From an uncultured archaeon (GTDB lineage: Archaea; Thermoplasmatota; Penumbrarchaeia; JASLWR01): a stretch of 64,000 bases of DNA. The position numbers and the translations under genes were made by a program. Positions within the stretch are counted from its first letter, which is position 1, and the number at the start of each line of letters is the position of its first letter. The stretch lies in contig CAYFHS010000001.1 in assembly GCA_964342815.1 (NCBI GenBank), positions 115,849-179,848 on the forward strand. Direction: 5' to 3'. Below, piece by piece: positions 1-64,000 of the stretch. The notes under the pieces were generated by a model. The model was not told where the DNA came from, did not search any database, and saw only the letters and a program-made list of their open reading frames with translations.

Positions 1-2324
1 ATCAGTCCGTCCCCGTCACTGTCCCTGTAATCATCATCGTCGAGCCAATCGGTGAGGTTTCCCCCGTACTTGTATTCGATCCAGTCATTAGCCCCTCCGT
101 AATCGGTATCCGGTTCATCCGGGTCGGAACCAATGTCGTCCTCAAGTCCATCGCTTAGACCGTCTCCGTCGCTATCCATATGATAACGGTCGTCATCCGG
201 ATCCAGGGGATCCGAGCCGTAGTAAACCTCCCAGAAATCACCAACTCCCCCCTCGTCCGTATCGCCAGATTCGGGATCCGACCCAATGTCATTCTCATAA
301 CCATCAGTCAGTCCGTCTCCGTCGGAATCCACCGCCCAACTGTCGTCCGAGGGGTCCGACGGATCGGTACCATATAATACCTCGGGTCCGTCCAGGGCCC
401 CTCCTCCGTCCGAATCCGGTTTATTTGGATCCGTATTATAAACCTTTACCTCGGCGCCATCCATGATACCGTCCCCGTCGGTATCCTTTTCAAGCATGTC
501 TGTTTCGTATATACGGAATTCCTCGCTGTCGTTCAATCCGTCACGGTCTGTATCGGATACGATGGGATTGGACCCATGCTTTAGCTCAAGTGAGTCATTG
601 AGTCCGTCGTTATCGTCATCATCATCGTTGGCATTGGTGATCCCGTCCCTGTCGGAATCCAGGTTCTCCAATCGGACGATATCGGAATAATCCAGATAGC
701 TCGTTTCGAAAGCCGTACCTCCGCTGCCTCCCAGTCCGAGACAGTATCCATCCGGTGAAGCGGAACCCTGGAGTATCCACGGATCGGTCCCGTCGCATTT
801 TCGGCTCACACTGGACGGGAGTGATTCCTTGGCTGTGGCGCACTCAACCCCAACCCACCCGATATCCTCGAAGTATACCTCGGCCCATGCATGAAACTGG
901 CCTTGCCCGAATGTACGATATCCCCCTTCCAGCTCACCGTTGGCAAAGCCGACAACGAGCCTGGCGGGGATATCCATGCACCTGGCAAGTAATATGAATG
1001 CGGTACTGAAGTGAAAGGAATTCCCGCTTTGGTTGTCATTGAAAAATTCGTTGAATGACGAAGCGGTCTTATGGGAATAGACATGCCGCTCATAAAGATA
1101 TTCAAGTATTGAGCTGATCTTATCGAATGTGGTCCCTGTCCCGGGGTCAAGAGAATCCTTTATCTCATCCAGATCGTATGCATCGTAATAATTGGAATAA
1201 TATGTGCTGTGATCCGAACCCCAATCACTGTTGGGGTCGGGCGAATCGTGTTCCATGAGATCATCTATGGAATAATCCGGGGTTGATACCAGGAGGCTTA
1301 GAGAATTGGTGTTCTGAGCGGTCCTCGGAATAAATTCGGAATCGATGGTGAAGCTGTCGTTTTCAGGATCGTTATCGTCGTTCAAATTATAGATGTCGGC
1401 CGGATACAGTGGTGAAACAAGGTAACCAAGGTTCAAGCCGTAAAATTCCAGATGATGGGTCTCAAAACCGTCTGTGGAATAATCAGAGAGGGTCGATTCC
1501 AGATCTTCTGCGGGAATTATGACCGTATCACCTTTGTACCATGTGCTGTAGGAAAAATCGCTGTAACAATTAAAGCGCCAGTACCTGGAGGACTGCAGGT
1601 TATCGCTTCGGAAGATATTCTCTTCCATGGAAACGGGCGAAGCGTCCTCCAATCCCCCGATAATGGAATCCCCTGACCCTATGGTACCCGAACCCGGTCT
1701 CAGGGGATTCTGGTTCAGGGCGTATTCCATATCATTGCTAATGCCGTCGTTATCGGGGTCCCCCTTGGGATTGCTAATGCCGTATTTTTGTTCCCATGCG
1801 TCGGGCATTCCGTTATTGTTGTTGTCCCCCTGTACTGGATTAACCTCGAAATAATCTGACTTGCCGTCCCCGTCGCTGTCCCTTTTGGCGGGATCGAAAT
1901 CGTTGCTGACCTCCCAACCGTCCTTCAGACCGTCGTTGTCGCTGTCGGCGTCATTGATGTTCGCCCTTCCGTCCCCGTCGATATCGCCCGTGGGGGAATA
2001 TTCGGGATTCTCTTCTTCGCGGTTCTTCCAGTACTGATATTCCACACCGTCGGTCATCCCGTCGTGATCGGTGTCCGGTTCGGTGGGATCGGTCCCTGAC
2101 CACTGCTCGGCCAGGTCCGACAGACCGTCTTTGTCCTCGTCCATCTTCATCCAGATATCTGTATCCTCTATCTGATCATATGGTTCGTGCTTCTGTCCCA
2201 TGAATTTCTGGAATACCAGGGGAGAAATGACCAGGATAAGGGCTATGATTATGACAAGGAAGAACAACTTCGACCGGGTGAATTTCGGCTCGAAAAGGGT
2301 GTGCCGCAGTGTAACACCTTCCAT
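1..2324 (-). CDS. Partial (3' end outside window) membrane-anchored/secreted protein with many TSP3-like Ca-binding DxDxDG repeats and a central transglutaminase-like domain
   Basis: Not in the ORF track because its stop lies outside the window. ATG at 2324; same frame spot-checked at 1199, 893 and 23. N-terminal hydrophobic segment (LFFLVIIIALILVISPLVF); repeats such as DTDHDGMTDGVE, DSDGDGLTDG; TGase-like motifs FHFSTAFILLARCMDIPARLVVGF and HAWAEVYFEDIGWV. Confidence 0.85.
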   Translation of the reverse strand, partial: MEGVTLRHTLFEPKFTRSKLFFLVIIIALILVISPLVFQKFMGQKHEPYDQIEDTDIWMKMDEDKDGLSDLAEQWSGTDPTEPDTDHDGMTDGVEYQYWKNREEENPEYSPTGDIDGDGRANINDADSDNDGLKDGWEVSNDFDPAKRDSDGDGKSDYFEVNPVQGDNNNNGMPDAWEQKYGISNPKGDPDNDGISNDMEYALNQNPLRPGSGTIGSGDSIIGGLEDASPVSMEENIFRSDNLQSSRYWRFNCYSDFSYSTWYKGDTVIIPAEDLESTLSDYSTDGFETHHLEFYGLNLGYLVSPLYPADIYNLNDDNDPENDSFTIDSEFIPRTAQNTNSLSLLVSTPDYSIDDLMEHDSPDPNSDWGSDHSTYYSNYYDAYDLDEIKDSLDPGTGTTFDKISSILEYLYERHVYSHKTASSFNEFFNDNQSGNSFHFSTAFILLARCMDIPARLVVGFANGELEGGYRTFGQGQFHAWAEVYFEDIGWVGVECATAKESLPSSVSRKCDGTDPWILQGSASPDGYCLGLGGSGGTAFETSYLDYSDIVRLENLDSDRDGITNANDDDDDNDGLNDSLELKHGSNPIVSDTDRDGLNDSEEFRIYETDMLEKDTDGDGIMDGAEVKVYNTDPNKPDSDGGGALDGPEVLYGTDPSDPSDDSWAVDSDGDGLTDGYENDIGSDPESGDTDEGGVGDFWEVYYGSDPLDPDDDRYHMDSDGDGLSDGLEDDIGSDPDEPDTDYGGANDWIEYKYGGNLTDWLDDDDYRDSDGDGL

Positions 2325-2573
2325 AACTTGAAGACCAAATCCTCATAAGAAACTGGTCCCGATTTTCAAAACAGCCAACGCAGGGATCACAGTCACCTGG
2401 GGTTGTTGGAGCTAATTATGAAATCCGGTAAGAATATATGTTATATATACTGTAGTTATTATTTAAATATTTATACTACATGAATACTACATGAACATAA
2501 CGTAGAAAAAGAAATTTGTTATTCGGAGGCACGAGTAGCGCGTACCCCGGGGATATTTCTTTTTGATCTATTC

Positions 2574-2606
2574 AGGGCCTGCGACCCATAGGAAAACGCA
2601 GGCCCT
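2574..2606. repeat. GC-rich inverted repeat (10-bp stem AGGGCCTGCG/CGCAGGCCCT)
   Basis: Arms at 2574-2583 and 2597-2606 are exact reverse complements. Confidence 0.85.
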
Positions 2607-2625
2607 ATAAAAAAGGAAAAAAAAA
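2607..2625 (-). terminator. Oligo-T tract right after the stop of the VIT-vWA gene (candidate archaeal terminator)
   Basis: Minus strand reads TGA GTTTTTTTTTCCTTTTTTAT; oligo-T tracts are the usual archaeal intrinsic terminator. Confidence 0.55.
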
Positions 2626-2626
2626 C

Positions 2627-5239
2627 TCAAGTATTCCCGTTCAGCACTTCTATCGTGCGCGAAACTGTTTCCGCTTCTGGTATCGTGTAGCTGTTGGATT
2701 TTCCGATCTTGGTAAAATCCACGAGATTGGATTCCCGCAGTTTATTGATGTGCCAGTTCACGGTTGAGGAGTTGATGCCAACGTCCTTTGCTATGGCCTT
2801 CTGGGTGCATCCCGGGTGTTCCATTATATATCGAACTATCTTTACCGCGCTGTCGCTCTTGAGGGCCGATACGATATCCTTGTACTCCAGCCCGTGGATG
2901 GTCTCCCGAAGGTCGCCGCCGCCGAACACGCCGTCCACGTTCGCATAATAACGCTTGAACTTCGTGTCCTTGTGCCCGATAATCTTATTGTCTTTTTCCA
3001 GAAGTCCCAGGTGGTAGGTGATGGTGGACGGAGAGGTATCGAACTCGTATTTGATATTAGATAAATGCTCTCCCGGGTTGTGTTTTATGTACTCGTAGAT
3101 GTCCCTTCTCATTCCCGTGAGGTTCCTGTCCCGGTGCTTGCGGCTTTTCATCACACCAACCACGATGACAGAGGTGATGATTATTCCGACAATCAGGATA
3201 AGGGCAACAACCATGAGGGAAGAATAACTTGCTTTCGAAATAGGACCCCCATCAGTAAACCACTCCTCTTCGGTAGACTCCTTAGCGGGCGGGGATATAG
3301 GTATTCCATCATATGCGCCATCGCCATCGGTGTCTTTTTCATCAGCGTATTTCGAACTCTGCCGATCATAGAGACCCGCTGGTGAATTGGAATCTCCGCC
3401 TCCATCATATGCATAGGAATCATCACTATCGACATTCTCATCCGGAGGGCCGGATATCTTCTCGGGGTCACCATCATCATCGTCCTCTTCCTCTGCTTTT
3501 ACTTCTTCCTCCACCACCACTATCATGGTGGTGTAATCAGTAACGATCTGGAACTTGACCGCAGTGTAGGTGATCTCATTCTCCCACGTTGAATCCCCCG
3601 TGGCATTTCCTTGCTGCTCGGGAGTCTCCCCCATCACCATCTGCTCTTCGCACCACCTGATATGCATGAAGGCCCACAGCTGCGCGATGTATTCATTTTT
3701 TTCCGAAGCAGACGCGAAATCGCCGCTGAAAGTGGTGGTGCCGTTCACCGTTATGCCGGTTCCCGAGAATTTCACTTCCTTCTGTACGTCAATAACCTCT
3801 CCCAGTACAAGATGCTCCTGGCCCTTGAACATGTAGGGTGCCTGCCGCTGGTAAACGTTTGCCGCGTTTTCGTAGTTCATGTTCAGCCTGTAGATGAGGG
3901 GAGTCGATATTGTGTCGTAAAAGTAGGATATCTGCTCGCTTATGTCGAAGCTGTCGTCGATCCTGTACGCTCTTGCATAGTTGAGAAAAGACAATTTTTT
4001 CAGAAACTGGAAATCCATGTCGTAGCCCACGCCCAGAGAGAAAATAGAAACCTTTTTCGCCGAGTTTTTTTCCTTTATGGTCGAGCAGATCGCTTCAGGG
4101 GATTTTATATCGCCTGCCGTTGGATTTCCGTCTGTAAGAAATACGATTATCTTCATCCGTGAGGAATCGCCGTCGAATATCTCAAGGCCCTTTTCAAGGG
4201 ATTCGATGATGTTGGTACCGCCGGAAGCCGCCAGATTGTTTATCCACTTTTTCGCATCCGTAATTTCATCGGTACCGGGTACCTGGAGATCGTTCTTCCA
4301 CAGCTCGTAACCGCTGCTGAACGATATTATGTTGAAGCGGTCAGTTTCAGAGGACAGGCGGTCCACGATCAACTCGAAGGCTTCCTTCGTCTGCGTCATC
4401 TTGTCGCCGGACATGGATCCGGATCGATCAACAATGAAAACAATATCCTTGTCTACCGCCCTGTTTCCCAGAGACTCCATTCCCGGTGCGAATGTATGGA
4501 CGAAATATGTCATCTCGCCATCGCTGTGAAACTGCATCAGGCCGTTCGTTCCCGTATCCCTGGTTCCATAGGTGAAGATAATTTCATTTCCAATGGCACT
4601 GGAAGGGATCGACGCGGAAGAACTGACGGAATTGGTACCCTGATACTTCATCTCGCCTGTGCCAAGGTTTATGACGTCAGCGGAGGTTATCATGGTATTG
4701 CTGTTAATGGTGAATCCCACCTGTACGTCGGAAGAAAGCCCGGATGGCAGCAGGTCTGCCGGTGTAACTGCCAGGTTGTAACCGCCAAGCTCTTTTACAA
4801 GGAACTGATGATACCGAAAAGAGATATCCATGGGTTTTCCCGGAAGCAGATTCAGGGTCATGGAAAAACTCGTAACGCTGTATTTTTCTATCTTTATGGC
4901 GCTCTTTCCGGCCTCCACGGCCTCGTCGTACTCCTGCTGGGCCTGTGCGTCCTCCTTGACCTGACCATAATAGAGTGTACCGTTCATAGCAGCGGTGAGG
5001 TTCGTAAGGAACGCATCATCGGGGATATTTATTTTATAAGTATATTCGCTGTCATTCTGGCCGTTATTGGTCAAGCTCAGCGAAGTGGTAACACGCACGA
5101 ACGAATTGTCCACTACCACCGTGATGGAAGGCGAATCAACTGTTATTCCGCTTTCAAGGGCAGCGGTACTGAAAGATATGCTCGACAATATCAGCATTGC
5201 AAGGATCCCGAGGGCCGGATATGTGAAATTCCTTTTCAT
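2627..5239 (-). CDS. Signal peptide + VIT domain + vWA domain + acidic linker + TM helix + tandem winged-HTH (membrane-tethered regulator-like)
   Basis: ORF 2627..5281; start moved to MKRNF (5239) after an AGGAG RBS. VIT-like N-terminus; MIDAS motif DRSGS...GGTN...LTDG; TM LMVVALILIVGIIITSVIVVGVM followed by KSRKHR; two wHTH units (IYEYIKHNPG...STITYHLGLLEK; IVRYIMEHPG...STVNWHINKLRE). Confidence 0.85.
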   Translation of the reverse strand: MKRNFTYPALGILAMLILSSISFSTAALESGITVDSPSITVVVDNSFVRVTTSLSLTNNGQNDSEYTYKINIPDDAFLTNLTAAMNGTLYYGQVKEDAQAQQEYDEAVEAGKSAIKIEKYSVTSFSMTLNLLPGKPMDISFRYHQFLVKELGGYNLAVTPADLLPSGLSSDVQVGFTINSNTMITSADVINLGTGEMKYQGTNSVSSSASIPSSAIGNEIIFTYGTRDTGTNGLMQFHSDGEMTYFVHTFAPGMESLGNRAVDKDIVFIVDRSGSMSGDKMTQTKEAFELIVDRLSSETDRFNIISFSSGYELWKNDLQVPGTDEITDAKKWINNLAASGGTNIIESLEKGLEIFDGDSSRMKIIVFLTDGNPTAGDIKSPEAICSTIKEKNSAKKVSIFSLGVGYDMDFQFLKKLSFLNYARAYRIDDSFDISEQISYFYDTISTPLIYRLNMNYENAANVYQRQAPYMFKGQEHLVLGEVIDVQKEVKFSGTGITVNGTTTFSGDFASASEKNEYIAQLWAFMHIRWCEEQMVMGETPEQQGNATGDSTWENEITYTAVKFQIVTDYTTMIVVVEEEVKAEEEDDDDGDPEKISGPPDENVDSDDSYAYDGGGDSNSPAGLYDRQSSKYADEKDTDGDGAYDGIPISPPAKESTEEEWFTDGGPISKASYSSLMVVALILIVGIIITSVIVVGVMKSRKHRDRNLTGMRRDIYEYIKHNPGEHLSNIKYEFDTSPSTITYHLGLLEKDNKIIGHKDTKFKRYYANVDGVFGGGDLRETIHGLEYKDIVSALKSDSAVKIVRYIMEHPGCTQKAIAKDVGINSSTVNWHINKLRESNLVDFTKIGKSNSYTIPEAETVSRTIEVLNGNT

Positions 5240-5436
5240 TTTAATCGCTCCTTTAATTACTGGAGGGGTGCTGGAGGGCATATGTAACGATATGACCGGC
5301 AGCTTCCTTCCTCTTGTTCATAATGTAAAGAACTGTCGTAGGATATATTAACGATTTTGGTATGATCGTCGAATTGAACGTTATAATGAACTTCTATTAT
5401 CCCCACTTACTTTCACTTATCTTATTGTTCTTTTAT

Positions 5437-5597
5437 GAGGCCGGCGGCAATAAAGCCACGCCGGCCTCGTCCACGACTTAATAAAAAAGTCACAAAATAA
5501 CTGAAGGTCGGCATCTGCCGACCAAGGGGGCAGCGCCCCCATTGTTGTTTTTCTTATTCTTTTTGGGTCGGACCTGCGTTTCTTACGTCGCAGGTCC
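5437..5597. repeat. Cluster of four GC-rich inverted repeats in a divergent intergenic region
   Basis: GAGGCCGGCG/CGCCGGCCTC (5437-5468), GGTCGGCA/TGCCGACC (5506-5523), GGGGGC/GCCCCC (5526-5540), GGACCTGCG/CGCAGGTCC (5570-5597). Confidence 0.8.
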
Positions 5598-5728
5598 TCT
5601 TTATTAAGAAAGATAATAGATCCAAGGGAGTGAAGATAATAAGGTTTTGAACTTCTCCAATCACACCATTACATTATTATTCATCCACTACATTACGATA
5701 GTGAATAAGGCTGAAAAAGATGGTGTAA

Positions 5729-7159
5729 ATGAAATTACGAATTCTCTATGCTGCTCTTATCCCGCTGATGCTTTTAGTCCTGATTCAGCCCGCCGGGACG
5801 GAGGCGGACTCGGACCAGCAGGAAACCCTTTCCACACCCGGCGATCACATAATATATGATTTCACATCCAGTGAAGACGAAAAGAATCCCATATACGGCA
5901 GTTTTACTATCGAGGTTCCGACGGACCGCGGAACATCAGAAAAGTTCACCATCACCGGTACGGGAAACCTGTCATTTCCAGCTGGATCGGGCGTATCGGA
6001 GGTGGCATATTATTCCTCGGTCACTGCTCTCGCAGCCGACGCAGCAAACAATCAGATCGCCAATGCCAGCCTGGTGGTACCGAATAGTACTTCCTATTCC
6101 TTCAGCAGCAGTTACACTGGAAAACAAATGTATGGTCCGGGCAGGGAGACGCTGCCCGCATCCGTCATGGAAATGGACGAGGGTGGTACCGTCGGGATCA
6201 TCTTTCGCGGATCATTGAATTCCATCGAGGGGAACTTTACATATTTCCAGGTGCTTCATATCCCAAAAGTCCTGTACTATCAGCTCGATAATCAAAATCC
6301 TCCCGATAATATAAGGCACGAGGCCGAAGGGCTTGACTTCGAATACTTCGGAAAGGTTGAAAAGGATCACAGCGGTCGTGTTATCGAGGTCCGATCCTAT
6401 TCCAACGACGGTGTCTACTATTTGGACTACTCTGGTACCAACGGTCTTCTCACCTTCTTTGGATTCAATGATTTCACGGCTGCGGACGGACGGACCGCAT
6501 TCCGTTATGAATTGAAAGACACGAATATTGAAATGAATAGTAAGACCGATAATAAGGAGATCGGAGGTTCGCCGCTTTCCCGATATTTGCCTATTATCGT
6601 ATCGCTGGCCTTCTTCGGTGCTCTGGGGATCGAGGTGATTAACGGACGTTACCACCAGATGTTGAACCGAAAAAAAGCCATTTTCCTTACCGTTATTCTT
6701 CTCATTGCCTGTTCGTTCCTGTCCCTTCAATTCATGGTATTGAAAGACGACGAGAGAATTTTACCTACTCAGGAAATGCTATTGAATGACAAATACGGCC
6801 TTGAGATTTCCGGCCTGGAATCCCGCCCCATGATCATCGATGGGAAACACGCGGCCGAGATCAATTTTACTGTAAGGAACACAGGTCCGGAAACCTTCAT
6901 CGAGAGGTCGGTAGAGGTAGTGTTCGTTCTTCAAAAGTTCGGCAAGACCATGTATTATCTCAACGGGCCGGATGGAGAAAAGAGGGAAGAGACGCGTATT
7001 TATGACGAATTTGCTCCTGAAGATATCTACCATGTAAACTACAATATGCCCTTGGGCATGGAAGATCCGAAATGGGTGGATATGGAACTGACTGTACGGT
7101 TGGAAGTGGCCACTGATGTGGGGGATTTTATTTTCGTTGAAAAACCAATACCGCTGTAA
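5729..7159 (+). CDS. Hypothetical membrane protein (signal peptide, extracellular domain, two TM helices, C-terminal beta-rich domain)
   Basis: 476-aa ORF with N-terminal hydrophobic stretch and two further hydrophobic segments (YLPIIVSLAFFGALGI; AIFLTVILLIACSFLSLQFMVL). Confidence 0.75.
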   Translation: MKLRILYAALIPLMLLVLIQPAGTEADSDQQETLSTPGDHIIYDFTSSEDEKNPIYGSFTIEVPTDRGTSEKFTITGTGNLSFPAGSGVSEVAYYSSVTALAADAANNQIANASLVVPNSTSYSFSSSYTGKQMYGPGRETLPASVMEMDEGGTVGIIFRGSLNSIEGNFTYFQVLHIPKVLYYQLDNQNPPDNIRHEAEGLDFEYFGKVEKDHSGRVIEVRSYSNDGVYYLDYSGTNGLLTFFGFNDFTAADGRTAFRYELKDTNIEMNSKTDNKEIGGSPLSRYLPIIVSLAFFGALGIEVINGRYHQMLNRKKAIFLTVILLIACSFLSLQFMVLKDDERILPTQEMLLNDKYGLEISGLESRPMIIDGKHAAEINFTVRNTGPETFIERSVEVVFVLQKFGKTMYYLNGPDGEKREETRIYDEFAPEDIYHVNYNMPLGMEDPKWVDMELTVRLEVATDVGDFIFVEKPIPL

Positions 7160-7171
7160 TTCACCATCACT

Positions 7172-9931
7172 TCAGAAAGCTTCCATTATCTTTTTGAAAA
7201 TAATTTCTTTTGCTCGCGGTATACCGGCGGGATCCCTTCCGCCACCTTGAGCGAAATCCGGCCGACCCCCCCCGCCTCCTTTAACGGTCTTCATACCTTC
7301 TCTCAGGATCGGCACCATGTTAATGTCAATGTCTCCGCTTCTGCAGAGTAACATTTTCACGCCTCCCAGGTCAGATACCAACAGTGCCACGGTCTTACCC
7401 TGCATCGTCAGCTCACCTGCAAGGGCCTGGAGTTCTTTCACGTCATGATGGGACCAGTGATAAACGAATCTTGCATCCCCAACGGTTTCGGCCTCCGAAA
7501 GCAGACTGGATACTAGATTCCTGGCGTTCTCCTTCCTCAATCTTTCGATCTCCTTTTGCTGGGCCTTCCACTCGTTGAAGAAACGCTCCACGGTATCCGG
7601 TAATTTCTTGGCCGGAACGTGCACAGGTTCACAGGCCCTCCTGATGATTTTTTCTCTGGACTGAATGTATTCCACAGCCGCCATTCCGGCTGCATATTCC
7701 AGACGCTCCACACCGTCCTGCAGTCTCTCATTCCGCATGATCTTTATCATACCGATCTCGATTGTGTTATCCACATGAGTCCCTGCGCAGGCCTCGCGGT
7801 CCCATTGCTCTATCTCCACCACCCGTATGTCGTTCCCCTTTGGAGCCCCACCCTGGAAAAGCGAGGAACCGTATGTATCCATTGCCTCGTCCAGCGTATA
7901 CCATTTCTTTTTGACGTTTTTTCCTTCAAGGATCGATCTGTTAGCGACTTTCTCGATCTCATCCAGTTCTTCCGGGGTGATCCTCTTGTAATGGGAGATA
8001 TCAAATCTGGCCCTATCTGGGAATTTCTGTGCTCCCTGCTGCCATATGTGGGTCCCCAGAACCGCTCTCGCCGCACCCAGTATCACATGGGTGGCAGTGT
8101 GGTGCCTCATCAGGGCGATCCTGCGGTCCCAGTCGATCTCCATTTCAACCTCGTCCCCCGGTGCGGGTAGAGGTCCCGAATCAGCATCCACAACATGGAA
8201 AACGACCCCTTCGGCCTTTATGGCGTCGATTATCCGAATTCGCCTTCCGCTGTGTATTATCGTTCCGGTGTCTCCCGGTTGACCGCCTCCCTCGGGATAG
8301 AATACGGTACGGTCGAAAACCAGTCCGTGCTCGTCAACTGCAATGAGTTTTGAAGATGTCTTCCGGAGATATTCATCATTGTAGAAAACACGGTCGGTGG
8401 GAGGATATTTAGTGGTTATTACCATGACCTCCTCTTCGGATTTTGCCCGTCCGTGCCTCAGAGCCAGAAGCGTTGAAAAACCATCGGGAACCTTGAAATC
8501 CTCTCCCTGCTCCTCCATTACTTTCTGTACTACGCTTGGATGAATACCGTGTGTGTCATACAGATCGATCAGCTTTTCGAGTGGGATCTGTTTTTCTCCC
8601 TTTTTGCCGGCCACCAACCTCTCCACCATTCCCTTTCCCTTTGCCAGCGTCTTGCTGTAACGTTTGGCCTCTCTTGATACTATATCCAGAATTAGATCCC
8701 GGTTCTCCTTGAGATGGGGGAATGTATCCAGCATCTTAAGATGCCGCTCAATTACCCAGTCCAGCTCCACTGTGCCCTCCATCTCCTCAATATACCTGAA
8801 ACATCTTCTCAGGAGAAGCCTGGCGAGATAACCCGCCTTGATATTCGAAGGCACGATACCATCACCCAGCATGAAAGCCAGTGCTCTCGTGTGGTCGGCA
8901 ATGATGTAGCTTTTCTCAAGGGGCATCATCTTATCTATGATCTCTCCAAGAGAAACATCATACCCCTTCTGCTTCAATTCTTTCGACAACCTCTTCCTCA
9001 TCTCCATCAGATGAGCAGGGGTGGAAATATCGATCTGACCGCAGAGATTCACATGACCTCCGATCATTGCTCTGTATTCTTCGTCGTTAAGATCATGCTC
9101 TATACTCTGGGCATCGAATATCTCTCTAATAAGTTCCGGGTATATTGCCTCGTAGAGGGTGGGGGCCCCGCTGGACATCCAGACGAACCGTTCCAAACCG
9201 TAACCCGTATCCACGATGTACGTGTCCATCTTGCGATATTTGTCGCCTCCGATCTCAATATTTCCCATAGGATGCTTGATCATGTTCATAAAAACCAGGG
9301 TTGCCAGCTCCAAGCCGCCTACCAAGACTTCAAGAGCGGGGCCGGCATTCCCCCCTCCGAACCAAGGATCTTCCCTGTATGTAATGGTCTCGGCAGGTAT
9401 CCCAAGATCGTCCACCATCAGCCCGTTGCAGTATCTCACGGTGTCTTCTTTCCAGTATAATTCTTCTGTCGGATTGTTGAAAACGTGATGCCCCATCATC
9501 TCGAACTCGGTGAGATGGCGACCGCTCCTGCCTACATTGTCGAGGTCGTTCAGCCTGATGCATGGCTGGGAAATGGCAAGGGGGTTCGCCGGCGGTTTCA
9601 CGGCTCCGGAGGTTACGTGGGGTTGAAAATCCGCGATGGAGGCAATGGTAAGGTAAATGTCATCCCTCCACCGGGCCACCACCGGGTACGGGTCGATCTC
9701 CGCGTGGCCGTTTCTTCCAAAGAAGTCAAGGAACTTGCGTCTCATGGTATTCATGGTCAAGGGATCTTTTATCATTGGAGCAAAGAGAAATGAATACCCG
9801 TTGCAGGGCGAATCACCGCACAATTCAGTTTCGGGATCCATTGTCCAGAACGCCGCCCCGCATTTCGGGCATATCTTCTTTATGTAACCATTGTTCTTAA
9901 AATAATCGAGTTCCAGTTCTCCGTCGAGCAT
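7172..9931 (-). CDS. alaS: Alanine--tRNA ligase, archaeal type
   Basis: N-terminal CPKCG...CGD Zn motif, RWRDDIYLTIASIADFQP, SQPCIR, GRHLTEFEMMGHH, editing-domain HHTATH and CAGTH, C-terminal GGGGGRPDFAQGG. Confidence 0.97.
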   Translation of the reverse strand: MLDGELELDYFKNNGYIKKICPKCGAAFWTMDPETELCGDSPCNGYSFLFAPMIKDPLTMNTMRRKFLDFFGRNGHAEIDPYPVVARWRDDIYLTIASIADFQPHVTSGAVKPPANPLAISQPCIRLNDLDNVGRSGRHLTEFEMMGHHVFNNPTEELYWKEDTVRYCNGLMVDDLGIPAETITYREDPWFGGGNAGPALEVLVGGLELATLVFMNMIKHPMGNIEIGGDKYRKMDTYIVDTGYGLERFVWMSSGAPTLYEAIYPELIREIFDAQSIEHDLNDEEYRAMIGGHVNLCGQIDISTPAHLMEMRKRLSKELKQKGYDVSLGEIIDKMMPLEKSYIIADHTRALAFMLGDGIVPSNIKAGYLARLLLRRCFRYIEEMEGTVELDWVIERHLKMLDTFPHLKENRDLILDIVSREAKRYSKTLAKGKGMVERLVAGKKGEKQIPLEKLIDLYDTHGIHPSVVQKVMEEQGEDFKVPDGFSTLLALRHGRAKSEEEVMVITTKYPPTDRVFYNDEYLRKTSSKLIAVDEHGLVFDRTVFYPEGGGQPGDTGTIIHSGRRIRIIDAIKAEGVVFHVVDADSGPLPAPGDEVEMEIDWDRRIALMRHHTATHVILGAARAVLGTHIWQQGAQKFPDRARFDISHYKRITPEELDEIEKVANRSILEGKNVKKKWYTLDEAMDTYGSSLFQGGAPKGNDIRVVEIEQWDREACAGTHVDNTIEIGMIKIMRNERLQDGVERLEYAAGMAAVEYIQSREKIIRRACEPVHVPAKKLPDTVERFFNEWKAQQKEIERLRKENARNLVSSLLSEAETVGDARFVYHWSHHDVKELQALAGELTMQGKTVALLVSDLGGVKMLLCRSGDIDINMVPILREGMKTVKGGGGGRPDFAQGGGRDPAGIPRAKEIIFKKIMEAF

Positions 9932-10017
9932 TTAAATCGGCCTCGAGTATACTTTTTTCCTATAAATTATTTATCTGAAATCCGCCCCGAAAGCTTTTCC
10001 CACGAAAATCTCCAAGC

Positions 10018-10995
10018 TTATGTCGACGTATCATCATTACCGCTGTATTTGCTGAGATCGAGTATCACCGGCATACCGTCCGCACCCACCGGTACGATGA
10101 AGAATTCAACGTTCGTGTTCGGGTCGCTCAACGCGGACATAAATAGATACTGGAGGTAGACCTGGGAGCTTAGATTTGCGTCAGTGAGATTGAATTGGCT
10201 CTGGATCTTCGCAATTGCTTGGGCACTGCCGTTTGCCTCGATTATCAGCCTTTTTTCTGTGGCATTTGCATTAATCAATGCAACTTTATAATCAGCGGCA
10301 GCATTGGCTTCCTTCTTTTTCACAATCTCTAATTCTTCAAGATATTTATTGTGGGCTTCTAAAATACGAATTGCAGCTTCTTCCCTGTCACGAGATGCCT
10401 GTTGTATATTATTAGGTAAATCGATATTACGCAGAGCTACCTCTTCAATAATTATATGATATTCTATTAAATACTCTTCTAAATCATCGCTAACTTGTGT
10501 CTGGATTTTAGATTTCTCTTTGTTGATATCAATGCCAGAATAACTTTCCTCGGCTATAATCTGCCTTACCTTGGATCGCAAACGCTGTATAATCTTTGTA
10601 TCTACATAATCAGGGTTATTAACAATCAGATCCCCCATATTTTTCTTATCTAAATTGTAAACGACTTGAAAATCCATCGGTACATTATATCCGCTACCAT
10701 CGTCTTCAATCGATGTAACAATAACGGTTTCTTTAATAGTTTGCGTATTATATCGATATGTCTTCATAGTTGAGAGAGGATTCTTTAACAGCCACCCGCT
10801 GTCTTTCTGGGTACCTATGTTCATACCGTTCGTGTAGACTCCCACATGACCAGCTGGAACTTGTCTTATGCTCAATGCCAAAAAGATTATCAGAAGAATA
10901 AATACAACTGCAGAAACTATTGCAAATGTCGACTTATTCCGATTGTCATCCACACCCTGTGGAATTACCTTTCTTTTAACAGTTCTTTTCTCCAT
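10018..10995 (-). CDS. SPFH/prohibitin (band 7) family membrane protein
   Basis: N-terminal TM, then QVPAGHVGV..., LIEYHIIIEEVALRNIDLP, and a coiled-coil ending ANATEKRLIIEANGSAQA. Confidence 0.85.
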   Translation of the reverse strand: MEKRTVKRKVIPQGVDDNRNKSTFAIVSAVVFILLIIFLALSIRQVPAGHVGVYTNGMNIGTQKDSGWLLKNPLSTMKTYRYNTQTIKETVIVTSIEDDGSGYNVPMDFQVVYNLDKKNMGDLIVNNPDYVDTKIIQRLRSKVRQIIAEESYSGIDINKEKSKIQTQVSDDLEEYLIEYHIIIEEVALRNIDLPNNIQQASRDREEAAIRILEAHNKYLEELEIVKKKEANAAADYKVALINANATEKRLIIEANGSAQAIAKIQSQFNLTDANLSSQVYLQYLFMSALSDPNTNVEFFIVPVGADGMPVILDLSKYSGNDDTST

Positions 10996-11350
10996 TTTTT
11001 CACCTATTCCGTAGAAAACATTTTTTGAAACGAGAAGGATTTTCGCCGTTTTTTACCCAACTCATCCTCTCAAAATATACATCATGAGTAACGGCTTACA
11101 ATGTTAAAATATTTTGGTCTTCCTTTTACAGCTTACAACGATGCTTGAAGACACCGTGGAAGTTCGGGAATATGATAAAAAATCATAAATAAAATGTTGG
11201 TAATGAGATTTCAGCTATCTAAGTTCTGACTAATTGGAAAAAGGCACGGTTAACGGTGAATATCACTGCTTTAATGTCCCTCAAAGTCCTTCAGCCAGAA
11301 ATTGCTTGGTTCGAACATGAGATTTTCCTCAAGTATAGAAAGGTGGAAAT

Positions 11351-13348
11351 ATGGTAAAGAGATGCCCCGAATGCGATGCGGTTGTAAGGCCGCCGTATAA
11401 AAAATGTGATGAATGTGGTTATTCACCCCGGAAGGGTAAATCCGAGAAAAGCCCTTCGAGAAGGGAGCGAGAATCCGAACGGGGACGAAGACCCCCAAGG
11501 GAAGGCCGGGAAAAGCCCAGGAGAGGAAAGAGACCTCCCAGGGATGAAGAAGAGGAAAAGCCCAGGAGAGGAAAGAGACCTCCCAGGGATGAAGAAGAGG
11601 AAAAACCCAGGCGGGGACGCAGACCTCCCAGAGATGAAGAAGAGGAAAAACCCAGGCGGGGACGCAGACCACCCAGGGACGAAGGAGAGGGAAAGCCCAG
11701 GCGGGGGCGCAGACCTCCCAGGGACGAAGAAGAGGAAAGCCCCAGGCGGGGACGTAAACCCCCAAGGGAAGGCCGTGGAAAGCCCAAGCGGGGTGGAAGA
11801 CCTCCCAGGGACGAGCGCGAAGGAAAATCCAGGCGGGGTAAACCAGAGAGAAAAGAGAAACCACCTCCCAAATATGATCCCGAGAAGGACCCGAAGGTAA
11901 AGGAATATGATGAGGAGATACAGAAGATTGGAGAAGAGATCGAGGCAATGAAAGAAGAACTGGAAGGAAAAAAGGCAGCCTTGAAGGTCGGCGAGGAGGA
12001 TCTGAGCAAGAAAAAGAATGATTACGAGGAACTTAAAAAAGAGAAAGAGGAAATAGAAGACGATATCCAAACGGAGATGACCTGTCCCAAATGCAGTACA
12101 ACGGTCGATGTTCCTGATACCAGGGAGGACACGCTGCACCTGAAATGCGACGAATGCGGAGCAAAGGGTCGGCTGCCCAATCCCAACAAGGACACTTATC
12201 TTGACCTGGAAGATGTGGAGGAGGAGCTAAAAGGGGCAAAGAAACCTTTGGATGAAGCTGAAAGCAAGGTCTCGGAACTTCGGGATGGAATCAACGATAC
12301 TGAATCAAAGATAGATAATCGTTCGAATGAGCTTGAAATGAAAAAAGAGGAGAAGGAAGAATATATCAAGGAACATGGAAGGTCGGCACCGGTAGAGAGA
12401 GAACCACCGAAGGAAAGGAGAAAACCGCGGGAACCTGAAGAGGAAGAAGAGGAAGAAGAGGAGGACGAAGAAGATGTTGAGCAAGCTGAAGAAGATGCAT
12501 TTTGCCCAATGTGTTACGCCGACCTTACCGAGCCTCCCTTTGACAAGTGTCCCTCGTGCGGATGGGAGGAGGAAAAGGATTATTCTGACGAACCCAGTGC
12601 CTATGATGCATACCAGTATGATGAGCCTGCATATGAAGAACCGCGAGATGAATTCGGTTCCTCTCTGGACAATGCCGGGGACTATGACCCGGAAAGTAGA
12701 AGGAAAGCCTCGAAGGATCATTATCAGGTAGACTGCAGGTGCGGAGAAAAAATAGATATTTGGACGTCCAAACGGCCGGCCAAGATCAAATGCGATCACT
12801 GCGGTGCCAAGGGAATGCTTAAGGGAATGGGTAAGAAAGTAAGCGAGGACTATCACGGAGAGTTCAGATATGAGAAACCGGAAAAGCAGGAAGAAAGGTC
12901 TCGGGATGAAAGGCCGAAAGACGTTTTATTCTGCGGTGAGTGTGGGGCCCGAAATGTAAATAACAAATTCTGCTCCGAATGCGGCGGATCCCTTTCTAAG
13001 GAAGAAAAACCACCCAAACCCGAAAGGAAAAAGGGAAGGAGACCACCCCGCGGCAAGGGAGGAAAAAGACGGCCCGGAGGTAAAGGCCGGAGACGTGCTC
13101 CACCTGCGAAAGAGAGCAAAATGAGCTTTGAAGAGATGGAAGAGAAGGCCGTGGATATACTGGTTAAGCTTGAAAAACTGCTTGATAAGGGATCTGAGAA
13201 GAACATTTATTTCCCCGAGATCGAGGACGAGATGGACGGGCTGGAGGAAGAGATTGAAAAAGCCCGGGATCCGGATGATCTGAAAAAGGTCATCGACCGT
13301 GCCAAACAGCTCGGAAGCAAGGTGAACAAGCGACTCAAGAGAGGATAA
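11351..13348 (+). CDS. Hypothetical cytoplasmic protein: multiple Zn ribbons, Arg/Pro/Glu tandem repeats and coiled coils
   Basis: 665-aa ORF with five double-CxxC-type modules (CPEC..CDEC, CPKC..CDEC, CPMC..CPSC, CRC..CDHC, CGEC..CSEC), highly charged, no TM segment. Confidence 0.8.
   Translation: MVKRCPECDAVVRPPYKKCDECGYSPRKGKSEKSPSRRERESERGRRPPREGREKPRRGKRPPRDEEEEKPRRGKRPPRDEEEEKPRRGRRPPRDEEEEKPRRGRRPPRDEGEGKPRRGRRPPRDEEEESPRRGRKPPREGRGKPKRGGRPPRDEREGKSRRGKPERKEKPPPKYDPEKDPKVKEYDEEIQKIGEEIEAMKEELEGKKAALKVGEEDLSKKKNDYEELKKEKEEIEDDIQTEMTCPKCSTTVDVPDTREDTLHLKCDECGAKGRLPNPNKDTYLDLEDVEEELKGAKKPLDEAESKVSELRDGINDTESKIDNRSNELEMKKEEKEEYIKEHGRSAPVEREPPKERRKPREPEEEEEEEEEDEEDVEQAEEDAFCPMCYADLTEPPFDKCPSCGWEEEKDYSDEPSAYDAYQYDEPAYEEPRDEFGSSLDNAGDYDPESRRKASKDHYQVDCRCGEKIDIWTSKRPAKIKCDHCGAKGMLKGMGKKVSEDYHGEFRYEKPEKQEERSRDERPKDVLFCGECGARNVNNKFCSECGGSLSKEEKPPKPERKKGRRPPRGKGGKRRPGGKGRRRAPPAKESKMSFEEMEEKAVDILVKLEKLLDKGSEKNIYFPEIEDEMDGLEEEIEKARDPDDLKKVIDRAKQLGSKVNKRLKRG
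11480..11850 (+). repeat. Intragenic 45-bp tandem repeat, ~8 degenerate copies encoding KPRRG(K/R)RPPRDEEEE
   Basis: Units start near 11512, 11557, 11602, 11647, 11692 and 11737; the flanking copies are shorter or more diverged. Confidence 0.9.
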
Positions 13349-13353
13349 TTATA

Positions 13354-13584
13354 ATGGACGAGGAAGTGGAAACTGCACAAATGGACCATGACGATTACTT
13401 CGACCCAAGTGTCGGTACCGAAGGTCCAGAGTTCTCTGTGGGGCAGTACTTTTCCTCAGTGGCCAAAAGGGGAGTAAAGGAAACCCTGACCGATGGGGCT
13501 ATGGAACCCCACGCCCATCTCATTTCGCTGCTTCTGGTAGTGCTGGTTATCGCCATGGTTGCGGGAGTGCTCTTTATAATATAA
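13354..13584 (+). CDS. Small membrane protein
   Basis: 76 aa, starts 5 nt after the previous stop, acidic N-terminus and one C-terminal TM helix. Confidence 0.65.
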   Translation: MDEEVETAQMDHDDYFDPSVGTEGPEFSVGQYFSSVAKRGVKETLTDGAMEPHAHLISLLLVVLVIAMVAGVLFII

Positions 13585-13609
13585 ATATTGCTTCTGACGT
13601 AAATAACTA

Positions 13610-14194
13610 CTAACGTCTCCTTTGACGGTACAGCGATGCATCCACCACGGAAAGCATTTCCGGTAGTACATTCTCAGAGGTATCCAAGAAATCACAGATA
13701 CTTTTCAGGTTCTCTACAGGACTTCCAAGGATCTCATTGTAATTCATAAAAAGAACGGCTGTATCGGGTCTTCCTTTCAACAATTCTTTTCGTGCCTTAT
13801 CCATTTTTACAAACGCTTTCCGTGTCACGTCGCGATCATCATCCACCGCCCCTGCCATTTTACTCATGGAATCCAGCACTTCTTCAATATCTCTCGTGCA
13901 GTAAATAATCGAATAGTTACCGGGCGGAAGATATTTCAGACCGTATGCCGTTATCTTCAGGAAACTGCCCCGGTATTTATCAAGAGAAAAGCTGCCGTCC
14001 GCTAAGCGCCCGATTATCTTGCCTCCTTCAAGCTCGTAATAACCCTTGGGATTGTTTTCATCAGGCAAGCGTGAATCGTCGAATGCCACTGGAACCCCCC
14101 CCGAGTGTAAAATCTGCATCATCATTGAAGTTCCCGAGCGCTCCAACCCGGAAACGATGTAGTTTCGGCTCCCGTCCAATACTATTTTCGACAT
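13610..14194 (-). CDS. Sulfotransferase-family (P-loop) protein
   Basis: IVSGLERSGTSMMMQIL resembles the 5'-phosphosulfate-binding loop; NPKGYYE; TRDIEEVLDS. Start MSKIV (14194) follows GGAG; the track starts at 14212. Confidence 0.8.
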   Translation of the reverse strand: MSKIVLDGSRNYIVSGLERSGTSMMMQILHSGGVPVAFDDSRLPDENNPKGYYELEGGKIIGRLADGSFSLDKYRGSFLKITAYGLKYLPPGNYSIIYCTRDIEEVLDSMSKMAGAVDDDRDVTRKAFVKMDKARKELLKGRPDTAVLFMNYNEILGSPVENLKSICDFLDTSENVLPEMLSVVDASLYRQRRR

Positions 14195-14298
14195 ATGTTG
14201 ACTCCAGTTCATTATTCCGCTGCGACTTCCCGCAAATCTATAGAGGACTCTCTGTAATATACGATAAATTAGAAAAAAAGGAAAAAACCTGTATCACC

Positions 14299-15564
14299 CT
14301 ACAGGTTTTTCCAGTCCAGGGTCTTTTTCACAGTTCTTTCTTCGATCCACTTTTTCCCATCGGGGATGTCCTTGAAAACGCAGGAACCCATCGCAACTTC
14401 CACGTCGTCGCCCACCATGGCCCTGTTTCGTATGGTGGCGTTGGCACCGATGGTTGTTCTCTTCCCGATCTTTGCGCCGCCGCACACGATGGCATCTCCC
14501 AATATCAGGGAATCGGATTCCACCTGAACGTTGTGTCCCACATGAGCTCTTGGGCCGATTATGCATCTGTCCCCTATAACTGTGGAATCGGTATCCAGGG
14601 TCCCGCGATCTATGGTGGCATTTGAGCGAATGATGACGTCATCTCCTACCTTTACCTTGCCGAACTGCGGGAATTCCACGATATGGCCGTTCTCATCCCA
14701 GACCGCGCCCACACCCTTTCCGCCTACCACAGCGTTTGCTCCGACATACACCCTCGCACCCAGTTCCACACAGTCGTTTACCACAGCGGTGGGATGGACG
14801 AAGGGTAATTGTTGTTCCGGCACCCGCCCGCTCTCATGGAGCTGTCTTATGAATGCCAATCTCTGGGCTGGAGTGTAACTGCGCTGCTTGAGGCCCAGGA
14901 ATTTCCCTTCGGCCCTTAGTGACTGCGTATGGATGCCGCATTCTCCTCCCTGTTTGATGGTTCCTCTCCATCTTCCGGCTCGCTCCTCTTCATCGTCGTC
15001 GATCAATGCGGTGCACGGCTCGCACCCGAGACTCCGATAGCCCGCTTTGTAGAGTATGTTCTGCGGTATGTCGTAAAGGGCGGAATATTTCCAGATATCC
15101 ATCTCGGTCCATTCCAGGATCGGATTTATTTTGATAAGCTTGTCCCTTTCTTCGAAATACTGGTATTCCCCGCGGGTGCGCCCCTCACCGCGCCGGATAC
15201 CGGCGAACCAGCCATCGAGCCCTAGTTCGGCGATTATCCTCTTCATGGGCTCCACCTTGTAGTGCTGACAGCACATGTGGGGATCGATCTCCCATGGTTT
15301 ACCGTCGATAACCTCATCGGCCTCGACGATGGCAAGGTTCATACCCCATTCGTCCTTCATTCGAATGGCAAATTCCTTTGTTTCTTTTGGTTTATAGGGA
15401 GTTATCGTGAAAAAGATCGGTACATTCTTGTTGACTCTCATCACCAGATGGACCAGAACCATGCTGTCTTTTCCAAAAGAACAACCCACGCCAAGACTAT
15501 CATATTGGTCAAAAGCTTTTCTTATTACTTCTATCGATTTATCTACTTTTTCCTTAAAGTGCAT
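14299..15564 (-). CDS. Fusion of a CysH-type APS/PAPS reductase domain and an LpxD-like left-handed beta-helix acyltransferase domain
   Basis: SFGKDS, CCQHYKVEP, GIRRGE, GYRSLGCEPCT, ERAGRW, ECGIH; then VHPTAVV, FPQFGKVKVGDDV, TIDRGTL, HVGHNV hexapeptide repeats. Confidence 0.85.
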   Translation of the reverse strand: MHFKEKVDKSIEVIRKAFDQYDSLGVGCSFGKDSMVLVHLVMRVNKNVPIFFTITPYKPKETKEFAIRMKDEWGMNLAIVEADEVIDGKPWEIDPHMCCQHYKVEPMKRIIAELGLDGWFAGIRRGEGRTRGEYQYFEERDKLIKINPILEWTEMDIWKYSALYDIPQNILYKAGYRSLGCEPCTALIDDDEEERAGRWRGTIKQGGECGIHTQSLRAEGKFLGLKQRSYTPAQRLAFIRQLHESGRVPEQQLPFVHPTAVVNDCVELGARVYVGANAVVGGKGVGAVWDENGHIVEFPQFGKVKVGDDVIIRSNATIDRGTLDTDSTVIGDRCIIGPRAHVGHNVQVESDSLILGDAIVCGGAKIGKRTTIGANATIRNRAMVGDDVEVAMGSCVFKDIPDGKKWIEERTVKKTLDWKNL

Positions 15565-15635
15565 TCAATGCCCCCGGATTTTTATTAATCAATTGATCTT
15601 TATTATTTATGCCTGTTATCAGTACTTCGGTATTA

Positions 15636-16148
15636 CTATAGTGTATCTCTTATCTTCTTTACGGGATTTCCCGCATAAACGCCCGGACTCGTAATATCCC
15701 TGTTCACGAAAGAATTTGCCCCGACCACTACATTCTCGCATATCCTTGTTCCGGCGGCTATCTTCGTACCGGCTCCGATATATACATTCTTCTCGATCAC
15801 TGCACCGTATCTCGTGTTCCTGTTTGCAAGACCGCCCAGGATGATGGAATTGGGTCCGAAGAATACGTTATCCATAACCCGAACCCCCGTGGTCAATATT
15901 GTTCCGTACTTGAATGTTACATTATCACCGATATGGCAATTCGGGGCAATCCTGATATGGCCCTGGAAAACCACGCCGTTCCCGGCTTTTATGCCGCGAT
16001 AGAGATCGCAGAAATTACCAATGGTAACGTCGTCACCCACGACGATTTCTCTCTCTATGCAGGTGTGATGCCCGATCTTGCAGTTCTTACCATGCTTGAA
16101 ATCATCGGCTATCACATTATACTTTCCTACTTCCATGATCTCACCCAT
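15636..16148 (-). CDS. Hexapeptide-repeat (LbH) acyltransferase, likely sugar N/O-acetyltransferase
   Basis: Continuous [LIV]Gxxxx repeats; C-terminal VGANSFVNRDI...VYAGNPVKKI. Start may be 16136 (GGTGA RBS). Confidence 0.85.
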   Translation of the reverse strand: MGEIMEVGKYNVIADDFKHGKNCKIGHHTCIEREIVVGDDVTIGNFCDLYRGIKAGNGVVFQGHIRIAPNCHIGDNVTFKYGTILTTGVRVMDNVFFGPNSIILGGLANRNTRYGAVIEKNVYIGAGTKIAAGTRICENVVVGANSFVNRDITSPGVYAGNPVKKIRDTL

Positions 16149-16297
16149 GCAGTCGGTTGGGAGGTATATATAATTATTTATATACAGTTTTGGGTATCGA
16201 TCCTCTTGAATATGACTGCAGTTGGACCATGGGGAATTTTATTCAACACAGAGTGGCCGAAATGATATACATTCGGTATTTTTTTCGGTTTTCCGGC

Positions 16298-17473
16298 TTA
16301 TTTCAATAGATCAGCGTAGAGGTCCAAAAGACCCTTTTTTAGTATATTCCACCGGTACTTCGCAAGATAGGCTTTCTTTCCGTTCTTTCCAAGTTTCCGC
16401 CGGAGCGAAGCACTGCCGCCCAATTTTTTTATAGCTTCGGCCAGGGCCTCGACATCATTGTCGGGTACGGTAAGGCCGCACATATTATCCTCCACGACCC
16501 TCCCAGCATTGACGTCGGCGGTGACGATGAGGGGAGTACCGCACATCATTCCAGTGTAAAGCCTGGATTGTTCGGCCCATCGGGATTTTTCGCTGCCGGA
16601 ATCCACCAGAACGTAAAGAATGTCAGCAACAGTGGACCAGGCAAGGACCTCCACGAAAGGTATCGGACCGATATATATTGTATTTTCCGATTCCTCGAAC
16701 ATGGGGACAAGTTCCTTGGCATCCGCACCGGTTCCGGCAACAACGTGCAGAATGTCATTCATGCCTTCAATGGCCTTGAGCAGAAAATCGAATCTCCGCG
16801 CATGTTCCACGCTTCCTCCGTAAAAAATAAGAATTCGGTCACGGAATTTGCGGGGTATCTTCTTCATTACCGTAGATTTTTCCCGATTTACCTTGTCGAT
16901 ATCCACCTCATAGGGTGTGTTTATGAGATAGAGTTTTCTTGCCAGTGCCGGTTTTCCAAGTATTTTATGTTGATACCTGTTAACCATCAGCACCGCTTGA
17001 CTCGCCCGCGCGCCGGCTGCCTCCGCCCGTATCAATAACTTCCCGAAAGGTCCCGGGACCGAGCGCTCGGTCATCTTGCCGTAGACGTCGAATATGTCAT
17101 ATATCACCGGGATACGTTTCATCTTGCCGTACCATAGTGTAGGTAAAAGACAATCAAGGTCGCATGGGTGTATGGCATCAGGCCGGTGTTTCATGAGAAA
17201 ACGGATCGTGAATAACCACCATAACGGTAAAAGCAGAAAGACCAGAGGTGAATTGTACGGTGTCTTCAGATGAAAATAGTGGCAGTCGAAATGATCGTGT
17301 GCCTCTACGTCGGGTTTGCTGCATTCGCGATCCCATGCAAGCACTTTAACCGAATACCCTTCCTCGTCCAGGCTGTTGGCCACCCGCAGAAGTCTGGCTT
17401 CCAGCACGGTGCGGGCCCATACAATAATAATTTTTTTTCCTGAACGATCTTTTTTGTTCGTCAAATCTGCCAC
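16298..17473 (-). CDS. Glycosyltransferase family 4 (GT-B)
   Basis: IHPCDLD, IFYGGSVEHARRFDFLL, YTGMMCGTPLIVT, DNDVEALAEAIKKL...LGKNG...YRW. Confidence 0.88.
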   Translation of the reverse strand: MADLTNKKDRSGKKIIIVWARTVLEARLLRVANSLDEEGYSVKVLAWDRECSKPDVEAHDHFDCHYFHLKTPYNSPLVFLLLPLWWLFTIRFLMKHRPDAIHPCDLDCLLPTLWYGKMKRIPVIYDIFDVYGKMTERSVPGPFGKLLIRAEAAGARASQAVLMVNRYQHKILGKPALARKLYLINTPYEVDIDKVNREKSTVMKKIPRKFRDRILIFYGGSVEHARRFDFLLKAIEGMNDILHVVAGTGADAKELVPMFEESENTIYIGPIPFVEVLAWSTVADILYVLVDSGSEKSRWAEQSRLYTGMMCGTPLIVTADVNAGRVVEDNMCGLTVPDNDVEALAEAIKKLGGSASLRRKLGKNGKKAYLAKYRWNILKKGLLDLYADLLK

Positions 17474-17831
17474 CTATTACAAATTATTCCAGAATGCGGA
17501 ACCCGATCTTTTACCTATTATGGAATATTTGATACACCGTATAATGTTCAAGCTCATTACTTTTTTCCTGCCTTTATCCCATACCCGTCGGTATATGTAA
17601 AGTTGATTTAAAAAACCGCAATTTCTCAAAATCAAAGAAGATTTTAATTTTTCAAAACTCAAGATATACACACCTCGCTCATTAAGGGACACTATGTGAA
17701 AAAAGCTGTTAAAACGGACACCTAACAACGAGATAAAAACATTCACCGAAACGGTATAAGACAAGATTAATATAATAAAAATCAATTTGGGCTCTGAACT
17801 TAATAATCAAGGTACAAAATGGTGATCATAC

Positions 17832-18962
17832 ATGTCAGACGATAAGAAAGCAGACCTGGCTGGTCCGGGTATTAGTACGTACGAGGAAGTGGAGAAGATA
17901 CTTCCTGATAACTACGCTTCGCTTCTGGATGTGAAGGAGACCCAGAAAGCGATATACGACATAAAACAATATATCGAGGAAAATCTGGCCAAGGAATTGA
18001 ACATCATACTGGTCCAGTCCCCTCTCATAGTGGAGGTCGCAAGCGGTATGAACGACATGCTGGACCGAGACGGCTCGCGTACTCCCATCGAGTTCCACTG
18101 CGGTCTCGGCATAAAGGTGCCCATCCATGCTTCAGTGGTGCAGGCAGTGACAAAATGGAAACGCTGGGCTTTGGCTCAGTACAACTGTGAGGTGGGCGAA
18201 GGGATCAACACGGACATGCGGGCCATAAGGAAAGATTATTTCCTGGACCACGACCACAGCTCTTACGTGGACCAGTGGGACTGGGAAAGGGTTATCACAC
18301 CGGAGCAGAGAAACCTCGAATTCCTCACCGAGATAGTGAAGAAGATCTGGAAGGTCATAGTGGGCGCCGAGAGGATGGCTCTCGAAAAATATCCCAAACT
18401 GCGGGATTCCCGGTTCCCACCGCTCCCAGAAGAGCTGGTGTTCATACACGCCGAGGATATGCTGGCAAAATACCCCGACCTCCCCCGAAAACAGCGGGAG
18501 ACCGCTACGATCAAAGAGCACAAGGCGGTGTTCATCTACGGCATCGGATGGGTCCTCGACGACGGATATCCCCACGAAATGAGGGCGGCGGATTATGATG
18601 ATTGGGTCACGGAAACGGTGTCGGCGGACGGCAGGCCCATGCACGGCCTTAACGGGGATATTTTAGTCTGGAACGACGTTACCCAACGTAGGCACGAATT
18701 GACATCAATGGGCGTCAGAGTAACAAAGGACACACTCGTCCAACAGTTAGAGTTGTCTGGCCAGATGCACTATCTTAAGCAGCCGTATCACAGTGCTATC
18801 ATGAACGACGAGATTCCCCTGTCAATAGGCGGAGGAATCGGTCAATCCAGAGTTCAGATGCTTCTTCTAAGAAAAGCTCATCTCGGAGAGGTCAGCGTAA
18901 CCGTTTGGCCAAAGGAACTGAAGGAGATATGCGTAAAAAAGAACATTCACGTACTGGCGTAA
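17832..18962 (+). CDS. asnA: Aspartate--ammonia ligase (AsnA)
   Basis: VVQAVTKWKRWAL, GINTDMRAIRKD, HSSYVDQWDWE, PHEMRAADYDDW, GLNGDILVWN, ELTSMGVRV, SIGGGIGQSR, LLLRKAHLGEV. Confidence 0.93.
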   Translation: MSDDKKADLAGPGISTYEEVEKILPDNYASLLDVKETQKAIYDIKQYIEENLAKELNIILVQSPLIVEVASGMNDMLDRDGSRTPIEFHCGLGIKVPIHASVVQAVTKWKRWALAQYNCEVGEGINTDMRAIRKDYFLDHDHSSYVDQWDWERVITPEQRNLEFLTEIVKKIWKVIVGAERMALEKYPKLRDSRFPPLPEELVFIHAEDMLAKYPDLPRKQRETATIKEHKAVFIYGIGWVLDDGYPHEMRAADYDDWVTETVSADGRPMHGLNGDILVWNDVTQRRHELTSMGVRVTKDTLVQQLELSGQMHYLKQPYHSAIMNDEIPLSIGGGIGQSRVQMLLLRKAHLGEVSVTVWPKELKEICVKKNIHVLA

Positions 18963-18963
18963 A

Positions 18964-21900
18964 TTAATCTTCCCATTCCAGTTCAATTCCCTCATATTCT
19001 TCCACAGGTTCCAGTTCACCGGTTATTTCTTCCTCGTCCATATCGTCATTTTCGGATTCTTCACCGAAATCGAAGAGAGCGTCAAGAACGTTTGTCCTGC
19101 TGACCAAAATATCGTCCAGTACATCATCAGTACCTATGTCTTTTTCCTCTTTGTAGACATATTTATCTTTCTTTGACGCTTTGGTGCGCTTCTGCGAAAT
19201 TGAAGTGGATCGCATGGGAGTCTCCTGGAAAGCGGGTTCCATTTCGTCTTCCCATCCCTGAAGCTCGGATTCCGCCATGTAAGTAGGATAGGGGTCATCC
19301 TGAAAGATACTGGCCTCCTGAAAACTTTCCTCCATAACCACATCGGCTGAATATGTCTCCTCTTCGTCATAGTAATCCCCGTACAGCTCCGATTCCTCAG
19401 AGTAGGCTTCATCCGCTTCAGTTCCGCTTTGTACCTGTACTTTCGGGAGATTTGAGTAAAGATCGTTATAGGATGGGGGTGGGGGTTCAATAATTTTAGA
19501 TTTTGGAATTAATTTGGGTGTATCATCTTCTTTTATCTTCCGCCTGCGTTTTCCAACGAGAATGAAAATTATTATAATTGTGACCAATATCACAACCAAT
19601 GCGGCAATTCCAATGATAGTGAAATTCTCCGAAGACGATACTCCAAGGATACCGTTGTTTTCATCGGCTGTTACACTTAGGTTCAGTTTAGCGCTGTCGA
19701 TTATCTCGCCATCATTGAGCGACATTACCACTATTCCCAGAGAATACTCTCCGCTTTTGGTTCCCGAGGGTATGAGCATGTCGACTCTGAGACCGCTTTC
19801 CTCCCCTGGGGTCAGGCTGAGGTTTCGTACGGATGAGCGGAGCCACTCTGCCGGAGAACCTGAATAATCTATCTTCACCTCATCTGCGGTATTCCCATCG
19901 TTCGAGACATGGAATGTGTAGGACATTATCCCTGTTCCCACCTCTCTCGTTATCCCGGAAGGCGATACGGAAAGACCGTAAACCTCCAGAACCTCCACCT
20001 CGATCAAACACCAATCTCCCTTGTCCCCGTATGCAGCTCCGGTGGATGCGGCGCTTAGGTTGAGATGATACGTTCCGGCGAGAGCATCATTTTTCACCAT
20101 TATGTTCAATACTCCGTCAGCAGAGGAAAAGTTTTCCATTTCTAATACCGGGATCGAAATGCCCGATTCCAGTGCATTAACGGGCCAGCATTGAACGACT
20201 ATTTCGTCCCATGTGTTCGCCAAATTATCAACGGAAAATGATATATTGTCGGTTTGACCAGGGTAAAGCGAGGTTTTGTTTGTACCGGTTTCAATCCTGC
20301 ATTCGTAACTGGGTGCAATAATAATTTCAAGGTTCTTCGCCGCTATATAATCGGGATCGGACCCGGATATGGCGGTGAAATTGAAAACGTAAGTACCGCT
20401 GGCAGCATACATCCCCGGTTTTATCGTCAGGGTGACCTCCTCCTCCTGGTAAGGGGCCAATTCAAGTGTTTCCTCGGAGAGCGAGTAAGTAAAACTCTTG
20501 GTGATATTGTGAATTTTGAGAGATAGGGTATCCGGAAAATTCCCCCGATTTGAAATTGACAATGTATAATTGGCAGGTTTCAAATTGTCGGTTTCTACAC
20601 TCTTTTCCTCACAGATTATCCGGAGATCGGGAATTTGTGGAACCCTGGCCTCCAGCAAGACGTTCTTTTCCTGGTTACCCTCATTTGAACTAACTCTAAG
20701 ACCGATGGGATAATCCCCTGCAAGTGCATCGGTGGGAACTGAGACCTCAAGAGTGAGATTTCTGGTAGAATAGGCATCGACCTGCAGATAAAAATCCTTT
20801 AGGGACACGGTCCAGTTCACCGGCCGGTCCGTTACCTCGAAATCGAACTTTTCCTGGCCGTTCCCGGTATTGTTCAGGGGGACTTCCAGAAGAACGTACT
20901 GGCCCGGAAGCAGTTCCATGTCAGTAAGCTCGCCCAGCTCGAAATCAAAGATGTGTCTGATTGTGATGTTGAACCTCAGCATCGCCCGTTTTGTCCCGTT
21001 GGACCCCACTGATGACGCGACCAGCGTTATCCTCCTGGTGCCGTAGAGTGTGTTATTGGCCGGCCGGATGTATATGGTGGTGTTTGTGGATTCGAAAGGT
21101 GCAAGGGTAATATTGCCGTTCTGTGCCCATACTTCCCAACCGGGGAGGCTCTCAAGGAACGACAGTTCAAAAGTATCCTCAACGTTTCCCCTGTTCTTAA
21201 TGTCGATCCAGAAAGGTATTTTTGCTCCAGGGTCGGTTGTATCGTCAGTGAGCGGCGATGACAGGGTAACGCCGTATTCCTCCCCGATGACACAACGAAC
21301 GTCAAGGAATTTTCCTCTTCCCCGGCACAATATGCCAATAGACAGATCGTGGACTGAACCTGCGATCAATCCTCCCGGAGGAGTGATGGAGATTGTTATA
21401 TCCACGTTACCCCCCGGTATGATGGGAGTGTTTTGGGCAGCAACACCCGAGAAACCGGGAGGAAGCTTCGTGAAATCCACTTCCACATTCTCCCCGAAGG
21501 GGCTCAGGTTCTTGGCGCGCAGTACGAAAAGCCCGCTGGTACCGGGACTCATGGTGGCATTTCCGTCAACCACTGAAGCATCCAGAGAAAGCCCGCCGAT
21601 TGCAAGACTCGGGTCCCCGAGACAAATGTATTCCGTAAGGGTCTTGTGGTCCTTATCATCGTGGTCGCCCACTTCGGACAGATAATAGGCTACCGAGCCA
21701 GCCAGCATCCTTCCGGGGGTCCTCTTTCCTTCCTGGTAGGATCTGTAGAGTTGAACGTCGAAATAACCTGAACGGTGCTTGTAGTAGTTAGTACCGCCGT
21801 CACCCCATCCGATCCTGGTAGCGGAGATGACGGCAATGGCTCCGCCGGCAGTATTCAGAAGGAGTTTTTCCGAGATGGATTCGCCGGGATTATCAGTCCA

Positions 21901-23529
21901 GAGAGATGGCCTCAGTTCATTATCGAAGGAACCTGTCAGACAAGCGTCGAAAGTGAGCACCGGCAGTTTTTTTCCATTTGTAAGTGCCAGGGCGTCATCA
22001 TAGTCGAAGATACCGCTCCCACCACCAGTGGCTCCCCAGCAGTGATGGTCGCCGTGATCGGAGAACGCTGCGAAACCCGCTCCTCCATTGAGGCCTGCGA
22101 CGATGGCGTTCTTGTTGCAAGTCCCCTGGGTCTCATAATATCTCGTTATGTCGAATCCAGCCAGATAACCGTTGTCAACGATCTTGTCCAGCGTCATCTC
22201 CCCCTCCGCTCCCGCTGCCCAGGTGAACGTATCGGTGGCATGAAGATTCGCCTTTAAGAACCAATCGGCTCCCATTGTGTTATTCTCGTAATAAATGATG
22301 TCGTTCACCATGTCGGACAGTTCGGCATTGCTGCCTGCAGGGAGACGCCCCACATAAACGTCGTAGAATAGATCGCATTCATCTTTTTCCTCCCCGTAGC
22401 GGCTGTTCCCATTTGCGTTCCAGTCGCAAAACTGTCCCGTACTATTGTAAATGTCAGCATAATAGGCATCGCTGGGCACGTCAGCCCCGTCCAGTTTGTT
22501 GGCCCCGTTATCATCGAAACCGTCGGGTACCCACGCGTACCGTACCGGACATTTGTCACTATCCCCCGCCAGAAGTACATAGGTGATGTCCCAGGTATCC
22601 AGAGCATTTTTGATGAAATATTTGATTTTTTCCTGATTGTTCGAGCCCGTAACGGTAAAATAGACCGAATTGTAGATATCGTCCAGGGAAACATAGATGG
22701 TGTCCAATCCGGTGCTTGTCTTGTGTGCCGCCAGGGGGGCTGCCGTCTCCCTCATTCCCTCAGGTCCGATTATCACCATATCTGTTCCAGGACCGGAACG
22801 GGCCGCGGCTCTGTTTCCCTCTACCCTTGAGGTTTCCAATATGATCTGAGCATCCGTGGCAACGAGACAGATATTATCGGACGGAATATAACGGACAGGG
22901 TAAAAATCGATCATAACGAATAGAACCTGCTCGTCTGTAACGGGATCGCGGCCCATACCTGTTCTCAACTCGAACCAGTTGTTGGGGAATGCCGAGTCCG
23001 AGCGGTAAATATCTTCGTTGTGAAATAACTCTGCAGGCCCGTCCGTGAACTTTTCACCGTCATAGAATTTTTCAGGTGCTTCTCCCCAGTACGATGCACC
23101 CATATGGGGCTGACTGGGAGCGGCCGGAACAATTTCTCGCACCAGATTCATTTCATAGTAGGATATACCGGAAAGGTCGCATGAATCAATTCGGCTCTGG
23201 GGAGGCATGGTAATGCTGTGCGTGTATTTCGGAAGAACCGGTTTCCCATCCTGGGAAAGGTACGAGGCATCATCCATTTCTACCCTGATATAACCCCCCT
23301 CTTCCGAAAGCAATGGAGTGGGGAATCGGAAAGGGATCATCAACTCATTTTCGGATTCGGTCTCTCCTTCTTTCTCGATTTCCGATATGATTCCTTTATT
23401 ACTATTATGTATATTTGCGAAACTGCCTTCTTCTTCCTTTTCGTATATAGCCGACAGCTGTAACGACAAAGTTGCTCCAAACATTAATAATAATATGATT
23501 ATTACGATAGATCGTGCAGAAACAGACAT
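18964..23529 (-). CDS. Membrane-anchored peptidase C25 (gingipain family): propeptide, catalytic domain, Ig-like/NEW3-like repeats, TM, acidic tail
   Basis: Propeptide-like GKPVLPKYTHSITMPP; IKYFIK...ITYVLLAGD, PSDAYYAD, DVYVGRLP; catalytic-type SDHG (His 22054-22056) and FDAC (Cys 21940-21942); YICLGDPSL; repeated N.GN..D/E modules; TM IIGIAALVVILVTIIIIFILV then GKRRRK. Confidence 0.9.
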   Translation of the reverse strand: MSVSARSIVIIILLLMFGATLSLQLSAIYEKEEEGSFANIHNSNKGIISEIEKEGETESENELMIPFRFPTPLLSEEGGYIRVEMDDASYLSQDGKPVLPKYTHSITMPPQSRIDSCDLSGISYYEMNLVREIVPAAPSQPHMGASYWGEAPEKFYDGEKFTDGPAELFHNEDIYRSDSAFPNNWFELRTGMGRDPVTDEQVLFVMIDFYPVRYIPSDNICLVATDAQIILETSRVEGNRAAARSGPGTDMVIIGPEGMRETAAPLAAHKTSTGLDTIYVSLDDIYNSVYFTVTGSNNQEKIKYFIKNALDTWDITYVLLAGDSDKCPVRYAWVPDGFDDNGANKLDGADVPSDAYYADIYNSTGQFCDWNANGNSRYGEEKDECDLFYDVYVGRLPAGSNAELSDMVNDIIYYENNTMGADWFLKANLHATDTFTWAAGAEGEMTLDKIVDNGYLAGFDITRYYETQGTCNKNAIVAGLNGGAGFAAFSDHGDHHCWGATGGGSGIFDYDDALALTNGKKLPVLTFDACLTGSFDNELRPSLWTDNPGESISEKLLLNTAGGAIAVISATRIGWGDGGTNYYKHRSGYFDVQLYRSYQEGKRTPGRMLAGSVAYYLSEVGDHDDKDHKTLTEYICLGDPSLAIGGLSLDASVVDGNATMSPGTSGLFVLRAKNLSPFGENVEVDFTKLPPGFSGVAAQNTPIIPGGNVDITISITPPGGLIAGSVHDLSIGILCRGRGKFLDVRCVIGEEYGVTLSSPLTDDTTDPGAKIPFWIDIKNRGNVEDTFELSFLESLPGWEVWAQNGNITLAPFESTNTTIYIRPANNTLYGTRRITLVASSVGSNGTKRAMLRFNITIRHIFDFELGELTDMELLPGQYVLLEVPLNNTGNGQEKFDFEVTDRPVNWTVSLKDFYLQVDAYSTRNLTLEVSVPTDALAGDYPIGLRVSSNEGNQEKNVLLEARVPQIPDLRIICEEKSVETDNLKPANYTLSISNRGNFPDTLSLKIHNITKSFTYSLSEETLELAPYQEEEVTLTIKPGMYAASGTYVFNFTAISGSDPDYIAAKNLEIIIAPSYECRIETGTNKTSLYPGQTDNISFSVDNLANTWDEIVVQCWPVNALESGISIPVLEMENFSSADGVLNIMVKNDALAGTYHLNLSAASTGAAYGDKGDWCLIEVEVLEVYGLSVSPSGITREVGTGIMSYTFHVSNDGNTADEVKIDYSGSPAEWLRSSVRNLSLTPGEESGLRVDMLIPSGTKSGEYSLGIVVMSLNDGEIIDSAKLNLSVTADENNGILGVSSSENFTIIGIAALVVILVTIIIIFILVGKRRRKIKEDDTPKLIPKSKIIEPPPPSYNDLYSNLPKVQVQSGTEADEAYSEESELYGDYYDEEETYSADVVMEESFQEASIFQDDPYPTYMAESELQGWEDEMEPAFQETPMRSTSISQKRTKASKKDKYVYKEEKDIGTDDVLDDILVSRTNVLDALFDFGEESENDDMDEEEITGELEPVEEYEGIELEWED

Positions 23530-23669
23530 GTTCGGCCCCTCTCATCTTTTCATAATCAATCTTGACAAGCCAGTTAAGATGTAACGCTCATGGTACTAAT
23601 AACAGTATCCCTTTTTTTTCTGGATTTAAATCGTTTTATTTCGCACTATATTGAATCTATTATGACACT

Positions 23670-26600
23670 TCACGGAGATTCGATAGCCCCCTGCGTCTGA
23701 CAGACCGGACAGGTAACCAGAGCCGGGAACTGTTCGATCACGGCGGTATAGTTATTGCCGCATGAATGGCACTGCATGATAATCTCGTTCGAGATGGGAA
23801 CCGGACTTTCTTCCGGACCCGGAGGTACTGCAGGAGGCTCAGGTTCAGGCGGATTGGACATGTTACCCAGCGTGGAAAGATATGCATCGAGTTCCGACAG
23901 ATCACCCGCCTGCGGCTGCTCTACCGGAGGGGCAATGGATTCCGGCGGAGGACCACCCAACGGAGAAATGGGTATCTCGGTCCTAGGATGGCCCGCTGGA
24001 GAAATGGGTATCTCGGTCGTAGGAGGACCGGGGGACATAGCTTCATATTCCGGAGGGGGTGCTAGATTACCATTGACGGAGGAAACTTGCGGTGGCAGTG
24101 AGGAGATTTCCATTACGCCCAAATCCGGCATAATGGTGGGTTGGGCGGGTGAAGTATTGGGACTAACTGGATAAGGTTCTCCTATTCCCCCTGTTTCGGG
24201 TCCCTGGATGTCCGTGGGTCCGGGTGGAAGTGCCATCCTGTTAAGTTCCTGCACTCCATGTTCGGTATTGAATGAAGGGAGGGTGTAGCTAGTTTCGCCC
24301 GTAATACCCGTGGCTGCTCCCGATTGATGGTACGGGGGGAGCTGGGGCTGTTGGGGTTGATTGGGCGGCGCTGGGGTAAATTGTTGCGTATTGGATGACC
24401 CTGGCCCTGGTGGGAGCATCAATAATTGGGATTGCTGTCCCGGCATCCCCACAGCAGGTCGTTGGGGCTGGTAGGCGGCATTGTATCCTTGCTGACCGGC
24501 AAACACGTGCTGACCCATGGGATAAGGATGCATTGGAGTACCGTAGGGTGATTGTTTGAAGGGGGGATGTGCTTGTGGTGGAATTTTCTTTTCGCCGTTC
24601 TTCTTTTTTCTCACGATGATAAGTATGATCAGGACCGCAATGATGAGGGCGAGTATCACGCCCAGGATGAGGAATAGCAGGGAAGAACTTTCACCCAGTA
24701 TCCCGGCGCTTTCAGTGTTCACTATGTCTGGCTCGCCTTCCGGTGAATCCATGGCGTTATTCGGATCTGTACCCTGTTCCCGTTCGAATCCGTCGGAGAA
24801 ACCATCCCCGTCGCTGTCGGTCTTGTATTCGGTACTGCTGCCCACCGCAACCTTTACCTTCTCGCTCTCATTGTAGCCGTGACCGTCAGACGCGAATACC
24901 GTAATGGTGTGTTTTCCCGGAGCCAGCCTTGCATTCATAACTGCACCTGATCCCAGGGATCGGTTGGCGCTGACGTTGGATGTCCAGTAATAGCTAAGAT
25001 TATCCCCGTCCTCGTCGGCGGAGTCGGATGCGTCGAAAATAATCACGCTGTCGAACCTGAAATACGATCCCTCATTGGGAGCTGATATTATCGCCTCAGG
25101 CTTTGAATTCACCCATACCCTGTACGGGACCGACATGTTGTGACCGGTGCCCATAAGATCGTCAGCGCGCCATCGGATGTAATTGTCCGAACCCCACTCG
25201 AACTCCAGTTCCATAAGAACCTGGGTGGGATTTCCCTCTATGACGTTTACTGCATTCTTCCAGGGCCCAAAACTCTTATTGTCGCCTTCTCCGTTTGCAA
25301 TGGAATATTCGACCATTGTCGGATCGACCCCGATCCCGTCGTCAAATATCTGTATGAAGCATTCAACTTTTCTATTGTCCGCGTATTCGTCCTCTCGCGG
25401 TGTGAACGAACCGAAATAAACAGGGGAAGTGTCTATCTTTAGGTTGAATTTATCGGATAATGCCGGGGGATTGCCTACCACATCCCTTCCTCTGAATATG
25501 ATGTAATTGTCCTTTCCCTCAGCATAACGAAAGGTAACGGTTATCTCATAGCCGTCATCAGCAAATTTGATAATATTATCGGCATCAATTGACGTCCACC
25601 GGCCGAAATCACCCGGGCCCGAGGTGGATATCCTGGCTTCGAGACTCCCGGGATCCACTCCGCTGCCGGCATCCGTAACGGTTATTTTAGTCGTTATTTC
25701 TTCCTGGTCATACCATTGCAGCTGAGGCGTTATCACATCAGCGAAGTTGACGGGAGTAGTATCGATCTTTATGTTGACGGAGGGTGATTCCACGAATCCG
25801 TTTCCCGGAATATCCTTTGCACGCCATTTTATGTAATTATCCTCACCCTCCTGGAATATATATTTTATTTCAGGTACCATTGGTTCATTATTCTCGGGTA
25901 TCCATGCAGGTATCCAGAAATCGAAACCGTGCACGTCGCTGTCGGAAACGGAGTATTCTATTGTGCTGCCGTCAACTCCCGCCCCTTCACCGTCGTAGAC
26001 CTCTACGGAGCATTCTACGTCCGTATGATTGTGCCATGAACCGTCCAAGGGAGCATGATTCGAAAAGGTAGGGGGCGTCAAGTCCACTAGTATACCCGAG
26101 CTGGCGGCTTCTCCAACATTTCCCACCATGTCAATGCACCAAACGTAGATCTCCGCATACCCCTCGTCAAGTTTTTCCATCATGACTTCAGTGATATTGG
26201 TAAATGTTCCATTCGAGGTTCCCGAGTTATCAATCTGGGAATAATAATAGCCCAACAAACCCGAAGCGGGATCCTCCACTTCATCCCAGGTAACGTACAT
26301 CTCGGCCAGCTTCGTATTCTCCGTCTCCTTGTCCTTGAAACCTCCGGCCCGGCACTGCAGGTTAACGGGATACAGAGGAACTTCGGCATCGATCATTACC
26401 TCGAAGGTGAGGTTTGTCATGCATATGCCCGTACCGGGTATGTTTTCGATGGTAATGAGATATTCTTCTTCCTGGTCCGTAAGATTTCTGGAGCTGAATT
26501 TTATCCCGACACTTTCCCCCCTGCTCTCGTTGTCCCACCATGTATTTCCCGCTGTGTCCGATAGCTTGACATCGAAATAATCGTCATGTGGGAATATATT

Positions 26601-27983
26601 CTTAGTATTAGCATAACACACTGTGATATTGGTCAGGTTTATACTTTCATCACCACGTATCCAGTCACTCTCACTCAATAATCCCTGGTATTCACCGGTA
26701 AAATCAGGAGTCCCGATAAAGTCCAGATCGTTCTCGATACGAAACAGCCACGGAAACCTGTCTACGGAATATTCACCCGATTTTGCCGTTGTGTAAACCA
26801 GGGCGTCCATGAACCTCTCATGGGGAAAGGTGAAATTGAAAATAAGAATGAAATTTAGGTACCATCTGTCAACCCCGTTATTCGTGATAAAACAGTCGTT
26901 AAGCACTAACTGCACGGTCCCTCCCTCATCCTGCTGTTTGAAGAACCGGCCCTGACTCCAATTGTAACACAACGTGGCGTTGGTTGTATTGTAATCCAGG
27001 TGAACCTTCACATTTGATACCTCATCGAGAGAGTCCATTGTGCTTATGTTCACGGTGAGGTTGTACGGCTTGTACTGGGCGTAACAAATATTGTCGTCTC
27101 CGGTGGGATTGGCCAGCACAACGTCCTCTGCACTGGGTATGGACGTCAAACCCTGCATTGCCTCCAGTATCTCCTGCTCGGAAAGATACCTTGAAAAGAT
27201 GGCGGCCTCATCGATCAACACGTCTGCTGAACTGCTCGCCGAGATTGGTTTTCCACCCACACAGGGGTCCGTGGGACAGTGGGATCCCTGAGCTCGGCGC
27301 GGAGATGTGGGTACGTTCTTTGAACCGGTAACCTTCAGAACACCGTCAACATATATCTGGAGGTTGTTCATATTACAGCGGATAGCCACATGATGCCACT
27401 GGCTGTTGCAGAGGTTCAGACCGTTTGCGTATGTGTTATAATTCGAGTTGTCATTATCGCTGCCGCCCCAGAATCGAATCTGCGACGAACTGGCAAGATT
27501 CATGGTGTAGCCGTTTCTGTTTGTGCAGCAGTCACCGAACATCATCAAGCCTTTCTGGTTTCCAGATCGGACCTTGAACCAGCACATGAAAGTATAGGCG
27601 TTTGGCATGTCGAGGTTGGATAGAGGTCCACCCACCTGAACCCTATTCTGATCTCCCCCGGGTACCCGCATCGACCACCTTCCGTGTTTAGCGTCATTGG
27701 AAAACGAAACCCCGTGAAGCGTTCCGTCGTTCCCCCCCGTGATGGACAGGTCCTTTACCAGATTTCCCCCACCTTCCTCGAAGTCGTAGTACAGAGCCTC
27801 CGGCTGCAGTCCTCTGCGTCTATTAACCGAGGCTTCGGGAGCCTCAATATTCCCTATTTTAACGTCAAGATTCCCGTGTTCCACGAGGGTATAATTGGAA
27901 ATGAAACCCGTATATGATGAAACAATTAATAACAGTACGAGAAAAAGAATACCTGGCATTTTATTATTGCAAATAGGATCCAT
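23670..27983 (-). CDS. Array paralog P1: surface protein with LamG/concanavalin-like head
   Basis: Head LYYDFEEGGG...YTFMCWFK...QWHHVAI...IYVDGVL...IDEAAIFSRYLSEQEI; shared stalk from CYAQY (Cys 27086); TM; Pro-rich tail; CHSC..CPVC. Confidence 0.9.
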   Translation of the reverse strand: MDPICNNKMPGILFLVLLLIVSSYTGFISNYTLVEHGNLDVKIGNIEAPEASVNRRRGLQPEALYYDFEEGGGNLVKDLSITGGNDGTLHGVSFSNDAKHGRWSMRVPGGDQNRVQVGGPLSNLDMPNAYTFMCWFKVRSGNQKGLMMFGDCCTNRNGYTMNLASSSQIRFWGGSDNDNSNYNTYANGLNLCNSQWHHVAIRCNMNNLQIYVDGVLKVTGSKNVPTSPRRAQGSHCPTDPCVGGKPISASSSADVLIDEAAIFSRYLSEQEILEAMQGLTSIPSAEDVVLANPTGDDNICYAQYKPYNLTVNISTMDSLDEVSNVKVHLDYNTTNATLCYNWSQGRFFKQQDEGGTVQLVLNDCFITNNGVDRWYLNFILIFNFTFPHERFMDALVYTTAKSGEYSVDRFPWLFRIENDLDFIGTPDFTGEYQGLLSESDWIRGDESINLTNITVCYANTKNIFPHDDYFDVKLSDTAGNTWWDNESRGESVGIKFSSRNLTDQEEEYLITIENIPGTGICMTNLTFEVMIDAEVPLYPVNLQCRAGGFKDKETENTKLAEMYVTWDEVEDPASGLLGYYYSQIDNSGTSNGTFTNITEVMMEKLDEGYAEIYVWCIDMVGNVGEAASSGILVDLTPPTFSNHAPLDGSWHNHTDVECSVEVYDGEGAGVDGSTIEYSVSDSDVHGFDFWIPAWIPENNEPMVPEIKYIFQEGEDNYIKWRAKDIPGNGFVESPSVNIKIDTTPVNFADVITPQLQWYDQEEITTKITVTDAGSGVDPGSLEARISTSGPGDFGRWTSIDADNIIKFADDGYEITVTFRYAEGKDNYIIFRGRDVVGNPPALSDKFNLKIDTSPVYFGSFTPREDEYADNRKVECFIQIFDDGIGVDPTMVEYSIANGEGDNKSFGPWKNAVNVIEGNPTQVLMELEFEWGSDNYIRWRADDLMGTGHNMSVPYRVWVNSKPEAIISAPNEGSYFRFDSVIIFDASDSADEDGDNLSYYWTSNVSANRSLGSGAVMNARLAPGKHTITVFASDGHGYNESEKVKVAVGSSTEYKTDSDGDGFSDGFEREQGTDPNNAMDSPEGEPDIVNTESAGILGESSSLLFLILGVILALIIAVLIILIIVRKKKNGEKKIPPQAHPPFKQSPYGTPMHPYPMGQHVFAGQQGYNAAYQPQRPAVGMPGQQSQLLMLPPGPGSSNTQQFTPAPPNQPQQPQLPPYHQSGAATGITGETSYTLPSFNTEHGVQELNRMALPPGPTDIQGPETGGIGEPYPVSPNTSPAQPTIMPDLGVMEISSLPPQVSSVNGNLAPPPEYEAMSPGPPTTEIPISPAGHPRTEIPISPLGGPPPESIAPPVEQPQAGDLSELDAYLSTLGNMSNPPEPEPPAVPPGPEESPVPISNEIIMQCHSCGNNYTAVIEQFPALVTCPVCQTQGAIESP

Positions 27984-28160
27984 TCCATCATTCCTGTTTC
28001 TTAATTATGTTACTTACATTGAGTGAAACTTGGGGCATTATGCAACCGATCAGTTTTCTAAATCATAGCACCAATTCATTAATAACTATTTTTATAAAAA
28101 TTACGGGTTTGTGCGACTTTACCATGGAATAGCGCAAGCATCCTTTCTATCGGATTTTGC

Positions 28161-31100
28161 TTAAATTGAATTAATTACCCCTTGAGTCGTGCAGACCGGG
28201 CAGGTGACCAGAGCCGGAAGCTGCACTATCTCAGCTGTATAATTATTACCGCATGAATGGCACTGCATCGTTATTTCATTAGTCACCCGAGTCGGATTTT
28301 CTTCGAGAACCGCTTGCCCTGAGGGTGGCGGCGCCGAAGGTTCATCATGGCTCTCATCCAGTGAAAAAAGATAAGCATCGAGTTGCGATAGATCACCTGG
28401 TACCGAGGGATCCACGGGGATTGGTCCAGCCACTGCTAACGTGGGGACGTCCATTGGGGCCGGTGCATCGGGCGGAACCTGCAGCAGTTCTTCCGATGAC
28501 GGCAACGGTTGTGATGGCCCGAGAAATGATTTTTCCATAGCAGCAATGTCGGGTAGGAATGCGGGTGGGAACGGCATATCGGGAGCAGGCATCTGGATGG
28601 GAACCCCCGTGTTAATAGTATCTTGTTCCAAGGGAGCAGGTCCCGGAGGAAGAGCCATCAGCTCAAGGTTCTGCAGTCCCTGATCGGTAGGAAATGAAGG
28701 AAGCAAAAAGGCAGCATCAGTCAAAGGATCGGTTGCGGGACCGAGCTGGCCGTAATTGGTCTGTGGAGCTATCTGAACAGGATCGAACTGCGCCATTCCA
28801 TGTGCCGGAGGAAGCGCTGTTGGGGCGGCCTGACCTCCCGGCATACCTCCGTAAGTTGGCGGCGTGCTCCCATACCCCTGCTGTCCCGGTGACATGTACT
28901 GTCCTTGAGGATAGAAATGCTGGTTCGGTCCAAAATCCGATTGCTGTAAAGTTGGTTGGATCGTTGGCGGAATCTCTTTTTCACTCTTTTTCTTCCTTTT
29001 TATTACAATAAATAATGCCAGCAAAATAAGTATTATCAGCAAAAAGATACCAAAAAGAATCAAGAACAACCAGGATGAGCCTTCACCCAATAATCCGCCG
29101 CTTTCCTGATCAATGATATCCGGCTCCCCAGGTGGAGTCAAGGCCCTATTCAGCGGATCTGTTCCTTTTTCGCGCTCCAGACCGTCCGAGTACCCGTCGC
29201 CGTCGCTGTCAGTTTCATAATCGAGCTTTCTCAGCACCTCGAGCTTTACTTTTTTGCTCTCGTTGTAACCGTGCCCATCTGACACGAACAACGTGATAGT
29301 GTGTTTTCCGGGGACCAGGCTTGCACTCATGAAAACCTTCGAGCCGATGGACTTGTTTGCGCTTACGTTACTGGACCAGTAATAGCTGAGATTGTCTCCA
29401 TCCTCATCGCTTGATTCCGAGGCATCGAAGAATATTTGCCGCCCATACCTGAAAAACGATCCCTGTTCAGGAGCGGAAATCTCTGCCGTCGGCTTGGAAT
29501 TTACCCACACCCTGAACGGTTTGGATTCGTTGAAACCAGTACCCATAATATCATCGGCCCGCCACCGGATGTAATTATCGGATCCCCATTGGAACTCCAC
29601 TTCCATAAGTACCTGAGTGGGGGTTCCTGACACCACGTTTTCCGTTTTCTTCCATGGCCCAAATTTCTTTTCGTCGCCCCCCACCCCTTTCGCCACAGAA
29701 TATTCAACCGTTTTAGGATCCACCCCGCTGCCGTCATCGAATATCTGGATGAAACATTCCACGATAGTGCTGTCCGCGTAATCTTCCTTATCCGGAGTAA
29801 AGGTCCCGAAATATACCGGGGACGTATCGATCTTCAGATTGAACTTATCAGAAATGGTGGGTGGATTTCCAACCTCATCAGTACCCCGGAACATGATGAA
29901 GTTATCCTTTCCTTCGGAATAATTGAAAGTCACGCTAACTTCATATTTTTCTAGTCCCGATCCGGTTATATTTTCAGGATCAACACGAATCCAAGGGCAA
30001 AAATCATTTGGACCAGTCCTTGATATCCTTACTTCCAGGCTTGTGGGATCCACCCCGCTTCCACCGTCACTTACGCTTATGGAAGTACTTACGGTATTAT
30101 GATCGTACCATTCCGTTTGCGGCGTAATAACCGGCTCAAAGATAACCGGTGTAACATCTATTTTTATATTTATCGGAGAAGATTCCACAAAACCGTTTTC
30201 GGTAATATCTTTGGCACGCCATTTTATGTAATTTTCTTCACCCTCCGGAAAGATGTATTTTATGTGTGGAGTAATAAGCCTTTTTTCCTCAGGCACCCAT
30301 GCAGGTATCCAGAAATTGAAGCCATTCTCTCCATTTGCGGAGACCGAATATTCAATTGTGGTGCCGTCCACCCCGGCTCCCTCGCCATCATATATTTCAA
30401 CCGAGCAATCAATATCAGTATGATCGTGCCATGAACCGTCCATGGGAGTATGATTCGAAAAGACCGGCGGGGTAAGGTCCACCAGAATTCCCGATTTGGC
30501 GCCATCTCCAATGTTGCCCACCTTATCGATGCACCACACGTAAATTTCCGCGCCCCCCTCGTCCAGTTTATCGATCTTGACTTCCGTGACGTTGATAAAG
30601 GTACCGTTTATGGTTCCCGAATTGTCCGTTTTGGAGTAATAATAACCCAGGAGACCCGAGGCGGGGTCCTCCACGGCATCCCAGGTAACGTACATTTCAG
30701 CCTGGTTGGTATTCCCGGTCTCCTTGTCCTTGAAGCCTCCTGCGCGGCAAAGAAGGTTATCGGGATACAGGGGAGCTTCCGCATCGATCTTGACGGGGAA
30801 GGTCAGATTCGTCATGCAGATACCCGAGCCGGGAATGTTCTCGATGGTGATGAGATATTCTTCGTCCGGGTCCGTAACGTTTCTCGAACTTAGATCGATC
30901 ACTATATTTTCTCCCTTGCTCTCATTGTCCCACCAGGTATTTCCCACGCTGTCCATTGTACGCACGTCGAAAAAAACATCTTCAGGATAAATATTCGCCG
31001 AACCCGCGTATCTCACCTTCAGATCCGATACCCTAATATCCTCATTTCCTCTTATCCAATCCCCTTCTGTCAGTTCTCCCTGGAATTCCCCCGTGAAACC

Positions 31101-32339
31101 GGCTGTGCCAACCAGCTCCATATCATTTTCTACCCTGAAAAGGTAGGGGAAGCGGTCTCTCGAGGTCTCACCAGTATTTGCAGTGGTATCTACGAAACAA
31201 TCCACCATCCTTTCGTGGGCGAAAGTGAAGTTAATCATGAATGTGAAATTGACCCACCATCGGTCAACACCGTCATTGCTTAGGGAACTTTTGTCCGCGA
31301 TAAATCTTACATGACCTTCCGGATCCTGAAGCTTGAAGAATTGTCCCCGGGTCCAGTTGTAGCCAAGAGTTGCGTTCGTGGTGTTGTAATCGAGATATAC
31401 GAGAAGCTCGGAAACCTCATAGAGATCCCTTGTGGCAGTGATGTTGACACTTAGGTTGTATTCTCTGTACTCGGCATAACATACTTTTTCCAGCTCCCCC
31501 TGTCCACGAATGGCAACCCCGTCAACATGGGCCGTTATCTCAACAGCGAGCCATTTTACAACATTCAGGAAATAACGCTGGCAGTTGCCGTTGGAATTCC
31601 AGTTTCCGCCCACTCCCGAATACGTCCTGCCCCTGCCGTAGATATTGATCATGGGGCTCTGCTGGTTGTTGGCATTCCCTATCTGGGTTGCCTGCTGGGC
31701 GATATTGTTGTCCCTCAGCTCTGAGTCGAACAATCCGTTACTGCCGCTGACGGGAGAATTCACGCCGGCCCATATCTCGTGGTTGCCCACCTTTGTGAAA
31801 GAGAAACCTCCCGCGTTATCGCCTCTGCCGATCCTGTTGGTATAACCGAACATGTCCTCGAGAGCGATGTATCCTCCTTGAACGGGGTCCTGCTGATCAA
31901 CCATACCGCAGCTTTCGCTCCATACCCCGCCTCCCGCCTGGACCCAGTTTCGGACATCAGCAGCTACAACTCTGCCGCGCCCCCGGGAACGACCGAGGTA
32001 TACAACGTCATAATTTGCGAGAACCGCTGCGTTCAGTGTACCGCTGCACATCTCGGTTACCTGTATTCCATTGTTTGTGAGGTGGGTTTTAGGAATCGTC
32101 ACGTAGCTGTTTCGGCCGCATGAATTTGTCGCATCCGCTTGATAGATCAGAAATTTAACGTTGCCTCCCCCGCGCTCAACGGAACTTACTGCCCTCCCGG
32201 CAGATTTATGATTATCCACGGTAGCTTCTTGAACACCATGGAGCCAACCATTAAGGCTCGGACCCAGCTGGGCAATCAGCATTATGAGCAATATCGATAA
32301 TATCAGGCCAAAGGCAAATTTATCTCCCTTTCGCATCAT
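28161..32339 (-). CDS. Array paralog P2: surface protein with class I GATase/ThuA-like head
   Basis: Start moved to MMRKG (32339). Head LANYDVVYLG...VRNWVQAGGGVWSE...NHEIWAG...YGRGRTY...FLNVVKWL; stalk from CYAEY (Cys 31481). Confidence 0.88.
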   Translation of the reverse strand: MMRKGDKFAFGLILSILLIMLIAQLGPSLNGWLHGVQEATVDNHKSAGRAVSSVERGGGNVKFLIYQADATNSCGRNSYVTIPKTHLTNNGIQVTEMCSGTLNAAVLANYDVVYLGRSRGRGRVVAADVRNWVQAGGGVWSESCGMVDQQDPVQGGYIALEDMFGYTNRIGRGDNAGGFSFTKVGNHEIWAGVNSPVSGSNGLFDSELRDNNIAQQATQIGNANNQQSPMINIYGRGRTYSGVGGNWNSNGNCQRYFLNVVKWLAVEITAHVDGVAIRGQGELEKVCYAEYREYNLSVNITATRDLYEVSELLVYLDYNTTNATLGYNWTRGQFFKLQDPEGHVRFIADKSSLSNDGVDRWWVNFTFMINFTFAHERMVDCFVDTTANTGETSRDRFPYLFRVENDMELVGTAGFTGEFQGELTEGDWIRGNEDIRVSDLKVRYAGSANIYPEDVFFDVRTMDSVGNTWWDNESKGENIVIDLSSRNVTDPDEEYLITIENIPGSGICMTNLTFPVKIDAEAPLYPDNLLCRAGGFKDKETGNTNQAEMYVTWDAVEDPASGLLGYYYSKTDNSGTINGTFINVTEVKIDKLDEGGAEIYVWCIDKVGNIGDGAKSGILVDLTPPVFSNHTPMDGSWHDHTDIDCSVEIYDGEGAGVDGTTIEYSVSANGENGFNFWIPAWVPEEKRLITPHIKYIFPEGEENYIKWRAKDITENGFVESSPINIKIDVTPVIFEPVITPQTEWYDHNTVSTSISVSDGGSGVDPTSLEVRISRTGPNDFCPWIRVDPENITGSGLEKYEVSVTFNYSEGKDNFIMFRGTDEVGNPPTISDKFNLKIDTSPVYFGTFTPDKEDYADSTIVECFIQIFDDGSGVDPKTVEYSVAKGVGGDEKKFGPWKKTENVVSGTPTQVLMEVEFQWGSDNYIRWRADDIMGTGFNESKPFRVWVNSKPTAEISAPEQGSFFRYGRQIFFDASESSDEDGDNLSYYWSSNVSANKSIGSKVFMSASLVPGKHTITLFVSDGHGYNESKKVKLEVLRKLDYETDSDGDGYSDGLEREKGTDPLNRALTPPGEPDIIDQESGGLLGEGSSWLFLILFGIFLLIILILLALFIVIKRKKKSEKEIPPTIQPTLQQSDFGPNQHFYPQGQYMSPGQQGYGSTPPTYGGMPGGQAAPTALPPAHGMAQFDPVQIAPQTNYGQLGPATDPLTDAAFLLPSFPTDQGLQNLELMALPPGPAPLEQDTINTGVPIQMPAPDMPFPPAFLPDIAAMEKSFLGPSQPLPSSEELLQVPPDAPAPMDVPTLAVAGPIPVDPSVPGDLSQLDAYLFSLDESHDEPSAPPPSGQAVLEENPTRVTNEITMQCHSCGNNYTAEIVQLPALVTCPVCTTQGVINSI

Positions 32340-32447
32340 TTCCTTCCATCTCCAAGTAAAGTCAGGAACGTTTTGACTGACTTGTTGGTAAAGACGAGCT
32401 TGCATGGGTCGGCTTTACACAAGGACCTTAAAACAACGTACAACCTG

Positions 32448-32465
32448 TATTTATAGCTTATCCGA
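32448..32465 (-). promoter_or_regulatory. Candidate BRE-TATA upstream of P2
   Basis: Minus strand TCGGATAAGCTATAAATA. Confidence 0.5.
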
Positions 32466-32492
32466 AGATGGTACGAGTAGTTTTCTTCAAGT

Positions 32493-35400
32493 TTATATGG
32501 ATTCAATTACGCCCTGTGTCTGACAGACCGGGCAGGTGACCAGGGACGGTAACTCAGCTATCTCCGCCGTATAGTTATTTCCGCATGAATGACACTGCAT
32601 TGTTATCTCGTTTGTCGGGGGAACCGGGCTCCCATCAGGAACCGGCTCTGCGGCAGGGGGTGCCGGTTCAGGGGGTATGAACGTTTCTTCCAGATGAGAA
32701 AGATTAGAAAGATATTCATCGAGCTCGGATAAATCATTGGCCTGTGAAAGAACTGCCGGGGGTGCACCGGGCTCTGGAAGCGGTTCATCCCCCGGAAGGA
32801 TTGGATCATGTGCCGGTGGAACCTGTGGCTCCCCCTTCATGGGTGACAATTGCTCAGGAGGTGCGGAGAAAATTGTTTCCACGACTCCCGTATCCGGCAA
32901 AGCGACAGGCTGAACCGACACATCGGGAGTAGTTATCTGTACCGCTGAAACCGGATTCACCATTGCTTGCTCTCCCGCAGGATCCGGTCCGGGAGGAAGA
33001 GCCATTCTCTCAAGGTTCTGAGGGCCCTGATCGGTTGAGAATGAAGGAAGCGAATAGAGAGCAGGAGCCACAATGTCGGATGCCGGACCTGATTGACCGT
33101 ATTGGGACTGTGGCTGTGGCGGAGCGTACTGAAGACATTGGGGTTGAGGAACCTGATCCGGGACAGCCGTACCGTATTGCCCGATCCCCTGTCCCGGAGG
33201 CAGCATCAAATGTGGGGTAGGGCCTTTTGGCATACCGGCATATGGTGTTTGAAATTGGGGGATGCTCCCGTATCCTTGCTGCAATTGCGGAGCGTACTGA
33301 CCCTGGAGATAGGGATGCTGCATCGGTCCGTACACTTGCTGGCGTACAATAGGTTCAACGGGAAGATTCGTTTCTTTTTCATCCGTTTTCTTTCTTTTCC
33401 TAACTATAAAAAATAGTATTACAATAAAAATTATAAGAAAAATAGTGCCACCAATAATGATGAATAAAAGGGAAGAGTCACCGCTCAATATTCCCAAACT
33501 TTCCTTATCAACGATATCCGGCTCACCGGCGGGGTTCTCGGCGCCGTTAAGAGGATCGGTCCCTTTTTCACGCTCAAGCCCGTCCGAGAAACCGTCCCCG
33601 TCGCTGTCTATCTGATAATCGTCTTTACCTATAACCTCTATCTTTACTTTCTTGCTCTCGTTGTAACCGTGCCCGTCTGAGGCGAACAATGTGATTGTAT
33701 GTTTTCCGGGAACCAGGCGCCCCCTCATGAAAACCTCTGAGCCGATTGAGTGGTTCGCGCTGACATTACTGGACCAGTAATAGCTTAGATTGTCACCGTC
33801 CTCGTCGGAGGATCCAGAGGCATCGAAGATAATTTCGTGGTCGTACCTGAAATATGATCCTTGATGGGGAGTTGAGATTACTGGCTCAGGCTTGGAATTC
33901 ACCCAGACCCGGTATGGTTTTGAGATATTGTAACCCGTAGCCATGATATCATCCGCACGCCACCGTATGTAATTATGGGGACCCCAATCGAACTCCAGTT
34001 CCAATAAGACCTGAGTGGGATTCCCGTTTACCACGTTTCCCGCTTTCTTCCATGGCCCGAAATTTTTTTCGTCGTCCCCCGCCCCTTTTGCAATTGAATA
34101 CTCCACCGTTGACGTGTCCACTCCGCTCCCGTCATCGAAAATCTGAATGAAACATTCAACTTTCTTCTGTGCCGCATAATCGTTCTCATCTGGTGTGAAG
34201 GAGCTAAAATAAACCGGTGAAGTATCTATTTTCAGATTGAATTTATCGGATACGCTAAAAGGATTGCCTACAATATCCGTTCCCCTGAACATGATATAAT
34301 TGTCAAATCCTTCCGTGTAGCTGAACGTAACGGATATCTCAAAACCGTCTTCTCCCGATTCGCCTATATTTTCGGGATCGATGGGCATCCACTGGCCGAA
34401 GTCGGCGGGACCCGACGTTGATATCCTGACTTCAAGGCTGTTTGGGTCGACACCGCTTCCCGTATCACGTACGGTGATCTTTGTGTTTATTGTATTTTCC
34501 GCGTACCATTCTTTCTGCGGGTTTATCTCGCTGTCAAAGCTTACGGGGGTGATATCCACCTTAATGTTTATAGGGGCCGATTCGGAAAATCCGTTTCCCG
34601 ATACATCCTTGGCACGCCATTTTATGTAATTTCCCTCACCTTCCTGGAAGACGTATTTCACAGTTGGAACTATGGTGTTTCCTTCATCCGGCATCATCCG
34701 TGGTATCCAAAGATCGAAGCTCGGTCCTTCTCCGCTTGAGACCGCGTATTCGATGCTAGTGCCGTCAACTCCCGATCCCTGGAAATCGCTTATGTCTATG
34801 GAGCAGTCGATATCAGTATGATTGTGCCATGAGCCGTCCTGGGGAGTATGGTTCGAAAAGACCGGAGGTGATAGGTCAACGAGTATACCGGATTCAGCGG
34901 AATCTCCGATATTTCCCACCTTGTCGATACACCACACATGAATTCCCGCGAATCCCTCTTCCAATTTGTCGATCTTTACCTCGGTTTCATTGGTGAAAGT
35001 CCCATTCATGGTTCCCGAATTATCAATCGCGGAATAATAATATCCAAGCAGCCCCGAGGCGGGGTCCTCCACGGCATCCCAGGTCACGTACATCTCGGCC
35101 TGGTTAGTATTCACCGTCTCCTTGTCCTTGAAACCTCCGGCACGACACTTCAGATCAACCGGATACAGGGGCGGGTCCGCATCGATCTTGACCGGAAAGG
35201 TCAAATTCGTCATGCAAATTCCCAAGCCTGGTATGTTCTCGATAGTGATGAGATATTCCTCTTCAGGATCGGTGATATTTCGGGACGTTATGTTTAGCGT
35301 AATTTCCTCTCGAGAACTCTCGTTGTCCCACCACGTATTTCCGCCAATATCTGAAATCTTAACATCGAAATACTGGTCATCTGGATAAATTCCTGCGGTG

Positions 35401-36737
35401 CCTGCATACCTGACGGTAAGATTTGTCACGGATATTTTTTCCGCTCCTTTGATCCAATTACCCTTTTCGAGTTTCCCCTGTACATTCCCTTTGAACTCCG
35501 GCGTCCCTGCAAGTTCCAGGTCGTTCTCCACTCTGAAGACATAGGGAAAGCGGTCCAGAGAAATCTCCCCGGACCTGGCAGTTGTGTTCACGAAACAATC
35601 GACGAGGTTCTCGTGGGGGAATGTGAAATTGAAGATCACAGAAAAGTTCAACCACCACATATCCACTGAATTATGGGTGACGGTACAGTCGTCAGTTTGA
35701 AGCCAAACATGCCCACCGATATCCTGAAGCTTAAAGAAGTTATTCTCGGTCCAGTTATAACAAAGAGTAGCATTGGTGTTGTTGTAATCCAGGTGAACCT
35801 TTACCTCGGAAACGTCATTCAGTATCTCTCTCGAGGATATGTTCACACTGACGGTATACGGTTTGTATTTGGCATAGCATTCCGGGCTCTCCTCCTCGGC
35901 TCCCCTTATTGCGACATCGTCAGCATCGGGTAGGCTAACTCCAGCTGCCCAGGCAACCGCCTGTTCCATAAGTTGGTCCGGTGCACCGGCGTAATAATCC
36001 GTGAAGCCGTGATTGTAACCCGCACCGCCCATATAGGCCGGTCCCAGATAAACTATTCGCCCCTCGCCGTATTCCGCCACAACGAATTGGGGTCTCCCGT
36101 TGTGGGTTCCCACGATTCTTGCTCCCGGATCGATACCGTTGTTCGGTCCTTCCCCGTTCCCCCCTAAATTAAAGTTGTTCATCCCTGACGTGACGGGATG
36201 CGAATTGTCCGTAATCACGGCGTTTCCCCCTGAATAATAATAGTAACCCCCATTTGCCGATACCGGAACCACCGCATCTATATCCGGACCCGGGTTGGCA
36301 TATACGACGAATCCAGTTGAAACCACTCCCCCACCGTTCCAGACCCAGTTCTTAAGGGCGGCACCGAATAGGTGAAAGTCCCTGGAGTTGCCGCTTCCGG
36401 AACCGCTCTGACCTATCACCACAGCATCGTAGTTTGATAATTTTGCCACGGTGTTGATATCACCCCCCACTACCTGCTGGGCCGTGAAATCGAAATGCGT
36501 ATCGTCGTTTAGTTGGTTTACCACAGCGGGAGCACCGCCGTTGGATGCGGCTGGCTGTTCCACAGCTATTTTTAAACCTCCCCGTGTTCGTTCGTTTATA
36601 CCACTGTCCTTTATGATCTCCACATCTGCTTCTTCGGTGTCTTGAGACCTGTTTACGATACCTGGGTGAAAATGGGTCATGATAATGATTATGGTCAGTA
36701 CAGCAGCCCAGGAAACACTTTTTTCAATACGGTTCAT
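32493..36737 (-). CDS. Array paralog P3: surface protein with class I GATase/ThuA-like head
   Basis: Start moved to MNRIE (36737). Head LSNYDAVVIG...LKNWVWNGGGVVSTG...SHPVTSG...YGEGRIVYLG...LMEQAVAWA; stalk from CYAKY (Cys 35879). Confidence 0.88.
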   Translation of the reverse strand: MNRIEKSVSWAAVLTIIIIMTHFHPGIVNRSQDTEEADVEIIKDSGINERTRGGLKIAVEQPAASNGGAPAVVNQLNDDTHFDFTAQQVVGGDINTVAKLSNYDAVVIGQSGSGSGNSRDFHLFGAALKNWVWNGGGVVSTGFVVYANPGPDIDAVVPVSANGGYYYYSGGNAVITDNSHPVTSGMNNFNLGGNGEGPNNGIDPGARIVGTHNGRPQFVVAEYGEGRIVYLGPAYMGGAGYNHGFTDYYAGAPDQLMEQAVAWAAGVSLPDADDVAIRGAEEESPECYAKYKPYTVSVNISSREILNDVSEVKVHLDYNNTNATLCYNWTENNFFKLQDIGGHVWLQTDDCTVTHNSVDMWWLNFSVIFNFTFPHENLVDCFVNTTARSGEISLDRFPYVFRVENDLELAGTPEFKGNVQGKLEKGNWIKGAEKISVTNLTVRYAGTAGIYPDDQYFDVKISDIGGNTWWDNESSREEITLNITSRNITDPEEEYLITIENIPGLGICMTNLTFPVKIDADPPLYPVDLKCRAGGFKDKETVNTNQAEMYVTWDAVEDPASGLLGYYYSAIDNSGTMNGTFTNETEVKIDKLEEGFAGIHVWCIDKVGNIGDSAESGILVDLSPPVFSNHTPQDGSWHNHTDIDCSIDISDFQGSGVDGTSIEYAVSSGEGPSFDLWIPRMMPDEGNTIVPTVKYVFQEGEGNYIKWRAKDVSGNGFSESAPINIKVDITPVSFDSEINPQKEWYAENTINTKITVRDTGSGVDPNSLEVRISTSGPADFGQWMPIDPENIGESGEDGFEISVTFSYTEGFDNYIMFRGTDIVGNPFSVSDKFNLKIDTSPVYFSSFTPDENDYAAQKKVECFIQIFDDGSGVDTSTVEYSIAKGAGDDEKNFGPWKKAGNVVNGNPTQVLLELEFDWGPHNYIRWRADDIMATGYNISKPYRVWVNSKPEPVISTPHQGSYFRYDHEIIFDASGSSDEDGDNLSYYWSSNVSANHSIGSEVFMRGRLVPGKHTITLFASDGHGYNESKKVKIEVIGKDDYQIDSDGDGFSDGLEREKGTDPLNGAENPAGEPDIVDKESLGILSGDSSLLFIIIGGTIFLIIFIVILFFIVRKRKKTDEKETNLPVEPIVRQQVYGPMQHPYLQGQYAPQLQQGYGSIPQFQTPYAGMPKGPTPHLMLPPGQGIGQYGTAVPDQVPQPQCLQYAPPQPQSQYGQSGPASDIVAPALYSLPSFSTDQGPQNLERMALPPGPDPAGEQAMVNPVSAVQITTPDVSVQPVALPDTGVVETIFSAPPEQLSPMKGEPQVPPAHDPILPGDEPLPEPGAPPAVLSQANDLSELDEYLSNLSHLEETFIPPEPAPPAAEPVPDGSPVPPTNEITMQCHSCGNNYTAEIAELPSLVTCPVCQTQGVIESI

Positions 36738-36794
36738 CGAAGCACTCCACAAAAAATGAAGGAATGTTGTCTGTAAAAAACAACGTGCTAACAC

Positions 36795-36812
36795 TATATA
36801 TATATTATCCGA
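36795..36812 (-). promoter_or_regulatory. Candidate BRE-TATA upstream of P3
   Basis: Minus strand TCGGATAATATATATA. Confidence 0.5.
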
Positions 36813-36884
36813 ACTTGGTATCCAATACGGCTTAATCCCTACTAAAAAAAATTACCCGCCGAACATTTACACAAGGCCTTATTC

Positions 36885-39800
36885 TCATCCCTGGATCACT
36901 CCCTGCGTCTGGCATACCGGACAGGTGACCAGAGCCGGATATTCTATTATTTCAGCCGTGTAGTTATTGCCGCAAGAATGGCACTGCATCCGCAGGAATC
37001 CCCTTCGGTTATCGCCACCGTTTGGTGGCGGAAGAGAAGGGGAAGCAGTTTCCTGCGTTTCCGAGGATGAAACCAACAGATTCATCTGTTGGTGATTCAT
37101 AGTTATTTGATTCGTCGCCGGAGCCGGACTTTCCACGGGAACCGGCGGTACCACCGGAGGCGCGGACTCCGGTGATTGAGTAATTTTATCCAGATTTGAT
37201 AGATATGAATCGAGCTGTGAAAGATCGGTGGCCTCCGATGGGCTTGCTGGTGGCACAGTGGGCCCTGGCGGTGACGGACTCTGGGGAGTAATTGGTGCAG
37301 TTCCGGGTTCAACCGGGAGTATTTCTCCACTTGGCGTAATGGGATCAGGTGGGGCCGAAAAGGGAGTCTCCATCGCTTCCAAATTCGGCATTAAGGCTGT
37401 TTGAGCGGGCAAACCCTGAGAAGCTACCGGGAAGGAAGTGGAGGGATCGACACTAACCTGGGAGACAGAGGGCGGGGGTCCCGGCGGTAGTGCCATTCTT
37501 TCAAGGTTCTGCATGCCCTGATCGGTGGGGAATGAAGGAAGCGAATATGCTGCGTATGCAGGATCAGCCTGGCCATGGGGAACCAGCGGAGGTGTTTGAC
37601 CAGGCGGGATGGTGCCGAATTGCATCATCCCCGGTCCCGGGGGCAGCATCAGATATTGTCCTTCGGGTCCCTGCATCCCCCTGAAGGGTGCTTGTAATTG
37701 TGTCGGTTCCCCAAATCCCTGATGCCCGGCAGGAATACCCTGGCCTGGAGGATAAGGGGATTCCAAGTACTGCTGCTGCGTCATTGGTGCCTGAATCAGA
37801 GGTGTCGAGTCCAGTTCTGCTTTTTTTCTCTTTTTCCTGACTACAAAAAGGATGATCAAAACCAGCATGATCAGAAGTAAAATGGCCCCAAGAATGATAA
37901 ACAACAGATAAGAATCTCCACCCATAATTCCGCTGCTGTCCTGGATAATAATATCTGGCTCACCGTCCGGGGAATCCGCCCCGTTATTCGGATCGGTACC
38001 TTTTTCTCGCTCCAATCCGTCAGAAAAACCGTCACCGTCGCTATCACGTTCATAGTCTGCTTTTTCTACCACGGTAATCTTCACTTTGTCCGTCTCGTTG
38101 TAACCATGGCCGTCTGAAACGAATACCGTTATGGTGTGTTTTCCAGCGAGTAAATCGGTACTGAAATAAGCTCCGGACCCAATGAACTGGGTGTAACTAT
38201 TATTTGACGACCAGAAAAAGCTTAGATTGTCCCCGTCCTCGTCGCTGGAATCCGATGCATCGAAATCAATTAAACTGTCGTACCTGAAATACGAGCCTTG
38301 TTCGGGGGACGATATTATTATCTCTGGCTTGGAATTCACCCATATCCGGTACTGACTTGACTCATTGTAACCCGTACCCAGCATGTCATCGGCACGCCAC
38401 CGGATGTTATTATCGCCGCCCCATTCGAACTCCACTTCCATAAATATCTGTGTGGGATTACCAGCAACAACATTGACTGCTTTCTTCCAGGGCTTGAAAT
38501 TCTTATTGTCGCCCCCCCCGGTAGAAACGGAATACTCAATTGTTGAGACGTCAACCCCGCTTCCGTCATCGAATATCTGTATGAAACATTCCACATCCCT
38601 GCTATCTGCGTACATGTCCTCGGTGGGTGTGAAGGAGCCATAATAAACCTGCGTAGTGTCGATCTTGAGATTGAATTTATCTGAAAGCGTCATTGGATTA
38701 CCAACCATGTCAGTTCCACGGAACATGATATAGTTGTCCTTGCCCTCTGCGTATGGGAAAGTTACGGTTATTTCGTATTCATTCTCATCGGATTTGTTTA
38801 TATTTTCGGCTTTGATAGGTATCCATTGACCGAAATCATTCGGACCTGACGTGGATATCCGCGCCTGGATGCTCGCCGTGTCCACACCGCTCCCGAAGTC
38901 GCTGACCATGATCTTTGTTTCAATAACTTTTTGAGTGTACCATTCTAACTGCGGTCGTATCTCTCCAGCAAAACTGATCGGGGTGATATCTACCTTGATA
39001 TTAACCGGAGCCGATTCAGAAAAACCGTTTTCCGAAATGTCCTTAGCACGCCATTTGATATAGTTCTCCTCCCCCTCCGGAAATACGTATTTTATATTCG
39101 GGGTCAGTTTGTCTCCGTCTACAGGCACCCACGCAGGTATCCACATATTGAAGCCGTTCACCCCGTTCGCAGAGATCGAATATTCAATGGTGCTTCCGTC
39201 AACCCCGGACCCCTCTCCGTCGTCTATCTCAACCGAGCAGTCGATATCGCTGTGATTGTGCCAGGAGCCGTCCGGGGGCGCAATATTTGAAAATGTAGGT
39301 GGCGTAAGATCCACCAGAATACCTGAAGAAGCGGCTTCACCGATATTTCCCACATTGTCCACACACCATACATGGATGGTGGCATATCCTTCGGGCAGTT
39401 CGTTAACTTCCACCTCTGTAACATTTATGAAAGTCCCGTTATCGGTTCCTGAATTGTCGACGTGTGAATAATAATATCCAAGGAGGCCCGAGTCGGGATC
39501 TTCAACATCGAGCCAGGTGGCGAACATCAGCGGTTGATCCGTATTTTCCGTTTCCTTGTCCTTGAATCCGTCGGCATGGCATACGAGGTTCAATGGGGGA
39601 TGAGGAGGGTCGTTATCCACCTTCAGAGGATAAGTTAAATTCGTTTTGCACGCGCCTGATCCAGGAATGTTCTCGATGGTGATTGAATACCACTCCTGGG
39701 AATCGGTGACGTTCCTCGTTGTGATATTAAGCTGAATTTTATTCCCGCTGCTCTGGTTGCTCCACCACGCGTTTCTTTGCGAATCAGCCACCTTGACATC

Positions 39801-41168
39801 GAAATAGTCATTGTCGGGGTAGATATTCATCGAATCATAATAAACCACCGTTAAATTGGATATTCTTAAGTTCTCGCTCCCTCTTACCCAACCCCCCCGG
39901 TCCAGCTTTCCCTGGTACTGACCGGTGAAATCGGGGGTGCCGACGAAATCCAGGTCCTTCACCACCCTGAACAGATAGGGGAACCGATCCCGATGAAACT
40001 CACCCGTCACCGAGGAAGTGTTCACGAAACAATCAACTGGTTCCCTGTGTGGAAATGTGAAATTGAAACCTACCGTAAAATTGAGCCACCACCTCTTCAC
40101 ACCGTCATTGGTAACCGTGCAATCGTCGAGAAACAGCTGAACGTGACCTTTAACATCCTTGAGTTTGAAGAATTCTTGTCTTGTGAAGTTATAACCCAGC
40201 GTGGCATTTGTTTCGTTGTAATCCAGGTGAACCTTGACTTCAGAAACTTCGTTCAGGTCTTTGGGCGAGGTAACATTGACGGTAAGGCCGTAGGTCTCGT
40301 ACTTGGCATAACAAACGACGTCGTTTCCGCCTCCCCTGCCCTTGACCCTGGTGTTCTCTGCGAATGAAAGCCCACCGTATGGACACATTATTGAGCGGAA
40401 ATCTATGCGAACGGTATACTGTCGGATGAAATTCCTGTTCCTATCGTATACCTTCATTGGCATGCTGGACGAGCCGCCGGCCACCACGTAATAGCGGTCG
40501 CCATCGAAAGCGAAGTTCATACAGGTTGAGCTTATACCACCGTAATTCCAGGTGATGTCATTCGCCCCTATGTTGCCGCCCGTAAAGCGGTTGGTTGACC
40601 ATCCGTACCAGGTATTACCGGAAGCGATCCAAACGGCTCCGTCCGTTACCGAAAAATAATAACTGGAGACCGATCGGGTTATTGATGAACTGGAAACATG
40701 GTTCCCTGTCATGGTCACCTTGTGAATGGTGCTTCCGGACCCGTAATACAGGTAAATTCCATCGGTCCCCACTGCATACCCGGACCCACCATGAGCCAGG
40801 TTATAGGTCGTCTGCTGTCCGTTGGTGGTGGAATAACGGTACAAAGTACTTCCGGTACGAGCATAGACCCACTGGCCGTCGGGAGTCATGCAGGGCATCG
40901 TCTGCGAACCAGGGATGTTCATATTGACAATATTCTGGATATTGCTCCCGTCCTTGTTCAAACGCTTCAGCCAGCCGCTGTTGTAATTGCGCGCGTAGAG
41001 ATAATCGGGACTAAGGGCTGCGCGGGACCCCATATTGTTACTGTCAGGGGATTTTTCCACTTCGGGATTTTCGATTATATTAATTACATCCGCATACTGT
41101 TCCACGAGTATGGAAAATCCGGCAGCAACCATGAAAAGAACCAGTATAACCGTGATTGTTTTCTTCAT
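36885..41168 (-). CDS. Array paralog P4: surface protein with beta-propeller-like head
   Basis: Head has repeated blades (TPDGQWVYAR, GTDGIYLYYG, TDGAVWIA, AFDGDRYYVV); stalk from CYAKY (Cys 40313); carries the 108-bp insert. Confidence 0.88.
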   Translation of the reverse strand: MKKTITVILVLFMVAAGFSILVEQYADVINIIENPEVEKSPDSNNMGSRAALSPDYLYARNYNSGWLKRLNKDGSNIQNIVNMNIPGSQTMPCMTPDGQWVYARTGSTLYRYSTTNGQQTTYNLAHGGSGYAVGTDGIYLYYGSGSTIHKVTMTGNHVSSSSITRSVSSYYFSVTDGAVWIASGNTWYGWSTNRFTGGNIGANDITWNYGGISSTCMNFAFDGDRYYVVAGGSSSMPMKVYDRNRNFIRQYTVRIDFRSIMCPYGGLSFAENTRVKGRGGGNDVVCYAKYETYGLTVNVTSPKDLNEVSEVKVHLDYNETNATLGYNFTRQEFFKLKDVKGHVQLFLDDCTVTNDGVKRWWLNFTVGFNFTFPHREPVDCFVNTSSVTGEFHRDRFPYLFRVVKDLDFVGTPDFTGQYQGKLDRGGWVRGSENLRISNLTVVYYDSMNIYPDNDYFDVKVADSQRNAWWSNQSSGNKIQLNITTRNVTDSQEWYSITIENIPGSGACKTNLTYPLKVDNDPPHPPLNLVCHADGFKDKETENTDQPLMFATWLDVEDPDSGLLGYYYSHVDNSGTDNGTFINVTEVEVNELPEGYATIHVWCVDNVGNIGEAASSGILVDLTPPTFSNIAPPDGSWHNHSDIDCSVEIDDGEGSGVDGSTIEYSISANGVNGFNMWIPAWVPVDGDKLTPNIKYVFPEGEENYIKWRAKDISENGFSESAPVNIKVDITPISFAGEIRPQLEWYTQKVIETKIMVSDFGSGVDTASIQARISTSGPNDFGQWIPIKAENINKSDENEYEITVTFPYAEGKDNYIMFRGTDMVGNPMTLSDKFNLKIDTTQVYYGSFTPTEDMYADSRDVECFIQIFDDGSGVDVSTIEYSVSTGGGDNKNFKPWKKAVNVVAGNPTQIFMEVEFEWGGDNNIRWRADDMLGTGYNESSQYRIWVNSKPEIIISSPEQGSYFRYDSLIDFDASDSSDEDGDNLSFFWSSNNSYTQFIGSGAYFSTDLLAGKHTITVFVSDGHGYNETDKVKITVVEKADYERDSDGDGFSDGLEREKGTDPNNGADSPDGEPDIIIQDSSGIMGGDSYLLFIILGAILLLIMLVLIILFVVRKKRKKAELDSTPLIQAPMTQQQYLESPYPPGQGIPAGHQGFGEPTQLQAPFRGMQGPEGQYLMLPPGPGMMQFGTIPPGQTPPLVPHGQADPAYAAYSLPSFPTDQGMQNLERMALPPGPPPSVSQVSVDPSTSFPVASQGLPAQTALMPNLEAMETPFSAPPDPITPSGEILPVEPGTAPITPQSPSPPGPTVPPASPSEATDLSQLDSYLSNLDKITQSPESAPPVVPPVPVESPAPATNQITMNHQQMNLLVSSSETQETASPSLPPPNGGDNRRGFLRMQCHSCGNNYTAEIIEYPALVTCPVCQTQGVIQG
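36990..37097. repeat. 108-bp in-frame palindromic insert, copy in P4
   Basis: Lies between two ATG codons (36987-36989 and 37098-37100); absent from P1, P2, P3, P5, P6; contains nested inverted repeats. Confidence 0.85.
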
Positions 41169-41477
41169 ACATTCACCGTGATCAGCTCAGTGGGCGGTAA
41201 TATTACCGATGACGGAATTGGATTTAACATTTGGAGATTACTCAGCGGGAAGCAAAAACATAGAGCCTTCCGGTATATATAATATTGGAATGAAATGGAT
41301 GACAAAAAAAAGTTTGTCTGAGGACCGGATGGGAGAATTTAGAAAAAGGTTAAGTAGCAAATTATAGGATTGGAGATAATCCGATTAGAAATTAACAAAA
41401 AATATTTATTATTTATTTAAGGCCCTTCAACCCAAATCAATATAACATATGATACCTATATGTTACTCTGTGATATA

Positions 41478-41777
41478 ATGTCTACGCAAGTTAACATCAG
41501 ATTGGACGACAATTTATTAAGTGAAATAGACGCGATTACAAAGGTTCTTCATGTTTCCCGAACTGAATGGTTAAGGATGAAAATTGCTTTTGCAGTAAAA
41601 GATGATACTTTAAGATTTTCTGAAGCAATTGCAATGGAATATGCAAAAGGACACCTTAGTGATATGGAATTAAGAGAAATGCTGGGTTCCGATGCCGATG
41701 AGGTAATATACATCGTAAAACATATGAAAAGAGGCAAGAATTATATCGAAGATATGGTGGACAAGGGACTTTTATGA
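41478..41777 (+). CDS. Ribbon-helix-helix antitoxin-like protein (VapB/UPF0175-like)
   Basis: TQVNIRLDDNLLSEIDAITKVLHVSRTEWLR fits the RHH pattern; ATGA overlap with the downstream PIN gene; the track starts at 41460. Confidence 0.8.
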   Translation: MSTQVNIRLDDNLLSEIDAITKVLHVSRTEWLRMKIAFAVKDDTLRFSEAIAMEYAKGHLSDMELREMLGSDADEVIYIVKHMKRGKNYIEDMVDKGLL

Positions 41778-42241
41778 AACCGTCGCTTGCTTTCGATACT
41801 TCGGCCCTTGTTTCTCTGGGCCATACGGAATTGATAGAATTGATCTTGGATAACTATAATGTCATCATTTCCGATAGGATATTAAAAGAATTGGCTGAGA
41901 TCGGAGGAAAGAACGACAAAGATGCTAAAGCGGCCAATAAATGGTTGGAATACTCCGACAAGATGGAATTGAAAGATGCAAAGAAAAGCATAATTGGTGA
42001 GGAAGAACTATTGGAAATAGCTCAACGCGAAAAATTATCAATGGTGACCGATGACGTAAAAGCAACTAAAAAATTCGAGGATCAAATAGATTGGATATTT
42101 AGTGTCCATGTAGTTTTCCTTCTCTATTATAAAGGTATAATTACAAAAGAAAGAGCAATTTTTTCCATAGAAAAGATGATAAGTGAGAGATCTTGGAAGA
42201 ATAATATTATCTCCTTGACGGCAAAGTTACTTTTTCAATAA
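41774..42241 (+). CDS. PIN-domain ribonuclease (VapC-like, DUF3368-like)
   Basis: AFDTSALV, ILKEL, GEEELLEIA, VTDD acidic tetrad; translationally coupled to the RHH gene. Confidence 0.85.
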   Translation: MKPSLAFDTSALVSLGHTELIELILDNYNVIISDRILKELAEIGGKNDKDAKAANKWLEYSDKMELKDAKKSIIGEEELLEIAQREKLSMVTDDVKATKKFEDQIDWIFSVHVVFLLYYKGIITKERAIFSIEKMISERSWKNNIISLTAKLLFQ

Positions 42242-42375
42242 ACTATCGTGATATCTGAAGTAAGTTTTTGAAAAATTCATTTTATTTATTACTCACAATG
42301 GGTGCAGCACAGAATAACGCACTTATTCGGTACTCGCCTCAATGATATAATGGACAAATCCACCGAGAATCACTT

Positions 42376-45300
42376 CTAAGCCGAGTTGATAACACCCTGC
42401 GTTTGACATACCGGGCAGGTGACCAGAGCCGGGTACTCTATTATCTCCGCCGTGTAGTTATTGCCGCATGAGTGACACTGCATTGTCATTTCATTCGTCG
42501 ATGGTGCTGGTGTTTCTACCGGAATCGGGGGAGCGGTTGGTGGTGTAACTGGTGGTGTGACTGGTGGTGTGACTGGTGGTGTAACTGGCGGTGTATCTGG
42601 TGGTGTGACTGGTGGTGTAACTGGCGGTGTATCTGGTGGTGTGGTTGGTGGTGTGGCTGGCGGTGTATCTGGTGGTGTAGTTGGTGGTATGGCAGGTGGT
42701 GTGGCTGAGGGTGTGGTTGGCGGTGCCGGTTCGGGGGTTTTTGTCATATCCTCGAGATATGCTAGATACGAATCCAGTTCGGACAAATCTCCGGTCCCTG
42801 CCGGGGGTGCGGCGGGTTCACCAGGGGCAATATCCTGGCCCGGGATGGGCGGCGGAGAAGGTTGTGCCGGTGACGGCGGGAAAGAAATGTCCGCCGCGGG
42901 CATGTTCATCGGGTCTGCAAGGGGTGTCGGAAGCGGAACATCGAGACCTGAGAATACTACTGGCGCCGGACCTGGCTCGGGAGCTGGCGGAAGTGCCAAT
43001 CTAGTAAGTTCCTGCATTCCCTGGTCGGTTTGGAACGAGGGAAGCAAATAAGTGCTTTCTCCGGTAAAGCCTGTATTCAAAGCAGGTGGACCCTGAAATG
43101 TCTGACCTGGGCTGGCAGTGGGGAACTGGCTTTGGTTCACAAAACCCGGACCGGGAGCCAGCATCAGGTGTTGAGGTTGTGAACCCGGCATTCCTGTCAT
43201 AGGAGCCTGCATTCCTCCGCCATACATTTGCGGACCCGGCGGGGTAAACTGCCCTGAATGCGGTCTCTGCCCGTATGGGAGCTGCTTAGGCCCCGCTTTC
43301 ACAGGGGCGTCCACCTTCTCCTCTTTGGATTTCTTTTTTTTCCGGACGATAAAAAAGATGATCAGGATCAATAATATAAGAATAAAAATGCAGCCAAGGA
43401 TGATCAACAGCATCGATGAACTTTCACCCAGTATTCCCGCGGTTTCAGGGGGTACGATATCGGGCTCGCCCTCCGGAGTAGTATCACTGTTGTACGGATC
43501 GGTTCCGGATTCCCTCTCGAAACCGTCTGAAAAACCGTCCCCGTCGCTGTCCGTCTCGTAATGCAGCCTGCTTCCCACCTCGATATTTACATCCGTGCTC
43601 TCGTTGTAGCCGTGCCCGTCATAAACGAACAACGTGATGATGTGTTTTCCGGGGGCCAATCGCCCGCCAAAAAGTGGAAGTGAACCAAGAGATTTGTTCG
43701 CAGTGACGTTGCTGGACCAGTAAAAGCTCAGATTGTCCCCGTCATCATCATATGAGTCCAGTGCGTCGAACATTATTTCCCTGTCGTATCTGAAATACGA
43801 AGCTTGATCGGGAGAAGAAATAATTGCTTCAGGTCTTGAATTTACCCATACCCTGTATGATTTCGATATGTTATGGCCGGTCCCCATCATATCATCGGCT
43901 CGCCACCTGATGTAATTGTCAGGCCCCCATTGAAACTCCACATCCAGAAGAACCTGGGTCGGATTTCCCGTAACAACATTCACCACCTTCTTCCACGGCC
44001 CAAAACTCTTATTGTCGCCCCCCGCCCCACTGGCTATGGAATACTCCACGGTTTCCGGGTTGACACCGGAGCTGTCGTCCATGATCTCGATAAAACATTC
44101 AACCGTCTGACTGTTGGAATAATCGTTCTCATCCGGAGTGAAAATACCGAAATATACCGGGGATATGTCAATTTTCAGATTGAATTTGTCCGAAAGGGTG
44201 TAGGGATTGCCCACGAGGTCAGTTCCCCGGAACATGATGAAATTATCCGCACCCTCCTCATAGGTGAACGTTACGGTTATCTCATAACCGTCCACATCCG
44301 AGCCGCTGATGCTTTCAGGTACTATAGGTATCCAATGGCCGAAATCATTGGGACCCGACGAGGATATCCTCGCTTCGAAACTTTCTTGATTCACCCCGCT
44401 TCCTAAGTCGCTCACGGTTATTTTTGTAGTTATCGATTTTTGGCTATACCATTCCGTTTCCGGAGAAATCACGTTTGCGAATTTGATAGGAGTTGTGTCG
44501 ATCTTAATATTTACAGGTGAGGATTCGACGAAACCGTTTCCCGAAATATCTTTGGCACGCCATTTTATAAAATTTTCCTCGCCTTCCAAAAAGACATAAT
44601 TGACGCCTGGGCTCATGGGCTCATTTTGCACGGGCAGCCAGGCTGGTATCCAGAAATCAAACCCGTGAACTCCATTGTTGGAGATAGAATACTCCACTGT
44701 CGCGCCATCGACCCCGGATCCCTCTCCGTCATAAATGTCCACCGAGCAGTCGATATCAGTATGATTGTGCCAAATCCCGTCCGCGGGAGCGTAATTCGAA
44801 TAATACGGGACGGTCAGGTCCACCAGTATCTCTGAAACTTCGCTGTCACCGATATTTCCCACATTGTCGACACACCAGACGTATACCGGCACGACACCCT
44901 CGGGAAGTTCATCTATCTCCACTTCTGTTTTATTTGTAAAAGATCCGTTCTCCGAGGTCGAATTGTCGTCATGGGAATAATAATATCCCCTAAGACCCGA
45001 AGCAGGGTCTTCCACGGGGTCCCAGGTGACGAAGACCTCGTTCTTGTCGGTATTTCCGGTCTCCTTGTCTTTGAAATCGTCGGCATGGCACAGGAGGTTC
45101 ACAGGTGACAGCGGTGCGTCGGCATCGATCTTGAGAGGATAATCAAGATTCGCCGCGCAAATTCCATTTTCAGGTATGTTCTCGATACTTATTGTATATT
45201 CTTCGTCCGGGTTCGTGACATTTCCCGATACTGCTTCTATTGAAACCTTCCCGCCGCTGGATTCATAGTCCCACCATTCGTTACCTTTTCGGTCGCTAAT

Positions 45301-46776
45301 CCGGACATCGAAGAACTTGTCCTCGGGATAGACATTCTCCGAACCCTCGTAGGCAACGGTCATATTGCTGAAAAGAAGTTTTTCTTCGCCCCTTATCCAG
45401 TCTCCCCGCTCAACGATCCCCTGATATTCACCCTCTACCACGGGCTCTCCCACCAGTTCAAGGTCATTTTCCACGCGAAATAGATAGGGGAACCGGTCAA
45501 GGTTGAATCTCCCTGAACTTCCGGTTGTATTTATATAGCAGTCTATTAGGTCCTCGTGCGGGAAGGCAAAGTCGATTACAAAAGAGAAATTAATCCACCA
45601 TTTCTCCACATTGTTGTTTGAAAACGCCGAATCGCCCAGAAGTTCCAGATGATTTCCGAGGTCATTAGCCTTGTAAAAGTTTTTTTGCGTCCCATTGAAT
45701 CCCAGGGTTATGTTGGTATTGTTGTAATCTATAAATATCCTCAGGTCGGAAAGATCGTCAAGGGATTCGAAGGTGGTGACGTTGATACCCAGTTTGTAGG
45801 AGCGGTAACCGGCGTAACAGACAGCGCTTTTATTATCCGAATCCAACAGGTTGACCGATTCCGGCTCCGGGGGACGGGCGGTGGGAAAATTATCCTTGAC
45901 CATTTCGATATATTTTACCATCTGAAGAAGCTCATTGTTTCCGCGGTTGCCCCAGTCGAAGGTCATCATGTTCATCATGACGTAACCTTCGTCCAGAACA
46001 TATTCTATGAAAGCCGGTTTATTGTTCGCATTGGACCAGAGAATGTCATTCCACTTGTTGGTTTCGGGATTTGTCCCGAGGTTCGCCCCGCCTGAGTCCG
46101 CGAGGTTACCCGGCGCGGTGACGTATCCATGGCAGGTGGTGCCCCAGGACCGAAAGTTATTGGCATTCAGTCCATTTCCCCCAAAACCCTGACCTGTTAT
46201 CCATTCATGGTCATTGTCTGAAACGATGGGATTTTCGTCGGTAGTACCTGATTGCTGGTAGCTGCCAAAGTTCGAACCGCCCGGCCCCGTCACATCCTGG
46301 CCGGAATTGTGCGCGGCATTTGCTACGAAAATACCTCCTTTCCGCACATATTTCTCGATGATACCCCCGTTCATCATTGTCTTTAACGATCCGTCTGCAA
46401 TATCGCCCTGACAGCCTGTGTAAATCGCATAATAGCGGTCGAAAAGGTACTCTGCATTGCGCTGGGCCGTGACACCGGCTTGCTCAACGTCAAAAGGTAT
46501 TCCCTGGTTCGTGAGATGACCTTGGAGAGTGTTGGTGCGATCCCCGCCATTCGAGCAGACCAGCACCTTGTTTGCAGCTCTACTTTTTCCGTGGACGCCT
46601 ATATCTGAGTCTTTACCTGATGCAGCGGGATATCGTATGTCACCATCATATGAGACCGAAGCTGTTATCAAACGGTCGTTCCGGTCCTCGGAGGATTGGT
46701 CAACAAATGTCGGGATTATTAAAAGCAGACATATTATCAAAGGAAGACTGCGAATGATTGAATTTAATAATTTCAT
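42376..46776 (-). CDS. Array paralog P5: surface protein with class I GATase/ThuA-like head
   Basis: Head KVLVCSNG...YYAIYTG...IEKYVRKGGIFVAN...DHEWITG...LDEGYVMMNMMTFDW; stalk from CYAGY (Cys 45819). Confidence 0.88.
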   Translation of the reverse strand: MKLLNSIIRSLPLIICLLLIIPTFVDQSSEDRNDRLITASVSYDGDIRYPAASGKDSDIGVHGKSRAANKVLVCSNGGDRTNTLQGHLTNQGIPFDVEQAGVTAQRNAEYLFDRYYAIYTGCQGDIADGSLKTMMNGGIIEKYVRKGGIFVANAAHNSGQDVTGPGGSNFGSYQQSGTTDENPIVSDNDHEWITGQGFGGNGLNANNFRSWGTTCHGYVTAPGNLADSGGANLGTNPETNKWNDILWSNANNKPAFIEYVLDEGYVMMNMMTFDWGNRGNNELLQMVKYIEMVKDNFPTARPPEPESVNLLDSDNKSAVCYAGYRSYKLGINVTTFESLDDLSDLRIFIDYNNTNITLGFNGTQKNFYKANDLGNHLELLGDSAFSNNNVEKWWINFSFVIDFAFPHEDLIDCYINTTGSSGRFNLDRFPYLFRVENDLELVGEPVVEGEYQGIVERGDWIRGEEKLLFSNMTVAYEGSENVYPEDKFFDVRISDRKGNEWWDYESSGGKVSIEAVSGNVTNPDEEYTISIENIPENGICAANLDYPLKIDADAPLSPVNLLCHADDFKDKETGNTDKNEVFVTWDPVEDPASGLRGYYYSHDDNSTSENGSFTNKTEVEIDELPEGVVPVYVWCVDNVGNIGDSEVSEILVDLTVPYYSNYAPADGIWHNHTDIDCSVDIYDGEGSGVDGATVEYSISNNGVHGFDFWIPAWLPVQNEPMSPGVNYVFLEGEENFIKWRAKDISGNGFVESSPVNIKIDTTPIKFANVISPETEWYSQKSITTKITVSDLGSGVNQESFEARISSSGPNDFGHWIPIVPESISGSDVDGYEITVTFTYEEGADNFIMFRGTDLVGNPYTLSDKFNLKIDISPVYFGIFTPDENDYSNSQTVECFIEIMDDSSGVNPETVEYSIASGAGGDNKSFGPWKKVVNVVTGNPTQVLLDVEFQWGPDNYIRWRADDMMGTGHNISKSYRVWVNSRPEAIISSPDQASYFRYDREIMFDALDSYDDDGDNLSFYWSSNVTANKSLGSLPLFGGRLAPGKHIITLFVYDGHGYNESTDVNIEVGSRLHYETDSDGDGFSDGFERESGTDPYNSDTTPEGEPDIVPPETAGILGESSSMLLIILGCIFILILLILIIFFIVRKKKKSKEEKVDAPVKAGPKQLPYGQRPHSGQFTPPGPQMYGGGMQAPMTGMPGSQPQHLMLAPGPGFVNQSQFPTASPGQTFQGPPALNTGFTGESTYLLPSFQTDQGMQELTRLALPPAPEPGPAPVVFSGLDVPLPTPLADPMNMPAADISFPPSPAQPSPPPIPGQDIAPGEPAAPPAGTGDLSELDSYLAYLEDMTKTPEPAPPTTPSATPPAIPPTTPPDTPPATPPTTPPDTPPVTPPVTPPDTPPVTPPVTPPVTPPVTPPTAPPIPVETPAPSTNEMTMQCHSCGNNYTAEIIEYPALVTCPVCQTQGVINSA
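42535..42725 (-). repeat. Intragenic 12-bp tandem repeat encoding (T)PP(V/D/A/T)T in the P5 tail
   Basis: About 15 units of ggtggtgt(a/g)act / ggcggtgtatct on the + strand. Confidence 0.9.
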
Positions 46777-46931
46777 TCAATTCAACCTCTTTTCAGGCCA
46801 ATTGGCGAACTTTGTCGCCCGCTATGATGTCGCTAGAAGGGGTAATTTGATGACAAATCCATGGTCTTATGAATAGATAATGTTTTCGTTTGAAAAAGAT
46901 AATACTCGCACATATCTAAATCGATTCCCGA

Positions 46932-49900
46932 TCATTGTGATTCTATGATGCCCTGCGTCTTGCAGACCGGGCAGGTGACCAGAGCCGGGTACTGGGATAT
47001 TTCTGCATTGTAGTTATTTCCGCATGAGTGGCACTGCATGGTTATTTCGTTAGTGACAGGCGCGGGGATCCCTTCATGAGCTTGTAGTGAGGCTGGCTGA
47101 AATGGCTCCGGTGGTGTGGGTAAAGTATCCAACGCGCCTATGGCCTGAACTGCCTCAGGTTGTAATGACAGATCCGGATTGTGTATCGAAGGCGCAGCGG
47201 CCGGATTCATTATTGCTTGCCCGCCCGCAGGATCCGGTCCGGGCGGAAGGGCCATTAGCTCGAGGTTCTGAGCCCCCTCTTCTGTAGAGAATAATGGTAG
47301 GGAATATGCGGTACTGCCTGAGGGACCCGGCCCTGCAGGACTGTAGGGGGGAAGTTGTGGAGAATAGTCATTTTGCGGTATTTGAGCTTGCGGGGCTTGA
47401 CCGGGAACGGGCGGGCCGTATTGGTTTGTGTTAGTAATACCCGCCCCCGGAGGGAAAACTGCCCCGGGGGCGCCGGCTCCCTGCATCCCCCATGCTGCTC
47501 CCTGGTATTGTGCCATTTCCCCGTATCCCTGGGGTAAGCCCGTGGGATGATATTGACCCTGGGGATAAGGATGCTGTGGAGGTCCGTATTGTGATTGCAT
47601 CGGGATGGGCATACCCGATGGTGAAATTTGTTCTGAATCCTTTTTCTTCCTTTTCCTTATAATGAACAAGATCACCAGAATGACAATTATCAGCAGTAAG
47701 ATACAACCTACAATCACAAACAACAGGGAAGAGTCTTCACCCAGTATTCCTCCGCGATCCTGATCAACGATATCCGGCTTACCTCCCGGGAAAACCGCTC
47801 TGTTATACGGGTCGGACCCTTTTTCACGCTCCAAGCCGTCGGAAAATCCATCCCCGTCGCTGTCCTTTCCATAAACAGCCGGGCCGCCCACCTCAATTCT
47901 GATTTTCTCACTCTCGTTGTAGCCGTGACCGTCTGACACAAATAAGGTTATAGTATGTTTTCCAGGTTCTAATTGAAAACTGAAATAGGCTCCTGAACCA
48001 ATTTGACGATTCGCACTGACATTTGAGGTCCAGTAATGGGTGAGGTTGTCCCCATCCTCGTCGGAGGAATGGGTGGCATCGAAGGTAATTTCGCCATCGA
48101 ACCTGAAATATGATCCGTCATCGGGAGACGATATCACAACTTTTGGTATGGAATTCACCCATACCCTGTAAGGCATCGACTCATTGAAACCGGTCCCCGT
48201 AAGATCGTCCGCACGCCATTTTATATAATTATCGTCACCCCATTCGAATTCCAGTTTCATAAGAACCTGGGTGGGATTTCCCGTAACCACATTTACTGCG
48301 TTTTTCCAGGGGTCGAAACTTTCATTGTCGGTCCCTCCGTATCCTATGGAATATTGAACCGTTGACGGATTCACACCCGAACCGTCATCTAATATCTGGA
48401 TGAAACATTCCACAGTTCTATCGTCAGCATATTCCTCCTCATCCGGTTTAAAGGTCCCGAAATATACCGGGGAACTATCTATTTTCAGATTGAATTTATC
48501 GGATAGTGTATATGGAGTTCCAACCATGTCGGTTCCGCGAAACATGATATAGTTGTCCTTTCCTTCCGCATAGCTGAAAGTTACCGTTATTTCGTATTGA
48601 CCTTCAACTGGTTCATGTATGTTCTCGGCATCTATGGATATCCATTTACCGAAATCATTTGGACCTGCAGTGGATATTCTTGCCTCCAGGCTTTCGAGGT
48701 CCACCCCGCTTCCGGTGTCACTTACGGTTATTGTTGTGCTAATTGTATTTTGCGCGTACCATTCAATCTGCGGAGTTATCTCATCATTGAAACTAACAGG
48801 GGTGATATCCACCTTTATGTTTACGGGCGGAGATTCGGAAAATCCGTTCTCTGAAATATCCTTGGCACGCCATTTTATGTAATTTTCTTCACCCTCCGGA
48901 AAGATGTATTTAACACTGGGGATTATGGGATTTCCTTCTTCCGGCACCCACGCGGGCATCCAGAAATTGAATCCGTGCGTTCCGCTTGCAGAGATCGAGT
49001 ATTCGATGGTGCTTCCGTCGACCCCTGATCCCGGTCCATCGAATATCTCAATTGAGCAGTCGATATCAGTATGATTGTGCCATGAACCATCCAGGGGTGT
49101 ATGATTTGAAAATACAGGCGGAGAAAGATCAACCAGTATTCCCGAAGAAGCCGCATCCCCAATATTCCCCACGTTATCGACGCACCAAACGTAAATTTCC
49201 GCGTATCCCTCTTCAAGCTCATCTATCTTAACTTCAGTAACATTGGTGAATGTCCCGTCAGTGGTTCCCGAATTGTCCGATTGTGAATAATAATATCCAA
49301 GAAGGCCCGAGGCCGGGTCCTCCACCGCATCCCAGGTTACGTACATCTCGGGCTGCTTGGTATTCCCGGTCTCCTTGTCCTTGAATCCTCCTGCACGGCA
49401 TTTGAGGTTTACGGGAAACAGGGGCGGTTCAGCATCGAGCTTAACGGGAAAGCTCAGATTGGTCATGCATATGCCCGAGCCGGGGATGTCCTCGATGGTG
49501 ATGAGATATTCCTCGTCCGGGTCGGTGGCGTAGCGCGTCCTTATTGGTAAGGAAATCCCCTCGACACTGGAACTGTTGTCCCACCATGTGTTTCCAAACC
49601 TATCAGTGATCCTGACATTGAAGAATTCGTCATCCGGATACAGCATAGGCGAACCCGCATAAACCACGGAAAGGTTGCTGACCGTGATGTTCTGACCTCC
49701 CTTTACCCAGTCCCCCGGATCGATTTTGCCCTGTTCTTCTCCGGAAAAAAACGGAGTGCCTGCAAATTCAAAATCGTTCTCCACCCTAAACAGCCATGGG
49801 AACCTGTCCATAGTATGTTCATTGGCCACCGAGCTGGTTTTGGTCAAGCAATCTATGGGTCTTTCGTGGGGAAATGAAAAATTGAATATCACAGAAAAAT

Positions 49901-50987
49901 TCACCCATATTCGATCTACCCCGTCATCCGCCAGTGTACAGTTATCTATGAGAAGATTGACGTCGTTCTTTTCGTCCTGTAACTTGAAGAATTCGTTTCT
50001 GCTCCAGTTATAACCCAGGGTGGCATTTGTCGTATTGTAATCAAGATAGACCTTCAGTTCGGAAACGTGATTCAGGTTTTCATTAGTAGTGAGATTGACG
50101 CTGAAGGTGTAGGGTTTATATCTGGTATAGCAGACATTTTCCTCACCCTTCGGAACCACGAGTGCGGCGGAGTCCGTATAGACCAGCAGATCCACTGCGG
50201 AGTAGCGGTACCAGGTGTTTCTGCTGAACTCGCATGCCTGCAGCTCCCTTCCGGTCCACGCAAGACCGTAATTCCCGCTGTTGTAGGGTGGATCGATGGT
50301 GCGCAGGTGCTGGCCGTTCATATCATACACCAGCAGCTCGTGATCGCTGTCCGATACGATGAGCATATTGTTGAAATAGAGCATACCAAAAGCGTTTGAG
50401 AAACGGAGACTGGGGTTGATGGTTCCGAGCTTGGCGCCGGTATTCTTGTCCAGCTTCAGTATTGGGCCGTAATTGAAAAGGCCATACACGTATTTATCAT
50501 CGCAGGTGATCCCTCTCGCCTGGCTTCCGTCGTTATACGTCCTGGCCCAGAGCTGGTTCCCGTTCCTATCGAACTTGTAGAAGGTTCTGCTGTTATCCCC
50601 TACATAGAGATTGCCATCGGAATCGGTTCCGAGAGCGATGGATCTTGACACGGTATTTCTCGTACCCACCAGCCTACCGGCATCGTTGTAACGGTGGATG
50701 GTGCTGCTTGACCACGACTGCTTGACCCAATACTCTTTGAAGTATCTCATATAGACCGAGCCGTATTGAGTGGTTCCATCCAGGTTTCTCGTACCCAGAT
50801 ATTGAAAATCCTCGGCCCTTGTCTCGTTCCCATAATTATTCCCGGATCCTCCATCGATTTCATCCGGTTCAGCCTCTTGAATATTATTTATACTGGCTTT
50901 CCCGATATTGAAAGAAAAGATCAGGCTGAACAGTGATATGGTGATCAGCAATACCGGCAAAATATCACTTAAGCGGGTACGTTTCAT
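46932..50987 (-). CDS. Array paralog P6: surface protein with NHL-like beta-propeller head
   Basis: Start MKRTR (50987). Blades ALGTDSDGNLYVGD, RGITCDDKYVYG, FGMLYFNNMLIVSD, YGLAWTGRELQ; stalk from CYTRY (Cys 50132); shorter tail. Confidence 0.88.
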   Translation of the reverse strand: MKRTRLSDILPVLLITISLFSLIFSFNIGKASINNIQEAEPDEIDGGSGNNYGNETRAEDFQYLGTRNLDGTTQYGSVYMRYFKEYWVKQSWSSSTIHRYNDAGRLVGTRNTVSRSIALGTDSDGNLYVGDNSRTFYKFDRNGNQLWARTYNDGSQARGITCDDKYVYGLFNYGPILKLDKNTGAKLGTINPSLRFSNAFGMLYFNNMLIVSDSDHELLVYDMNGQHLRTIDPPYNSGNYGLAWTGRELQACEFSRNTWYRYSAVDLLVYTDSAALVVPKGEENVCYTRYKPYTFSVNLTTNENLNHVSELKVYLDYNTTNATLGYNWSRNEFFKLQDEKNDVNLLIDNCTLADDGVDRIWVNFSVIFNFSFPHERPIDCLTKTSSVANEHTMDRFPWLFRVENDFEFAGTPFFSGEEQGKIDPGDWVKGGQNITVSNLSVVYAGSPMLYPDDEFFNVRITDRFGNTWWDNSSSVEGISLPIRTRYATDPDEEYLITIEDIPGSGICMTNLSFPVKLDAEPPLFPVNLKCRAGGFKDKETGNTKQPEMYVTWDAVEDPASGLLGYYYSQSDNSGTTDGTFTNVTEVKIDELEEGYAEIYVWCVDNVGNIGDAASSGILVDLSPPVFSNHTPLDGSWHNHTDIDCSIEIFDGPGSGVDGSTIEYSISASGTHGFNFWMPAWVPEEGNPIIPSVKYIFPEGEENYIKWRAKDISENGFSESPPVNIKVDITPVSFNDEITPQIEWYAQNTISTTITVSDTGSGVDLESLEARISTAGPNDFGKWISIDAENIHEPVEGQYEITVTFSYAEGKDNYIMFRGTDMVGTPYTLSDKFNLKIDSSPVYFGTFKPDEEEYADDRTVECFIQILDDGSGVNPSTVQYSIGYGGTDNESFDPWKNAVNVVTGNPTQVLMKLEFEWGDDNYIKWRADDLTGTGFNESMPYRVWVNSIPKVVISSPDDGSYFRFDGEITFDATHSSDEDGDNLTHYWTSNVSANRQIGSGAYFSFQLEPGKHTITLFVSDGHGYNESEKIRIEVGGPAVYGKDSDGDGFSDGLEREKGSDPYNRAVFPGGKPDIVDQDRGGILGEDSSLLFVIVGCILLLIIVILVILFIIRKRKKKDSEQISPSGMPIPMQSQYGPPQHPYPQGQYHPTGLPQGYGEMAQYQGAAWGMQGAGAPGAVFPPGAGITNTNQYGPPVPGQAPQAQIPQNDYSPQLPPYSPAGPGPSGSTAYSLPLFSTEEGAQNLELMALPPGPDPAGGQAIMNPAAAPSIHNPDLSLQPEAVQAIGALDTLPTPPEPFQPASLQAHEGIPAPVTNEITMQCHSCGNNYNAEISQYPALVTCPVCKTQGIIESQ

Positions 50988-51086
50988 ATTACACACTCAT
51001 TTTTAGGGTATATTCATTAATATCTAAATGTAAAAACGCAAAAGCAATAATATTTACACTATTTATTATTAGTTATCTTAAATAAA

Positions 51087-54000
51087 TTACATAGATTCGA
51101 TCATTCCCTGAGTCTGACAGACCGGGCAGGTGACCAGAGCTGGAAGCTGCACTATCTCGGCTGTATAATTGTTACTGCAAGAGTGACACTGTATCTGCTG
51201 GAATCCACTTCGATTACCGCCACTGTTTGGTGGCGGAAGAGAAGGGGAAGCAGATTCCTGCGTTTCCGAAGATGAAGCCAACAGACCCGTCTGTTGGCGA
51301 TTCATGGTTATCTCATTTGCAGCCTGGGCCGGAGTTTCCATCGGAACGGGAGGCTCCCGGATATCGGATTCCTCTTTTAAACTACCTATTGTGGCGAGAT
51401 AAGCGTCAAGTTCCCCGAGATCACCTGTATTGGCATTCGTAGGATCAATAATGGATGATGGACCTGTGGCTGCTGGGGCCGGAGGTGAAATTAGCTGTTG
51501 GCCGAAAGGAAACTGCTGTTCATCTACACTGGGCGATATGGTTTCAGGTTGTATCGGATTGATATTTGTTTGCGCTTCAGCGTGTATGGGTCCGGGAGGT
51601 AATGCCATCCTGTTGAGATTCTGCGAGCCTTGCTCGGTGGAGAACTGTGGAAGTGAGTAAGTGGTGCTGCCTGCGGCACCCGTACCAAGCTGACCGTATG
51701 GGATCTGCGGTTGTAATTGTAATGTGGGAGTTTGTCCGGGGGCAGCCGTCCCGAATTGCTGGGAGGCCCCCATCCCCGATCCCGAATTCATCATCATGGT
51801 AGGGGTATTCAGTCCTTGCATAGCCATGACCGCCGCTTGGTATTGCGCCATTTCTCCATAGCCCTGCTGCCCGGCTTCAGACATGTATTGACCCTGACCA
51901 TAGGGATGCTGGGATGGGCCGTATTGTGATTGTAGCGGGGGAGACTGGACGCTGGGTTCTTCGTCTTTTTTTCTTTTTCTCACTACAAAGAATATAACCA
52001 AAATCAGGATGATCAACAGTAATAATCCCCCAAGAACTACAAAAAGCAGTGAAGAACCTTCACTCAATATTCCCAATTTCTCCTGGACGACAATATCCGG
52101 CTCACCTTCCGGGGAAACCGCCCCGTTATGCGGGTCGGTACCTTTTTCGCGCTCCAACCCGTCCGAGAATCCGTCCCCGTCGCTGTCCCGCTCATAAGCT
52201 GCTTTAGAACCCACTTCGATTTTAACCTTCGCGCTCTCATTGTAACCATTCCCGTCTGACACGAATACAGTTATTGTATGTTTTCCAGGGGCCAGCACGG
52301 CATATTTAACACTGCCGACCCCCAGGAGCTGGTTGGCGCTGACATTGGATGTCCAGTAATAGGTGAGATTGTCTCCATCCTCGTCGGATGAATCGGAAGC
52401 ATCGAATGTAATTTCGCCGTCATAGCGGTAATACGACCCAGCTTCGGGAGATGAAATTTCTGCATCCGGCTTCGAATTCACCCATACCCTGTAAGGCAGT
52501 GACACATTGTACCCCGTTCCCATGACATCGTTGGCACGCCAACGTATGAAATTATCGGACCCCCATTCGAACTCCAACTCCATTAGAACCTGCGTGGGAT
52601 TCCCCTCTACAACGTTAACTGCCTTCTTCCACGGCCCAAAACTTTCATTGCCGCCGCCCCCTTTGGCGACAGAATATTCGACGGTTTGGGGATCTACCCC
52701 CGATCCGTCGTCCAGTATCTGTATGAAGCATTCCACGGACTTTCTGTCCGCAAAATCATTCTCGTCCGGTGTGAAATCGCCGAAATACACCGGGGAAGTA
52801 TCGATTTTCAGATTGAATTTGTCTGACGAGGTAAAGGGATTTCCCACCATGTCCGTGCCTCTGAACATGATGTAATTATCCTTCCCTTCCGGGTAAGTGA
52901 AAGTGACGGCTATTTCATAACCGTCGTCACCGAATTTAGTTATATTTTCCCGGTCAATTTGCATCCATGTGCTGAAATCATTTGGGCCCGACGTGGATAT
53001 CCTTGTTTCGAAGCTTTGCGGATCCAAGCCGCTTCCGGTATCGCTAACCGTTATCTTTGTTGTTATTGAATGGTGATCATACCAATCCTTCGGGGGTGAT
53101 ATCGCATCGGCAAAAATGACGGGAATCGTGTCGATCTTTATGTTTATGGAAGGCGATTCCGCAAAGCCGTTCCCCGAAACGTCCTTTACCCTCCATTTTA
53201 TGTAATTTTCTTCACTCTCCTCAAAGATGTATTTTACGCTGGCCACCGTCGGTTCGTTCTCTAGAGGCACCCATGCAGGTAGCCAGAAATCAAAACCGTG
53301 TACTCCATCATTGGACACGGAGTATTCTATTGTAGTGACGTCGACTCCCGAACCAGTGCCGTCATATATTTCCACCATGCATTCTATGTCCGTGTGATTG
53401 CGCCATGAACCGTCCAGGGGAGTATGGTTCGAAAAGACCGGCAGCGTAAGGTCCACCAGTATGCCCGAATTTCCTGCCTCTCCAATGTTTCCCACATTAT
53501 CGATGCTCCAAACGTAAATTTCCGCAAATCCTTCACCCAGCTCATCGATCTTTACTTCTGTTTCATTGGTGAAAGTCCCATTTGTGGTTCCCGAATTGTC
53601 CAAATGAGAATAATAATAACCCAATAGACCCGAAGCCGGGTCCTCCACTTCGTCCCAAGTGACGTACATCTCGGCCTGGTTGGTATTCTCCGTCTCTTTG
53701 TCCTTGAAACCCCCGGCCCGACACTTCAGATTAACGGGAAACAGGGGTGCTTCTGCATCGATCTTTACCGGGAAGCTTAGATTTGTCATGCAAATACCGG
53801 AACCGGGGATGTTCTCGATGGTTATGAGATATTCCTCAGCCGGGTCGGTGACCTTTTGCGTATTAATGGAAATTGAAATCCCTTCCACGCTGGATGAATT
53901 GTCCCACCACGTTTTTCCGGTCCTGTCCATGATCCTGACATTGAAGAATTCATCATCCGGGTACCGCATTGGAGACCCTGCATATATCACTGTAATATTG

Positions 54001-55418
54001 CTGACGGTGATTGCCTGATTTCCCTTTACCCATGATCCGGATTCGATTTTACCCTGTTCGTCCCCGAAAAAGAATGGTGTGCCTTTAAACTCGAAATCGT
54101 TCTCGACACGACAAATATGAGGGAATCTCTTCATCCGTGATTTGCCGTTGCTGGCTCTTATCTTGACAAAACAGTCAATCTTCTTCTCATGTGGAAAAGT
54201 AAAATTAAATCTGATGGAGAAATTTACAAACCATTTATCATCACCGTTATTTGAAAAAGCACTGTCTTTGACCAGAAGCTGCACATAGCCGTTTTCGTCC
54301 CCCAATTTGAAGAATTTCCTTTGCGTCCAGTTGAATCCCAGGGTGGCATTTGTTGTATTATAATCGAGCCATACCTCCATTTCAGAGGCATCGTCAAGGG
54401 TTTTGGTGGTGGTGATATTCACGCTGAGATTATATGAGCTGTACTCTGCATAACATACTTTTCCGTCGTCTATATCACCTTTCAATGCCGCAGATTCCAC
54501 GTTCGTGATCCTTACCCCCCCAATTTCGGGATAATGATAAACGTTTCCCTGATTCCAGACGAGAAGACTGTTGTCCTCTGCATTGTAAGAGGTATGGGCG
54601 ATGTATCCTCCGGCACCGAGACTGTTTGAGTACGAGCTACGGGAGGAAGTGCTGGTATCGTATTTGTAATTGAAGGTTGCGCTGTTGTATGAATTTCCCC
54701 AGTACAATACACCGCCGACCATGAATGCCCAGCCCACGTTTCCCTTGTTCCTGCCAGTATTCCAGGTTTTTAAAACGTTCAGATTTTCATCCAGTTGGCT
54801 CAATTGCATGGGTTGTGAGGTCGATGTCGCCCAGCAGACGTAGAGACCGGTCTCGTCACTCATAAGATTGATATCAGTGTAGCCGCCCCAATTGAAATGG
54901 GCCCGGTTGTGAAATCCCGCGTTTGGCAGTGCCCTCGATAGTACTTGAGCCATGTCCGTTGTCCTGCATTTTACCAGTGTGTTGCTGTTGTACTGCGCAT
55001 AGTAGAGATGGTTGTTGTAAATTGTGTGATAGGTTCCTTCGGATTGCCGTGGGAGATTAAATTGTCGAACACCGTTATTATTGATGAAGTTGGCCAGCGA
55101 AGTGTATCGATATACCGTTGACTCCCGATAGCTGTTATGATAGAACACATGTCCGTTCGATTCGTCCACATCTATAAAACCATAAGTGCTGAAACCACCC
55201 CTGATCTGCCCGAAATTATTTGATAATTGTCTCATCTCTTCATCGCTGCGTGTTTTTTTCACGCTGTTTTCCGCGGTCATTTCTCTTCTGACATTTATGG
55301 AAGTTTTCAGGGAGGGCTCCTCAATTGCGTCTGTAAGGTAGCTTTGGAAAGCCGTACTTATCATCACAACAAATATTGGGATGATTATTATCTTAGTCAA
55401 TTTCCGATTCTTTTTCAT
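51087..55418 (-). CDS. Array paralog P7: surface protein with olfactomedin-like head
   Basis: LPNAGFHNRAHFNWGGYTDINLMSDETGLYVCWAT...LSQLDENLNVLKTWNT...AFMVGGVLY...YKYDT...SYNAEDNSLLVWNQG matches olfactomedin motifs in order; stalk from CYAEY (Cys 54455); carries the 108-bp insert. Confidence 0.9.
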   Translation of the reverse strand: MKKNRKLTKIIIIPIFVVMISTAFQSYLTDAIEEPSLKTSINVRREMTAENSVKKTRSDEEMRQLSNNFGQIRGGFSTYGFIDVDESNGHVFYHNSYRESTVYRYTSLANFINNNGVRQFNLPRQSEGTYHTIYNNHLYYAQYNSNTLVKCRTTDMAQVLSRALPNAGFHNRAHFNWGGYTDINLMSDETGLYVCWATSTSQPMQLSQLDENLNVLKTWNTGRNKGNVGWAFMVGGVLYWGNSYNSATFNYKYDTSTSSRSSYSNSLGAGGYIAHTSYNAEDNSLLVWNQGNVYHYPEIGGVRITNVESAALKGDIDDGKVCYAEYSSYNLSVNITTTKTLDDASEMEVWLDYNTTNATLGFNWTQRKFFKLGDENGYVQLLVKDSAFSNNGDDKWFVNFSIRFNFTFPHEKKIDCFVKIRASNGKSRMKRFPHICRVENDFEFKGTPFFFGDEQGKIESGSWVKGNQAITVSNITVIYAGSPMRYPDDEFFNVRIMDRTGKTWWDNSSSVEGISISINTQKVTDPAEEYLITIENIPGSGICMTNLSFPVKIDAEAPLFPVNLKCRAGGFKDKETENTNQAEMYVTWDEVEDPASGLLGYYYSHLDNSGTTNGTFTNETEVKIDELGEGFAEIYVWSIDNVGNIGEAGNSGILVDLTLPVFSNHTPLDGSWRNHTDIECMVEIYDGTGSGVDVTTIEYSVSNDGVHGFDFWLPAWVPLENEPTVASVKYIFEESEENYIKWRVKDVSGNGFAESPSINIKIDTIPVIFADAISPPKDWYDHHSITTKITVSDTGSGLDPQSFETRISTSGPNDFSTWMQIDRENITKFGDDGYEIAVTFTYPEGKDNYIMFRGTDMVGNPFTSSDKFNLKIDTSPVYFGDFTPDENDFADRKSVECFIQILDDGSGVDPQTVEYSVAKGGGGNESFGPWKKAVNVVEGNPTQVLMELEFEWGSDNFIRWRANDVMGTGYNVSLPYRVWVNSKPDAEISSPEAGSYYRYDGEITFDASDSSDEDGDNLTYYWTSNVSANQLLGVGSVKYAVLAPGKHTITVFVSDGNGYNESAKVKIEVGSKAAYERDSDGDGFSDGLEREKGTDPHNGAVSPEGEPDIVVQEKLGILSEGSSLLFVVLGGLLLLIILILVIFFVVRKRKKDEEPSVQSPPLQSQYGPSQHPYGQGQYMSEAGQQGYGEMAQYQAAVMAMQGLNTPTMMMNSGSGMGASQQFGTAAPGQTPTLQLQPQIPYGQLGTGAAGSTTYSLPQFSTEQGSQNLNRMALPPGPIHAEAQTNINPIQPETISPSVDEQQFPFGQQLISPPAPAATGPSSIIDPTNANTGDLGELDAYLATIGSLKEESDIREPPVPMETPAQAANEITMNRQQTGLLASSSETQESASPSLPPPNSGGNRSGFQQIQCHSCSNNYTAEIVQLPALVTCPVCQTQGMIESM
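51195..51302. repeat. 108-bp in-frame palindromic insert, copy in P7
   Basis: Identical by eye to 55619-55726. Confidence 0.85.
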
Positions 55419-55487
55419 ATTTTAACTCCTCGGTTCCGGAAGAGAAATACTTGTCGAGATGATGGGGTGAAAACAATGAAATTCCAC

Positions 55488-55504
55488 TATTAATAGTTAT
55501 CCGG
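55488..55504 (-). promoter_or_regulatory. Candidate BRE-TATA upstream of P7
   Basis: Minus strand CCGGATAACTATTAATA. Confidence 0.45.
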
Positions 55505-55510
55505 AATATC

Positions 55511-58500
55511 TCATATGGATTCGATCATTCCCTGGGTTTGGCAGACCGGGCAGGTTACCAGAGCTGGAAGCTGCACTATCTCGGCTGTATAATTGTTTCC
55601 GCAAGAGTGACACTGCATCTGCTGGAATCCACTTCGATTACCGCCACTGTTTGGTGGCGGAAGAGAAGGGGAAGCAGATTCCTGCGTTTCCGAAGATGAA
55701 GCCAACAGACCCGTCTGTTGGCGATTCATGGTTATCTCGCTTGCTGCTTGGGCCGGTGTCTCCATGGGAACGGGAGGTTTGGGGGGCTCTGAGCCCGGTG
55801 ATTCAGTCATACCGCCCAATGCGGCCAAGTATGCATCCAGTTCTGCCAGGTCGCCGATATTATCTGAGGAGGGCCCGGTTGTCTCCATAGCAGGAGATGC
55901 TGCTGTTTCAGCCACCGTATCTGGCGGCGGAGACGGTAACGGTTCAGCTGGAAATGTCGAATCCACTCTCGTTGAAGATATTGGATCTGGCGGCGTTGGT
56001 AAAGGCGTTCCCGGCGATCCTGCATCCGGCAGGATGGGGGGTTGCAGAGGCATGTCAGGAACAGAAGGTGGATAAGCAATCCCCAAATCCGCTGCAACGG
56101 GTGCTGGAGGTGAGGCGGGGCCTGGAGGAAGCGCCATTCTTTGGAGATCCTGCAGTCCCTGATCGGTTTGGAAGGAAGGAAGTAAATAGCCAGGATCCGC
56201 TGGGATACCCGGGCCAATCCCCGGAGGACCCTGCTGGGATGGAAATGCTTGAAATGCGGGACCACCAGGAACAACGTGGGGCCCGGGAGGCAGCATCAAT
56301 TGCGGCGATTGTATCCCCTGCATTCCAAATCCCGCTCGATGGCCAGGGTCGGGACCTGAATATCCCTGCGAGACAGGAGTCTGGTACTGTCCCTGCTGGT
56401 AAGGGTGAGGACTAGGTCCTGGGTACGTCTGCTGCGTGGGACCCGGAGCGGAGGGGGCGGGTACCTTCTTTTCGGATTTTTTCTTTTTCCTTAAAATGAT
56501 GAAAATGATCAGTATCACTAACACGAGAAGGAAGATACAGGCTAGGATTATGAAAAGTAACGAAGATCCACCGCTCAGTATCCCGCCGGGTTCCGTGATC
56601 ACTATGTCGGGTTCGCCTTCCGGGATTACGGCGCCGTTGTGTGGATCGGTTCCGGACTCCCGTTCCAGACCATCCGAGAAACCATCCTCGTCGCTATCCT
56701 TTTCGTATTCGACCCGGCTGATCACCTCGATTTTTACTTTCTCACTCTCGTTGTATCCGTGGCCATCAGAAACGAATAAACTGATTGTATGTTTTCCCGG
56801 GGCTAATCGAACAATGAACTTGGCATCACGTCCGACAGAGCGGTTCAAACTGACATTGCTAGACCAGTAAAAGCTGAGGTTGTCCCCATCCTCGTCGGAG
56901 GACCCCGAAGCATCAAAGGCAATTTCGTCATCGTAACTGAAATATGACCCTTGAGCTGGTGATGTAATAATCGCTTCAGGTTTTGAATTCACCCATACCC
57001 GATAAGGGATCGATATGTTGTGTCCGGTCCCCATCATATCGTCGGCCCGCCAGCGGATGAAATTGGCGGCCCCCCAGTCGAATTCCAGCTCCATAAGAAC
57101 CTGTGTGGGATTGCCTTCTACCACATTTACTCCCTTGTTCCAGGGCCCAAAATTTTCATTGTCACCCCCGTTCGCAATTGAATATTCCACTGAAGAAGGG
57201 TTCACCCCAGAGCCGTCATCGAATATCTGAATGAAACATTCCACCATCTTGTCGTCCGCATAATCGTTCTCTAAAGGCGTGAAAATCCCGAAATATACTG
57301 GCGAGGTGTCGATTTTCAGATTGAATTTATCAGATAATGTTATGGGGTTGCCAACCAGGTCCGTTCCCCTGAACATGATGAAGTTATCCTTTCCCTCCGC
57401 ATACCTGAATGTGACTGTAAGTTCGTGGCTGCCGCCATCGTTTTCACTGATGTTTTCGGCGTCTATTGACATCCACCGGCCGAAATCATTAGGGCCGGAA
57501 ACAGAAATTCTTGTTTCGATGCTGTCCGGCTTCACTCCACTTCCGATATCGCTAACCAATATCGTTGTTGAAATTTCTGCATAATCATACCATTCCATCT
57601 GAGGCGATATCTCCGCTGCGAAATTGATGGGAGTTGTATCAACCTTCAGGTTAACAGATGACGATTCGACAAATCCATTTCCTGTTATATCCTTTGAACG
57701 CCATTTTATATAATTATCTTCGCCCTCATGAAATATATATTTTGTACTTGGCACCATGGGTTCATTATTCTCGGGTATCCACGCAGGTATCCAGTAATCG
57801 AAACCATGCACTCCGTTATCCGACACTGCATACTCGATGGAGCTGCCGTCGACTCCCGATCCCGCCCCATCAAAGATCTCGATGGAGCAATCTATGTCCG
57901 TCTGATTGTGCCATGAACCATCCATGGGGGTATGGTTCGAAAAAACTGGCGGTGAAAGGTCCACAAGTATGCCGGAGCTTGCGGATTCGCCGATATTCCC
58001 GACCATGTCAATGCACCATACGTAGATCGAGGCAAATCCTTCGTGAAGGTTCTTCAATTCCACCTCGGTGACATTCAGAAAGGTACCGTTGATACTTCCC
58101 GAATTATCTGCTTGTGAATAATAATATCCCTTGAGTCCGGATGCGGGATCCTCTACGGCATCCCAGGTTACGAACATACCGGGCTGATTCGTATGCTCGG
58201 TCTCCTTATCCTTGAAATCATCGGCATGACACTTTAGGTTGACGGGATAGAGAGGAGGGTCCGCATCAATTCGTACGGGGAAGGTCAGATTTGTCATGCA
58301 AATGCCGGTTCCGGGTATATTCTCGATGGTGATATAATATTCTTCTTCCAGGTCGCTAACGTTTCTCGAAGTCAGATTTATTTCGACGCTCTCGTTACTG
58401 CTTTCATTGTCCCACCAAGCTTGCCCCGTTTTATCGGTAATCTTGACATCGAAATAGTCGTCCTTGGGGTAGATATCAACGGCTCCCGCATATCGTACCA

Positions 58501-59824
58501 TAAGATTCGCGACGTTAATATTCTCATTACCCCGGATCCAGTCGTTTTTCTCCAATGCTCCCTGAAATTCACCGGTTAGATCTGGAATACCCACCAGCTC
58601 CATGTCATTCTCAACCTTGAACAGATTGGGGAAGCGGTCGGTTCTTACAATTCCCGTGATAGCAGCGGTGCTAATGAAACAGTCCACCTGGTCTTCGTGG
58701 GGAAAGGTGAAATTGAAAATTACGGAGAAATTGAGCCACCACCTTTCGACACTGTCGGTGGTAACAGTGGAATCGTCAACAAGAAATTGAACGTGTCCGT
58801 CAGTGTCCTGATATTTGTAGAAACGTTTCTGCGTCCAGTTATAGCAAAGAGTAGCATTTGTAGTGTTATAATCAAGGAAAACCTTTACCTCGGAGACCTC
58901 GGTTAGTTCCTTCGCGGATGTGATATTAACACTGAGAGTGTACGGGCGGTGCCGGGCATAGCATATCTTGTTCTCGTCACCATGTCCTAAAATGGCGGCG
59001 TTATCGGCATATGCCGTAAGATCCACTTCCAGCCAACATGCCACAGGCATCCCACCCTGGTTTTGGCCCACAGTGAGAAGAATATCGGAGCCCTGCGGAA
59101 TGGTAGTTATCTCTCCGTGGGACGCGGAACTGCCTGAGAACGAGGGACGGTTCATGTTTCTCACCATGGGGTGATTGACCGCCACCACGAAATTATGGCT
59201 GTTACCATTTCCATTGGTCCTTACACCGAAAGGGCCGGGAACGCCCCTGGACCAACGGCGTTGATAATTCGTACCGAACATGTCGATCAGTATTCCCCCG
59301 TTATTCACATAGTCCTCCATGGTTGAAACCATGGACTCCATCTTGTTCATATGCTGGTTCGGCTGGTATTCGGATATTATGATCATACGAAAAACATTCG
59401 GGTCAAAATCATTCACATTGACCGCACCGGCACTTTTCTGTGTAAATTGTATCCCCCTGGTGTTCATCTCCCGGCGCCAGCCGTCAGACCAACCCTGATG
59501 ATCCCATATTATGAGTATGGGCCCCGAATCCGCATGGGTTGGCCAGAGCCAATCGAATGTATTCATGATGAAGAAACGGGAATGTTGGCCGTTCCCGTAA
59601 CCGTAACTTGCTATGGTCCCAGTGACAAAATAAATTCCCTTATCACCGGCGCTCCTTTTATTTGATGTTATGGCCAATTGCCTCGAAGGGTTCTTTGGCT
59701 TCACCTCTATTTCCTGGTTTTCTTGGAGGGCCATGTAGGAGCACAAGGACAAATATCCGGTTCCCATGATACAGAAAACAACAGCAATCGACACCACCAC
59801 GGGCATTATATTCGATCTTCCCAT
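55511..59824 (-). CDS. Array paralog P8: surface protein with GATase/ThuA-like head (apparently circularly permuted)
   Basis: Head FRMIIISE...MEDYVNNGGILIDM...NHPMVRN; stalk from CYARH (Cys 58963); GGAGA RBS; carries the 108-bp insert. Confidence 0.88.
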   Translation of the reverse strand: MGRSNIMPVVVSIAVVFCIMGTGYLSLCSYMALQENQEIEVKPKNPSRQLAITSNKRSAGDKGIYFVTGTIASYGYGNGQHSRFFIMNTFDWLWPTHADSGPILIIWDHQGWSDGWRREMNTRGIQFTQKSAGAVNVNDFDPNVFRMIIISEYQPNQHMNKMESMVSTMEDYVNNGGILIDMFGTNYQRRWSRGVPGPFGVRTNGNGNSHNFVVAVNHPMVRNMNRPSFSGSSASHGEITTIPQGSDILLTVGQNQGGMPVACWLEVDLTAYADNAAILGHGDENKICYARHRPYTLSVNITSAKELTEVSEVKVFLDYNTTNATLCYNWTQKRFYKYQDTDGHVQFLVDDSTVTTDSVERWWLNFSVIFNFTFPHEDQVDCFISTAAITGIVRTDRFPNLFKVENDMELVGIPDLTGEFQGALEKNDWIRGNENINVANLMVRYAGAVDIYPKDDYFDVKITDKTGQAWWDNESSNESVEINLTSRNVSDLEEEYYITIENIPGTGICMTNLTFPVRIDADPPLYPVNLKCHADDFKDKETEHTNQPGMFVTWDAVEDPASGLKGYYYSQADNSGSINGTFLNVTEVELKNLHEGFASIYVWCIDMVGNIGESASSGILVDLSPPVFSNHTPMDGSWHNQTDIDCSIEIFDGAGSGVDGSSIEYAVSDNGVHGFDYWIPAWIPENNEPMVPSTKYIFHEGEDNYIKWRSKDITGNGFVESSSVNLKVDTTPINFAAEISPQMEWYDYAEISTTILVSDIGSGVKPDSIETRISVSGPNDFGRWMSIDAENISENDGGSHELTVTFRYAEGKDNFIMFRGTDLVGNPITLSDKFNLKIDTSPVYFGIFTPLENDYADDKMVECFIQIFDDGSGVNPSSVEYSIANGGDNENFGPWNKGVNVVEGNPTQVLMELEFDWGAANFIRWRADDMMGTGHNISIPYRVWVNSKPEAIITSPAQGSYFSYDDEIAFDASGSSDEDGDNLSFYWSSNVSLNRSVGRDAKFIVRLAPGKHTISLFVSDGHGYNESEKVKIEVISRVEYEKDSDEDGFSDGLERESGTDPHNGAVIPEGEPDIVITEPGGILSGGSSLLFIILACIFLLVLVILIIFIILRKKKKSEKKVPAPSAPGPTQQTYPGPSPHPYQQGQYQTPVSQGYSGPDPGHRAGFGMQGIQSPQLMLPPGPHVVPGGPAFQAFPSQQGPPGIGPGIPADPGYLLPSFQTDQGLQDLQRMALPPGPASPPAPVAADLGIAYPPSVPDMPLQPPILPDAGSPGTPLPTPPDPISSTRVDSTFPAEPLPSPPPDTVAETAASPAMETTGPSSDNIGDLAELDAYLAALGGMTESPGSEPPKPPVPMETPAQAASEITMNRQQTGLLASSSETQESASPSLPPPNSGGNRSGFQQMQCHSCGNNYTAEIVQLPALVTCPVCQTQGMIESI
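55619..55726. repeat. 108-bp in-frame palindromic insert, copy in P8
   Basis: Flanked by ATG codons at 55616-55618 and 55727-55729. Confidence 0.85.
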
Positions 59825-60018
59825 ACTTGCATCTCCTTTTTATCATAATGCCCGTTTGGAGTGAAAAAATTCGGAAAATCATAGATTTGTAACTATATAT
59901 AACTTGTCCAAATTATGATTAAATATCATTGAGAGAAACTGAATCGGTTCATTTCATCTTGTATTAATTTGACAGAAATTCCGAAACTGTAATATTCTAA
60001 TTCAAAGATGTAAGTGGC

Positions 60019-60474
60019 ATGTCAGCAGCACCATATGATGTGTCCCCCCTTACCATGATACATGAAGTATTCCCCGGTGACACAAACGACTACGGAACAA
60101 TGTTTGGCGGCAATGTTATAGCTTTAATGGACAAAGCGGCAGGTATCTGTGCTTCCAAGTTCGCTCACGAGAACTTCGTCACTGCAAGTGTGGACAGATT
60201 GAAGTTTCTGGCTCCAATAAAACAGGGTCATGTTGTGGAAGCAACAGCAAGAATCGTATATACATCGAAACATACTGCCGGTCTTGAGGTAATCGTAACT
60301 TCCAGGGACCGGAAGAATTGGGTGGCCCAGCACTGCTGTACAGCCTATTTCTTCATGGTGGCCATCGGAATGGATGGCAAGATTAAGGAAATTCCCCAGT
60401 TTGTTCCTTCCACCGAAGATGAGCGGGAGCGATTCGAGGAAGTTGGATCGATACACAAACGTATTCGGAAATAA
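60019..60474 (+). CDS. Acyl-CoA thioesterase, HotDog fold (YciA-like)
   Basis: VFPGDTNDYGTMFGGNVIALMDKAA, VTASVDRLKFLAPI, FFMVAIG..G. Confidence 0.9.
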   Translation: MSAAPYDVSPLTMIHEVFPGDTNDYGTMFGGNVIALMDKAAGICASKFAHENFVTASVDRLKFLAPIKQGHVVEATARIVYTSKHTAGLEVIVTSRDRKNWVAQHCCTAYFFMVAIGMDGKIKEIPQFVPSTEDERERFEEVGSIHKRIRK

Positions 60475-60669
60475 GATATTTTTCACTCACAAGAATCATT
60501 GACCCATCATTTCAAATATTGCTCTTTTTTGTATCCCATAATTAAAATCTTCACCTTAAATTTATTAAATATAATGTCTATATATGATAGAAGGACGGAA
60601 GTAGTGACGAAACTCTTGGATATACTCCTCCCACGAAATAAGATAAATAATTATAGGTGGTAAATTCTC

Positions 60670-63600
60670 ATGAGAAAGATAATATTGCTGATGGTTATCT
60701 TGTTGTTGTTGGCACCCTTTAATGTATTCTTTACAGCCGACCGTTCATCGTTTGTTTCCAACACTGGTACAAACGACATGAACAATCAGCTTAATTCGCA
60801 GAGCGGCAGTAGAGATGCAACCTCGAACCCATACAATTCAATATTCTACGAAGATTTCGAAAGTGGATTTGTGAATTGGACATCGTCGGGTGCTGAGATC
60901 AACCAAGAAGCCCATAACGAACCGAGCCAATCGAACTCGGCCAACCTGGACGGCCAAGGAGATACTCTTACAACTAATGCCATAGATCTTCGCGGCTACG
61001 GTTACGGCCACATGGATTTCAACGTCCAACCTGGAGGCGGAAGTGATCCCCCGGAAGTAGGGGACGACCTCACTGCATGGATGAACCTGCAAACAGTCGG
61101 ATGGATGAGGGTAAACATCAGCAAGGGAACCGGATTATCATCACCAGATTTCACCGCTGTTTTCATCGGACTGCCCAAATCCGCATTCCATCAGAACTTT
61201 CAGATACGCTTCACCACTCAGAGTACTGGCGGAGGTACCGATGATTGGTACATTGATAATGTGAAAGTGATCGTTACCGAAGGATCAAATTTATTTTTTG
61301 ATGATTTTCCAGCAAATCCGCCGAACAATGCTTTATGGCCAGTGTCTGCGGGAACGCCGGTGGTGAATGGCAACGGCCAGAATATTCCAAGCACGGGTAC
61401 CGCGCTGAATTTGGACGGTTCCGCCGATACCTTGCAATCCAGGGAAATCAACCTGGCACGCATCAGTGAGGCATATTTGTATTATTGCTGGGAGCAGGGG
61501 GATGGCAGTAATGGCAATCGTGACGAACCCGAAAGTGGAGATGACTTTATTTTTGAATATTATGTTGTCGATCCGGCTCCCCAGTGGGTGCAGTTGGAGC
61601 TTGTGTCTCAGGAAGGAGGAAATGATCCGGGCCGACCGTACTTCATCTATTCCACCGTTTCTCTACCGTGGGATGCCCACCACGAACAGTTTAAATTCCG
61701 TATACGTACGAATCAGGCCGAAAATGGTCTTGATGATTGGTTCTTCGATAACATAGGATTGAATACTGCACCTTCCTATACTGCAGCATTTTTCGACAAT
61801 TTTGATGGCGGCCAACTTACCAACGAAAATTGGCCGTCCGGAAATCGGAAAGGTTCACCTCAGGTAAACAACAGGGGTGCGAATGAACCCTCACCGACCT
61901 ATTCAATGAATCTCGACGGAAGTGGGGACACGGTTATATCGACCACTATCGATATATCCTGGGCACCCTGGGCCACCCTGTCATACTGGTGGCAGCAGGG
62001 AGGAGGGGGTGACGAGCCTGAAGCTAATGACAATCTCATCGTCGAAATAAACGTGAGCTCCGGATGGCGGGTGGTCAAAACACACCTGGGTGCTACCCAG
62101 GGAACAAACACGTTTACCATGGAAGAATTCCCGCTGCCCCAGGATGCATTATACGACAAGTTCAGAGTAAAGTTCAGCACTACCCAGGGCCAGAACAGCC
62201 AGGATGATTGGTTTATCGATAACGTGAGCGTAAGAAAGGGAAAAGTGGCAAATCCGCCCGATATATTTGAAGATGCCTTCGATTCCGGGAACATTCAGTC
62301 GAATTGGGAAATATTGAAGGGTAATCCTCAGATCAACGGGGACGGTAAGAATGAACCGTCACCTTCATCTTCCCTGAATTTCGACGGTCAGGGTGATATG
62401 ATCGCCAGCGGCGGGATCGATCTGGGATCTTCCGGTTCGGCCATTTTCAGTTTCATGTGGCAGCAGACCGGGGACGCGAACGATCCTGAAAATGGAGACG
62501 ACCTATTTGCTGACATACTACTCCATCCAACAGGGTGGTTCAACGTATTCCACGCAAAGGGTGCGGACCAGGCTAAAAACTTCTATTCCAATTTCACATT
62601 CGTATTACCCAATACCGCACTACATGGCAATTTCAGAGTGAGATTCAGGGTGAGCTCTACGGAGGGAGTTGGAAAGGATGATTGGTTCGTCGACAACGTA
62701 TCGATAAAGGGTAATGCGGCCATTGGATTCAGAAAGGTGGGTGTATATTACGAATATTCCGACAGAGAGGAAGAAGGGATCAATCCGGTAAAAGCATTGA
62801 GCTCTCAATTTACCGATTTTAAGCTGTTCCTGTTCGATAACTACAAGTATGCGGCAGAAAATCTTAGTACCTTGGATTTTTTCATAATCTGTGAGCAGGA
62901 AAGTCTGGCAGCCGGCAAAGCAGGTGACATTCATAATTACTGGAAAAGTTCCATGACCGATTTATTCAACATTACCGGTAGGGTTGTAGTGCTCGATGGA
63001 GGCTCGGGAAATTCCAGGCTCTTGGTAAGTTCGTTTCTAAGCTCCAATGCCCATCAAAATGTCCCGGGAAATCCCAATATTGACAATGACATGCCCAACC
63101 ATCCAATTTCTAATGGATTGCCGAATATCTTCGCCGGTCCCACGGAAGTGGCACATTTTGCCGGGGTAAACGGAAGAGAGGTGATGTCCGTAAACAACAA
63201 TCCCGTGGTGGTTGAGAAACGAGCTGCACGGGGTTCGGTAATGCTTTTCGGCTTCGATTACTCGGAATGGAATGTATATACCGAGAAATTACTTTTCAAT
63301 GCATTCAACTGGTCAGTGACGAATAAAATCCATGCGGGCGAGCCCACTATTAAACGAAATGAGGTATTTGCAGGTCTTCCGGTAACGATGTTGGTGGATG
63401 TGGGCGACACCATCGGACCCGATGACGTCAGCAGGGTCAGGGTGGAATTCAACGATACAGGTGTGGGTTTCGAATACGAGAGTGAAAATGTAAGGAAATT
63501 TGGAAATAATAATGGGACTGTCTCTCTGGATTCATGGAAAGTTGAAAAAGGTGTGGAGAACTTTACACTTAATCTGACCCTATCTTTCGGGTGGGATTTC

Positions 63601-64000
63601 CCCGTTGGGGTGCCAGTGGACGTCAAGGTAAATGCCTATGCGTTAATGGCGGATAATGTTGAGAGCGAAAACGAAAGCCTGGATCTCTTTACCGTGAAGA
63701 ACGAGGTTAGTTTCTTTGGACAAGCCGTGGCAAAGAACGAGAGCGGCGAAGTAATACCATCCGGTGGTTACTGCAAGGCGGGTGAAATTATCACCATAAC
63801 CGGTATAAGGGTGGTTTACAGTGGAGAGGAGAACGTTTACCCGCCGGACGACCAATTCGATGTGAATCTTTGGGGAGACGGGGGTAACGACCACTGGATG
63901 GACATGGTATCATCAGGGGAGAATATCTCCATCGAAATCGTAGTGCCGAACCGGGGTATGGGGAATTATTCTTTCAAATTAAATCTTTCAGGTCCTGCTC
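60670..64000 (+). CDS. Partial large secreted protein: four tandem jelly-roll-like repeats + GATase/ThuA-like domain + divergent copy of the array stalk
   Basis: Not in the ORF track because no stop occurs in the window. ATG 60670 after AGGTGG; signal peptide MRKIILLMVILLLLAP; frame checked at 60841 and 63961; four repeats each ending DDW(Y/F)xDN(V/I). Confidence 0.85.
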   Translation, partial: MRKIILLMVILLLLAPFNVFFTADRSSFVSNTGTNDMNNQLNSQSGSRDATSNPYNSIFYEDFESGFVNWTSSGAEINQEAHNEPSQSNSANLDGQGDTLTTNAIDLRGYGYGHMDFNVQPGGGSDPPEVGDDLTAWMNLQTVGWMRVNISKGTGLSSPDFTAVFIGLPKSAFHQNFQIRFTTQSTGGGTDDWYIDNVKVIVTEGSNLFFDDFPANPPNNALWPVSAGTPVVNGNGQNIPSTGTALNLDGSADTLQSREINLARISEAYLYYCWEQGDGSNGNRDEPESGDDFIFEYYVVDPAPQWVQLELVSQEGGNDPGRPYFIYSTVSLPWDAHHEQFKFRIRTNQAENGLDDWFFDNIGLNTAPSYTAAFFDNFDGGQLTNENWPSGNRKGSPQVNNRGANEPSPTYSMNLDGSGDTVISTTIDISWAPWATLSYWWQQGGGGDEPEANDNLIVEINVSSGWRVVKTHLGATQGTNTFTMEEFPLPQDALYDKFRVKFSTTQGQNSQDDWFIDNVSVRKGKVANPPDIFEDAFDSGNIQSNWEILKGNPQINGDGKNEPSPSSSLNFDGQGDMIASGGIDLGSSGSAIFSFMWQQTGDANDPENGDDLFADILLHPTGWFNVFHAKGADQAKNFYSNFTFVLPNTALHGNFRVRFRVSSTEGVGKDDWFVDNVSIKGNAAIGFRKVGVYYEYSDREEEGINPVKALSSQFTDFKLFLFDNYKYAAENLSTLDFFIICEQESLAAGKAGDIHNYWKSSMTDLFNITGRVVVLDGGSGNSRLLVSSFLSSNAHQNVPGNPNIDNDMPNHPISNGLPNIFAGPTEVAHFAGVNGREVMSVNNNPVVVEKRAARGSVMLFGFDYSEWNVYTEKLLFNAFNWSVTNKIHAGEPTIKRNEVFAGLPVTMLVDVGDTIGPDDVSRVRVEFNDTGVGFEYESENVRKFGNNNGTVSLDSWKVEKGVENFTLNLTLSFGWDFPVGVPVDVKVNAYALMADNVESENESLDLFTVKNEVSFFGQAVAKNESGEVIPSGGYCKAGEIITITGIRVVYSGEENVYPPDDQFDVNLWGDGGNDHWMDMVSSGENISIEIVVPNRGMGNYSFKLNLSGPA

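Follow-up and report, generated by a model that had tools for sequence, protein, structure and literature searches.

What are eight neighbouring surface proteins for, if they share a stalk and differ in their heads? The window analysed here, a 64,000-nucleotide stretch of DNA from a marine archaeon, carries eight co-oriented minus-strand open reading frames of 1354-1466 codons each, at 23670-59824. They had been described as paralogues in a sequence-only reading of the locus, and the list of open reading frames agrees. All eight products are type-I membrane glycoproteins. The order of parts is always the same: signal peptide, head of ~240 aa, stalk, TSP3 repeat, one transmembrane (TM) helix, cytoplasmic tail and zinc ribbon. 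The ectodomain is a head-on-stalk glycoprotein of ~1100 aa with about 20 N-glycosylation sequons. Each gene is preceded by its own AT-rich region containing a similar TATA-like motif. The family is restricted to one clade of marine Thermoplasmatota archaea.

Pairwise identity among the eight proteins is 5-13% in the heads and 42-80% from the junction to the TM helix. It is 12-37% in the tail, with 53% in one tail motif and 82% in the last 35 aa. The junction is marked by a Cys, at codons 27086, 31481, 35879, 40313, 45819, 50132, 54455 and 58963; these positions, taken from the earlier reading, are exact. Similarity was said to begin abruptly at this residue. Identity does jump there, although weak similarity is seen from ~15 codons earlier. 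Any two copies are only 64-71% identical in stalk DNA and share exact runs of no more than 50 nt, and collapse or mis-assembly of the array is therefore very unlikely. Independent assemblies of relatives contain an array of the same kind.

The heads were compared with known families and structures. Gene g1 (P0001, 1437 aa, 23670..27983) encodes a LamG head (aa 1-299, 27087-27983), which matches Laminin_G_3 (PF13385) at 71.4 bits, against a cut-off of 27.6, over profile positions 4-150 of 151 (1.2e-19). The head of g7 (P0007, 1443 aa, 51087..55418; head 54456-55418) is an olfactomedin domain (PF02191, 140.5 bits, cut-off 23.9, positions 26-243 of 246, E 9.3e-41). The profile of this head class also matched noelin, myocilin and latrophilin-3 in the PDB, at 2e-31 to 1e-25. 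The g6 head (P0006, 1354 aa, 46932..50996, start probably Met4; head 50133-50996) matched PDB propellers at 1.5e-14. The heads of g2 (P0002, 1414 aa, 28161..32405, start probably Met23; head 31482-32405) and g3 (P0003, 1433 aa, 32493..36794, start probably Met20; head 35880-36794) are 30% identical and form one class. The profile of this class, which has no invariant Cys (true GATases conserve a Cys-His-Glu triad), matched 2gk3 at 9.4e-5; taken singly, the g3 head gave sub-threshold matches to ThuA (0.008) and GATase1_like (0.02). Hence, five of the eight heads have a recognised fold: LamG, olfactomedin, one beta-propeller and two that are probably GATase1-like.

No family matched the heads of g4 (P0004, 1427 aa, 36885..41168; head 40314-41168), g5 (P0005, 1466 aa, 42376..46776; head 45820-46776) or g8 (P0008, 1437 aa, 55511..59824; head 58964-59824). 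The earlier assignments of g4 as a second propeller, and of g5 and g8 as further GATase-like heads, remain weak leads. For g8 all leads are below 0.9. The g5 head is linked to g3 by BLAST (5e-4) and language-model leads of 0.92-0.93, and may be flavodoxin/GATase1-like. Comparison of head classes with each other using hhalign gave no significant match. TGCQG and CHG motifs are invariant in g5-type heads and, given the elbow-like G-C-x-G, this head could be an enzyme. With three of eight heads lacking a recognised fold, a binding role is an extrapolation for those three. In relatives, heads include NIDO, endostatin-like and FG-GAP domains.

The stalk measures 755-757 aa in all eight copies and its sequons are conserved. 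About seven beta-sandwich domains of Ig/FN3/PKD-like type make it a rod; from the usual size of such domains, we infer a length of roughly 25-30 nm. The stalks lie at 24819-27086 (g1, aa 300-1055), 29211-31481 (g2), 33609-35879 (g3), 38046-40313 (g4), 43552-45819 (g5), 47865-50132 (g6), 52188-54455 (g7) and 56699-58963 (g8). A pattern scan located DxGxGV(D/N) motifs at about 771 and 881 in all eight proteins; the third such motif, at about 664, is of the DGEGAGVD type and was read from the translations. A PKD domain is likely but marginal, since the PKD and PKD_4 profiles score 17-23 bits, mostly slightly under their cut-offs. The TSP3 repeat (DSDGDG) adjoins the membrane in every copy (24753-24818 in g1, TSP3_bac 1.9e-9; 29145-29210 in g2), and TSP3_bac (PF18884) scores 24.4-37.6 bits, exceeding its cut-off of 25 in seven copies. 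The TM helices follow at 24612-24674, 29001-29063, 33402-33464, 37839-37901, 43345-43407, 47658-47720, 51981-52043 and 56495-56557 (g1 to g8). The stalk modules, TM helix and ribbon listed by the sequence-only reading are present in every copy, the PKD signal being weak. An AF2 model of stalk domains D1-D3 consists of three beta-sandwiches (pLDDT 92.4). In a Foldseek search it came closest to adhesion molecules, namely nectin-1, the giant adhesin SiiE, IgLON, NCAM2, contactins and MpIBP (E 2e-8 to 1e-6). In keeping with the earlier reading, which did not recognise a described archaeal system, neither stalk nor tail has a description in Pfam, NCBIfam, the PDB or the literature that we could find.

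The tail comprises 250-340 aa, is P/Q-rich and disordered, and ends in a C4 zinc ribbon, CHSC-x16-CP(V)C, in all eight copies. The ribbons lie at 23700-23771, 28191-28262, 32523-32594, 36912-36983, 42406-42477, 46962-47033, 51117-51188 and 55541-55612 (g1 to g8). Similarity had been thought to resume after the membrane at the ribbon. The last 35 aa do stand out, but two further short motifs are conserved in the tail, LPSFxTDQGxQNLxRMALPPGP and DLSELDAYL (24222-24281 and 23877-23903 in g1). The first of these is kept, with the ribbon, in 56 homologues. The tail of g6 is the shortest and that of g5 contains TPP repeats. Inserts within array genes are MITE-like: g4 has an in-frame, structured insert of ~108 nt just ahead of the ribbon, g7 one of ~108 nt, and g8 one of 111 nt (55616-55726). 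The modelled ribbon is a four-stranded zinc ribbon (pLDDT 92-96). Matches to Zn_ribbon_4 (E 0.018) and Zn_ribbon_8 (E 0.001) are both below cut-off. Ribbons of the MJ0042/ZitP/GltJ type (TIGR02098; PF13717/PF13719) have the form CxxC-x19-CxxC and are usually N-terminal. We rejected membership of this type; the score against MJ0042/TIGR02098 is 15.2-17.7 bits, under the cut-off of 20.9, the spacing is x16 rather than x19, and the ribbon is C-terminal.

Other genes surround or interrupt the array. A toxin-antitoxin-type pair, RHH (41460-41777; RHH_1 4e-4) and PIN-like (41774-42241; PIN_9 3.6e-5), separates g4 from g5, in a gap of 1.2 kb that is low in GC. It lies on the plus strand, opposite to the array, and is an insertion from outside the family. 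Directly downstream of the array, a C25 peptidase combines Ig-like domains with a TM helix and a cytoplasmic tail. A transglutaminase-like surface protein encoded nearby is also membrane-anchored on a stalk. In both, as in the array, a stalk fixed in the membrane bears a functional head. The genome encodes dozens of related stalked proteins.

Do the tails carry a signal? Binding of ligand by the heads might be relayed across the membrane to one cytoplasmic output via the zinc ribbon. A single ribbon type on all eight proteins, its conservation among homologues and the short linear motifs of the tail fit such a relay, and GltJ is known to have a cytoplasmic zinc ribbon that acts as a switch (PMC11135422). 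Single-pass coupling from outside to inside is plausible for this organism, given that a VIT-vWA-TM-wHTH one-component-like protein is also encoded in the window. Conversely, the array proteins have no enzymatic or DNA-binding output domain, and a single TM helix with about 300 disordered residues behind it is ill suited to passing on conformational change. A search of the 89%-complete genome for Roadblock/MglB (PF03259), with a working control, found none; a genome search for GYF gave no match here and none in any control genome either, and is thus uninformative. Furthermore, the same ribbon class terminates about 25 other surface proteins of the genome, and several soluble proteins (among them DnaK, a TPR protein and helical giants of 7000 aa). 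This distribution marks it as a genome-wide tag rather than an output specific to the array, and the ribbon may act more generally, for example in localisation, zinc-dependent folding or turnover. In some orthologues a terminal polyproline tag replaces the ribbon, which is therefore not indispensable. We consider signalling of this kind unlikely, and the 'one common intracellular output' earlier ascribed to all eight receptors is unproven.

The histories of heads and stalks differ, as the sequence-only reading had anticipated. In the stalk tree, genes group by lineage and not by head type, and AU tests reject same-head clades (p 1e-137, 3e-68 and 5e-59). Stalk dN is 0.21-0.26 between paralogues, less than the 0.31-0.32 between cross-lineage orthologues. 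Conversely, 1:1 orthologues of every head type occur in the different lineages. Cross-lineage orthologue identity for head and stalk, respectively, is 87% and 61% for the olfactomedin type, 72% and 49% for the g8 type, and 85% and 57% for the g5 type. Most head types are more conserved than the stalk; the exceptions are LamG and distant propA-type pairs. Values of dN/dS are 0.06-0.10 for heads, 0.09-0.13 for stalks and 0.20-0.26 for tails. Synonymous sites are as saturated in heads as in stalks, so that heads have not been transferred recently. Hence, heads are passed on vertically under strong purifying selection.

Gene conversion between array neighbours homogenises the stalks and tail ends. 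The last ~200 nt of g7 and g8 are 90-100% identical, and the DNA upstream of this is 40-60% identical. In a strain variant of g8, three residues are in the g7 state. In a relative, on a contig from a short-read metagenome, a ~300-aa mid-stalk tract is 100% identical at the protein level between two array members whose heads are unrelated. Genes of the array are also gained, lost and reordered; the array of a congener has five genes, compared with eight here, in a different order between the same flanks. Cross-lineage pS is above 0.8, so that composition differs between lineages, and the grouping of stalks by lineage could partly reflect shared composition or co-adaptation instead of conversion. 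Even so, concerted evolution of stalks explains the mosaic of heads and stalks better than head swapping does.

Could the likeness of stalks reflect packing? Equal-height glycosylated stalks might form the envelope of a wall-less archaeon, with the heads outermost, and the need to fit together would then keep the stalk paralogues of a lineage similar. The invariant stalk length, the conserved sequons, a likeness of stalks greater within a lineage than between same-head orthologues, and the many related stalked proteins of the genome would all suit such a coat. However, no lattice-forming domain was recognised, the visible conversion tracts already account for stalk likeness, and unrelated head folds, constrained more than the stalk, are unexpected in a purely structural coat. 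For an S-layer protein, which would self-assemble into a 2-D lattice and be very abundant, the equal stalk length and the sequons are indirect hints at most. Such a role seems improbable to us. It is still more doubtful that some or all heads are catalytic, for instance GATase1/DJ-1-like hydrolases, in a set of extracellular polymer-degrading equipment. The adjacent stalked peptidase and transglutaminase-like protein, the invariant Cys and His in elbow-like motifs of the g5-type head and the very low head dN/dS, typical of enzymes, are in keeping with catalysis. Yet LamG, olfactomedin and beta-propeller domains are typically binding modules, the g2/g3 class lacks an invariant Cys, and none of the eight heads has an above-threshold match to a catalytic family. 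Alternatively, the array might vary, or act as a decoy, to counter viruses or grazers, its heads being swapped or diversified rapidly as in antigenic or phase variation. This reading is largely refuted and very improbable, and the head-swapping repertoire first proposed is not supported as an active one: the tandem paralogues with unrelated tips, the differing arrays of congeners and the inserted elements recall such a system, but the heads are the most conserved part, all copies are complete genes with AT-rich, promoter-like upstream regions of their own, the stalk DNA is too diverged for frequent recombination, and silent cassettes or invertible elements were not noticed, short of a dedicated repeat or inverted-repeat search.

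Most likely, the array proteins are ligand-capture or adhesion receptors, putatively docked to one or more cytoplasmic partners. Each head type would bind, or for some perhaps process, a conserved ligand of its own outside the cell; glycans, proteins, particles and other cells are candidates. On this view the genes would make up a fixed toolkit rather than a variation system. The two linear motifs and the C4 ribbon of the tail may be docking sites, and docking could anchor, cluster or position the receptors. Taken as a whole, a paralogous receptor array with conserved heads, converted stalks and docking tails is, on balance, a probable explanation. The modular architecture first proposed, of unrelated head folds on one homologous stalk with a common cytoplasmic zinc ribbon, stands.

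Known systems resemble these receptors in part. The Thermococcales Ig-domain module centres on a hypervariable protein whose downstream genes vary, and has been interpreted as serving in conflict or self-recognition (PMC8416519). Large archaeal multi-Ig proteins, and locus content that varies between genomes, are common to both. Compared with the module as described there, the heads here are strongly conserved and no such downstream module is present.

Metazoan nectins, IgCAMs and contactins share the layout of N-terminal recognition domain, Ig/FN3 stalk, one TM helix and a tail with docking motifs; integrin alpha chains resemble it in layout, as an analogy. Olfactomedin, LamG, NIDO, endostatin-like and FG-GAP domains are also familiar chiefly from matrix and adhesion proteins of animals. 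However, membership at the sequence level is limited here to individual domains, the host is an archaeon, the tail ends in a ribbon, a heterodimer partner is lacking, and talin- or PDZ-type motifs were not recognised. We rejected an integrin alpha-type receptor, which would have a seven-bladed FG-GAP propeller as head, thigh/calf domains and an obligate beta subunit; none of the eight heads has FG-GAP matches, PF01839 or PF13517 being carried only by distant stalk relatives, and no beta-subunit-like gene was seen in the window.

The ribbon of ZitP (Caulobacter crescentus) is a protein-docking module that binds PopZ, and that of GltJ (Myxococcus xanthus) binds its own linker and recruits MglB (PMC11135422). 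Like the array proteins, both are single-pass proteins with a ~40-aa cytoplasmic C4 zinc ribbon and a long flexible linker. The ZitP finger (2nb9) is among the structures nearest to the modelled ribbon (rmsd 2.0 over 40 residues, TM 0.59 by target), as a non-significant match. Conversely, the array proteins are of type I and have their ribbon, with its x16 spacing, at the C-terminus, and the ectodomain lacks DUF3426 or any part of the Glt machinery. A GltJ-like focal-adhesion switch, which would combine a zinc ribbon and a GYF domain in one tail with MglA/MglB partners encoded in the genome, was also rejected, the array proteins lacking a GYF domain and the genome search having found no Roadblock/MglB.

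SiiE, MpIBP, other RTX adhesins and archaeal adhesin-like proteins share a tandem Ig-like rod, a distal ligand-binding region and a Ca-binding repeat, and SiiE and MpIBP domains structurally match modelled stalk D1-D3. These adhesins depend on T1SS for secretion or have their anchor in the outer membrane or wall, and lack a TM helix with a conserved cytoplasmic tail. Compared with theirs, the stalk here is short, fixed in length and common to eight different heads.

The minus strand of window positions 23670–59824 carries eight co-oriented ORFs (g1 to g8), translating to proteins of 1354–1466 aa. Each protein has a signal peptide, a head, a stalk, a transmembrane segment (TM), a cytoplasmic tail and a terminal zinc ribbon. 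We aligned the eight copies with MAFFT and measured pairwise identity in windows. The heads, within the first ~290–320 residues, are 5–13% identical. Identity rises to 42–80% at an invariant Cys-Tyr, the junction of head and stalk, and persists for about 830 residues, TM included. In the cytoplasmic tail it falls to 12–37%, one motif excepted (53%), and in the last 35 residues it returns to 82%. Hence, the array of eight paralogs described in the sequence-only reading is real. That reading had also placed the junction Cys exactly in every copy (codons checked in all eight genes at 27086, 31481, 35879, 40313, 45819, 50132, 54455 and 58963). A weak shared strand begins about 15 codons before this residue. 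Each gene is preceded by its own AT-rich region, with a similar CGGATAA...TATAxATA-like element; the position of these elements suggests later start codons for g2, g3 and g6.

Mis-assembly or collapse of repeats was rejected. Stalk DNA is 64–71% identical between copies (29–36% nucleotide divergence) and exact runs extend to at most 50 nt, so a repeat-collapse artefact is of no concern. Similar arrays are present in independent assemblies of relatives. Contigs from four independent marine metagenomes are at least 99% alike and, at 300–490 bp, too short to report on long-range array structure. A joint between g6 and g8 at homologous stalk positions, seen among metagenome contigs, was weak (the shorter side is 21 letters) and was not trusted.

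Measured from the junction up to the TSP3 repeat (DSDGDG), the stalk is 755–757 aa long in all eight copies. In each copy, a pattern scan identified two DxGxGV(D/N) motifs with a spacing of about 110 aa. A third, of DGEGAGVD type, was missed by the scan and read in the translations, about 107 aa upstream. There are 19–22 N-x-S/T sequons per ectodomain, compared with 0–3 in the tails. Pfam recognised only TSP3_bac and a marginal PKD in the stalk; an NCBIfam search was empty and a PDB sequence search gave no hit. For the first 350 stalk residues, AlphaFold2 (67 homologues) produced three beta-sandwich domains with a pLDDT of 92.4. The nearest predicted structures to this model are unnamed Thermoplasmatota proteins. 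Foldseek placed the modelled stalk start among tandem Ig/FN3 adhesion molecules (nectin-1, SiiE, IgLON, NCAM2, contactins, titin and MpIBP). With the three DxGxGVD domains and a PKD-like domain counted in, the rod comprises about seven domains and, at the usual ~4 nm per domain, would be 25–30 nm long by our estimate.

The g1 head is a Laminin_G_3 domain (1.2e-19) and the g7 head is an olfactomedin (OLF) domain (9.3e-41); the profile of the latter class matches noelin, myocilin and latrophilin at 1e-31 to 1e-28. The g6 head is a beta-propeller, with a profile match to solved propellers at 1.5e-14. The g2 and g3 heads are one distant class (30% mutual identity) with a profile match to the GATase1-like protein 2gk3 (9.4e-5); matches to ThuA and GATase1_like are sub-threshold and the class has no invariant Cys. 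The g4, g5 and g8 heads matched no family in family-profile and NCBIfam searches, and PDB profile searches with their classes were empty. For these three, the ESM Atlas language model offered leads only (feature scores 0.85–0.93): the g4 lead is to the propeller clan, and those of g5 and g8 are to flavodoxin/GATase1-like clusters. NCBIfam gave nothing above cut-off for heads, stalk or ribbon, and comparison of the head-class profiles with each other by hhalign, using shallow alignments, found no significant link. The earlier claim of at least four unrelated head folds is reasonable; its counts of four GATase/ThuA-like heads and two propellers rest partly on leads.

Elsewhere in the same genome (116 contigs totalling 4.35 Mb; completeness 89%), a gene triplet on contig 26 and lone genes on contigs 2 and 53 encode the full stalk. 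Only its membrane-proximal half recurs in several other genes and in an array of eight genes on contig 10. One contig 10 array member (C10:66226-70386, as contig:positions of this assembly) has an endostatin/collagen XVIII NC10-like head (PF06482, 3e-18), a domain known mainly from animal matrix proteins. In a collection of 5.8 billion proteins, about 70 clusters span the whole stalk at 45–79% identity. These proteins, all unnamed and all from Thermoplasmatota MAGs, bear LamG, OLF, NIDO and further unnamed head classes; more distant stalk relatives have FG-GAP, PQQ or Kelch propellers. The first stalk domains occur in 41 of 401 genomes of the phylum, spread over nearly all sampled families of the same class and two other families. 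Close stalk relatives in these 401 genomes (49–80% identity) are confined to the same family. Named records, from marine samples that include oxygen-minimum zones, are labelled 'Thermoplasmatota archaeon' only. Just 84 representatives among 1.84 billion were recovered with a tail profile. A literature search covering archaeal olfactomedin domains, zinc-ribbon-tailed surface proteins of archaea and MJ0042 turned up no account of the family.

The heads cluster into twelve or more classes of at least two members each, and all eight local types have orthologues in other lineages. In a maximum likelihood tree of 66 stalks, grouping is by lineage, not by head type. The eight local stalks and their nearest orthologues form one fully supported clade, and other clades repeat the head set. 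AU tests on the stalk alignment reject monophyly of the OLF, g8 and g5 types (p = 1e-137, 3e-68 and 5e-59 respectively). Between orthologues, head identity exceeds stalk identity for OLF (87% versus 61%), the g8 type (72% versus 49%) and the g5 type (85% versus 57%); LamG is the exception (about 51% versus 57%). Values of dN/dS are 0.06–0.10 for heads, 0.09–0.13 for stalks and 0.20–0.26 for tails. Recent horizontal transfer of heads between lineages, as an explanation for their conservation, is ruled out; between distant lineages, synonymous sites in heads are as saturated as those in stalks. The head-swapping repertoire proposed from the sequence alone is not supported, the heads being the more conserved part of these proteins. 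The same reading had set against swapping an outcome in which heads are fixed and trees of heads and stalks agree. The heads are conserved, but the stalk tree is not grouped by head.

Stalk dN is 0.21–0.26 between paralogues of the same genome, compared with 0.31–0.32 between same-head orthologues of another lineage. That paralogues have the closer stalks does not fit simple divergence and is a signature of concerted evolution. Conversion between array stalks and ends can be seen directly. Over their last ~200 nt, g7 and g8 are 90–100% identical, compared with 40–60% upstream, and where a strain variant of g8 departs from it, at three residues, it matches g7 each time. Two array members of a relative, whose heads are unrelated, have about 300 consecutive identical mid-stalk residues in their protein sequences, flanked by identities of 54–72%. 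The OLF and propeller genes adjoin in three lineages, and in each of these the two stalks are paired. Array composition and order also vary: a congener has five genes (g8-, g5-, g2-, g1- and g7-type) within the same flanking genes, compared with eight in the window, and its OLF gene is at a different position. On a deep timescale, heads have also changed stalk family; in the genome of the window, an OLF head and a g6-type propeller head occur on other stalk types. The locus therefore reflects modular shuffling on an evolutionary timescale together with stalk homogenisation, not a cassette or variation mechanism.

Three of the genes contain a strongly structured insert of ~108–111 nt (MFE −47 kcal/mol), in frame and just before the zinc ribbon (g8, 55616–55726; g7, about 51192–51301; g4, about 36987–37097). 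The genome has at least 10 copies, seven of them beyond these genes, at 79–100% identity, and in the congener the insert is in a different paralogue (g2 type). It resembles a mobile element of MITE/REP type that the proteins tolerate as 36 additional residues. A toxin-antitoxin-type pair, RHH and PIN-like, lies on the strand opposite to the array (41460–42241, plus strand), where g4 and g5 are separated by 1.2 kb of low-GC DNA; the congener array is without it. The region is rich in surface proteins. A C25 (gingipain-type) peptidase of 1521 aa (18964–23529, minus strand) has Ig-like domains and a single TM; its acidic cytoplasmic tail has a tryptophan-acidic end (...ELEWED), and its gene is syntenic with the array in relatives. 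The divergent neighbour (60670–63999, plus strand; C1:176518-182394 in the genome) encodes a large surface protein of 1958 aa with Reelin subrepeat-B (6e-15) and is syntenic in the congener. It resembles the array stalk weakly and falls short of full membership in the array family; its acidic tail contains an internal zinc ribbon and terminates in polyproline (PPPPPPPE). Two further surface proteins are encoded upstream (2627–5281 and 3–2324, both minus strand): one combines a VIT-vWA ectodomain, a TM and two cytoplasmic winged-helix domains, and the other is transglutaminase-like with four TSP3 repeats.

The tail of the array proteins starts with a basic stop-transfer and is then P/Q/G/Y-rich and predicted disordered. 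Motif 1 reads Y-x-LP-x-F-x-TDQG-x-QNL-x-RMALPPGP, with L, P, A, L and P invariant across 56 homologues, and a DLSELDAYL motif lies between it and the ribbon. In the ribbon, four Cys and one Pro are invariant in these homologues, and His, Tyr, Val and Gly are nearly so. The model is a four-stranded zinc ribbon (pLDDT 92–96). Foldseek with the tail model returned nothing significant and only generic small ribbons (Tim15, S27e, ZitP and LysW); the ZitP finger is among the nearest to the ribbon model, at a non-significant level. The ribbon scores under the cut-offs of the MJ0042 and FmdB models.

In the sequence-only reading, the array fed one common intracellular output. A pattern scan of the genome found about 35 ORFs ending in a CxxC-x16-CxxC ribbon of the same template. 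About 26 are surface proteins with a signal peptide, one TM and a long tail, drawn from several stalk families. The soluble remainder comprises one helical-repeat giant of 7277 aa, a TPR protein, a DnaK bearing two ribbons, and small acidic proteins. The ribbon tags proteins across the genome, and the array has no private output. Receptor ribbons are neutral or acidic, whereas those of soluble proteins are strongly basic (+4 to +9). A second tag class, CxxC-x14-CxxC (YYPEYxCxWCxxCQDYV), is C-terminal on single-pass surface proteins and some soluble proteins (C2:45889, C6:143643, C12:106230, C37:12676, C61:284 and others). Motif 1 also occurs on ribbon-less stalked proteins, and some orthologues have a polyproline end in place of the ribbon, which suggests that ribbon and motifs are independent docking modules. 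Roadblock/MglB was not found in the 89% complete genome; a GYF search gave zero, as did its control, and is uninformative.

Outside the receptor family, the ribbons closest to those of the array belong to giant cytoplasmic helical-repeat proteins (C3:33290-55123, 7277 aa; database entries P0141, 7686 aa, P0149 and P0147). Their basic C-terminal ribbon is homologous to receptor ribbons, with a final G-x-I-x-S-(I/L) in both. The DnaK/Hsp70 homologue, at C13:99380-101563, is extended by two basic C-terminal ribbons of the x16 class. The pattern Y.A.I...PA.V.CP.C...G.I.S(I/L), common to receptor ribbons and the strongly basic ribbons of these 2000–7700-aa giants, raises the idea that both dock at one sub-membrane site. 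In that case, the array would form the outward-facing half of a linkage across the membrane, coupling ligand-specific adhesion heads to an internal skeleton. If true, a prokaryote would have an integrin/spectrin-like arrangement made of OLF, LamG, NIDO, endostatin-like and TSP3 modules, known otherwise mainly from animal matrix biology. We consider this reading improbable. Complex prediction for a receptor ribbon, a giant-protein ribbon and zinc returned 'no support', which counts neither for nor against binding.

The data establish the anatomy of the family, its spread across genomes, its pattern of selection and its concerted evolution. Functionally, the array is best read as a fixed set of receptors for ligand capture or adhesion, carried on glycosylated stalks of equal height. 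The heads would bind ligands, and the tails would dock in the cytoplasm, their motifs and zinc ribbon tying the receptors to one or more partners. If so, an uncultured marine archaeal clade contacts the outside world via single-pass receptors, with recognition heads that are exchangeable yet individually conserved and with tagged cytoplasmic tails. To our knowledge, such a receptor layout has not been studied in archaea. The eight heads, two tail motifs and ribbon are a parts list that makes attachment ecology, and the tie between surface and cytoplasm, testable. The array also illustrates domain-resolved evolution within one gene family, with heads evolving vertically and stalks in concert, and the conserved olfactomedin, LamG, NIDO and endostatin-like surface modules bear on the origin of 'animal' adhesion domains. 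Among known systems, the cytoplasmic ribbons of ZitP and GltJ (PMC11135422) are closest in tail logic, although the array ribbon is not a member of their family. For the logic of the ectodomain, with a likeness in fold and layout only, the closest systems are giant Ig-rod adhesins and animal IgCAM-type receptors.

Follow-up and report, generated by a model that had tools for sequence, protein, structure and literature searches.

A palindromic repeat inserted in frame in three archaeal surface protein paralogs is a likely small mobile DNA element

The window, a 64,000 nt stretch of DNA from an uncultured marine archaeon, encodes the surface protein paralogs P1 to P8 on the negative strand. Three of these, P4, P7 and P8, carry an in-frame palindromic insert of 111 nt ahead of a C-terminal zinc ribbon. 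Based on sequence comparisons, we suggest that a small, non-autonomous mobile DNA element gave rise to the insert, and that the paralog copies stem from one old insertion that was spread by gene conversion. We consider this explanation likely.

The insert and its host genes

In brief, the element consists of an ATG and a 108 nt core, built from two adjacent hairpin domains. The initial annotation described 36 extra codons and a repeated ATG or ATA between the tail and the zinc ribbon of P4, P7 and P8, and was right in both coordinates and content (Table 1). The filled sites read ITM(36 codons)MQCHSC in P4 and P8 and ITM(36 codons)IQCHSC in P7, and the in-frame reading of the P4 copy is M-NHQQMNLLVSSSETQETASPSLPPPNGGDNRRGFLR. 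The inserts of P7 and P8 are identical at 108 of 108 positions, and that of P4 is approximately 89% identical to both. The five other paralogs had been described as lacking the insert; they do indeed read (I/T)M-QCHSC directly, with only one ATG before QCHSC.

Table 1. Paralogs, element copies and empty sites, given as positions in the window.
Feature	Position	Strand	Description
Paralog P4	36885..41168	-	1427-aa surface protein; TM helix, P/Q-rich cytoplasmic tail, C-terminal zinc ribbon; element present
P4 element copy	36990..37100	-	111 nt: ATG 37098-37100 and 108-nt core 36990-37097
ATG directly 3' of P4 element	36987..36989	-	Met codon, also present in empty paralogs
P4 zinc ribbon and stop codon	36885..36986	-	QCHSCGNNY...CPVCQTQG
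Paralog P7	51087..55418	-	1443 aa; olfactomedin-like N-terminal domain; element present
P7 element copy	51195..51305	-	ATG 51303-51305 and core 51195-51302; 3' triplet ATA at 51192-51194
Paralog P8	55511..59824	-	1437 aa; element present
P8 element copy	55619..55729	-	ATG 55727-55729 and core 55619-55726; 3' ATG at 55616-55618
P1 empty site	23775..23777	-	Single ATG ahead of QCHSC
P2 empty site	28266..28268	-	Single ATG; sister-species ortholog filled by 225-nt composite of same repeat family
P3 empty site	32598..32600	-	Single ATG
P5 empty site	42481..42483	-	Single ATG
P6 empty site	47037..47039	-	Single ATG

To keep the zinc ribbon of P4 in frame, the 111 nt must be either translated or excised precisely. 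The conserved frame and the conserved downstream zinc ribbon suggest that the insert is translated as a flexible linker. As 111 is divisible by three and the reading frame that starts at the ATG is open, insertion at a methionine or start codon adds a Ser/Pro/Gly-rich stretch of 37 residues and leaves the gene unbroken. The antisense strand is likewise open in the corresponding frame.

The left terminus of the element is ATGAATCACC... and the right terminus is ...GGATTCCTGCGG. The two ends are not inverted copies of each other, so that the element lacks terminal inverted repeats. All copies keep the 5' ATG while the 3' triplet varies, being ATG at about 15, ATA or Ile at about five and another triplet at about four of approximately 24 independent sites. 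Thus, the core is flanked by ATG on one side and mostly ATG or ATA on the other, with a net gain of 111 nt per insertion; the empty sites of the sister species are strongly diverged. The ATG...ATG flank is real, and an ATG carried by the element together with a preferred AT(G/A) target would explain it equally well as a target duplication. The ATG directly 3' of the P4 element may accordingly represent the target triplet or a duplicate of it. Another module is nested within hairpin 1, at the ATG of its loop.

The filled sites of P4 and P8 are bridged without differences by contigs from four DNA runs, each belonging to a different study; for the P8 element, independent contigs of runs X4 and X8 bridge the site with zero differences. 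An empty allele was not seen at P4 or P8 in the bridging contigs, where coverage is approximately 3x and rare variants are dropped. The sequencing runs listed as containing this DNA include no RNA run. A joint between 37028 and 51239 was considered as a deletion and rejected, as it represents a contig of another or mixed copy.

A dispersed repeat family

Searches with blastn, nhmmer and a covariance model showed that the element has far more copies than the three first described. The source genome contains approximately 10 near-full copies on 8 contigs and at least five partial ones, along with mosaic forms, and the sister species (congeneric MAG ETNP2_MAG_1) gave approximately 35 covariance model matches. 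Five to six copies in ETNP2_MAG_1 are identical within unrelated flanks, which points to a recent burst.

Four pairs of filled and empty orthologs were found, each differing by exactly 111 nt. The glycerate kinase gene is filled in the source genome and empty in the sister species, while the start codon of the phosphopantothenate synthetase gene and two intergenic sites are filled in the sister species and empty in the source genome. A copy upstream of a purH-like gene is common to both species.

In the source genome, the in-frame hosts are the surface paralogs, the glycerate kinase, where the element lies between DUF4147 and MOFRL, and a Fic protein. In the sister species, copies are placed exactly on two start codons. 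Further in-frame hosts in ENA assemblies, known as peptides only, are UvrC, a BioF-like aminotransferase, a ferredoxin-thioredoxin-reductase-like protein and a DUF4350 protein; their orthologs in the source genome (52-70% identical) are without the insert. The antisense frame of the element is used within three further proteins. Altogether, at least 12 host proteins contain the palindromic repeat in frame, in two orientations. Copies also occur intergenically, and those in genes lie in both orientations relative to their hosts. The composite copy in the sister-species ortholog of P2 is 225 nt long, again a multiple of three, and free of stop codons.

We found no match to the element in 35 other genomes of the class. 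An exact-pattern scan of 185,579 species gave the sister MAG as the sole match, and a scan of JGI metagenomes gave matches at sister-species sites only. As far as can be seen, the repeat family is modular and confined to one marine Thermoplasmatota genus and a close uncultured relative.

Origin of the paralog copies

The presence of the element in the paralogs does not track orthology between the source and sister species; the sister-species orthologs of P7 and P8 are empty. The zinc ribbons of P7 and P8 differ from each other at 7 of 96 sites and from their own orthologs at 25-26 of 96, and the 3' ends of the paralog genes show gene conversion. The combination of CCAACAG/CTGTTGG with TAA is common to P4, P7/P8 and the 225 nt composite of the sister species, and is missing from the dispersed copies. 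These common derived bases speak for a single old insertion that was passed on by conversion rather than for three separate ones, and the copies in P4, P7 and P8 are probably not independent insertions.

It should be noted that P7 and P8 show 0 differences in 113 positions across the element, whereas the flanks differ at 7 of 48 positions upstream and approximately 8 of 100 downstream. Such a pattern is not expected from simple old gene conversion. It could be explained by a second recent short-tract event, by re-insertion or by collapse of the repeat in the metagenome assembly.

An alternative is that the element was inserted three (or two) times independently and site-specifically at the ATG ahead of the ribbon, or that it homed from a filled to an empty paralog. 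We find this unlikely. The family does strongly prefer ATG/ATA sites, the orthologs of P7 and P8 are empty, and the P7/P8 identity spans exactly the element, with bases -10, -11 and +113 already differing. However, a target of 3 nt alone cannot select the same codon in four genes of 4.3 kb, and the P7/P8-type sequence has no second genomic copy elsewhere that could act as a master. Conversion of the paralog 3' ends is moreover visible independently of the element, and the paralog copies have derived bases in common that are missing as a set from the dispersed ones.

Returning to the single old insertion, we suggest that the element landed, most likely before the two species split, at the methionine codon that separates the zinc ribbon from the disordered cytoplasmic tail. 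The copy would then have moved among the paralogs, and been lost from some of them, via gene conversion of their 3' ends.

Folding, covariation and alternative readings

On the coding strand of P4, hairpin 1 covers positions 37067-37100 and a long three-helix hairpin covers positions 36991-37057. The structural description in the initial annotation largely agrees with our analysis. Hairpin 1 exists, with two pairs that covary between P4 and P7/P8, and so does the shifted hairpin 2, CGCCACC/GGTGGCG. The outer stems CGCAGGAA/TTCCTGCG and TCCCCTTC/GAAGGGGA are present in P4 and partly degraded in P7/P8, where the 12 bp helix with two G-U pairs represents an alternative register. The minimum free energies of P4 and P7 are -54.0 kcal/mol (z = -7.5) and -48.0 kcal/mol (z = -5.6) respectively, and for neither was any of 200 shuffles as stable. 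The complementary strands fold with z = -6.3 and -5.0 (0/200 shuffles as good in each case).

In an alignment of 14 distinct copies of the family, 93.3% of the cells are paired. Ten pairs are changed in both partners; shuffles gave 3.3 +/- 1.3 such pairs (0/500), and slid controls gave 2-4. The suspected covariation is thus significant. Templated correction of one palindrome arm on the other, without selection, can also yield compensatory changes. One-sided stem changes give 16 A.C mismatches and 1 G.T on the ATG strand, or 12 against 1 as distinct events (p = 0.003), and wobble pairs survive on the strand complementary to the mRNA.

The last observation bears on the possibility that the insert acts at the RNA level, as an intron-like sequence, a regulatory mRNA structure or a non-coding RNA gene embedded in other genes. 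The predicted fold is very stable and backed by covariation, and precise removal would be compatible with the in-frame length, but we regard such a role as very unlikely. A.C mismatches on the mRNA-sense strand, with wobble pairs kept only on the opposite one, disfavour the mRNA signal that had been put forward as an alternative to a mobile element. Copies are intergenic as well as in both orientations relative to their host genes, and an Rfam search of 13 copy-bearing loci gave nothing relevant. The two junctions do not form a bulge-helix-bulge, as no helix joins them: they sit at the bases of separate hairpins, hairpin 1 for the 5' junction and the long hairpin for the 3' one. The 225 nt composite, with its length divisible by three and its lack of stop codons, is what read-through would lead one to expect.

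That the insert is an ancestral linker of the protein family, a part of the gene that was deleted from five paralogs, can practically be dismissed: all filled genes have it at the same codon and conversion from an empty neighbour could produce the empty states, but the same 111 nt is found 80-93% identical in unrelated genes and intergenic DNA on other contigs, orthologous sites are empty, identical sister-species copies stand in unrelated flanks, and dispersed copies such as those inside glycerate kinase, Fic and UvrC refute such an origin of the sequence.

Possible mechanism and search for a transposase

For a mobile DNA element, the hairpins may have been kept since the DNA would have to fold single-stranded to move. 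The palindromes near the termini, the lack of terminal inverted repeats and of a demonstrable target duplication, the fixed short adjoining sequence and the strand-biased decay make the element resemble PATEs, the transposase-free relatives of IS200/IS605.

A transposase with matching ends, which the initial annotation proposed to look for, was not recovered. There was no match to Y1 (PF01797) or TnpB genes in the source genome, which is 89% complete. One IS110-type gene is located on a small contig of this genome, with no element-like sequence nearby. Searching for left and right element ends 0.4-5 kb apart gave no autonomous parent in the source genome, and the longest relatives of the element, approximately 390 nt, are non-coding and without an ORF. 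The sister species has two full Y1 loci with hairpins of their own (CCAGC..CTAAAGG..GCTGG type) and their own solo-end repeats. These were rejected as a source, since scans with the element HMM and the end motifs gave no match; their ends form a separate repeat family.

We also considered a more specific reading, which we hold to be possible but doubtful. The family would owe its mobility to a strand-specific mechanism that acts on single-stranded DNA and inserts beside CAT/ATG, using an unrecognised or trans-supplied enzyme. With its own ATG, a length divisible by three and both orientations open, the element would be a dedicated coloniser of methionine and start codons that copies precisely between paralogous sites. 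Such copying is suggested by P7 and P8, whose copies are identical although their flanks have diverged.

Comparison with known elements

The Rickettsia palindromic elements RPE-1 to RPE-10 (Ogata et al. 2000), as summarized in PMC10969869, are palindromic repeats of approximately 100-150 bp in tens of copies. According to that summary, many copies lie within the reading frames of unrelated housekeeping genes, which gain a peptide but stay intact; the elements have a conserved ORF and no known transposase. The archaeal element is likewise palindromic and of similar size and copy number, with a conserved ORF and in-frame copies in many unrelated protein genes. It differs in its archaeal host, its fixed ATG start, the ATG/ATA flank and the start codon landings, and in being modular and mosaic with two opposite-strand frames in use. 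The likeness is one of behaviour, and we treat the element as an analogue and not a member of the RPEs because of the archaeal host and the confinement to one genus. Of the suggested MITE or RPE-like nature, the RPE-like part is upheld by the dispersed in-frame copies and the empty orthologs; a strict MITE is not, given the lack of terminal inverted repeats.

The PATEs of Haloquadratum walsbyi are transposase-free relatives of IS200/IS605, with palindromes that match those of resident IS605-type transposons (PMC3119063). The element studied here shares with them an archaeal host, a length insufficient to encode a transposase (relatives here are at most about 390 nt, with no ORF), palindromes near the ends, the lack of terminal inverted repeats and of a demonstrable target duplication, and the occurrence of heterogeneous mosaic forms and nested insertions. 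In contrast to the PATEs, the palindromes here are not those of resident IS605-type transposons: PF01797 is absent from the source genome, and the Y1 loci, which were found in the sister species only, end in unrelated sequences. In-frame insertion into genes is not reported for PATEs (PMC3119063).

"Peel and paste" elements such as IS608 and ISDra2 have subterminal imperfect palindromes, a short fixed adjoining sequence, no duplication and strand specificity (PMC3201880, PMC5027513). The subterminal palindromes, fixed adjoining sequence and strand bias seen here are a mechanistic analogy only; unlike in IS608, the outer stem begins at most 2 nt from the end and no TnpA is linked.

MITEs and REP/BIME sequences are short, non-autonomous, structured and multicopy (PMC10969869, PMC3733652). 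The archaeal family also forms BIME-like mosaics of hairpin units but lacks terminal inverted repeats, a GTAG/CGTC tag and a RAYT; PF01797, which covers RAYTs, has no match in the source genome. Nor does this genome contain a longer element with the same ends, as would be expected for a strict MITE. Compared with the 20-40 nt palindromes of REPs, the 111 nt unit is much longer, and it is often intragenic.

Significance

To our knowledge, the in-frame palindromic elements of Rickettsia have been a curiosity for 25 years. An unrelated archaeal family now behaves in the same way and offers unusually clean comparative material: a burst in the sister species, filled and empty pairs differing by exactly 111 nt, a fixed ATG boundary and strand-biased decay of the stems. 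The tandem gene array lets one insertion be traced through gene conversion. Taken as a whole, this material offers concrete and testable hints on how such elements move and why genes tolerate their insertion. The extra 37 residues should be annotated as repeat-derived and not as family-specific domains. Selfish repeats appear to supply new linker peptides to archaeal proteins.

The in-frame insert and its host genes

The window belongs to contig C1 of a 4.35 Mb assembly (116 contigs, 89% complete) and holds nine tandem minus-strand genes encoding proteins of 1354-1521 aa. Eight of these, P1-P8, are built alike: N-terminal domains that vary, PKD/TSP3-like repeats, a single TM helix, a tail rich in Pro and Gln and, at the C-terminus, the zinc ribbon QCHSCGNNY...CPVCQTQG. 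P7 has an olfactomedin-like domain (residues 86-297; PF02191, E = 9e-41), of a family known chiefly from animals.

The initial annotation proposed a palindromic element of 36 codons in three paralogs, with the other five genes reading directly into the ribbon. The coding strands of P1-P8 bear this out. In P4, P7 and P8, ..ITM is separated from QCHSC by 36 additional codons plus a triplet that reads ATG in P4, ATA in P7 and ATG in P8, and P1, P2, P3, P5 and P6 read (I/T)M-QCHSC without the insert. The 108-nt core is identical in P7 and P8 and approximately 89% identical to both in P4. Every stem named initially is found in the inserts, and the observation is both real and correctly interpreted.

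Three of the unit's six frames contain no stop: the one set by its ATG, the +2 frame and a single frame on the antisense strand. The insert is probably translated as a flexible linker, given its Ser/Pro/Gly-rich composition, its location either between a disordered tail and the ribbon or between two domains, and the conservation of the ribbon that follows it.

Table. Array genes and other features in the genome of the window (prefix G000) and its sister species (prefix G003); L numbers are extracted loci, and filled or empty denotes presence or absence of the element.
Feature	Location here	Location in sister species	State here	State of sister ortholog
Nine-gene array	window 18964-59824
Ribbon-bearing array genes (8 here, 5 in sister species)	window 18964-59824	G003:C103:15449-42492 (L087, L088)
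P1			empty	empty
P2			empty	filled
P3			empty	no partner
P4			filled	no partner
P5			empty	empty
P6			empty	no partner
P7	window 51087-55418		filled	empty
P8			filled	empty
Composite, 177 nt, member of the element's repeat family	G000:C3:28998-29176
Composite, 183 nt	G000:C1:238562-238746
Glycerate-kinase insertion, ~204 nt		L049:2790-3005 = G003:C138:7970-8185
Element on small ORF start codon		L029:1264-1878 (G003:C136)
Hairpins flanking Y1 gene		L091:1350-1430, 2030-2112 (G003:C158)

A dispersed repeat family

The element is not confined to the three paralogs. Genome-wide searches with blastn, nhmmer and a covariance model found seven more near-full copies, all on other contigs, along with partial and mosaic copies. 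The family consensus starts with ATGAATCACCCACAG... and ends with ...GGATTCCTGCGG. In-frame copies lie in a glycerate-kinase-family gene, between the DUF4147 and MOFRL domains, and within a Fic gene. An antisense copy covers the final codons of a 1095-aa surface/HTH protein, and further copies precede a purH-like gene or lie in intergenic DNA. Longer, non-coding relatives of up to 390 nt have the common 5' module and similar 3' ends with different hairpin modules in the middle. In composite copies an additional module, followed by ATA, lies directly 3' of an ATG in the hairpin 1 loop; it is nested there in both composites of the table.

Within the genus we compared one genome, the MAG Thermoplasmatota archaeon ETNP2_MAG_1, here called the sister species. 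It has 35 model matches, including five identical copies in unrelated flanks; metagenome contigs provided a sixth such copy. The glycerate-kinase ortholog is empty and at this site differs from the filled gene by exactly 111 nt. Sites filled in the sister species but empty here again differ by 111 nt, one of them exactly at the phosphopantothenate synthetase start codon. Upstream of the purH-like gene the two species share an orthologous copy, with 96% identity.

The empty sister glycerate-kinase gene carries another in-frame insertion (68 aa) near its C-terminus, made of a second repeat family. This family, of ~75-80-nt modules, is far commoner, with at least 46 matches here and at least 49 in the sister species. 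Elsewhere in the sister genome, a copy of the 111-nt element coincides exactly with the start codon of a small ORF that comes directly after a 78-aa ORF, an arrangement like that of toxin-antitoxin genes. The longest ORF starts at the element's own ATG, and the small ORF gave no Pfam match.

The family gave no match in the two other genera of the family/order or in 33 further genomes of the class. An exact-pattern search of 185,579 species representatives gave no other species, and all JGI metagenome matches are sister-species sites. Protein searches of ENA assemblies found the sense-frame peptide within UvrC, a BioF-like aminotransferase, a ferredoxin-thioredoxin-reductase-like protein and a DUF4350 protein. 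All four belong to a more distant relative; their orthologs here are 52-70% identical and have no insert. The antisense-frame peptide was found inside three more proteins.

Folding, covariation and strand asymmetry

Single-sequence folding gave -54 kcal/mol (z = -7.5) for the P4 insert and -48 kcal/mol (z = -5.6) for P7, and no shuffle matched these native energies. The complementary strands fold similarly. In 14 distinct copies 93.3% of cells are paired. The proposed compensatory stem changes also stood: 10 pairs have both members changed, where shuffles gave 3.3 ± 1.3 (0/500) and slid registers 2-4. Covariation occurs in helices 1, 3 and 4, and the outer helix 2 is invariant. We infer that single-strand folding is under selection for mobility. 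Templated arm-to-arm correction in palindromes could yield some of the compensatory pairs without selection.

One-sided stem changes, counted without two composite copies, comprise 16 A.C and 1 G.T on the ATG-strand (12 versus 1 distinct events, p = 0.003), so that wobble pairing is kept only on the complementary strand. For in-gene sense copies this strand is the template and not the mRNA, which argues for a role of the fold at the DNA level or in antisense. Strand-biased C-to-T mutation on the complementary strand would give the same pattern. Under either account the two strands of the element are not equivalent.

History of the paralog copies

Genes were paired across species by a tree of the full proteins, and the insert has a non-orthologous distribution among the paralogs. 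The filled sister gene, the P2 ortholog, carries a 225-nt composite at the identical codon, with 5' and 3' modules as in the element plus two additional hairpin segments; its length is a multiple of three and it is stop-free. The composite, P4 and P7/P8 all have CCAACAG/CTGTTGG in hairpin 1 together with a TAA preceding the 3' stem, a combination missing from the dispersed copies. The composite differs from P4 at 9 positions and from P7/P8 at 9, and has an intermediate state at both covarying hairpin 1 pairs. The 3' ends of the array genes are mosaics, and the zinc ribbons of P7 and P8 differ at 7 of 96 sites, compared to 25-26 of 96 between each and its own ortholog. The simplest history is probably a single insertion predating the species split, after which gene conversion and unequal exchange would have carried the insert into some of the paralogs and erased it in others.

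P7 and P8 do not fit smoothly into this history, as their elements are identical (0/113 differences) within diverged flanks (7/48 just upstream, ~8/100 downstream). Very recent short-tract conversion could explain this, as could precise re-insertion or assembler collapse of near-identical repeats; independent contigs verify the junctions in P8 and P4 and do not resolve that of P7.

The P7 ortholog is placed differently in the sister array, and intergenic spacers move together with the downstream gene. Together with the differing gene counts, these features point to a tandem family undergoing active recombination.

Insertion site and relation to known elements

The element has no terminal inverted repeats. 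Its 5' ATG is invariant, and each filled/empty pair differs by 111 nt, made up of one ATG and the core. At approximately 24 independent sites, tallied by eye from printed flanks, the triplet after ..CTGCGG is ATG in ~15, ATA or Ile in ~5 and other in ~4. Both a 3-nt duplication of a preferred ATG and an element-borne ATG inserted before AT(G/A) fit; seen on the other strand, the latter is an element that ends in CAT and inserts 3' of a CAT. With either target, the ATG-linked site, the 3n length and the open first frame explain why insertions that hit a Met or start codon stay in frame.

IS200/IS605 elements are inserted next to a short fixed sequence and cause no duplication, and the reading with an element-borne ATG resembles them. 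They have subterminal palindromes and strand-specific single-strand 'peel and paste' movement (PMC3201880, PMC5027513). PATEs, their transposase-free archaeal relatives, have no TIR, near-terminal palindromes, no target duplication and mosaic forms (PMC3119063).

The genome of the window gave no Y1 or TnpB match and has one IS110-type gene, unlinked to the element. The sister species, with its recent burst, has two intact Y1 genes; their flanking hairpins differ from those of the element and are themselves abundant solo repeats. No transposase in either genome is tied to the family, and for these reasons the IS200/IS605 link is an analogy and not membership.

One IS200-like Y1 gene in the sister species lies between two similar CCAGC..CTAAAGG..GCTGG-type hairpins, each end having at least 15 solo repeats in that genome, often at contig ends. 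These look like a PATE-like family of their own, which the genome of the window apparently lacks.

Among described elements, the Rickettsia palindromic elements behave most similarly (PMC10969869). The archaeal MITE list in the same review mentions no in-frame case. The element is one more well-documented case, and not a new category, of behaviour that seems too little described in archaea.

Follow-up and report, generated by a model that had tools for sequence, protein, structure and literature searches.

An olfactomedin propeller at the head of a predicted modular surface protein in an uncultured archaeon

An uncultured marine archaeon of the Thermoplasmatota encodes a predicted 1443-aa surface protein (P0001) that carries a predicted olfactomedin (OLF) five-bladed beta-propeller as its N-terminal head. 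We assign a probability of about 0.7 to the explanation that this metal-free OLF domain is the membrane-distal, ligand-binding head of an archaeal type I surface protein and was acquired by transfer. The gene is found at 51087..55418 of the window, which is the whole 64,000-nucleotide stretch of DNA that was analysed. It is read from the minus strand, as are all features of the gene and of the array to which it belongs.

OLF domains are of medical interest through myocilin in glaucoma, latrophilin-3 in ADHD, and noelin at AMPA receptors. The biochemical function and the origin of the domain are still poorly understood. The archaeal OLF falls in a prokaryotic branch of the family that is both rare and undescribed.

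Fold and domain layout of the protein

The OLF head covers residues 60-305 (54504..55241) and was identified with Pfam, phmmer against PDB sequences, AlphaFold2, and Foldseek. The Pfam core, residues 86-297 (54528-55163), matches PF02191 at 140.5 bits (E 9.3e-41, cut-off 23.9) over profile positions 26-243 of 246, and a six-frame genome search with the same profile gives 145.6 bits. Among PDB sequences, phmmer matches noelin (1.8e-29), myocilin (~1e-27), latrophilin-3 (~3e-24), and gliomedin (2e-17). The AlphaFold2 model of the head has a pLDDT of 95 and a pTM of 0.92. The best 50 Foldseek matches in the PDB are all OLF domains (TM 0.74-0.88), the first being mouse Olfm1 (6qhj; TM 0.88, rmsd 2.1 Å, 247 columns), and OLF clusters of the Atlas match the predicted head at TM 0.86-0.91.

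Family core residues are present, i.e., the WGG...D block, G-T, and AF..G.LY. In a 76-sequence alignment, 13 columns are at least 90% conserved, and the archaeal OLF carries the consensus residue in all of them (L63, G69, T70, W118, G120, D123, D129, L133, L154, K166, F173, G177, and Y180, numbered on the 60-310 fragment). By its sequence and predicted fold, the archaeal domain is a genuine OLF propeller, and the resemblance is well above chance. A sequence-only reading of the same DNA had already placed an olfactomedin-like domain at 54528-55193, equivalent to residues 76-297 of the 1443-aa ORF. The Pfam, phmmer, and Foldseek matches bear this out, and all five peptide strings quoted in that reading are found in the translation of 51087-55418 (minus strand).

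The protein opens with a putative signal peptide or hydrophobic leader (residues 1-30; 55329..55418), made up of a basic N-terminus and a hydrophobic stretch whose Kyte-Doolittle hydropathy exceeds 1.8 in windows starting at residues 6-11; the assignment was made by eye and from hydropathy alone. The segment of 55 residues that joins the leader to the propeller is variable, with 45-62% identity among orthologs. Beyond the head is a conserved stalk (residues 306-1000; 52419..54503), delimited by sliding identity and common to seven tandem paralogs. The stalk leads into a PKD/Big-like Ig domain (residues 1001-1067; 52218..52418), for which the Pfam matches PKD_4, PKD, and Big_9 have E values of 7e-5 to 2e-4 and fall slightly below their respective cut-offs. 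A membrane-proximal TSP3_bac Ca-binding motif (DSDGDGFSDG..., residues 1078-1098; 52125..52187) matches PF18884 at 29.9 bits, over a cut-off of 25.

The transmembrane helix (residues 1123-1146; 51981..52052) has a hydropathy peak of up to 3.0 and is followed by the basic cluster RKRKK. A leader and a single helix of this kind predict, from hydropathy, that the head is outside the cell. The tail (residues 1147-1400; 51219..51980) would be cytoplasmic and is of low complexity, being rich in P, Q, S, and G. It ends in a four-cysteine zinc ribbon, CxxC...CxxC (C1411, C1414, C1431, and C1434; 51090..51218), recognized by its cysteine positions. The OLF head has zero N-X-S/T sequons, and the stalk side (residues 306-1123) has 20.

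In animal olfactomedins, an N-terminal coiled-coil region serves oligomerisation and the OLF domain is C-terminal. That layout is absent here, where OLF is N-terminal, and the 1443-aa protein has no match to Noelin-1 or other Pfam families associated with animal olfactomedins. The protein has the OLF domain in common with the animal olfactomedins, not their protein family.

Metal site and known OLF domains

Structural work on OLF that we found covers animal proteins alone (PMC4488277, PMC6857237). Olfm1 binds Ca2+ and Na+ via Asp356, Glu404, and Asp453 and has a disulfide, Cys227-Cys409 (PMC6857237). The HMMER alignment and its column table place N184 (54867..54869) at the Ca/Na ligand Asp356, W230 (54729..54731) at the Ca ligand Glu404, and S277 (54588..54590) at the Ca/Na ligand Asp453. 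G235 (54714-54716) stands in place of the disulfide cysteine Cys409. The archaeal OLF thus lacks the central Ca2+/Na+ site (Asp, Glu/Asn, Asp) and the intradomain disulfide, of which the N-terminal Cys position precedes the start of the Pfam match. Loss of the ligands to N, W, and S had been proposed earlier from the myocilin residues, and the alignment to Olfm1 agrees. By motif register, we take N184, W230, S277, and G235 to be the equivalents of myocilin D380, N428, D478, and C433.

The Ca site is typical of noelin, myocilin, and latrophilin but does not define the OLF family, since gliomedin has no internal Ca2+ (PMC4488277). The intradomain disulfide is likewise a common feature of the family and not a universal one. 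Asp is found at position 1 in all 23 animal rows and in 22 of 22 rows of the metagenomic clade 'bac22', with mostly N or E at position 2. This animal-type triad is absent from both archaeal clades and from the bacterial clades A12 and B12. Position 2, which directly precedes the Ala-Phe of a core strand, is W, F, or Y in the strong archaeal clade, A12, and B12. Judged by these residues, the archaeal propeller falls into a metal-free subclass of OLF that has an aromatic residue in place of the second ligand and occurs exclusively outside animals. Having no Ca site, disulfide, or sequon, the archaeal OLF should be easily made in E. coli and would be a useful comparator for studies of folding, stability, and aggregation.

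Olfm1, or noelin (6qhj, 6qm3, 4xat), is the best match by both sequence (E 1.8e-29) and structure (29% identity). The likeness extends over the full-length five-bladed propeller, and the core motifs WGG.. D, G-T, AF..G.LY, and YN are present in both. The two differ at the metal site and disulfide of Olfm1 (PMC6857237), where the archaeal head has N, W, S, and G. They also differ in context: Olfm1 is a secreted tetramer with OLF located C-terminal to a coiled coil, whereas the archaeal protein carries its OLF at the N-terminus, on an Ig-like stalk anchored in the membrane.

Gliomedin (4d77, 4xav, 5yby; TM 0.85-0.88) and the archaeal head are the same stripped-down kind of OLF. The gliomedin domain is reported to be without internal Ca2+, N-to-C disulfide, or cation-pi loop lock, and to be ~20 degrees C more stable (PMC4488277). 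It is, however, the weakest sequence match among the solved structures (E 2e-17) and is absent from the tree described below. In vertebrate Schwann cells, where it occurs, gliomedin is a type II membrane/collagen protein, while the archaeal protein is type I.

Latrophilin (ADGRL) likewise carries an OLF propeller on the ectodomain of a membrane receptor, and its OLF binds FLRT on another surface (5cmn, 5ftt). The homology is confined to the OLF domain. Latrophilin is a seven-helix GPCR with GAIN autoproteolysis and a retained Ca site, in contrast to the single transmembrane helix and zinc-ribbon tail of the archaeal protein.

Bacterial OLF proteins from metagenomes are secreted or surface multidomain proteins with the propeller at one end, e.g., P0018 (OLF, HYR, and CHU_C), a T9SS cargo whose gene adjoins PorP/SprF. 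P0013 joins MopE repeats to OLF, P0007 and P0008 join Stig1 repeats to OLF, and P0101 is another bacterial example. These proteins use bacterial secretion and anchoring modules, whereas the archaeal protein uses its scaffold of stalk, transmembrane helix, and zinc ribbon. Clade 'bac22' retains the animal-type Asp/Asn/Asp site and the cysteine, both of which the archaeal head lacks. Clade A12 (P0008, P0023) has the same Ca-free pattern and aromatic second position as the archaeal head.

The paralog array and the role of its heads

The OLF gene is the seventh of eight co-oriented paralogs (23670..59824) that share stalk and tail but differ in their heads, as seen from the ORF list, Pfam, and alignment. 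Identity among the eight stays under 30% up to about residue 300 and is 36-90% from residue 301 on, reaching 77-93% in the last 30 columns, the zinc-ribbon end. Among the other heads, some are LamG and the rest match no Pfam family, and TSP3_bac is present in all eight proteins. The tandem paralogs share a collinear stalk, DxDxDG motif, single transmembrane helix, and CxxC...CxxC, and make up an uncatalogued modular surface family of archaea. OLF had been described as an interchangeable tip, and the jump in identity at about residue 300, together with the nature of the other heads, sustains that description. Sequons follow the same division in all eight paralogs, with 0-1 in each head and 19-21 in each stalk. 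Going by these motif counts, sequon-poor heads fit with a binding surface that is exposed and unshielded.

The 3' ends of the OLF gene and of the adjoining paralog carry a 290-nt repeat that is 92% identical. Two DNA runs contain a joint ('goes back 4424') that was considered as a rearrangement and rejected, as the paralog repeat accounts for it. A Peptidase_C25 surface protein adjoins the array.

In the preferred explanation, the polypeptide would run from signal peptide to OLF head, an Ig-like stalk of ~700 aa, the PKD-like domain, the DxDxDG Ca motif, the transmembrane helix, a 250-aa P/Q-rich tail, and the zinc ribbon. The stalk bears most of the 20 sequons, from which glycosylation is predicted, and would keep the head tens of nanometres off the membrane. 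If it works as animal OLF domains do, the head may bind a specific extracellular macromolecule, either protein or glycan, probably via a face of the propeller. The ligands of animal OLF domains are diverse and give no specific prediction for the archaeal head. The conserved zinc-ribbon tail may couple occupancy or anchoring to a cytoplasmic partner. With the other heads that the remaining seven paralogs of the array carry on the same stalk, there would be a repertoire of binding specificities. Such a receptor-like array offers a tractable system for the recognition of particles, prey, or partners by uncultured marine Thermoplasmatota.

A much less likely explanation is that the heads are not receptors. 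The array would instead encode structural cell-coat proteins whose swapped, exposed heads vary the surface, for example to evade viruses or grazers, and OLF would be just one of several stable folds. The occurrence of unrelated heads on a common scaffold in eight tandem paralogs fits this explanation, as do the heavy predicted glycosylation of the stalk, which resembles that of archaeal envelope proteins, and an array order that varies among close relatives. A decoy under diversifying selection is nevertheless the opposite of what the OLF head displays. OLF is the best-conserved part of the protein between genera, with 89% and 80% identity between orthologs vs 75% and 56% for the stalk, and its dN/dS is 0.085. 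The same head types (OLF, LamG, and the g46932 type) are also kept across genera, and the conserved cytoplasmic zinc ribbon suggests an intracellular partner.

An enzymatic propeller, similar to the five-bladed glutamine cyclotransferases, is improbable. A bacterial glutamine cyclotransferase cluster does appear among the structural neighbours, and the neighbouring Peptidase_C25 protein could be read in the same direction. The cyclase match is far weaker, however, at TM 0.64 vs 0.84-0.91, the close sequence and structure matches are all OLF, and the protein matches no Pfam enzyme family. To our knowledge, no OLF domain is known to catalyze a reaction.

Host, distribution, and origin

The OLF gene is located on a contig of ~343 kb, and the window also encodes an archaeal-type AlaRS (TIGR03683, 1155 bits). 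Orthologs of 1396-1466 aa are found in three other assemblies, the close ones in Thermoplasmatota MAGs. The architecture is the same in G001, G003, L003, and L004, where the neighbouring paralog is conserved as well. Near-identical DNA is present in seawater metagenomes from several studies, and the head/stalk junction is spanned by a contig from a different sample of the same study. Head and stalk have the same GC and GC3. The contig thus passes the integrity check that the sequence-only reading had called for, and its placement of OLF in an archaeal surface protein holds, given the AlaRS and the Thermoplasmatota orthologs.

PF02191 is present in 4 of 4 genomes of the archaeal family (f1) and in 0 of 397 genomes from ~50 other families of Thermoplasmatota (401 searched in total). 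Outside this lineage, an exhaustive representative search, on which the census of homologs rests, returned about 50 non-animal clusters among the best 150. For five of the non-animal OLF proteins, a bacterial gene context was verified, and an amoebozoan (Pelomyxa) has a RING-B-box-OLF protein. OLF is rare, with 4 of 401 Thermoplasmatota genomes, yet among prokaryotes it is not restricted to this archaeon, and the family is not animal-specific, with non-animal members forming several deep clades. Novelty is accordingly lower than first estimated because other prokaryotes also carry the domain.

Word-indexed searches are nearly blind to these proteins. A near search of this type gave one fragment, and a longer search with a prokaryotic profile gave the archaeal orthologs and three NHL/SBBP-repeat proteins. 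PF02191 missed the OLF of a bacterial genome (G401) at E <= 0.001, although hmmscan gives it 45.7 bits and the custom profile A2 recovered it, so Pfam-based counts undercount divergent clades. ESM Atlas clusters of at least 50 members with OLF are all eukaryotic, which reflects the cut-off in cluster size and not prokaryotic absence. Such proteins are already flagged by automated Pfam annotation, and public databases contain OLF sequences from bacteria. The literature searched, from which most subscription journals were excluded, yielded no account of OLF domains in bacteria or archaea.

In an unrooted tree, whose midpoint root falls on the very long branch of a divergent archaeal paralog and was ignored, the animal OLFs are one clade (support 99/99). 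The archaeal clade is found across a 100/97 split. The Ca-binding 'bac22' clade, three members of which were verified in bacterial contexts, adjoins the animals, an arrangement that opens the origin of an 'animal' adhesion domain to testing. Nearest to the archaeal OLF outside archaea are the A12-clade domains (34-42% identity), including P0008 with its Stig1 repeats and P0023 with the same N/W/G/S pattern. The archaeal branch is long, at 0.6 changes per site, and its placement among the Ca-free clades is left unsettled by the tree. Family f1 has two deeply divergent OLF paralogs, both of which are present in three genera, and an AU test does not reject a single clade for the two archaeal types (p 0.64).

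The OLF domain most likely entered the archaeal lineage by horizontal transfer. The module may have passed from bacteria to the ancestor of one archaeal family and then duplicated, giving one well-conserved and one very divergent copy. Vertical inheritance under strong purifying selection would have followed. The earlier suggestion of prokaryotic ancestry or gene transfer survives in part: transfer into the lineage fits 4/4 vs 0/397, and a prokaryotic ancestry of animal OLF is unsupported by the unrooted tree. The animals are one clade on that tree, and a transfer between them and bacteria could have gone either way.

An ancient presence of OLF in archaea, with vertical inheritance and loss from nearly all other lineages, is improbable. 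Two deep paralogs in one family would suit great age, but the 397 other genomes without a match would require very many independent losses, and the nearest relatives are bacterial. A recent animal origin, by mis-binned or chimeric DNA or by recent animal-to-archaeon transfer, is counted as refuted: previously characterised OLF domains were all animal and the best named matches are animal proteins, but the OLF gene runs on unbroken into an archaeal-type stalk, its long contig carries an archaeal AlaRS, the same fusion is seen in independent assemblies and runs, GC and GC3 are host-like, identity to any animal OLF is 26-42%, and the archaeal clade lies beyond a strong split from the animals.

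More speculatively, OLF may have been a prokaryotic surface-adhesion propeller originally, with two ancient subclasses; we hold this tentatively. One subclass would be metal-free with the aromatic residue and be found in archaea, several bacterial clades, and Pelomyxa. The other would be Ca-binding and disulfide-bearing. The animal family, comprising myocilin, the noelins, latrophilin OLF, gliomedin, and amassin, would then stem from a single transfer of a Ca-type bacterial OLF into the animal stem lineage. The archaeal array could in addition be a repertoire of true transmembrane receptors that signal via the zinc-ribbon tail, a prokaryotic analogue of adhesion receptors.

At the RNA level, one 199-nt metatranscriptome contig is 100% identical to 54609-54804 and is possibly carried-over DNA, the remainder of the OLF gene having no RNA cover in the same run. 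In the tail-coding region, an in-frame element of 108 nt (51195-51302) is predicted to be structured (RNA fold z = -5.2).

Identity and host of the OLF domain

The feature at 54528-55193 lies in an open reading frame of 1443 codons (51087-55418, minus strand), where it encodes residues 76-297. Translation of this frame contains all five peptides quoted in the sequence-only reading, which had proposed an olfactomedin-like (OLF) domain in an archaeal surface protein. That observation is confirmed, and chance resemblance is ruled out. The Pfam profile PF02191 matches at 140.5 bits (gathering score 23.9; E 9.3e-41), covering profile positions 26-243 of 246. A phmmer search of all PDB sequences returns olfactomedin domains only, namely noelin (E 1.8e-29), myocilin (~1e-27), latrophilin-3 (~3e-24), and gliomedin (2e-17). 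The AlphaFold2 model of residues 60-310, built from a 76-sequence alignment, has a mean pLDDT of 95 and a pTM of 0.92. When this model is compared with the PDB using Foldseek, the best 50 matches are all OLF domains, and the top match is mouse Olfm1 (6qhj; TM 0.88, rmsd 2.1 Å, 247 columns). The profile and structure checks that the reading proposed therefore both place the domain in the OLF family. The domain clearly belongs to a known family and already carries a tag from automated Pfam annotation.

Contamination or a chimeric gene, against which the reading advised a check of contig integrity, is excluded. The window sits on contig C1 of a 4.35 Mb metagenome-assembled genome that is 89% complete, and the longest contig in the cluster record of the OLF protein is 342,653 bp. 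An archaeal-type alanyl-tRNA synthetase is encoded in the window (TIGR03683, 1155 bits; cut-off 745). The OLF-plus-stalk layout recurs in orthologs of 1396-1466 aa (OLF identity 80-89%) from 'Thermoplasmatota archaeon ETNP2_MAG_1', a second uncultured archaeon, and two other genomes (G001 and G003). The OLF part and the stalk have equal GC content (0.475) and GC3 (0.54). Marine and seawater metagenomes of several studies (2014-2023) contain near-identical DNA, and a different sample of the same study yields contig X3 (54294-54575), which spans the head/stalk junction at ~54518.

Across the phylum, PF02191 is present in 4 of 401 sampled Thermoplasmatota genomes. These four are all the sampled genomes of one family, spanning three genera. 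The profile found no match in the 397 other genomes searched, of which 260 have a completeness of 90% or more. All four also encode a second, very divergent OLF-headed surface paralog, which is the only OLF copy in G002. In the window's own genome, this paralog lies outside the window at C1:338598-339161 (L002:1435-2154, minus strand) in a 1460-aa frame. The divergent paralogs score 27-30 bits on the Pfam OLF profile, with 27 bits for the copy in this genome, and E ~1e-16 with a custom profile. The AlphaFold2 model has a pLDDT of 88, and its top 50 PDB matches are all OLF domains (TM ~0.7).

Architecture, array, and putative function

The protein begins with a hydrophobic leader (residues 1-30) and a variable linker (31-59), followed by the OLF propeller (60-305) and a conserved stalk (306-1000). 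A PKD/Big-like domain (1001-1067) and a TSP3_bac DxDxDG motif (1078-1098) precede the transmembrane helix (1123-1146), which is followed by RKRKK. The remainder is a tail rich in P, Q, S, and G (1147-1400) and, in the last 40 residues, a CxxC...CxxC zinc ribbon.

In an array of eight paralogs with the same orientation (23670-59824), the OLF gene stands seventh. Up to approximately residue 300, identity to the other paralogs is below 30% and the sequences are effectively unalignable; past this point it rises to 36-46%, then to 60-90% through the stalk. One other paralog carries a LamG_3 head, and the remaining heads have no Pfam family. The sequence-only reading had described the OLF domain as an interchangeable tip, which this jump in identity and variety of heads bear out. 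OLF, LamG, and g46932-type heads also occur in other genera, with gene order partly conserved. Together with divergence that by now extends into the first segment of the stalk, this marks head exchange as old.

The OLF domain is a complete, constrained propeller that forms the predicted outer tip of a single-pass membrane protein, and it is one of several alternative heads. In all eight paralogs, N-X-S/T sequons number 0-1 per head (~250 aa) versus 19-21 per stalk (~817 aa), a distribution which suggests that glycans coat the stalk but leave the tip bare. In animals, OLF domains serve to bind proteins or ligands, e.g., in the latrophilin-FLRT and noelin-AMPA receptor pairs. By analogy, a binding or recognition role for the archaeal head is favored, with a probability of roughly 60%. 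The glycosylated stalk would project the head from the cell, the head would bind an extracellular macromolecule, and the conserved zinc ribbon may dock a cytoplasmic partner.

The OLF head is the best-conserved part of the protein. Against two orthologs, identity falls from 89% and 80% in the OLF domain to 75% and 56% in the stalk and to 44% and 29% in the tail. Compared with the same-genus ortholog, the OLF part has a dN of 0.071, a dS of 0.83, and a dN/dS of 0.085. This pattern fits a head whose function is specific and conserved. A structural role, or one in variation, is unlikely for this head, and a catalytic role is highly improbable. The dN/dS and a conservation that is the highest in the protein do not fit a fast-evolving decoy.

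The OLF gene and the neighbour upstream of it share a 290-nt direct repeat (92% identity) that covers their 3' ends (51064-51353 and 55488-55777). Within it, a 108-nt in-frame element (51195-51302) folds as a pair of strong hairpins (-45 kcal/mol, z = -5.2). Gene conversion or insertion of a mobile in-frame sequence may account for the repeat and its element.

Directly adjoining the array is a 1521-aa protein (18964-23529, minus strand) with a gingipain-type Peptidase_C25 domain (E 4e-59) and, behind it, NPCBM_assoc and Ig-like domains. It resembles a surface protease built on a different scaffold. The frame at 60670-63999 (plus strand), which extends past the window edge, encodes a protein longer than 1110 aa that has a Reelin subrepeat-B domain (E 6e-15). 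An 884-aa protein at 2627-5281 (minus strand) has VIT-VWA and C-terminal wHTH domains (HVO_0163-type). The domains of these last two proteins are better known from eukaryotes.

Metal site and phylogeny

In Olfm1, the residues that coordinate Ca2+ and Na+ are Asp356, Glu404, and Asp453, and a disulfide joins Cys227 to Cys409 (PMC6857237). HMMER alignment to Olfm1 places N184, W230, and S277 at the ligand columns and G235 at the Cys409 column, and multiple alignments give the same four residues. The replacement of the calcium ligands by N, W, and S, read earlier from sequence alone, is therefore upheld. We take these columns to be myocilin D380, N428, D478, and C433, with which the motif register agrees. 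All three archaeal orthologs share N/W/G/S (ligand 1, ligand 2, Cys, ligand 3), and the divergent paralog has G/T/G/S. The window OLF lacks the metal site. Gliomedin is a precedent for a metal-free, disulfide-free OLF domain (PMC4488277), so the missing site marks a subclass and does not exclude the domain from the family.

A maximum-likelihood tree of 79 domains (LG+C20+F+G4 PMSF, unrooted) groups the 23 animal sequences in one clade (99/99); 11 of the 23, which between them represent most subclades, are confirmed as animal by name. This clade forms a polytomy (98/88) with bac22, a clade of 22 metagenomic sequences, three of them verified in bacterial contexts. A 100/97 split separates the animals, bac22, and a small further clade from the two archaeal clades and the bacterial clades A12 and B12. 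Recent import of the archaeal OLF from animals is rejected, as the archaeal clades lie opposite the animals across this split. In an AU test, a single clade for both archaeal types is unrejected (p 0.64; the constrained tree is 5 log units better), so one acquisition followed by duplication is sufficient.

At the four key columns, the Ca-site class, which comprises animals and bac22, carries Asp / Asn-or-Glu / (Cys) / mostly Asp. The archaeal clades, A12, and B12 lack the Asp / Asn-or-Glu / Asp triad, and the second ligand position is aromatic in A12, B12, and the clade of the window OLF and its orthologs. OLF domains without the triad occur in archaea, two bacterial clades, the small further clade, and the amoebozoan Pelomyxa, and the two chemical classes match the 100/97 split.

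The sequence-only reading had also raised prokaryotic ancestry of the family. As the non-animal clades are the deeper ones, a prokaryotic origin is favored but not proven; the tree, unrooted and with all animals in one clade, does not fix the direction between animals and bacteria.

OLF domains outside animals

Among 1.84 billion cluster representatives searched exhaustively with HMMER, 517 clusters match at E <= 1e-3; at E <= 1e-10 the number is 220. On a tree, non-animal clades hold ~50 of the best 150. The prokaryotic survey that the reading had called for confirms OLF in bacterial contexts, and the archaeon is therefore not the sole prokaryotic host. Prokaryotic OLF is rare and patchy, and this archaeon is one host among others. 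Some bacterial OLF entries are in InterPro. What is new is the archaeal host with its receptor-like architecture, a metal-free non-animal subclass with an aromatic second ligand position, and a picture, from the tree, of several deep prokaryotic clades; no paper on any of these was found in an incomplete coverage of the literature.

Bacterial examples have varied architectures and neighbours. P0018 (OLF, HYR, and CHU_C) is type IX secretion cargo whose gene adjoins PorP/SprF. P0013 combines MopE repeats and OLF beside a LysR regulator, and P0007 combines Stig1 repeats and OLF beside PTS and RapZ genes. P0101 comes from an NCBI bacterial assembly, with an ECF sigma factor alongside, and P0023 has a compact prokaryotic gene context. 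The custom profile matched 3 of 301 genomes in the bacterial phylum of the P0101 genome.

P0025 (KAH3745893.1), from Pelomyxa schiedti, has a TRIM-like RING, a B-box, and an OLF propeller in the usual place of NHL or SPRY domains. It represents a use of OLF, probably intracellular, in a non-animal eukaryote. P0025, which has P0026 and P0138 as relatives, groups with A12, a Ca-free bacterial clade.

A 159-member Pseudomonadota cluster in the ESM Atlas, annotated only with Cadherin_4 and Big_9, has an OLF-like propeller (TM 0.84). Pfam undercounts the divergent bacterial clade of P0084 and P0125; a Pfam search of P0084 gives no match. Metagenomic proteins of 300 aa that are related to the cluster carry the IMG name 'autoaggregation protein RapA/B/C'.
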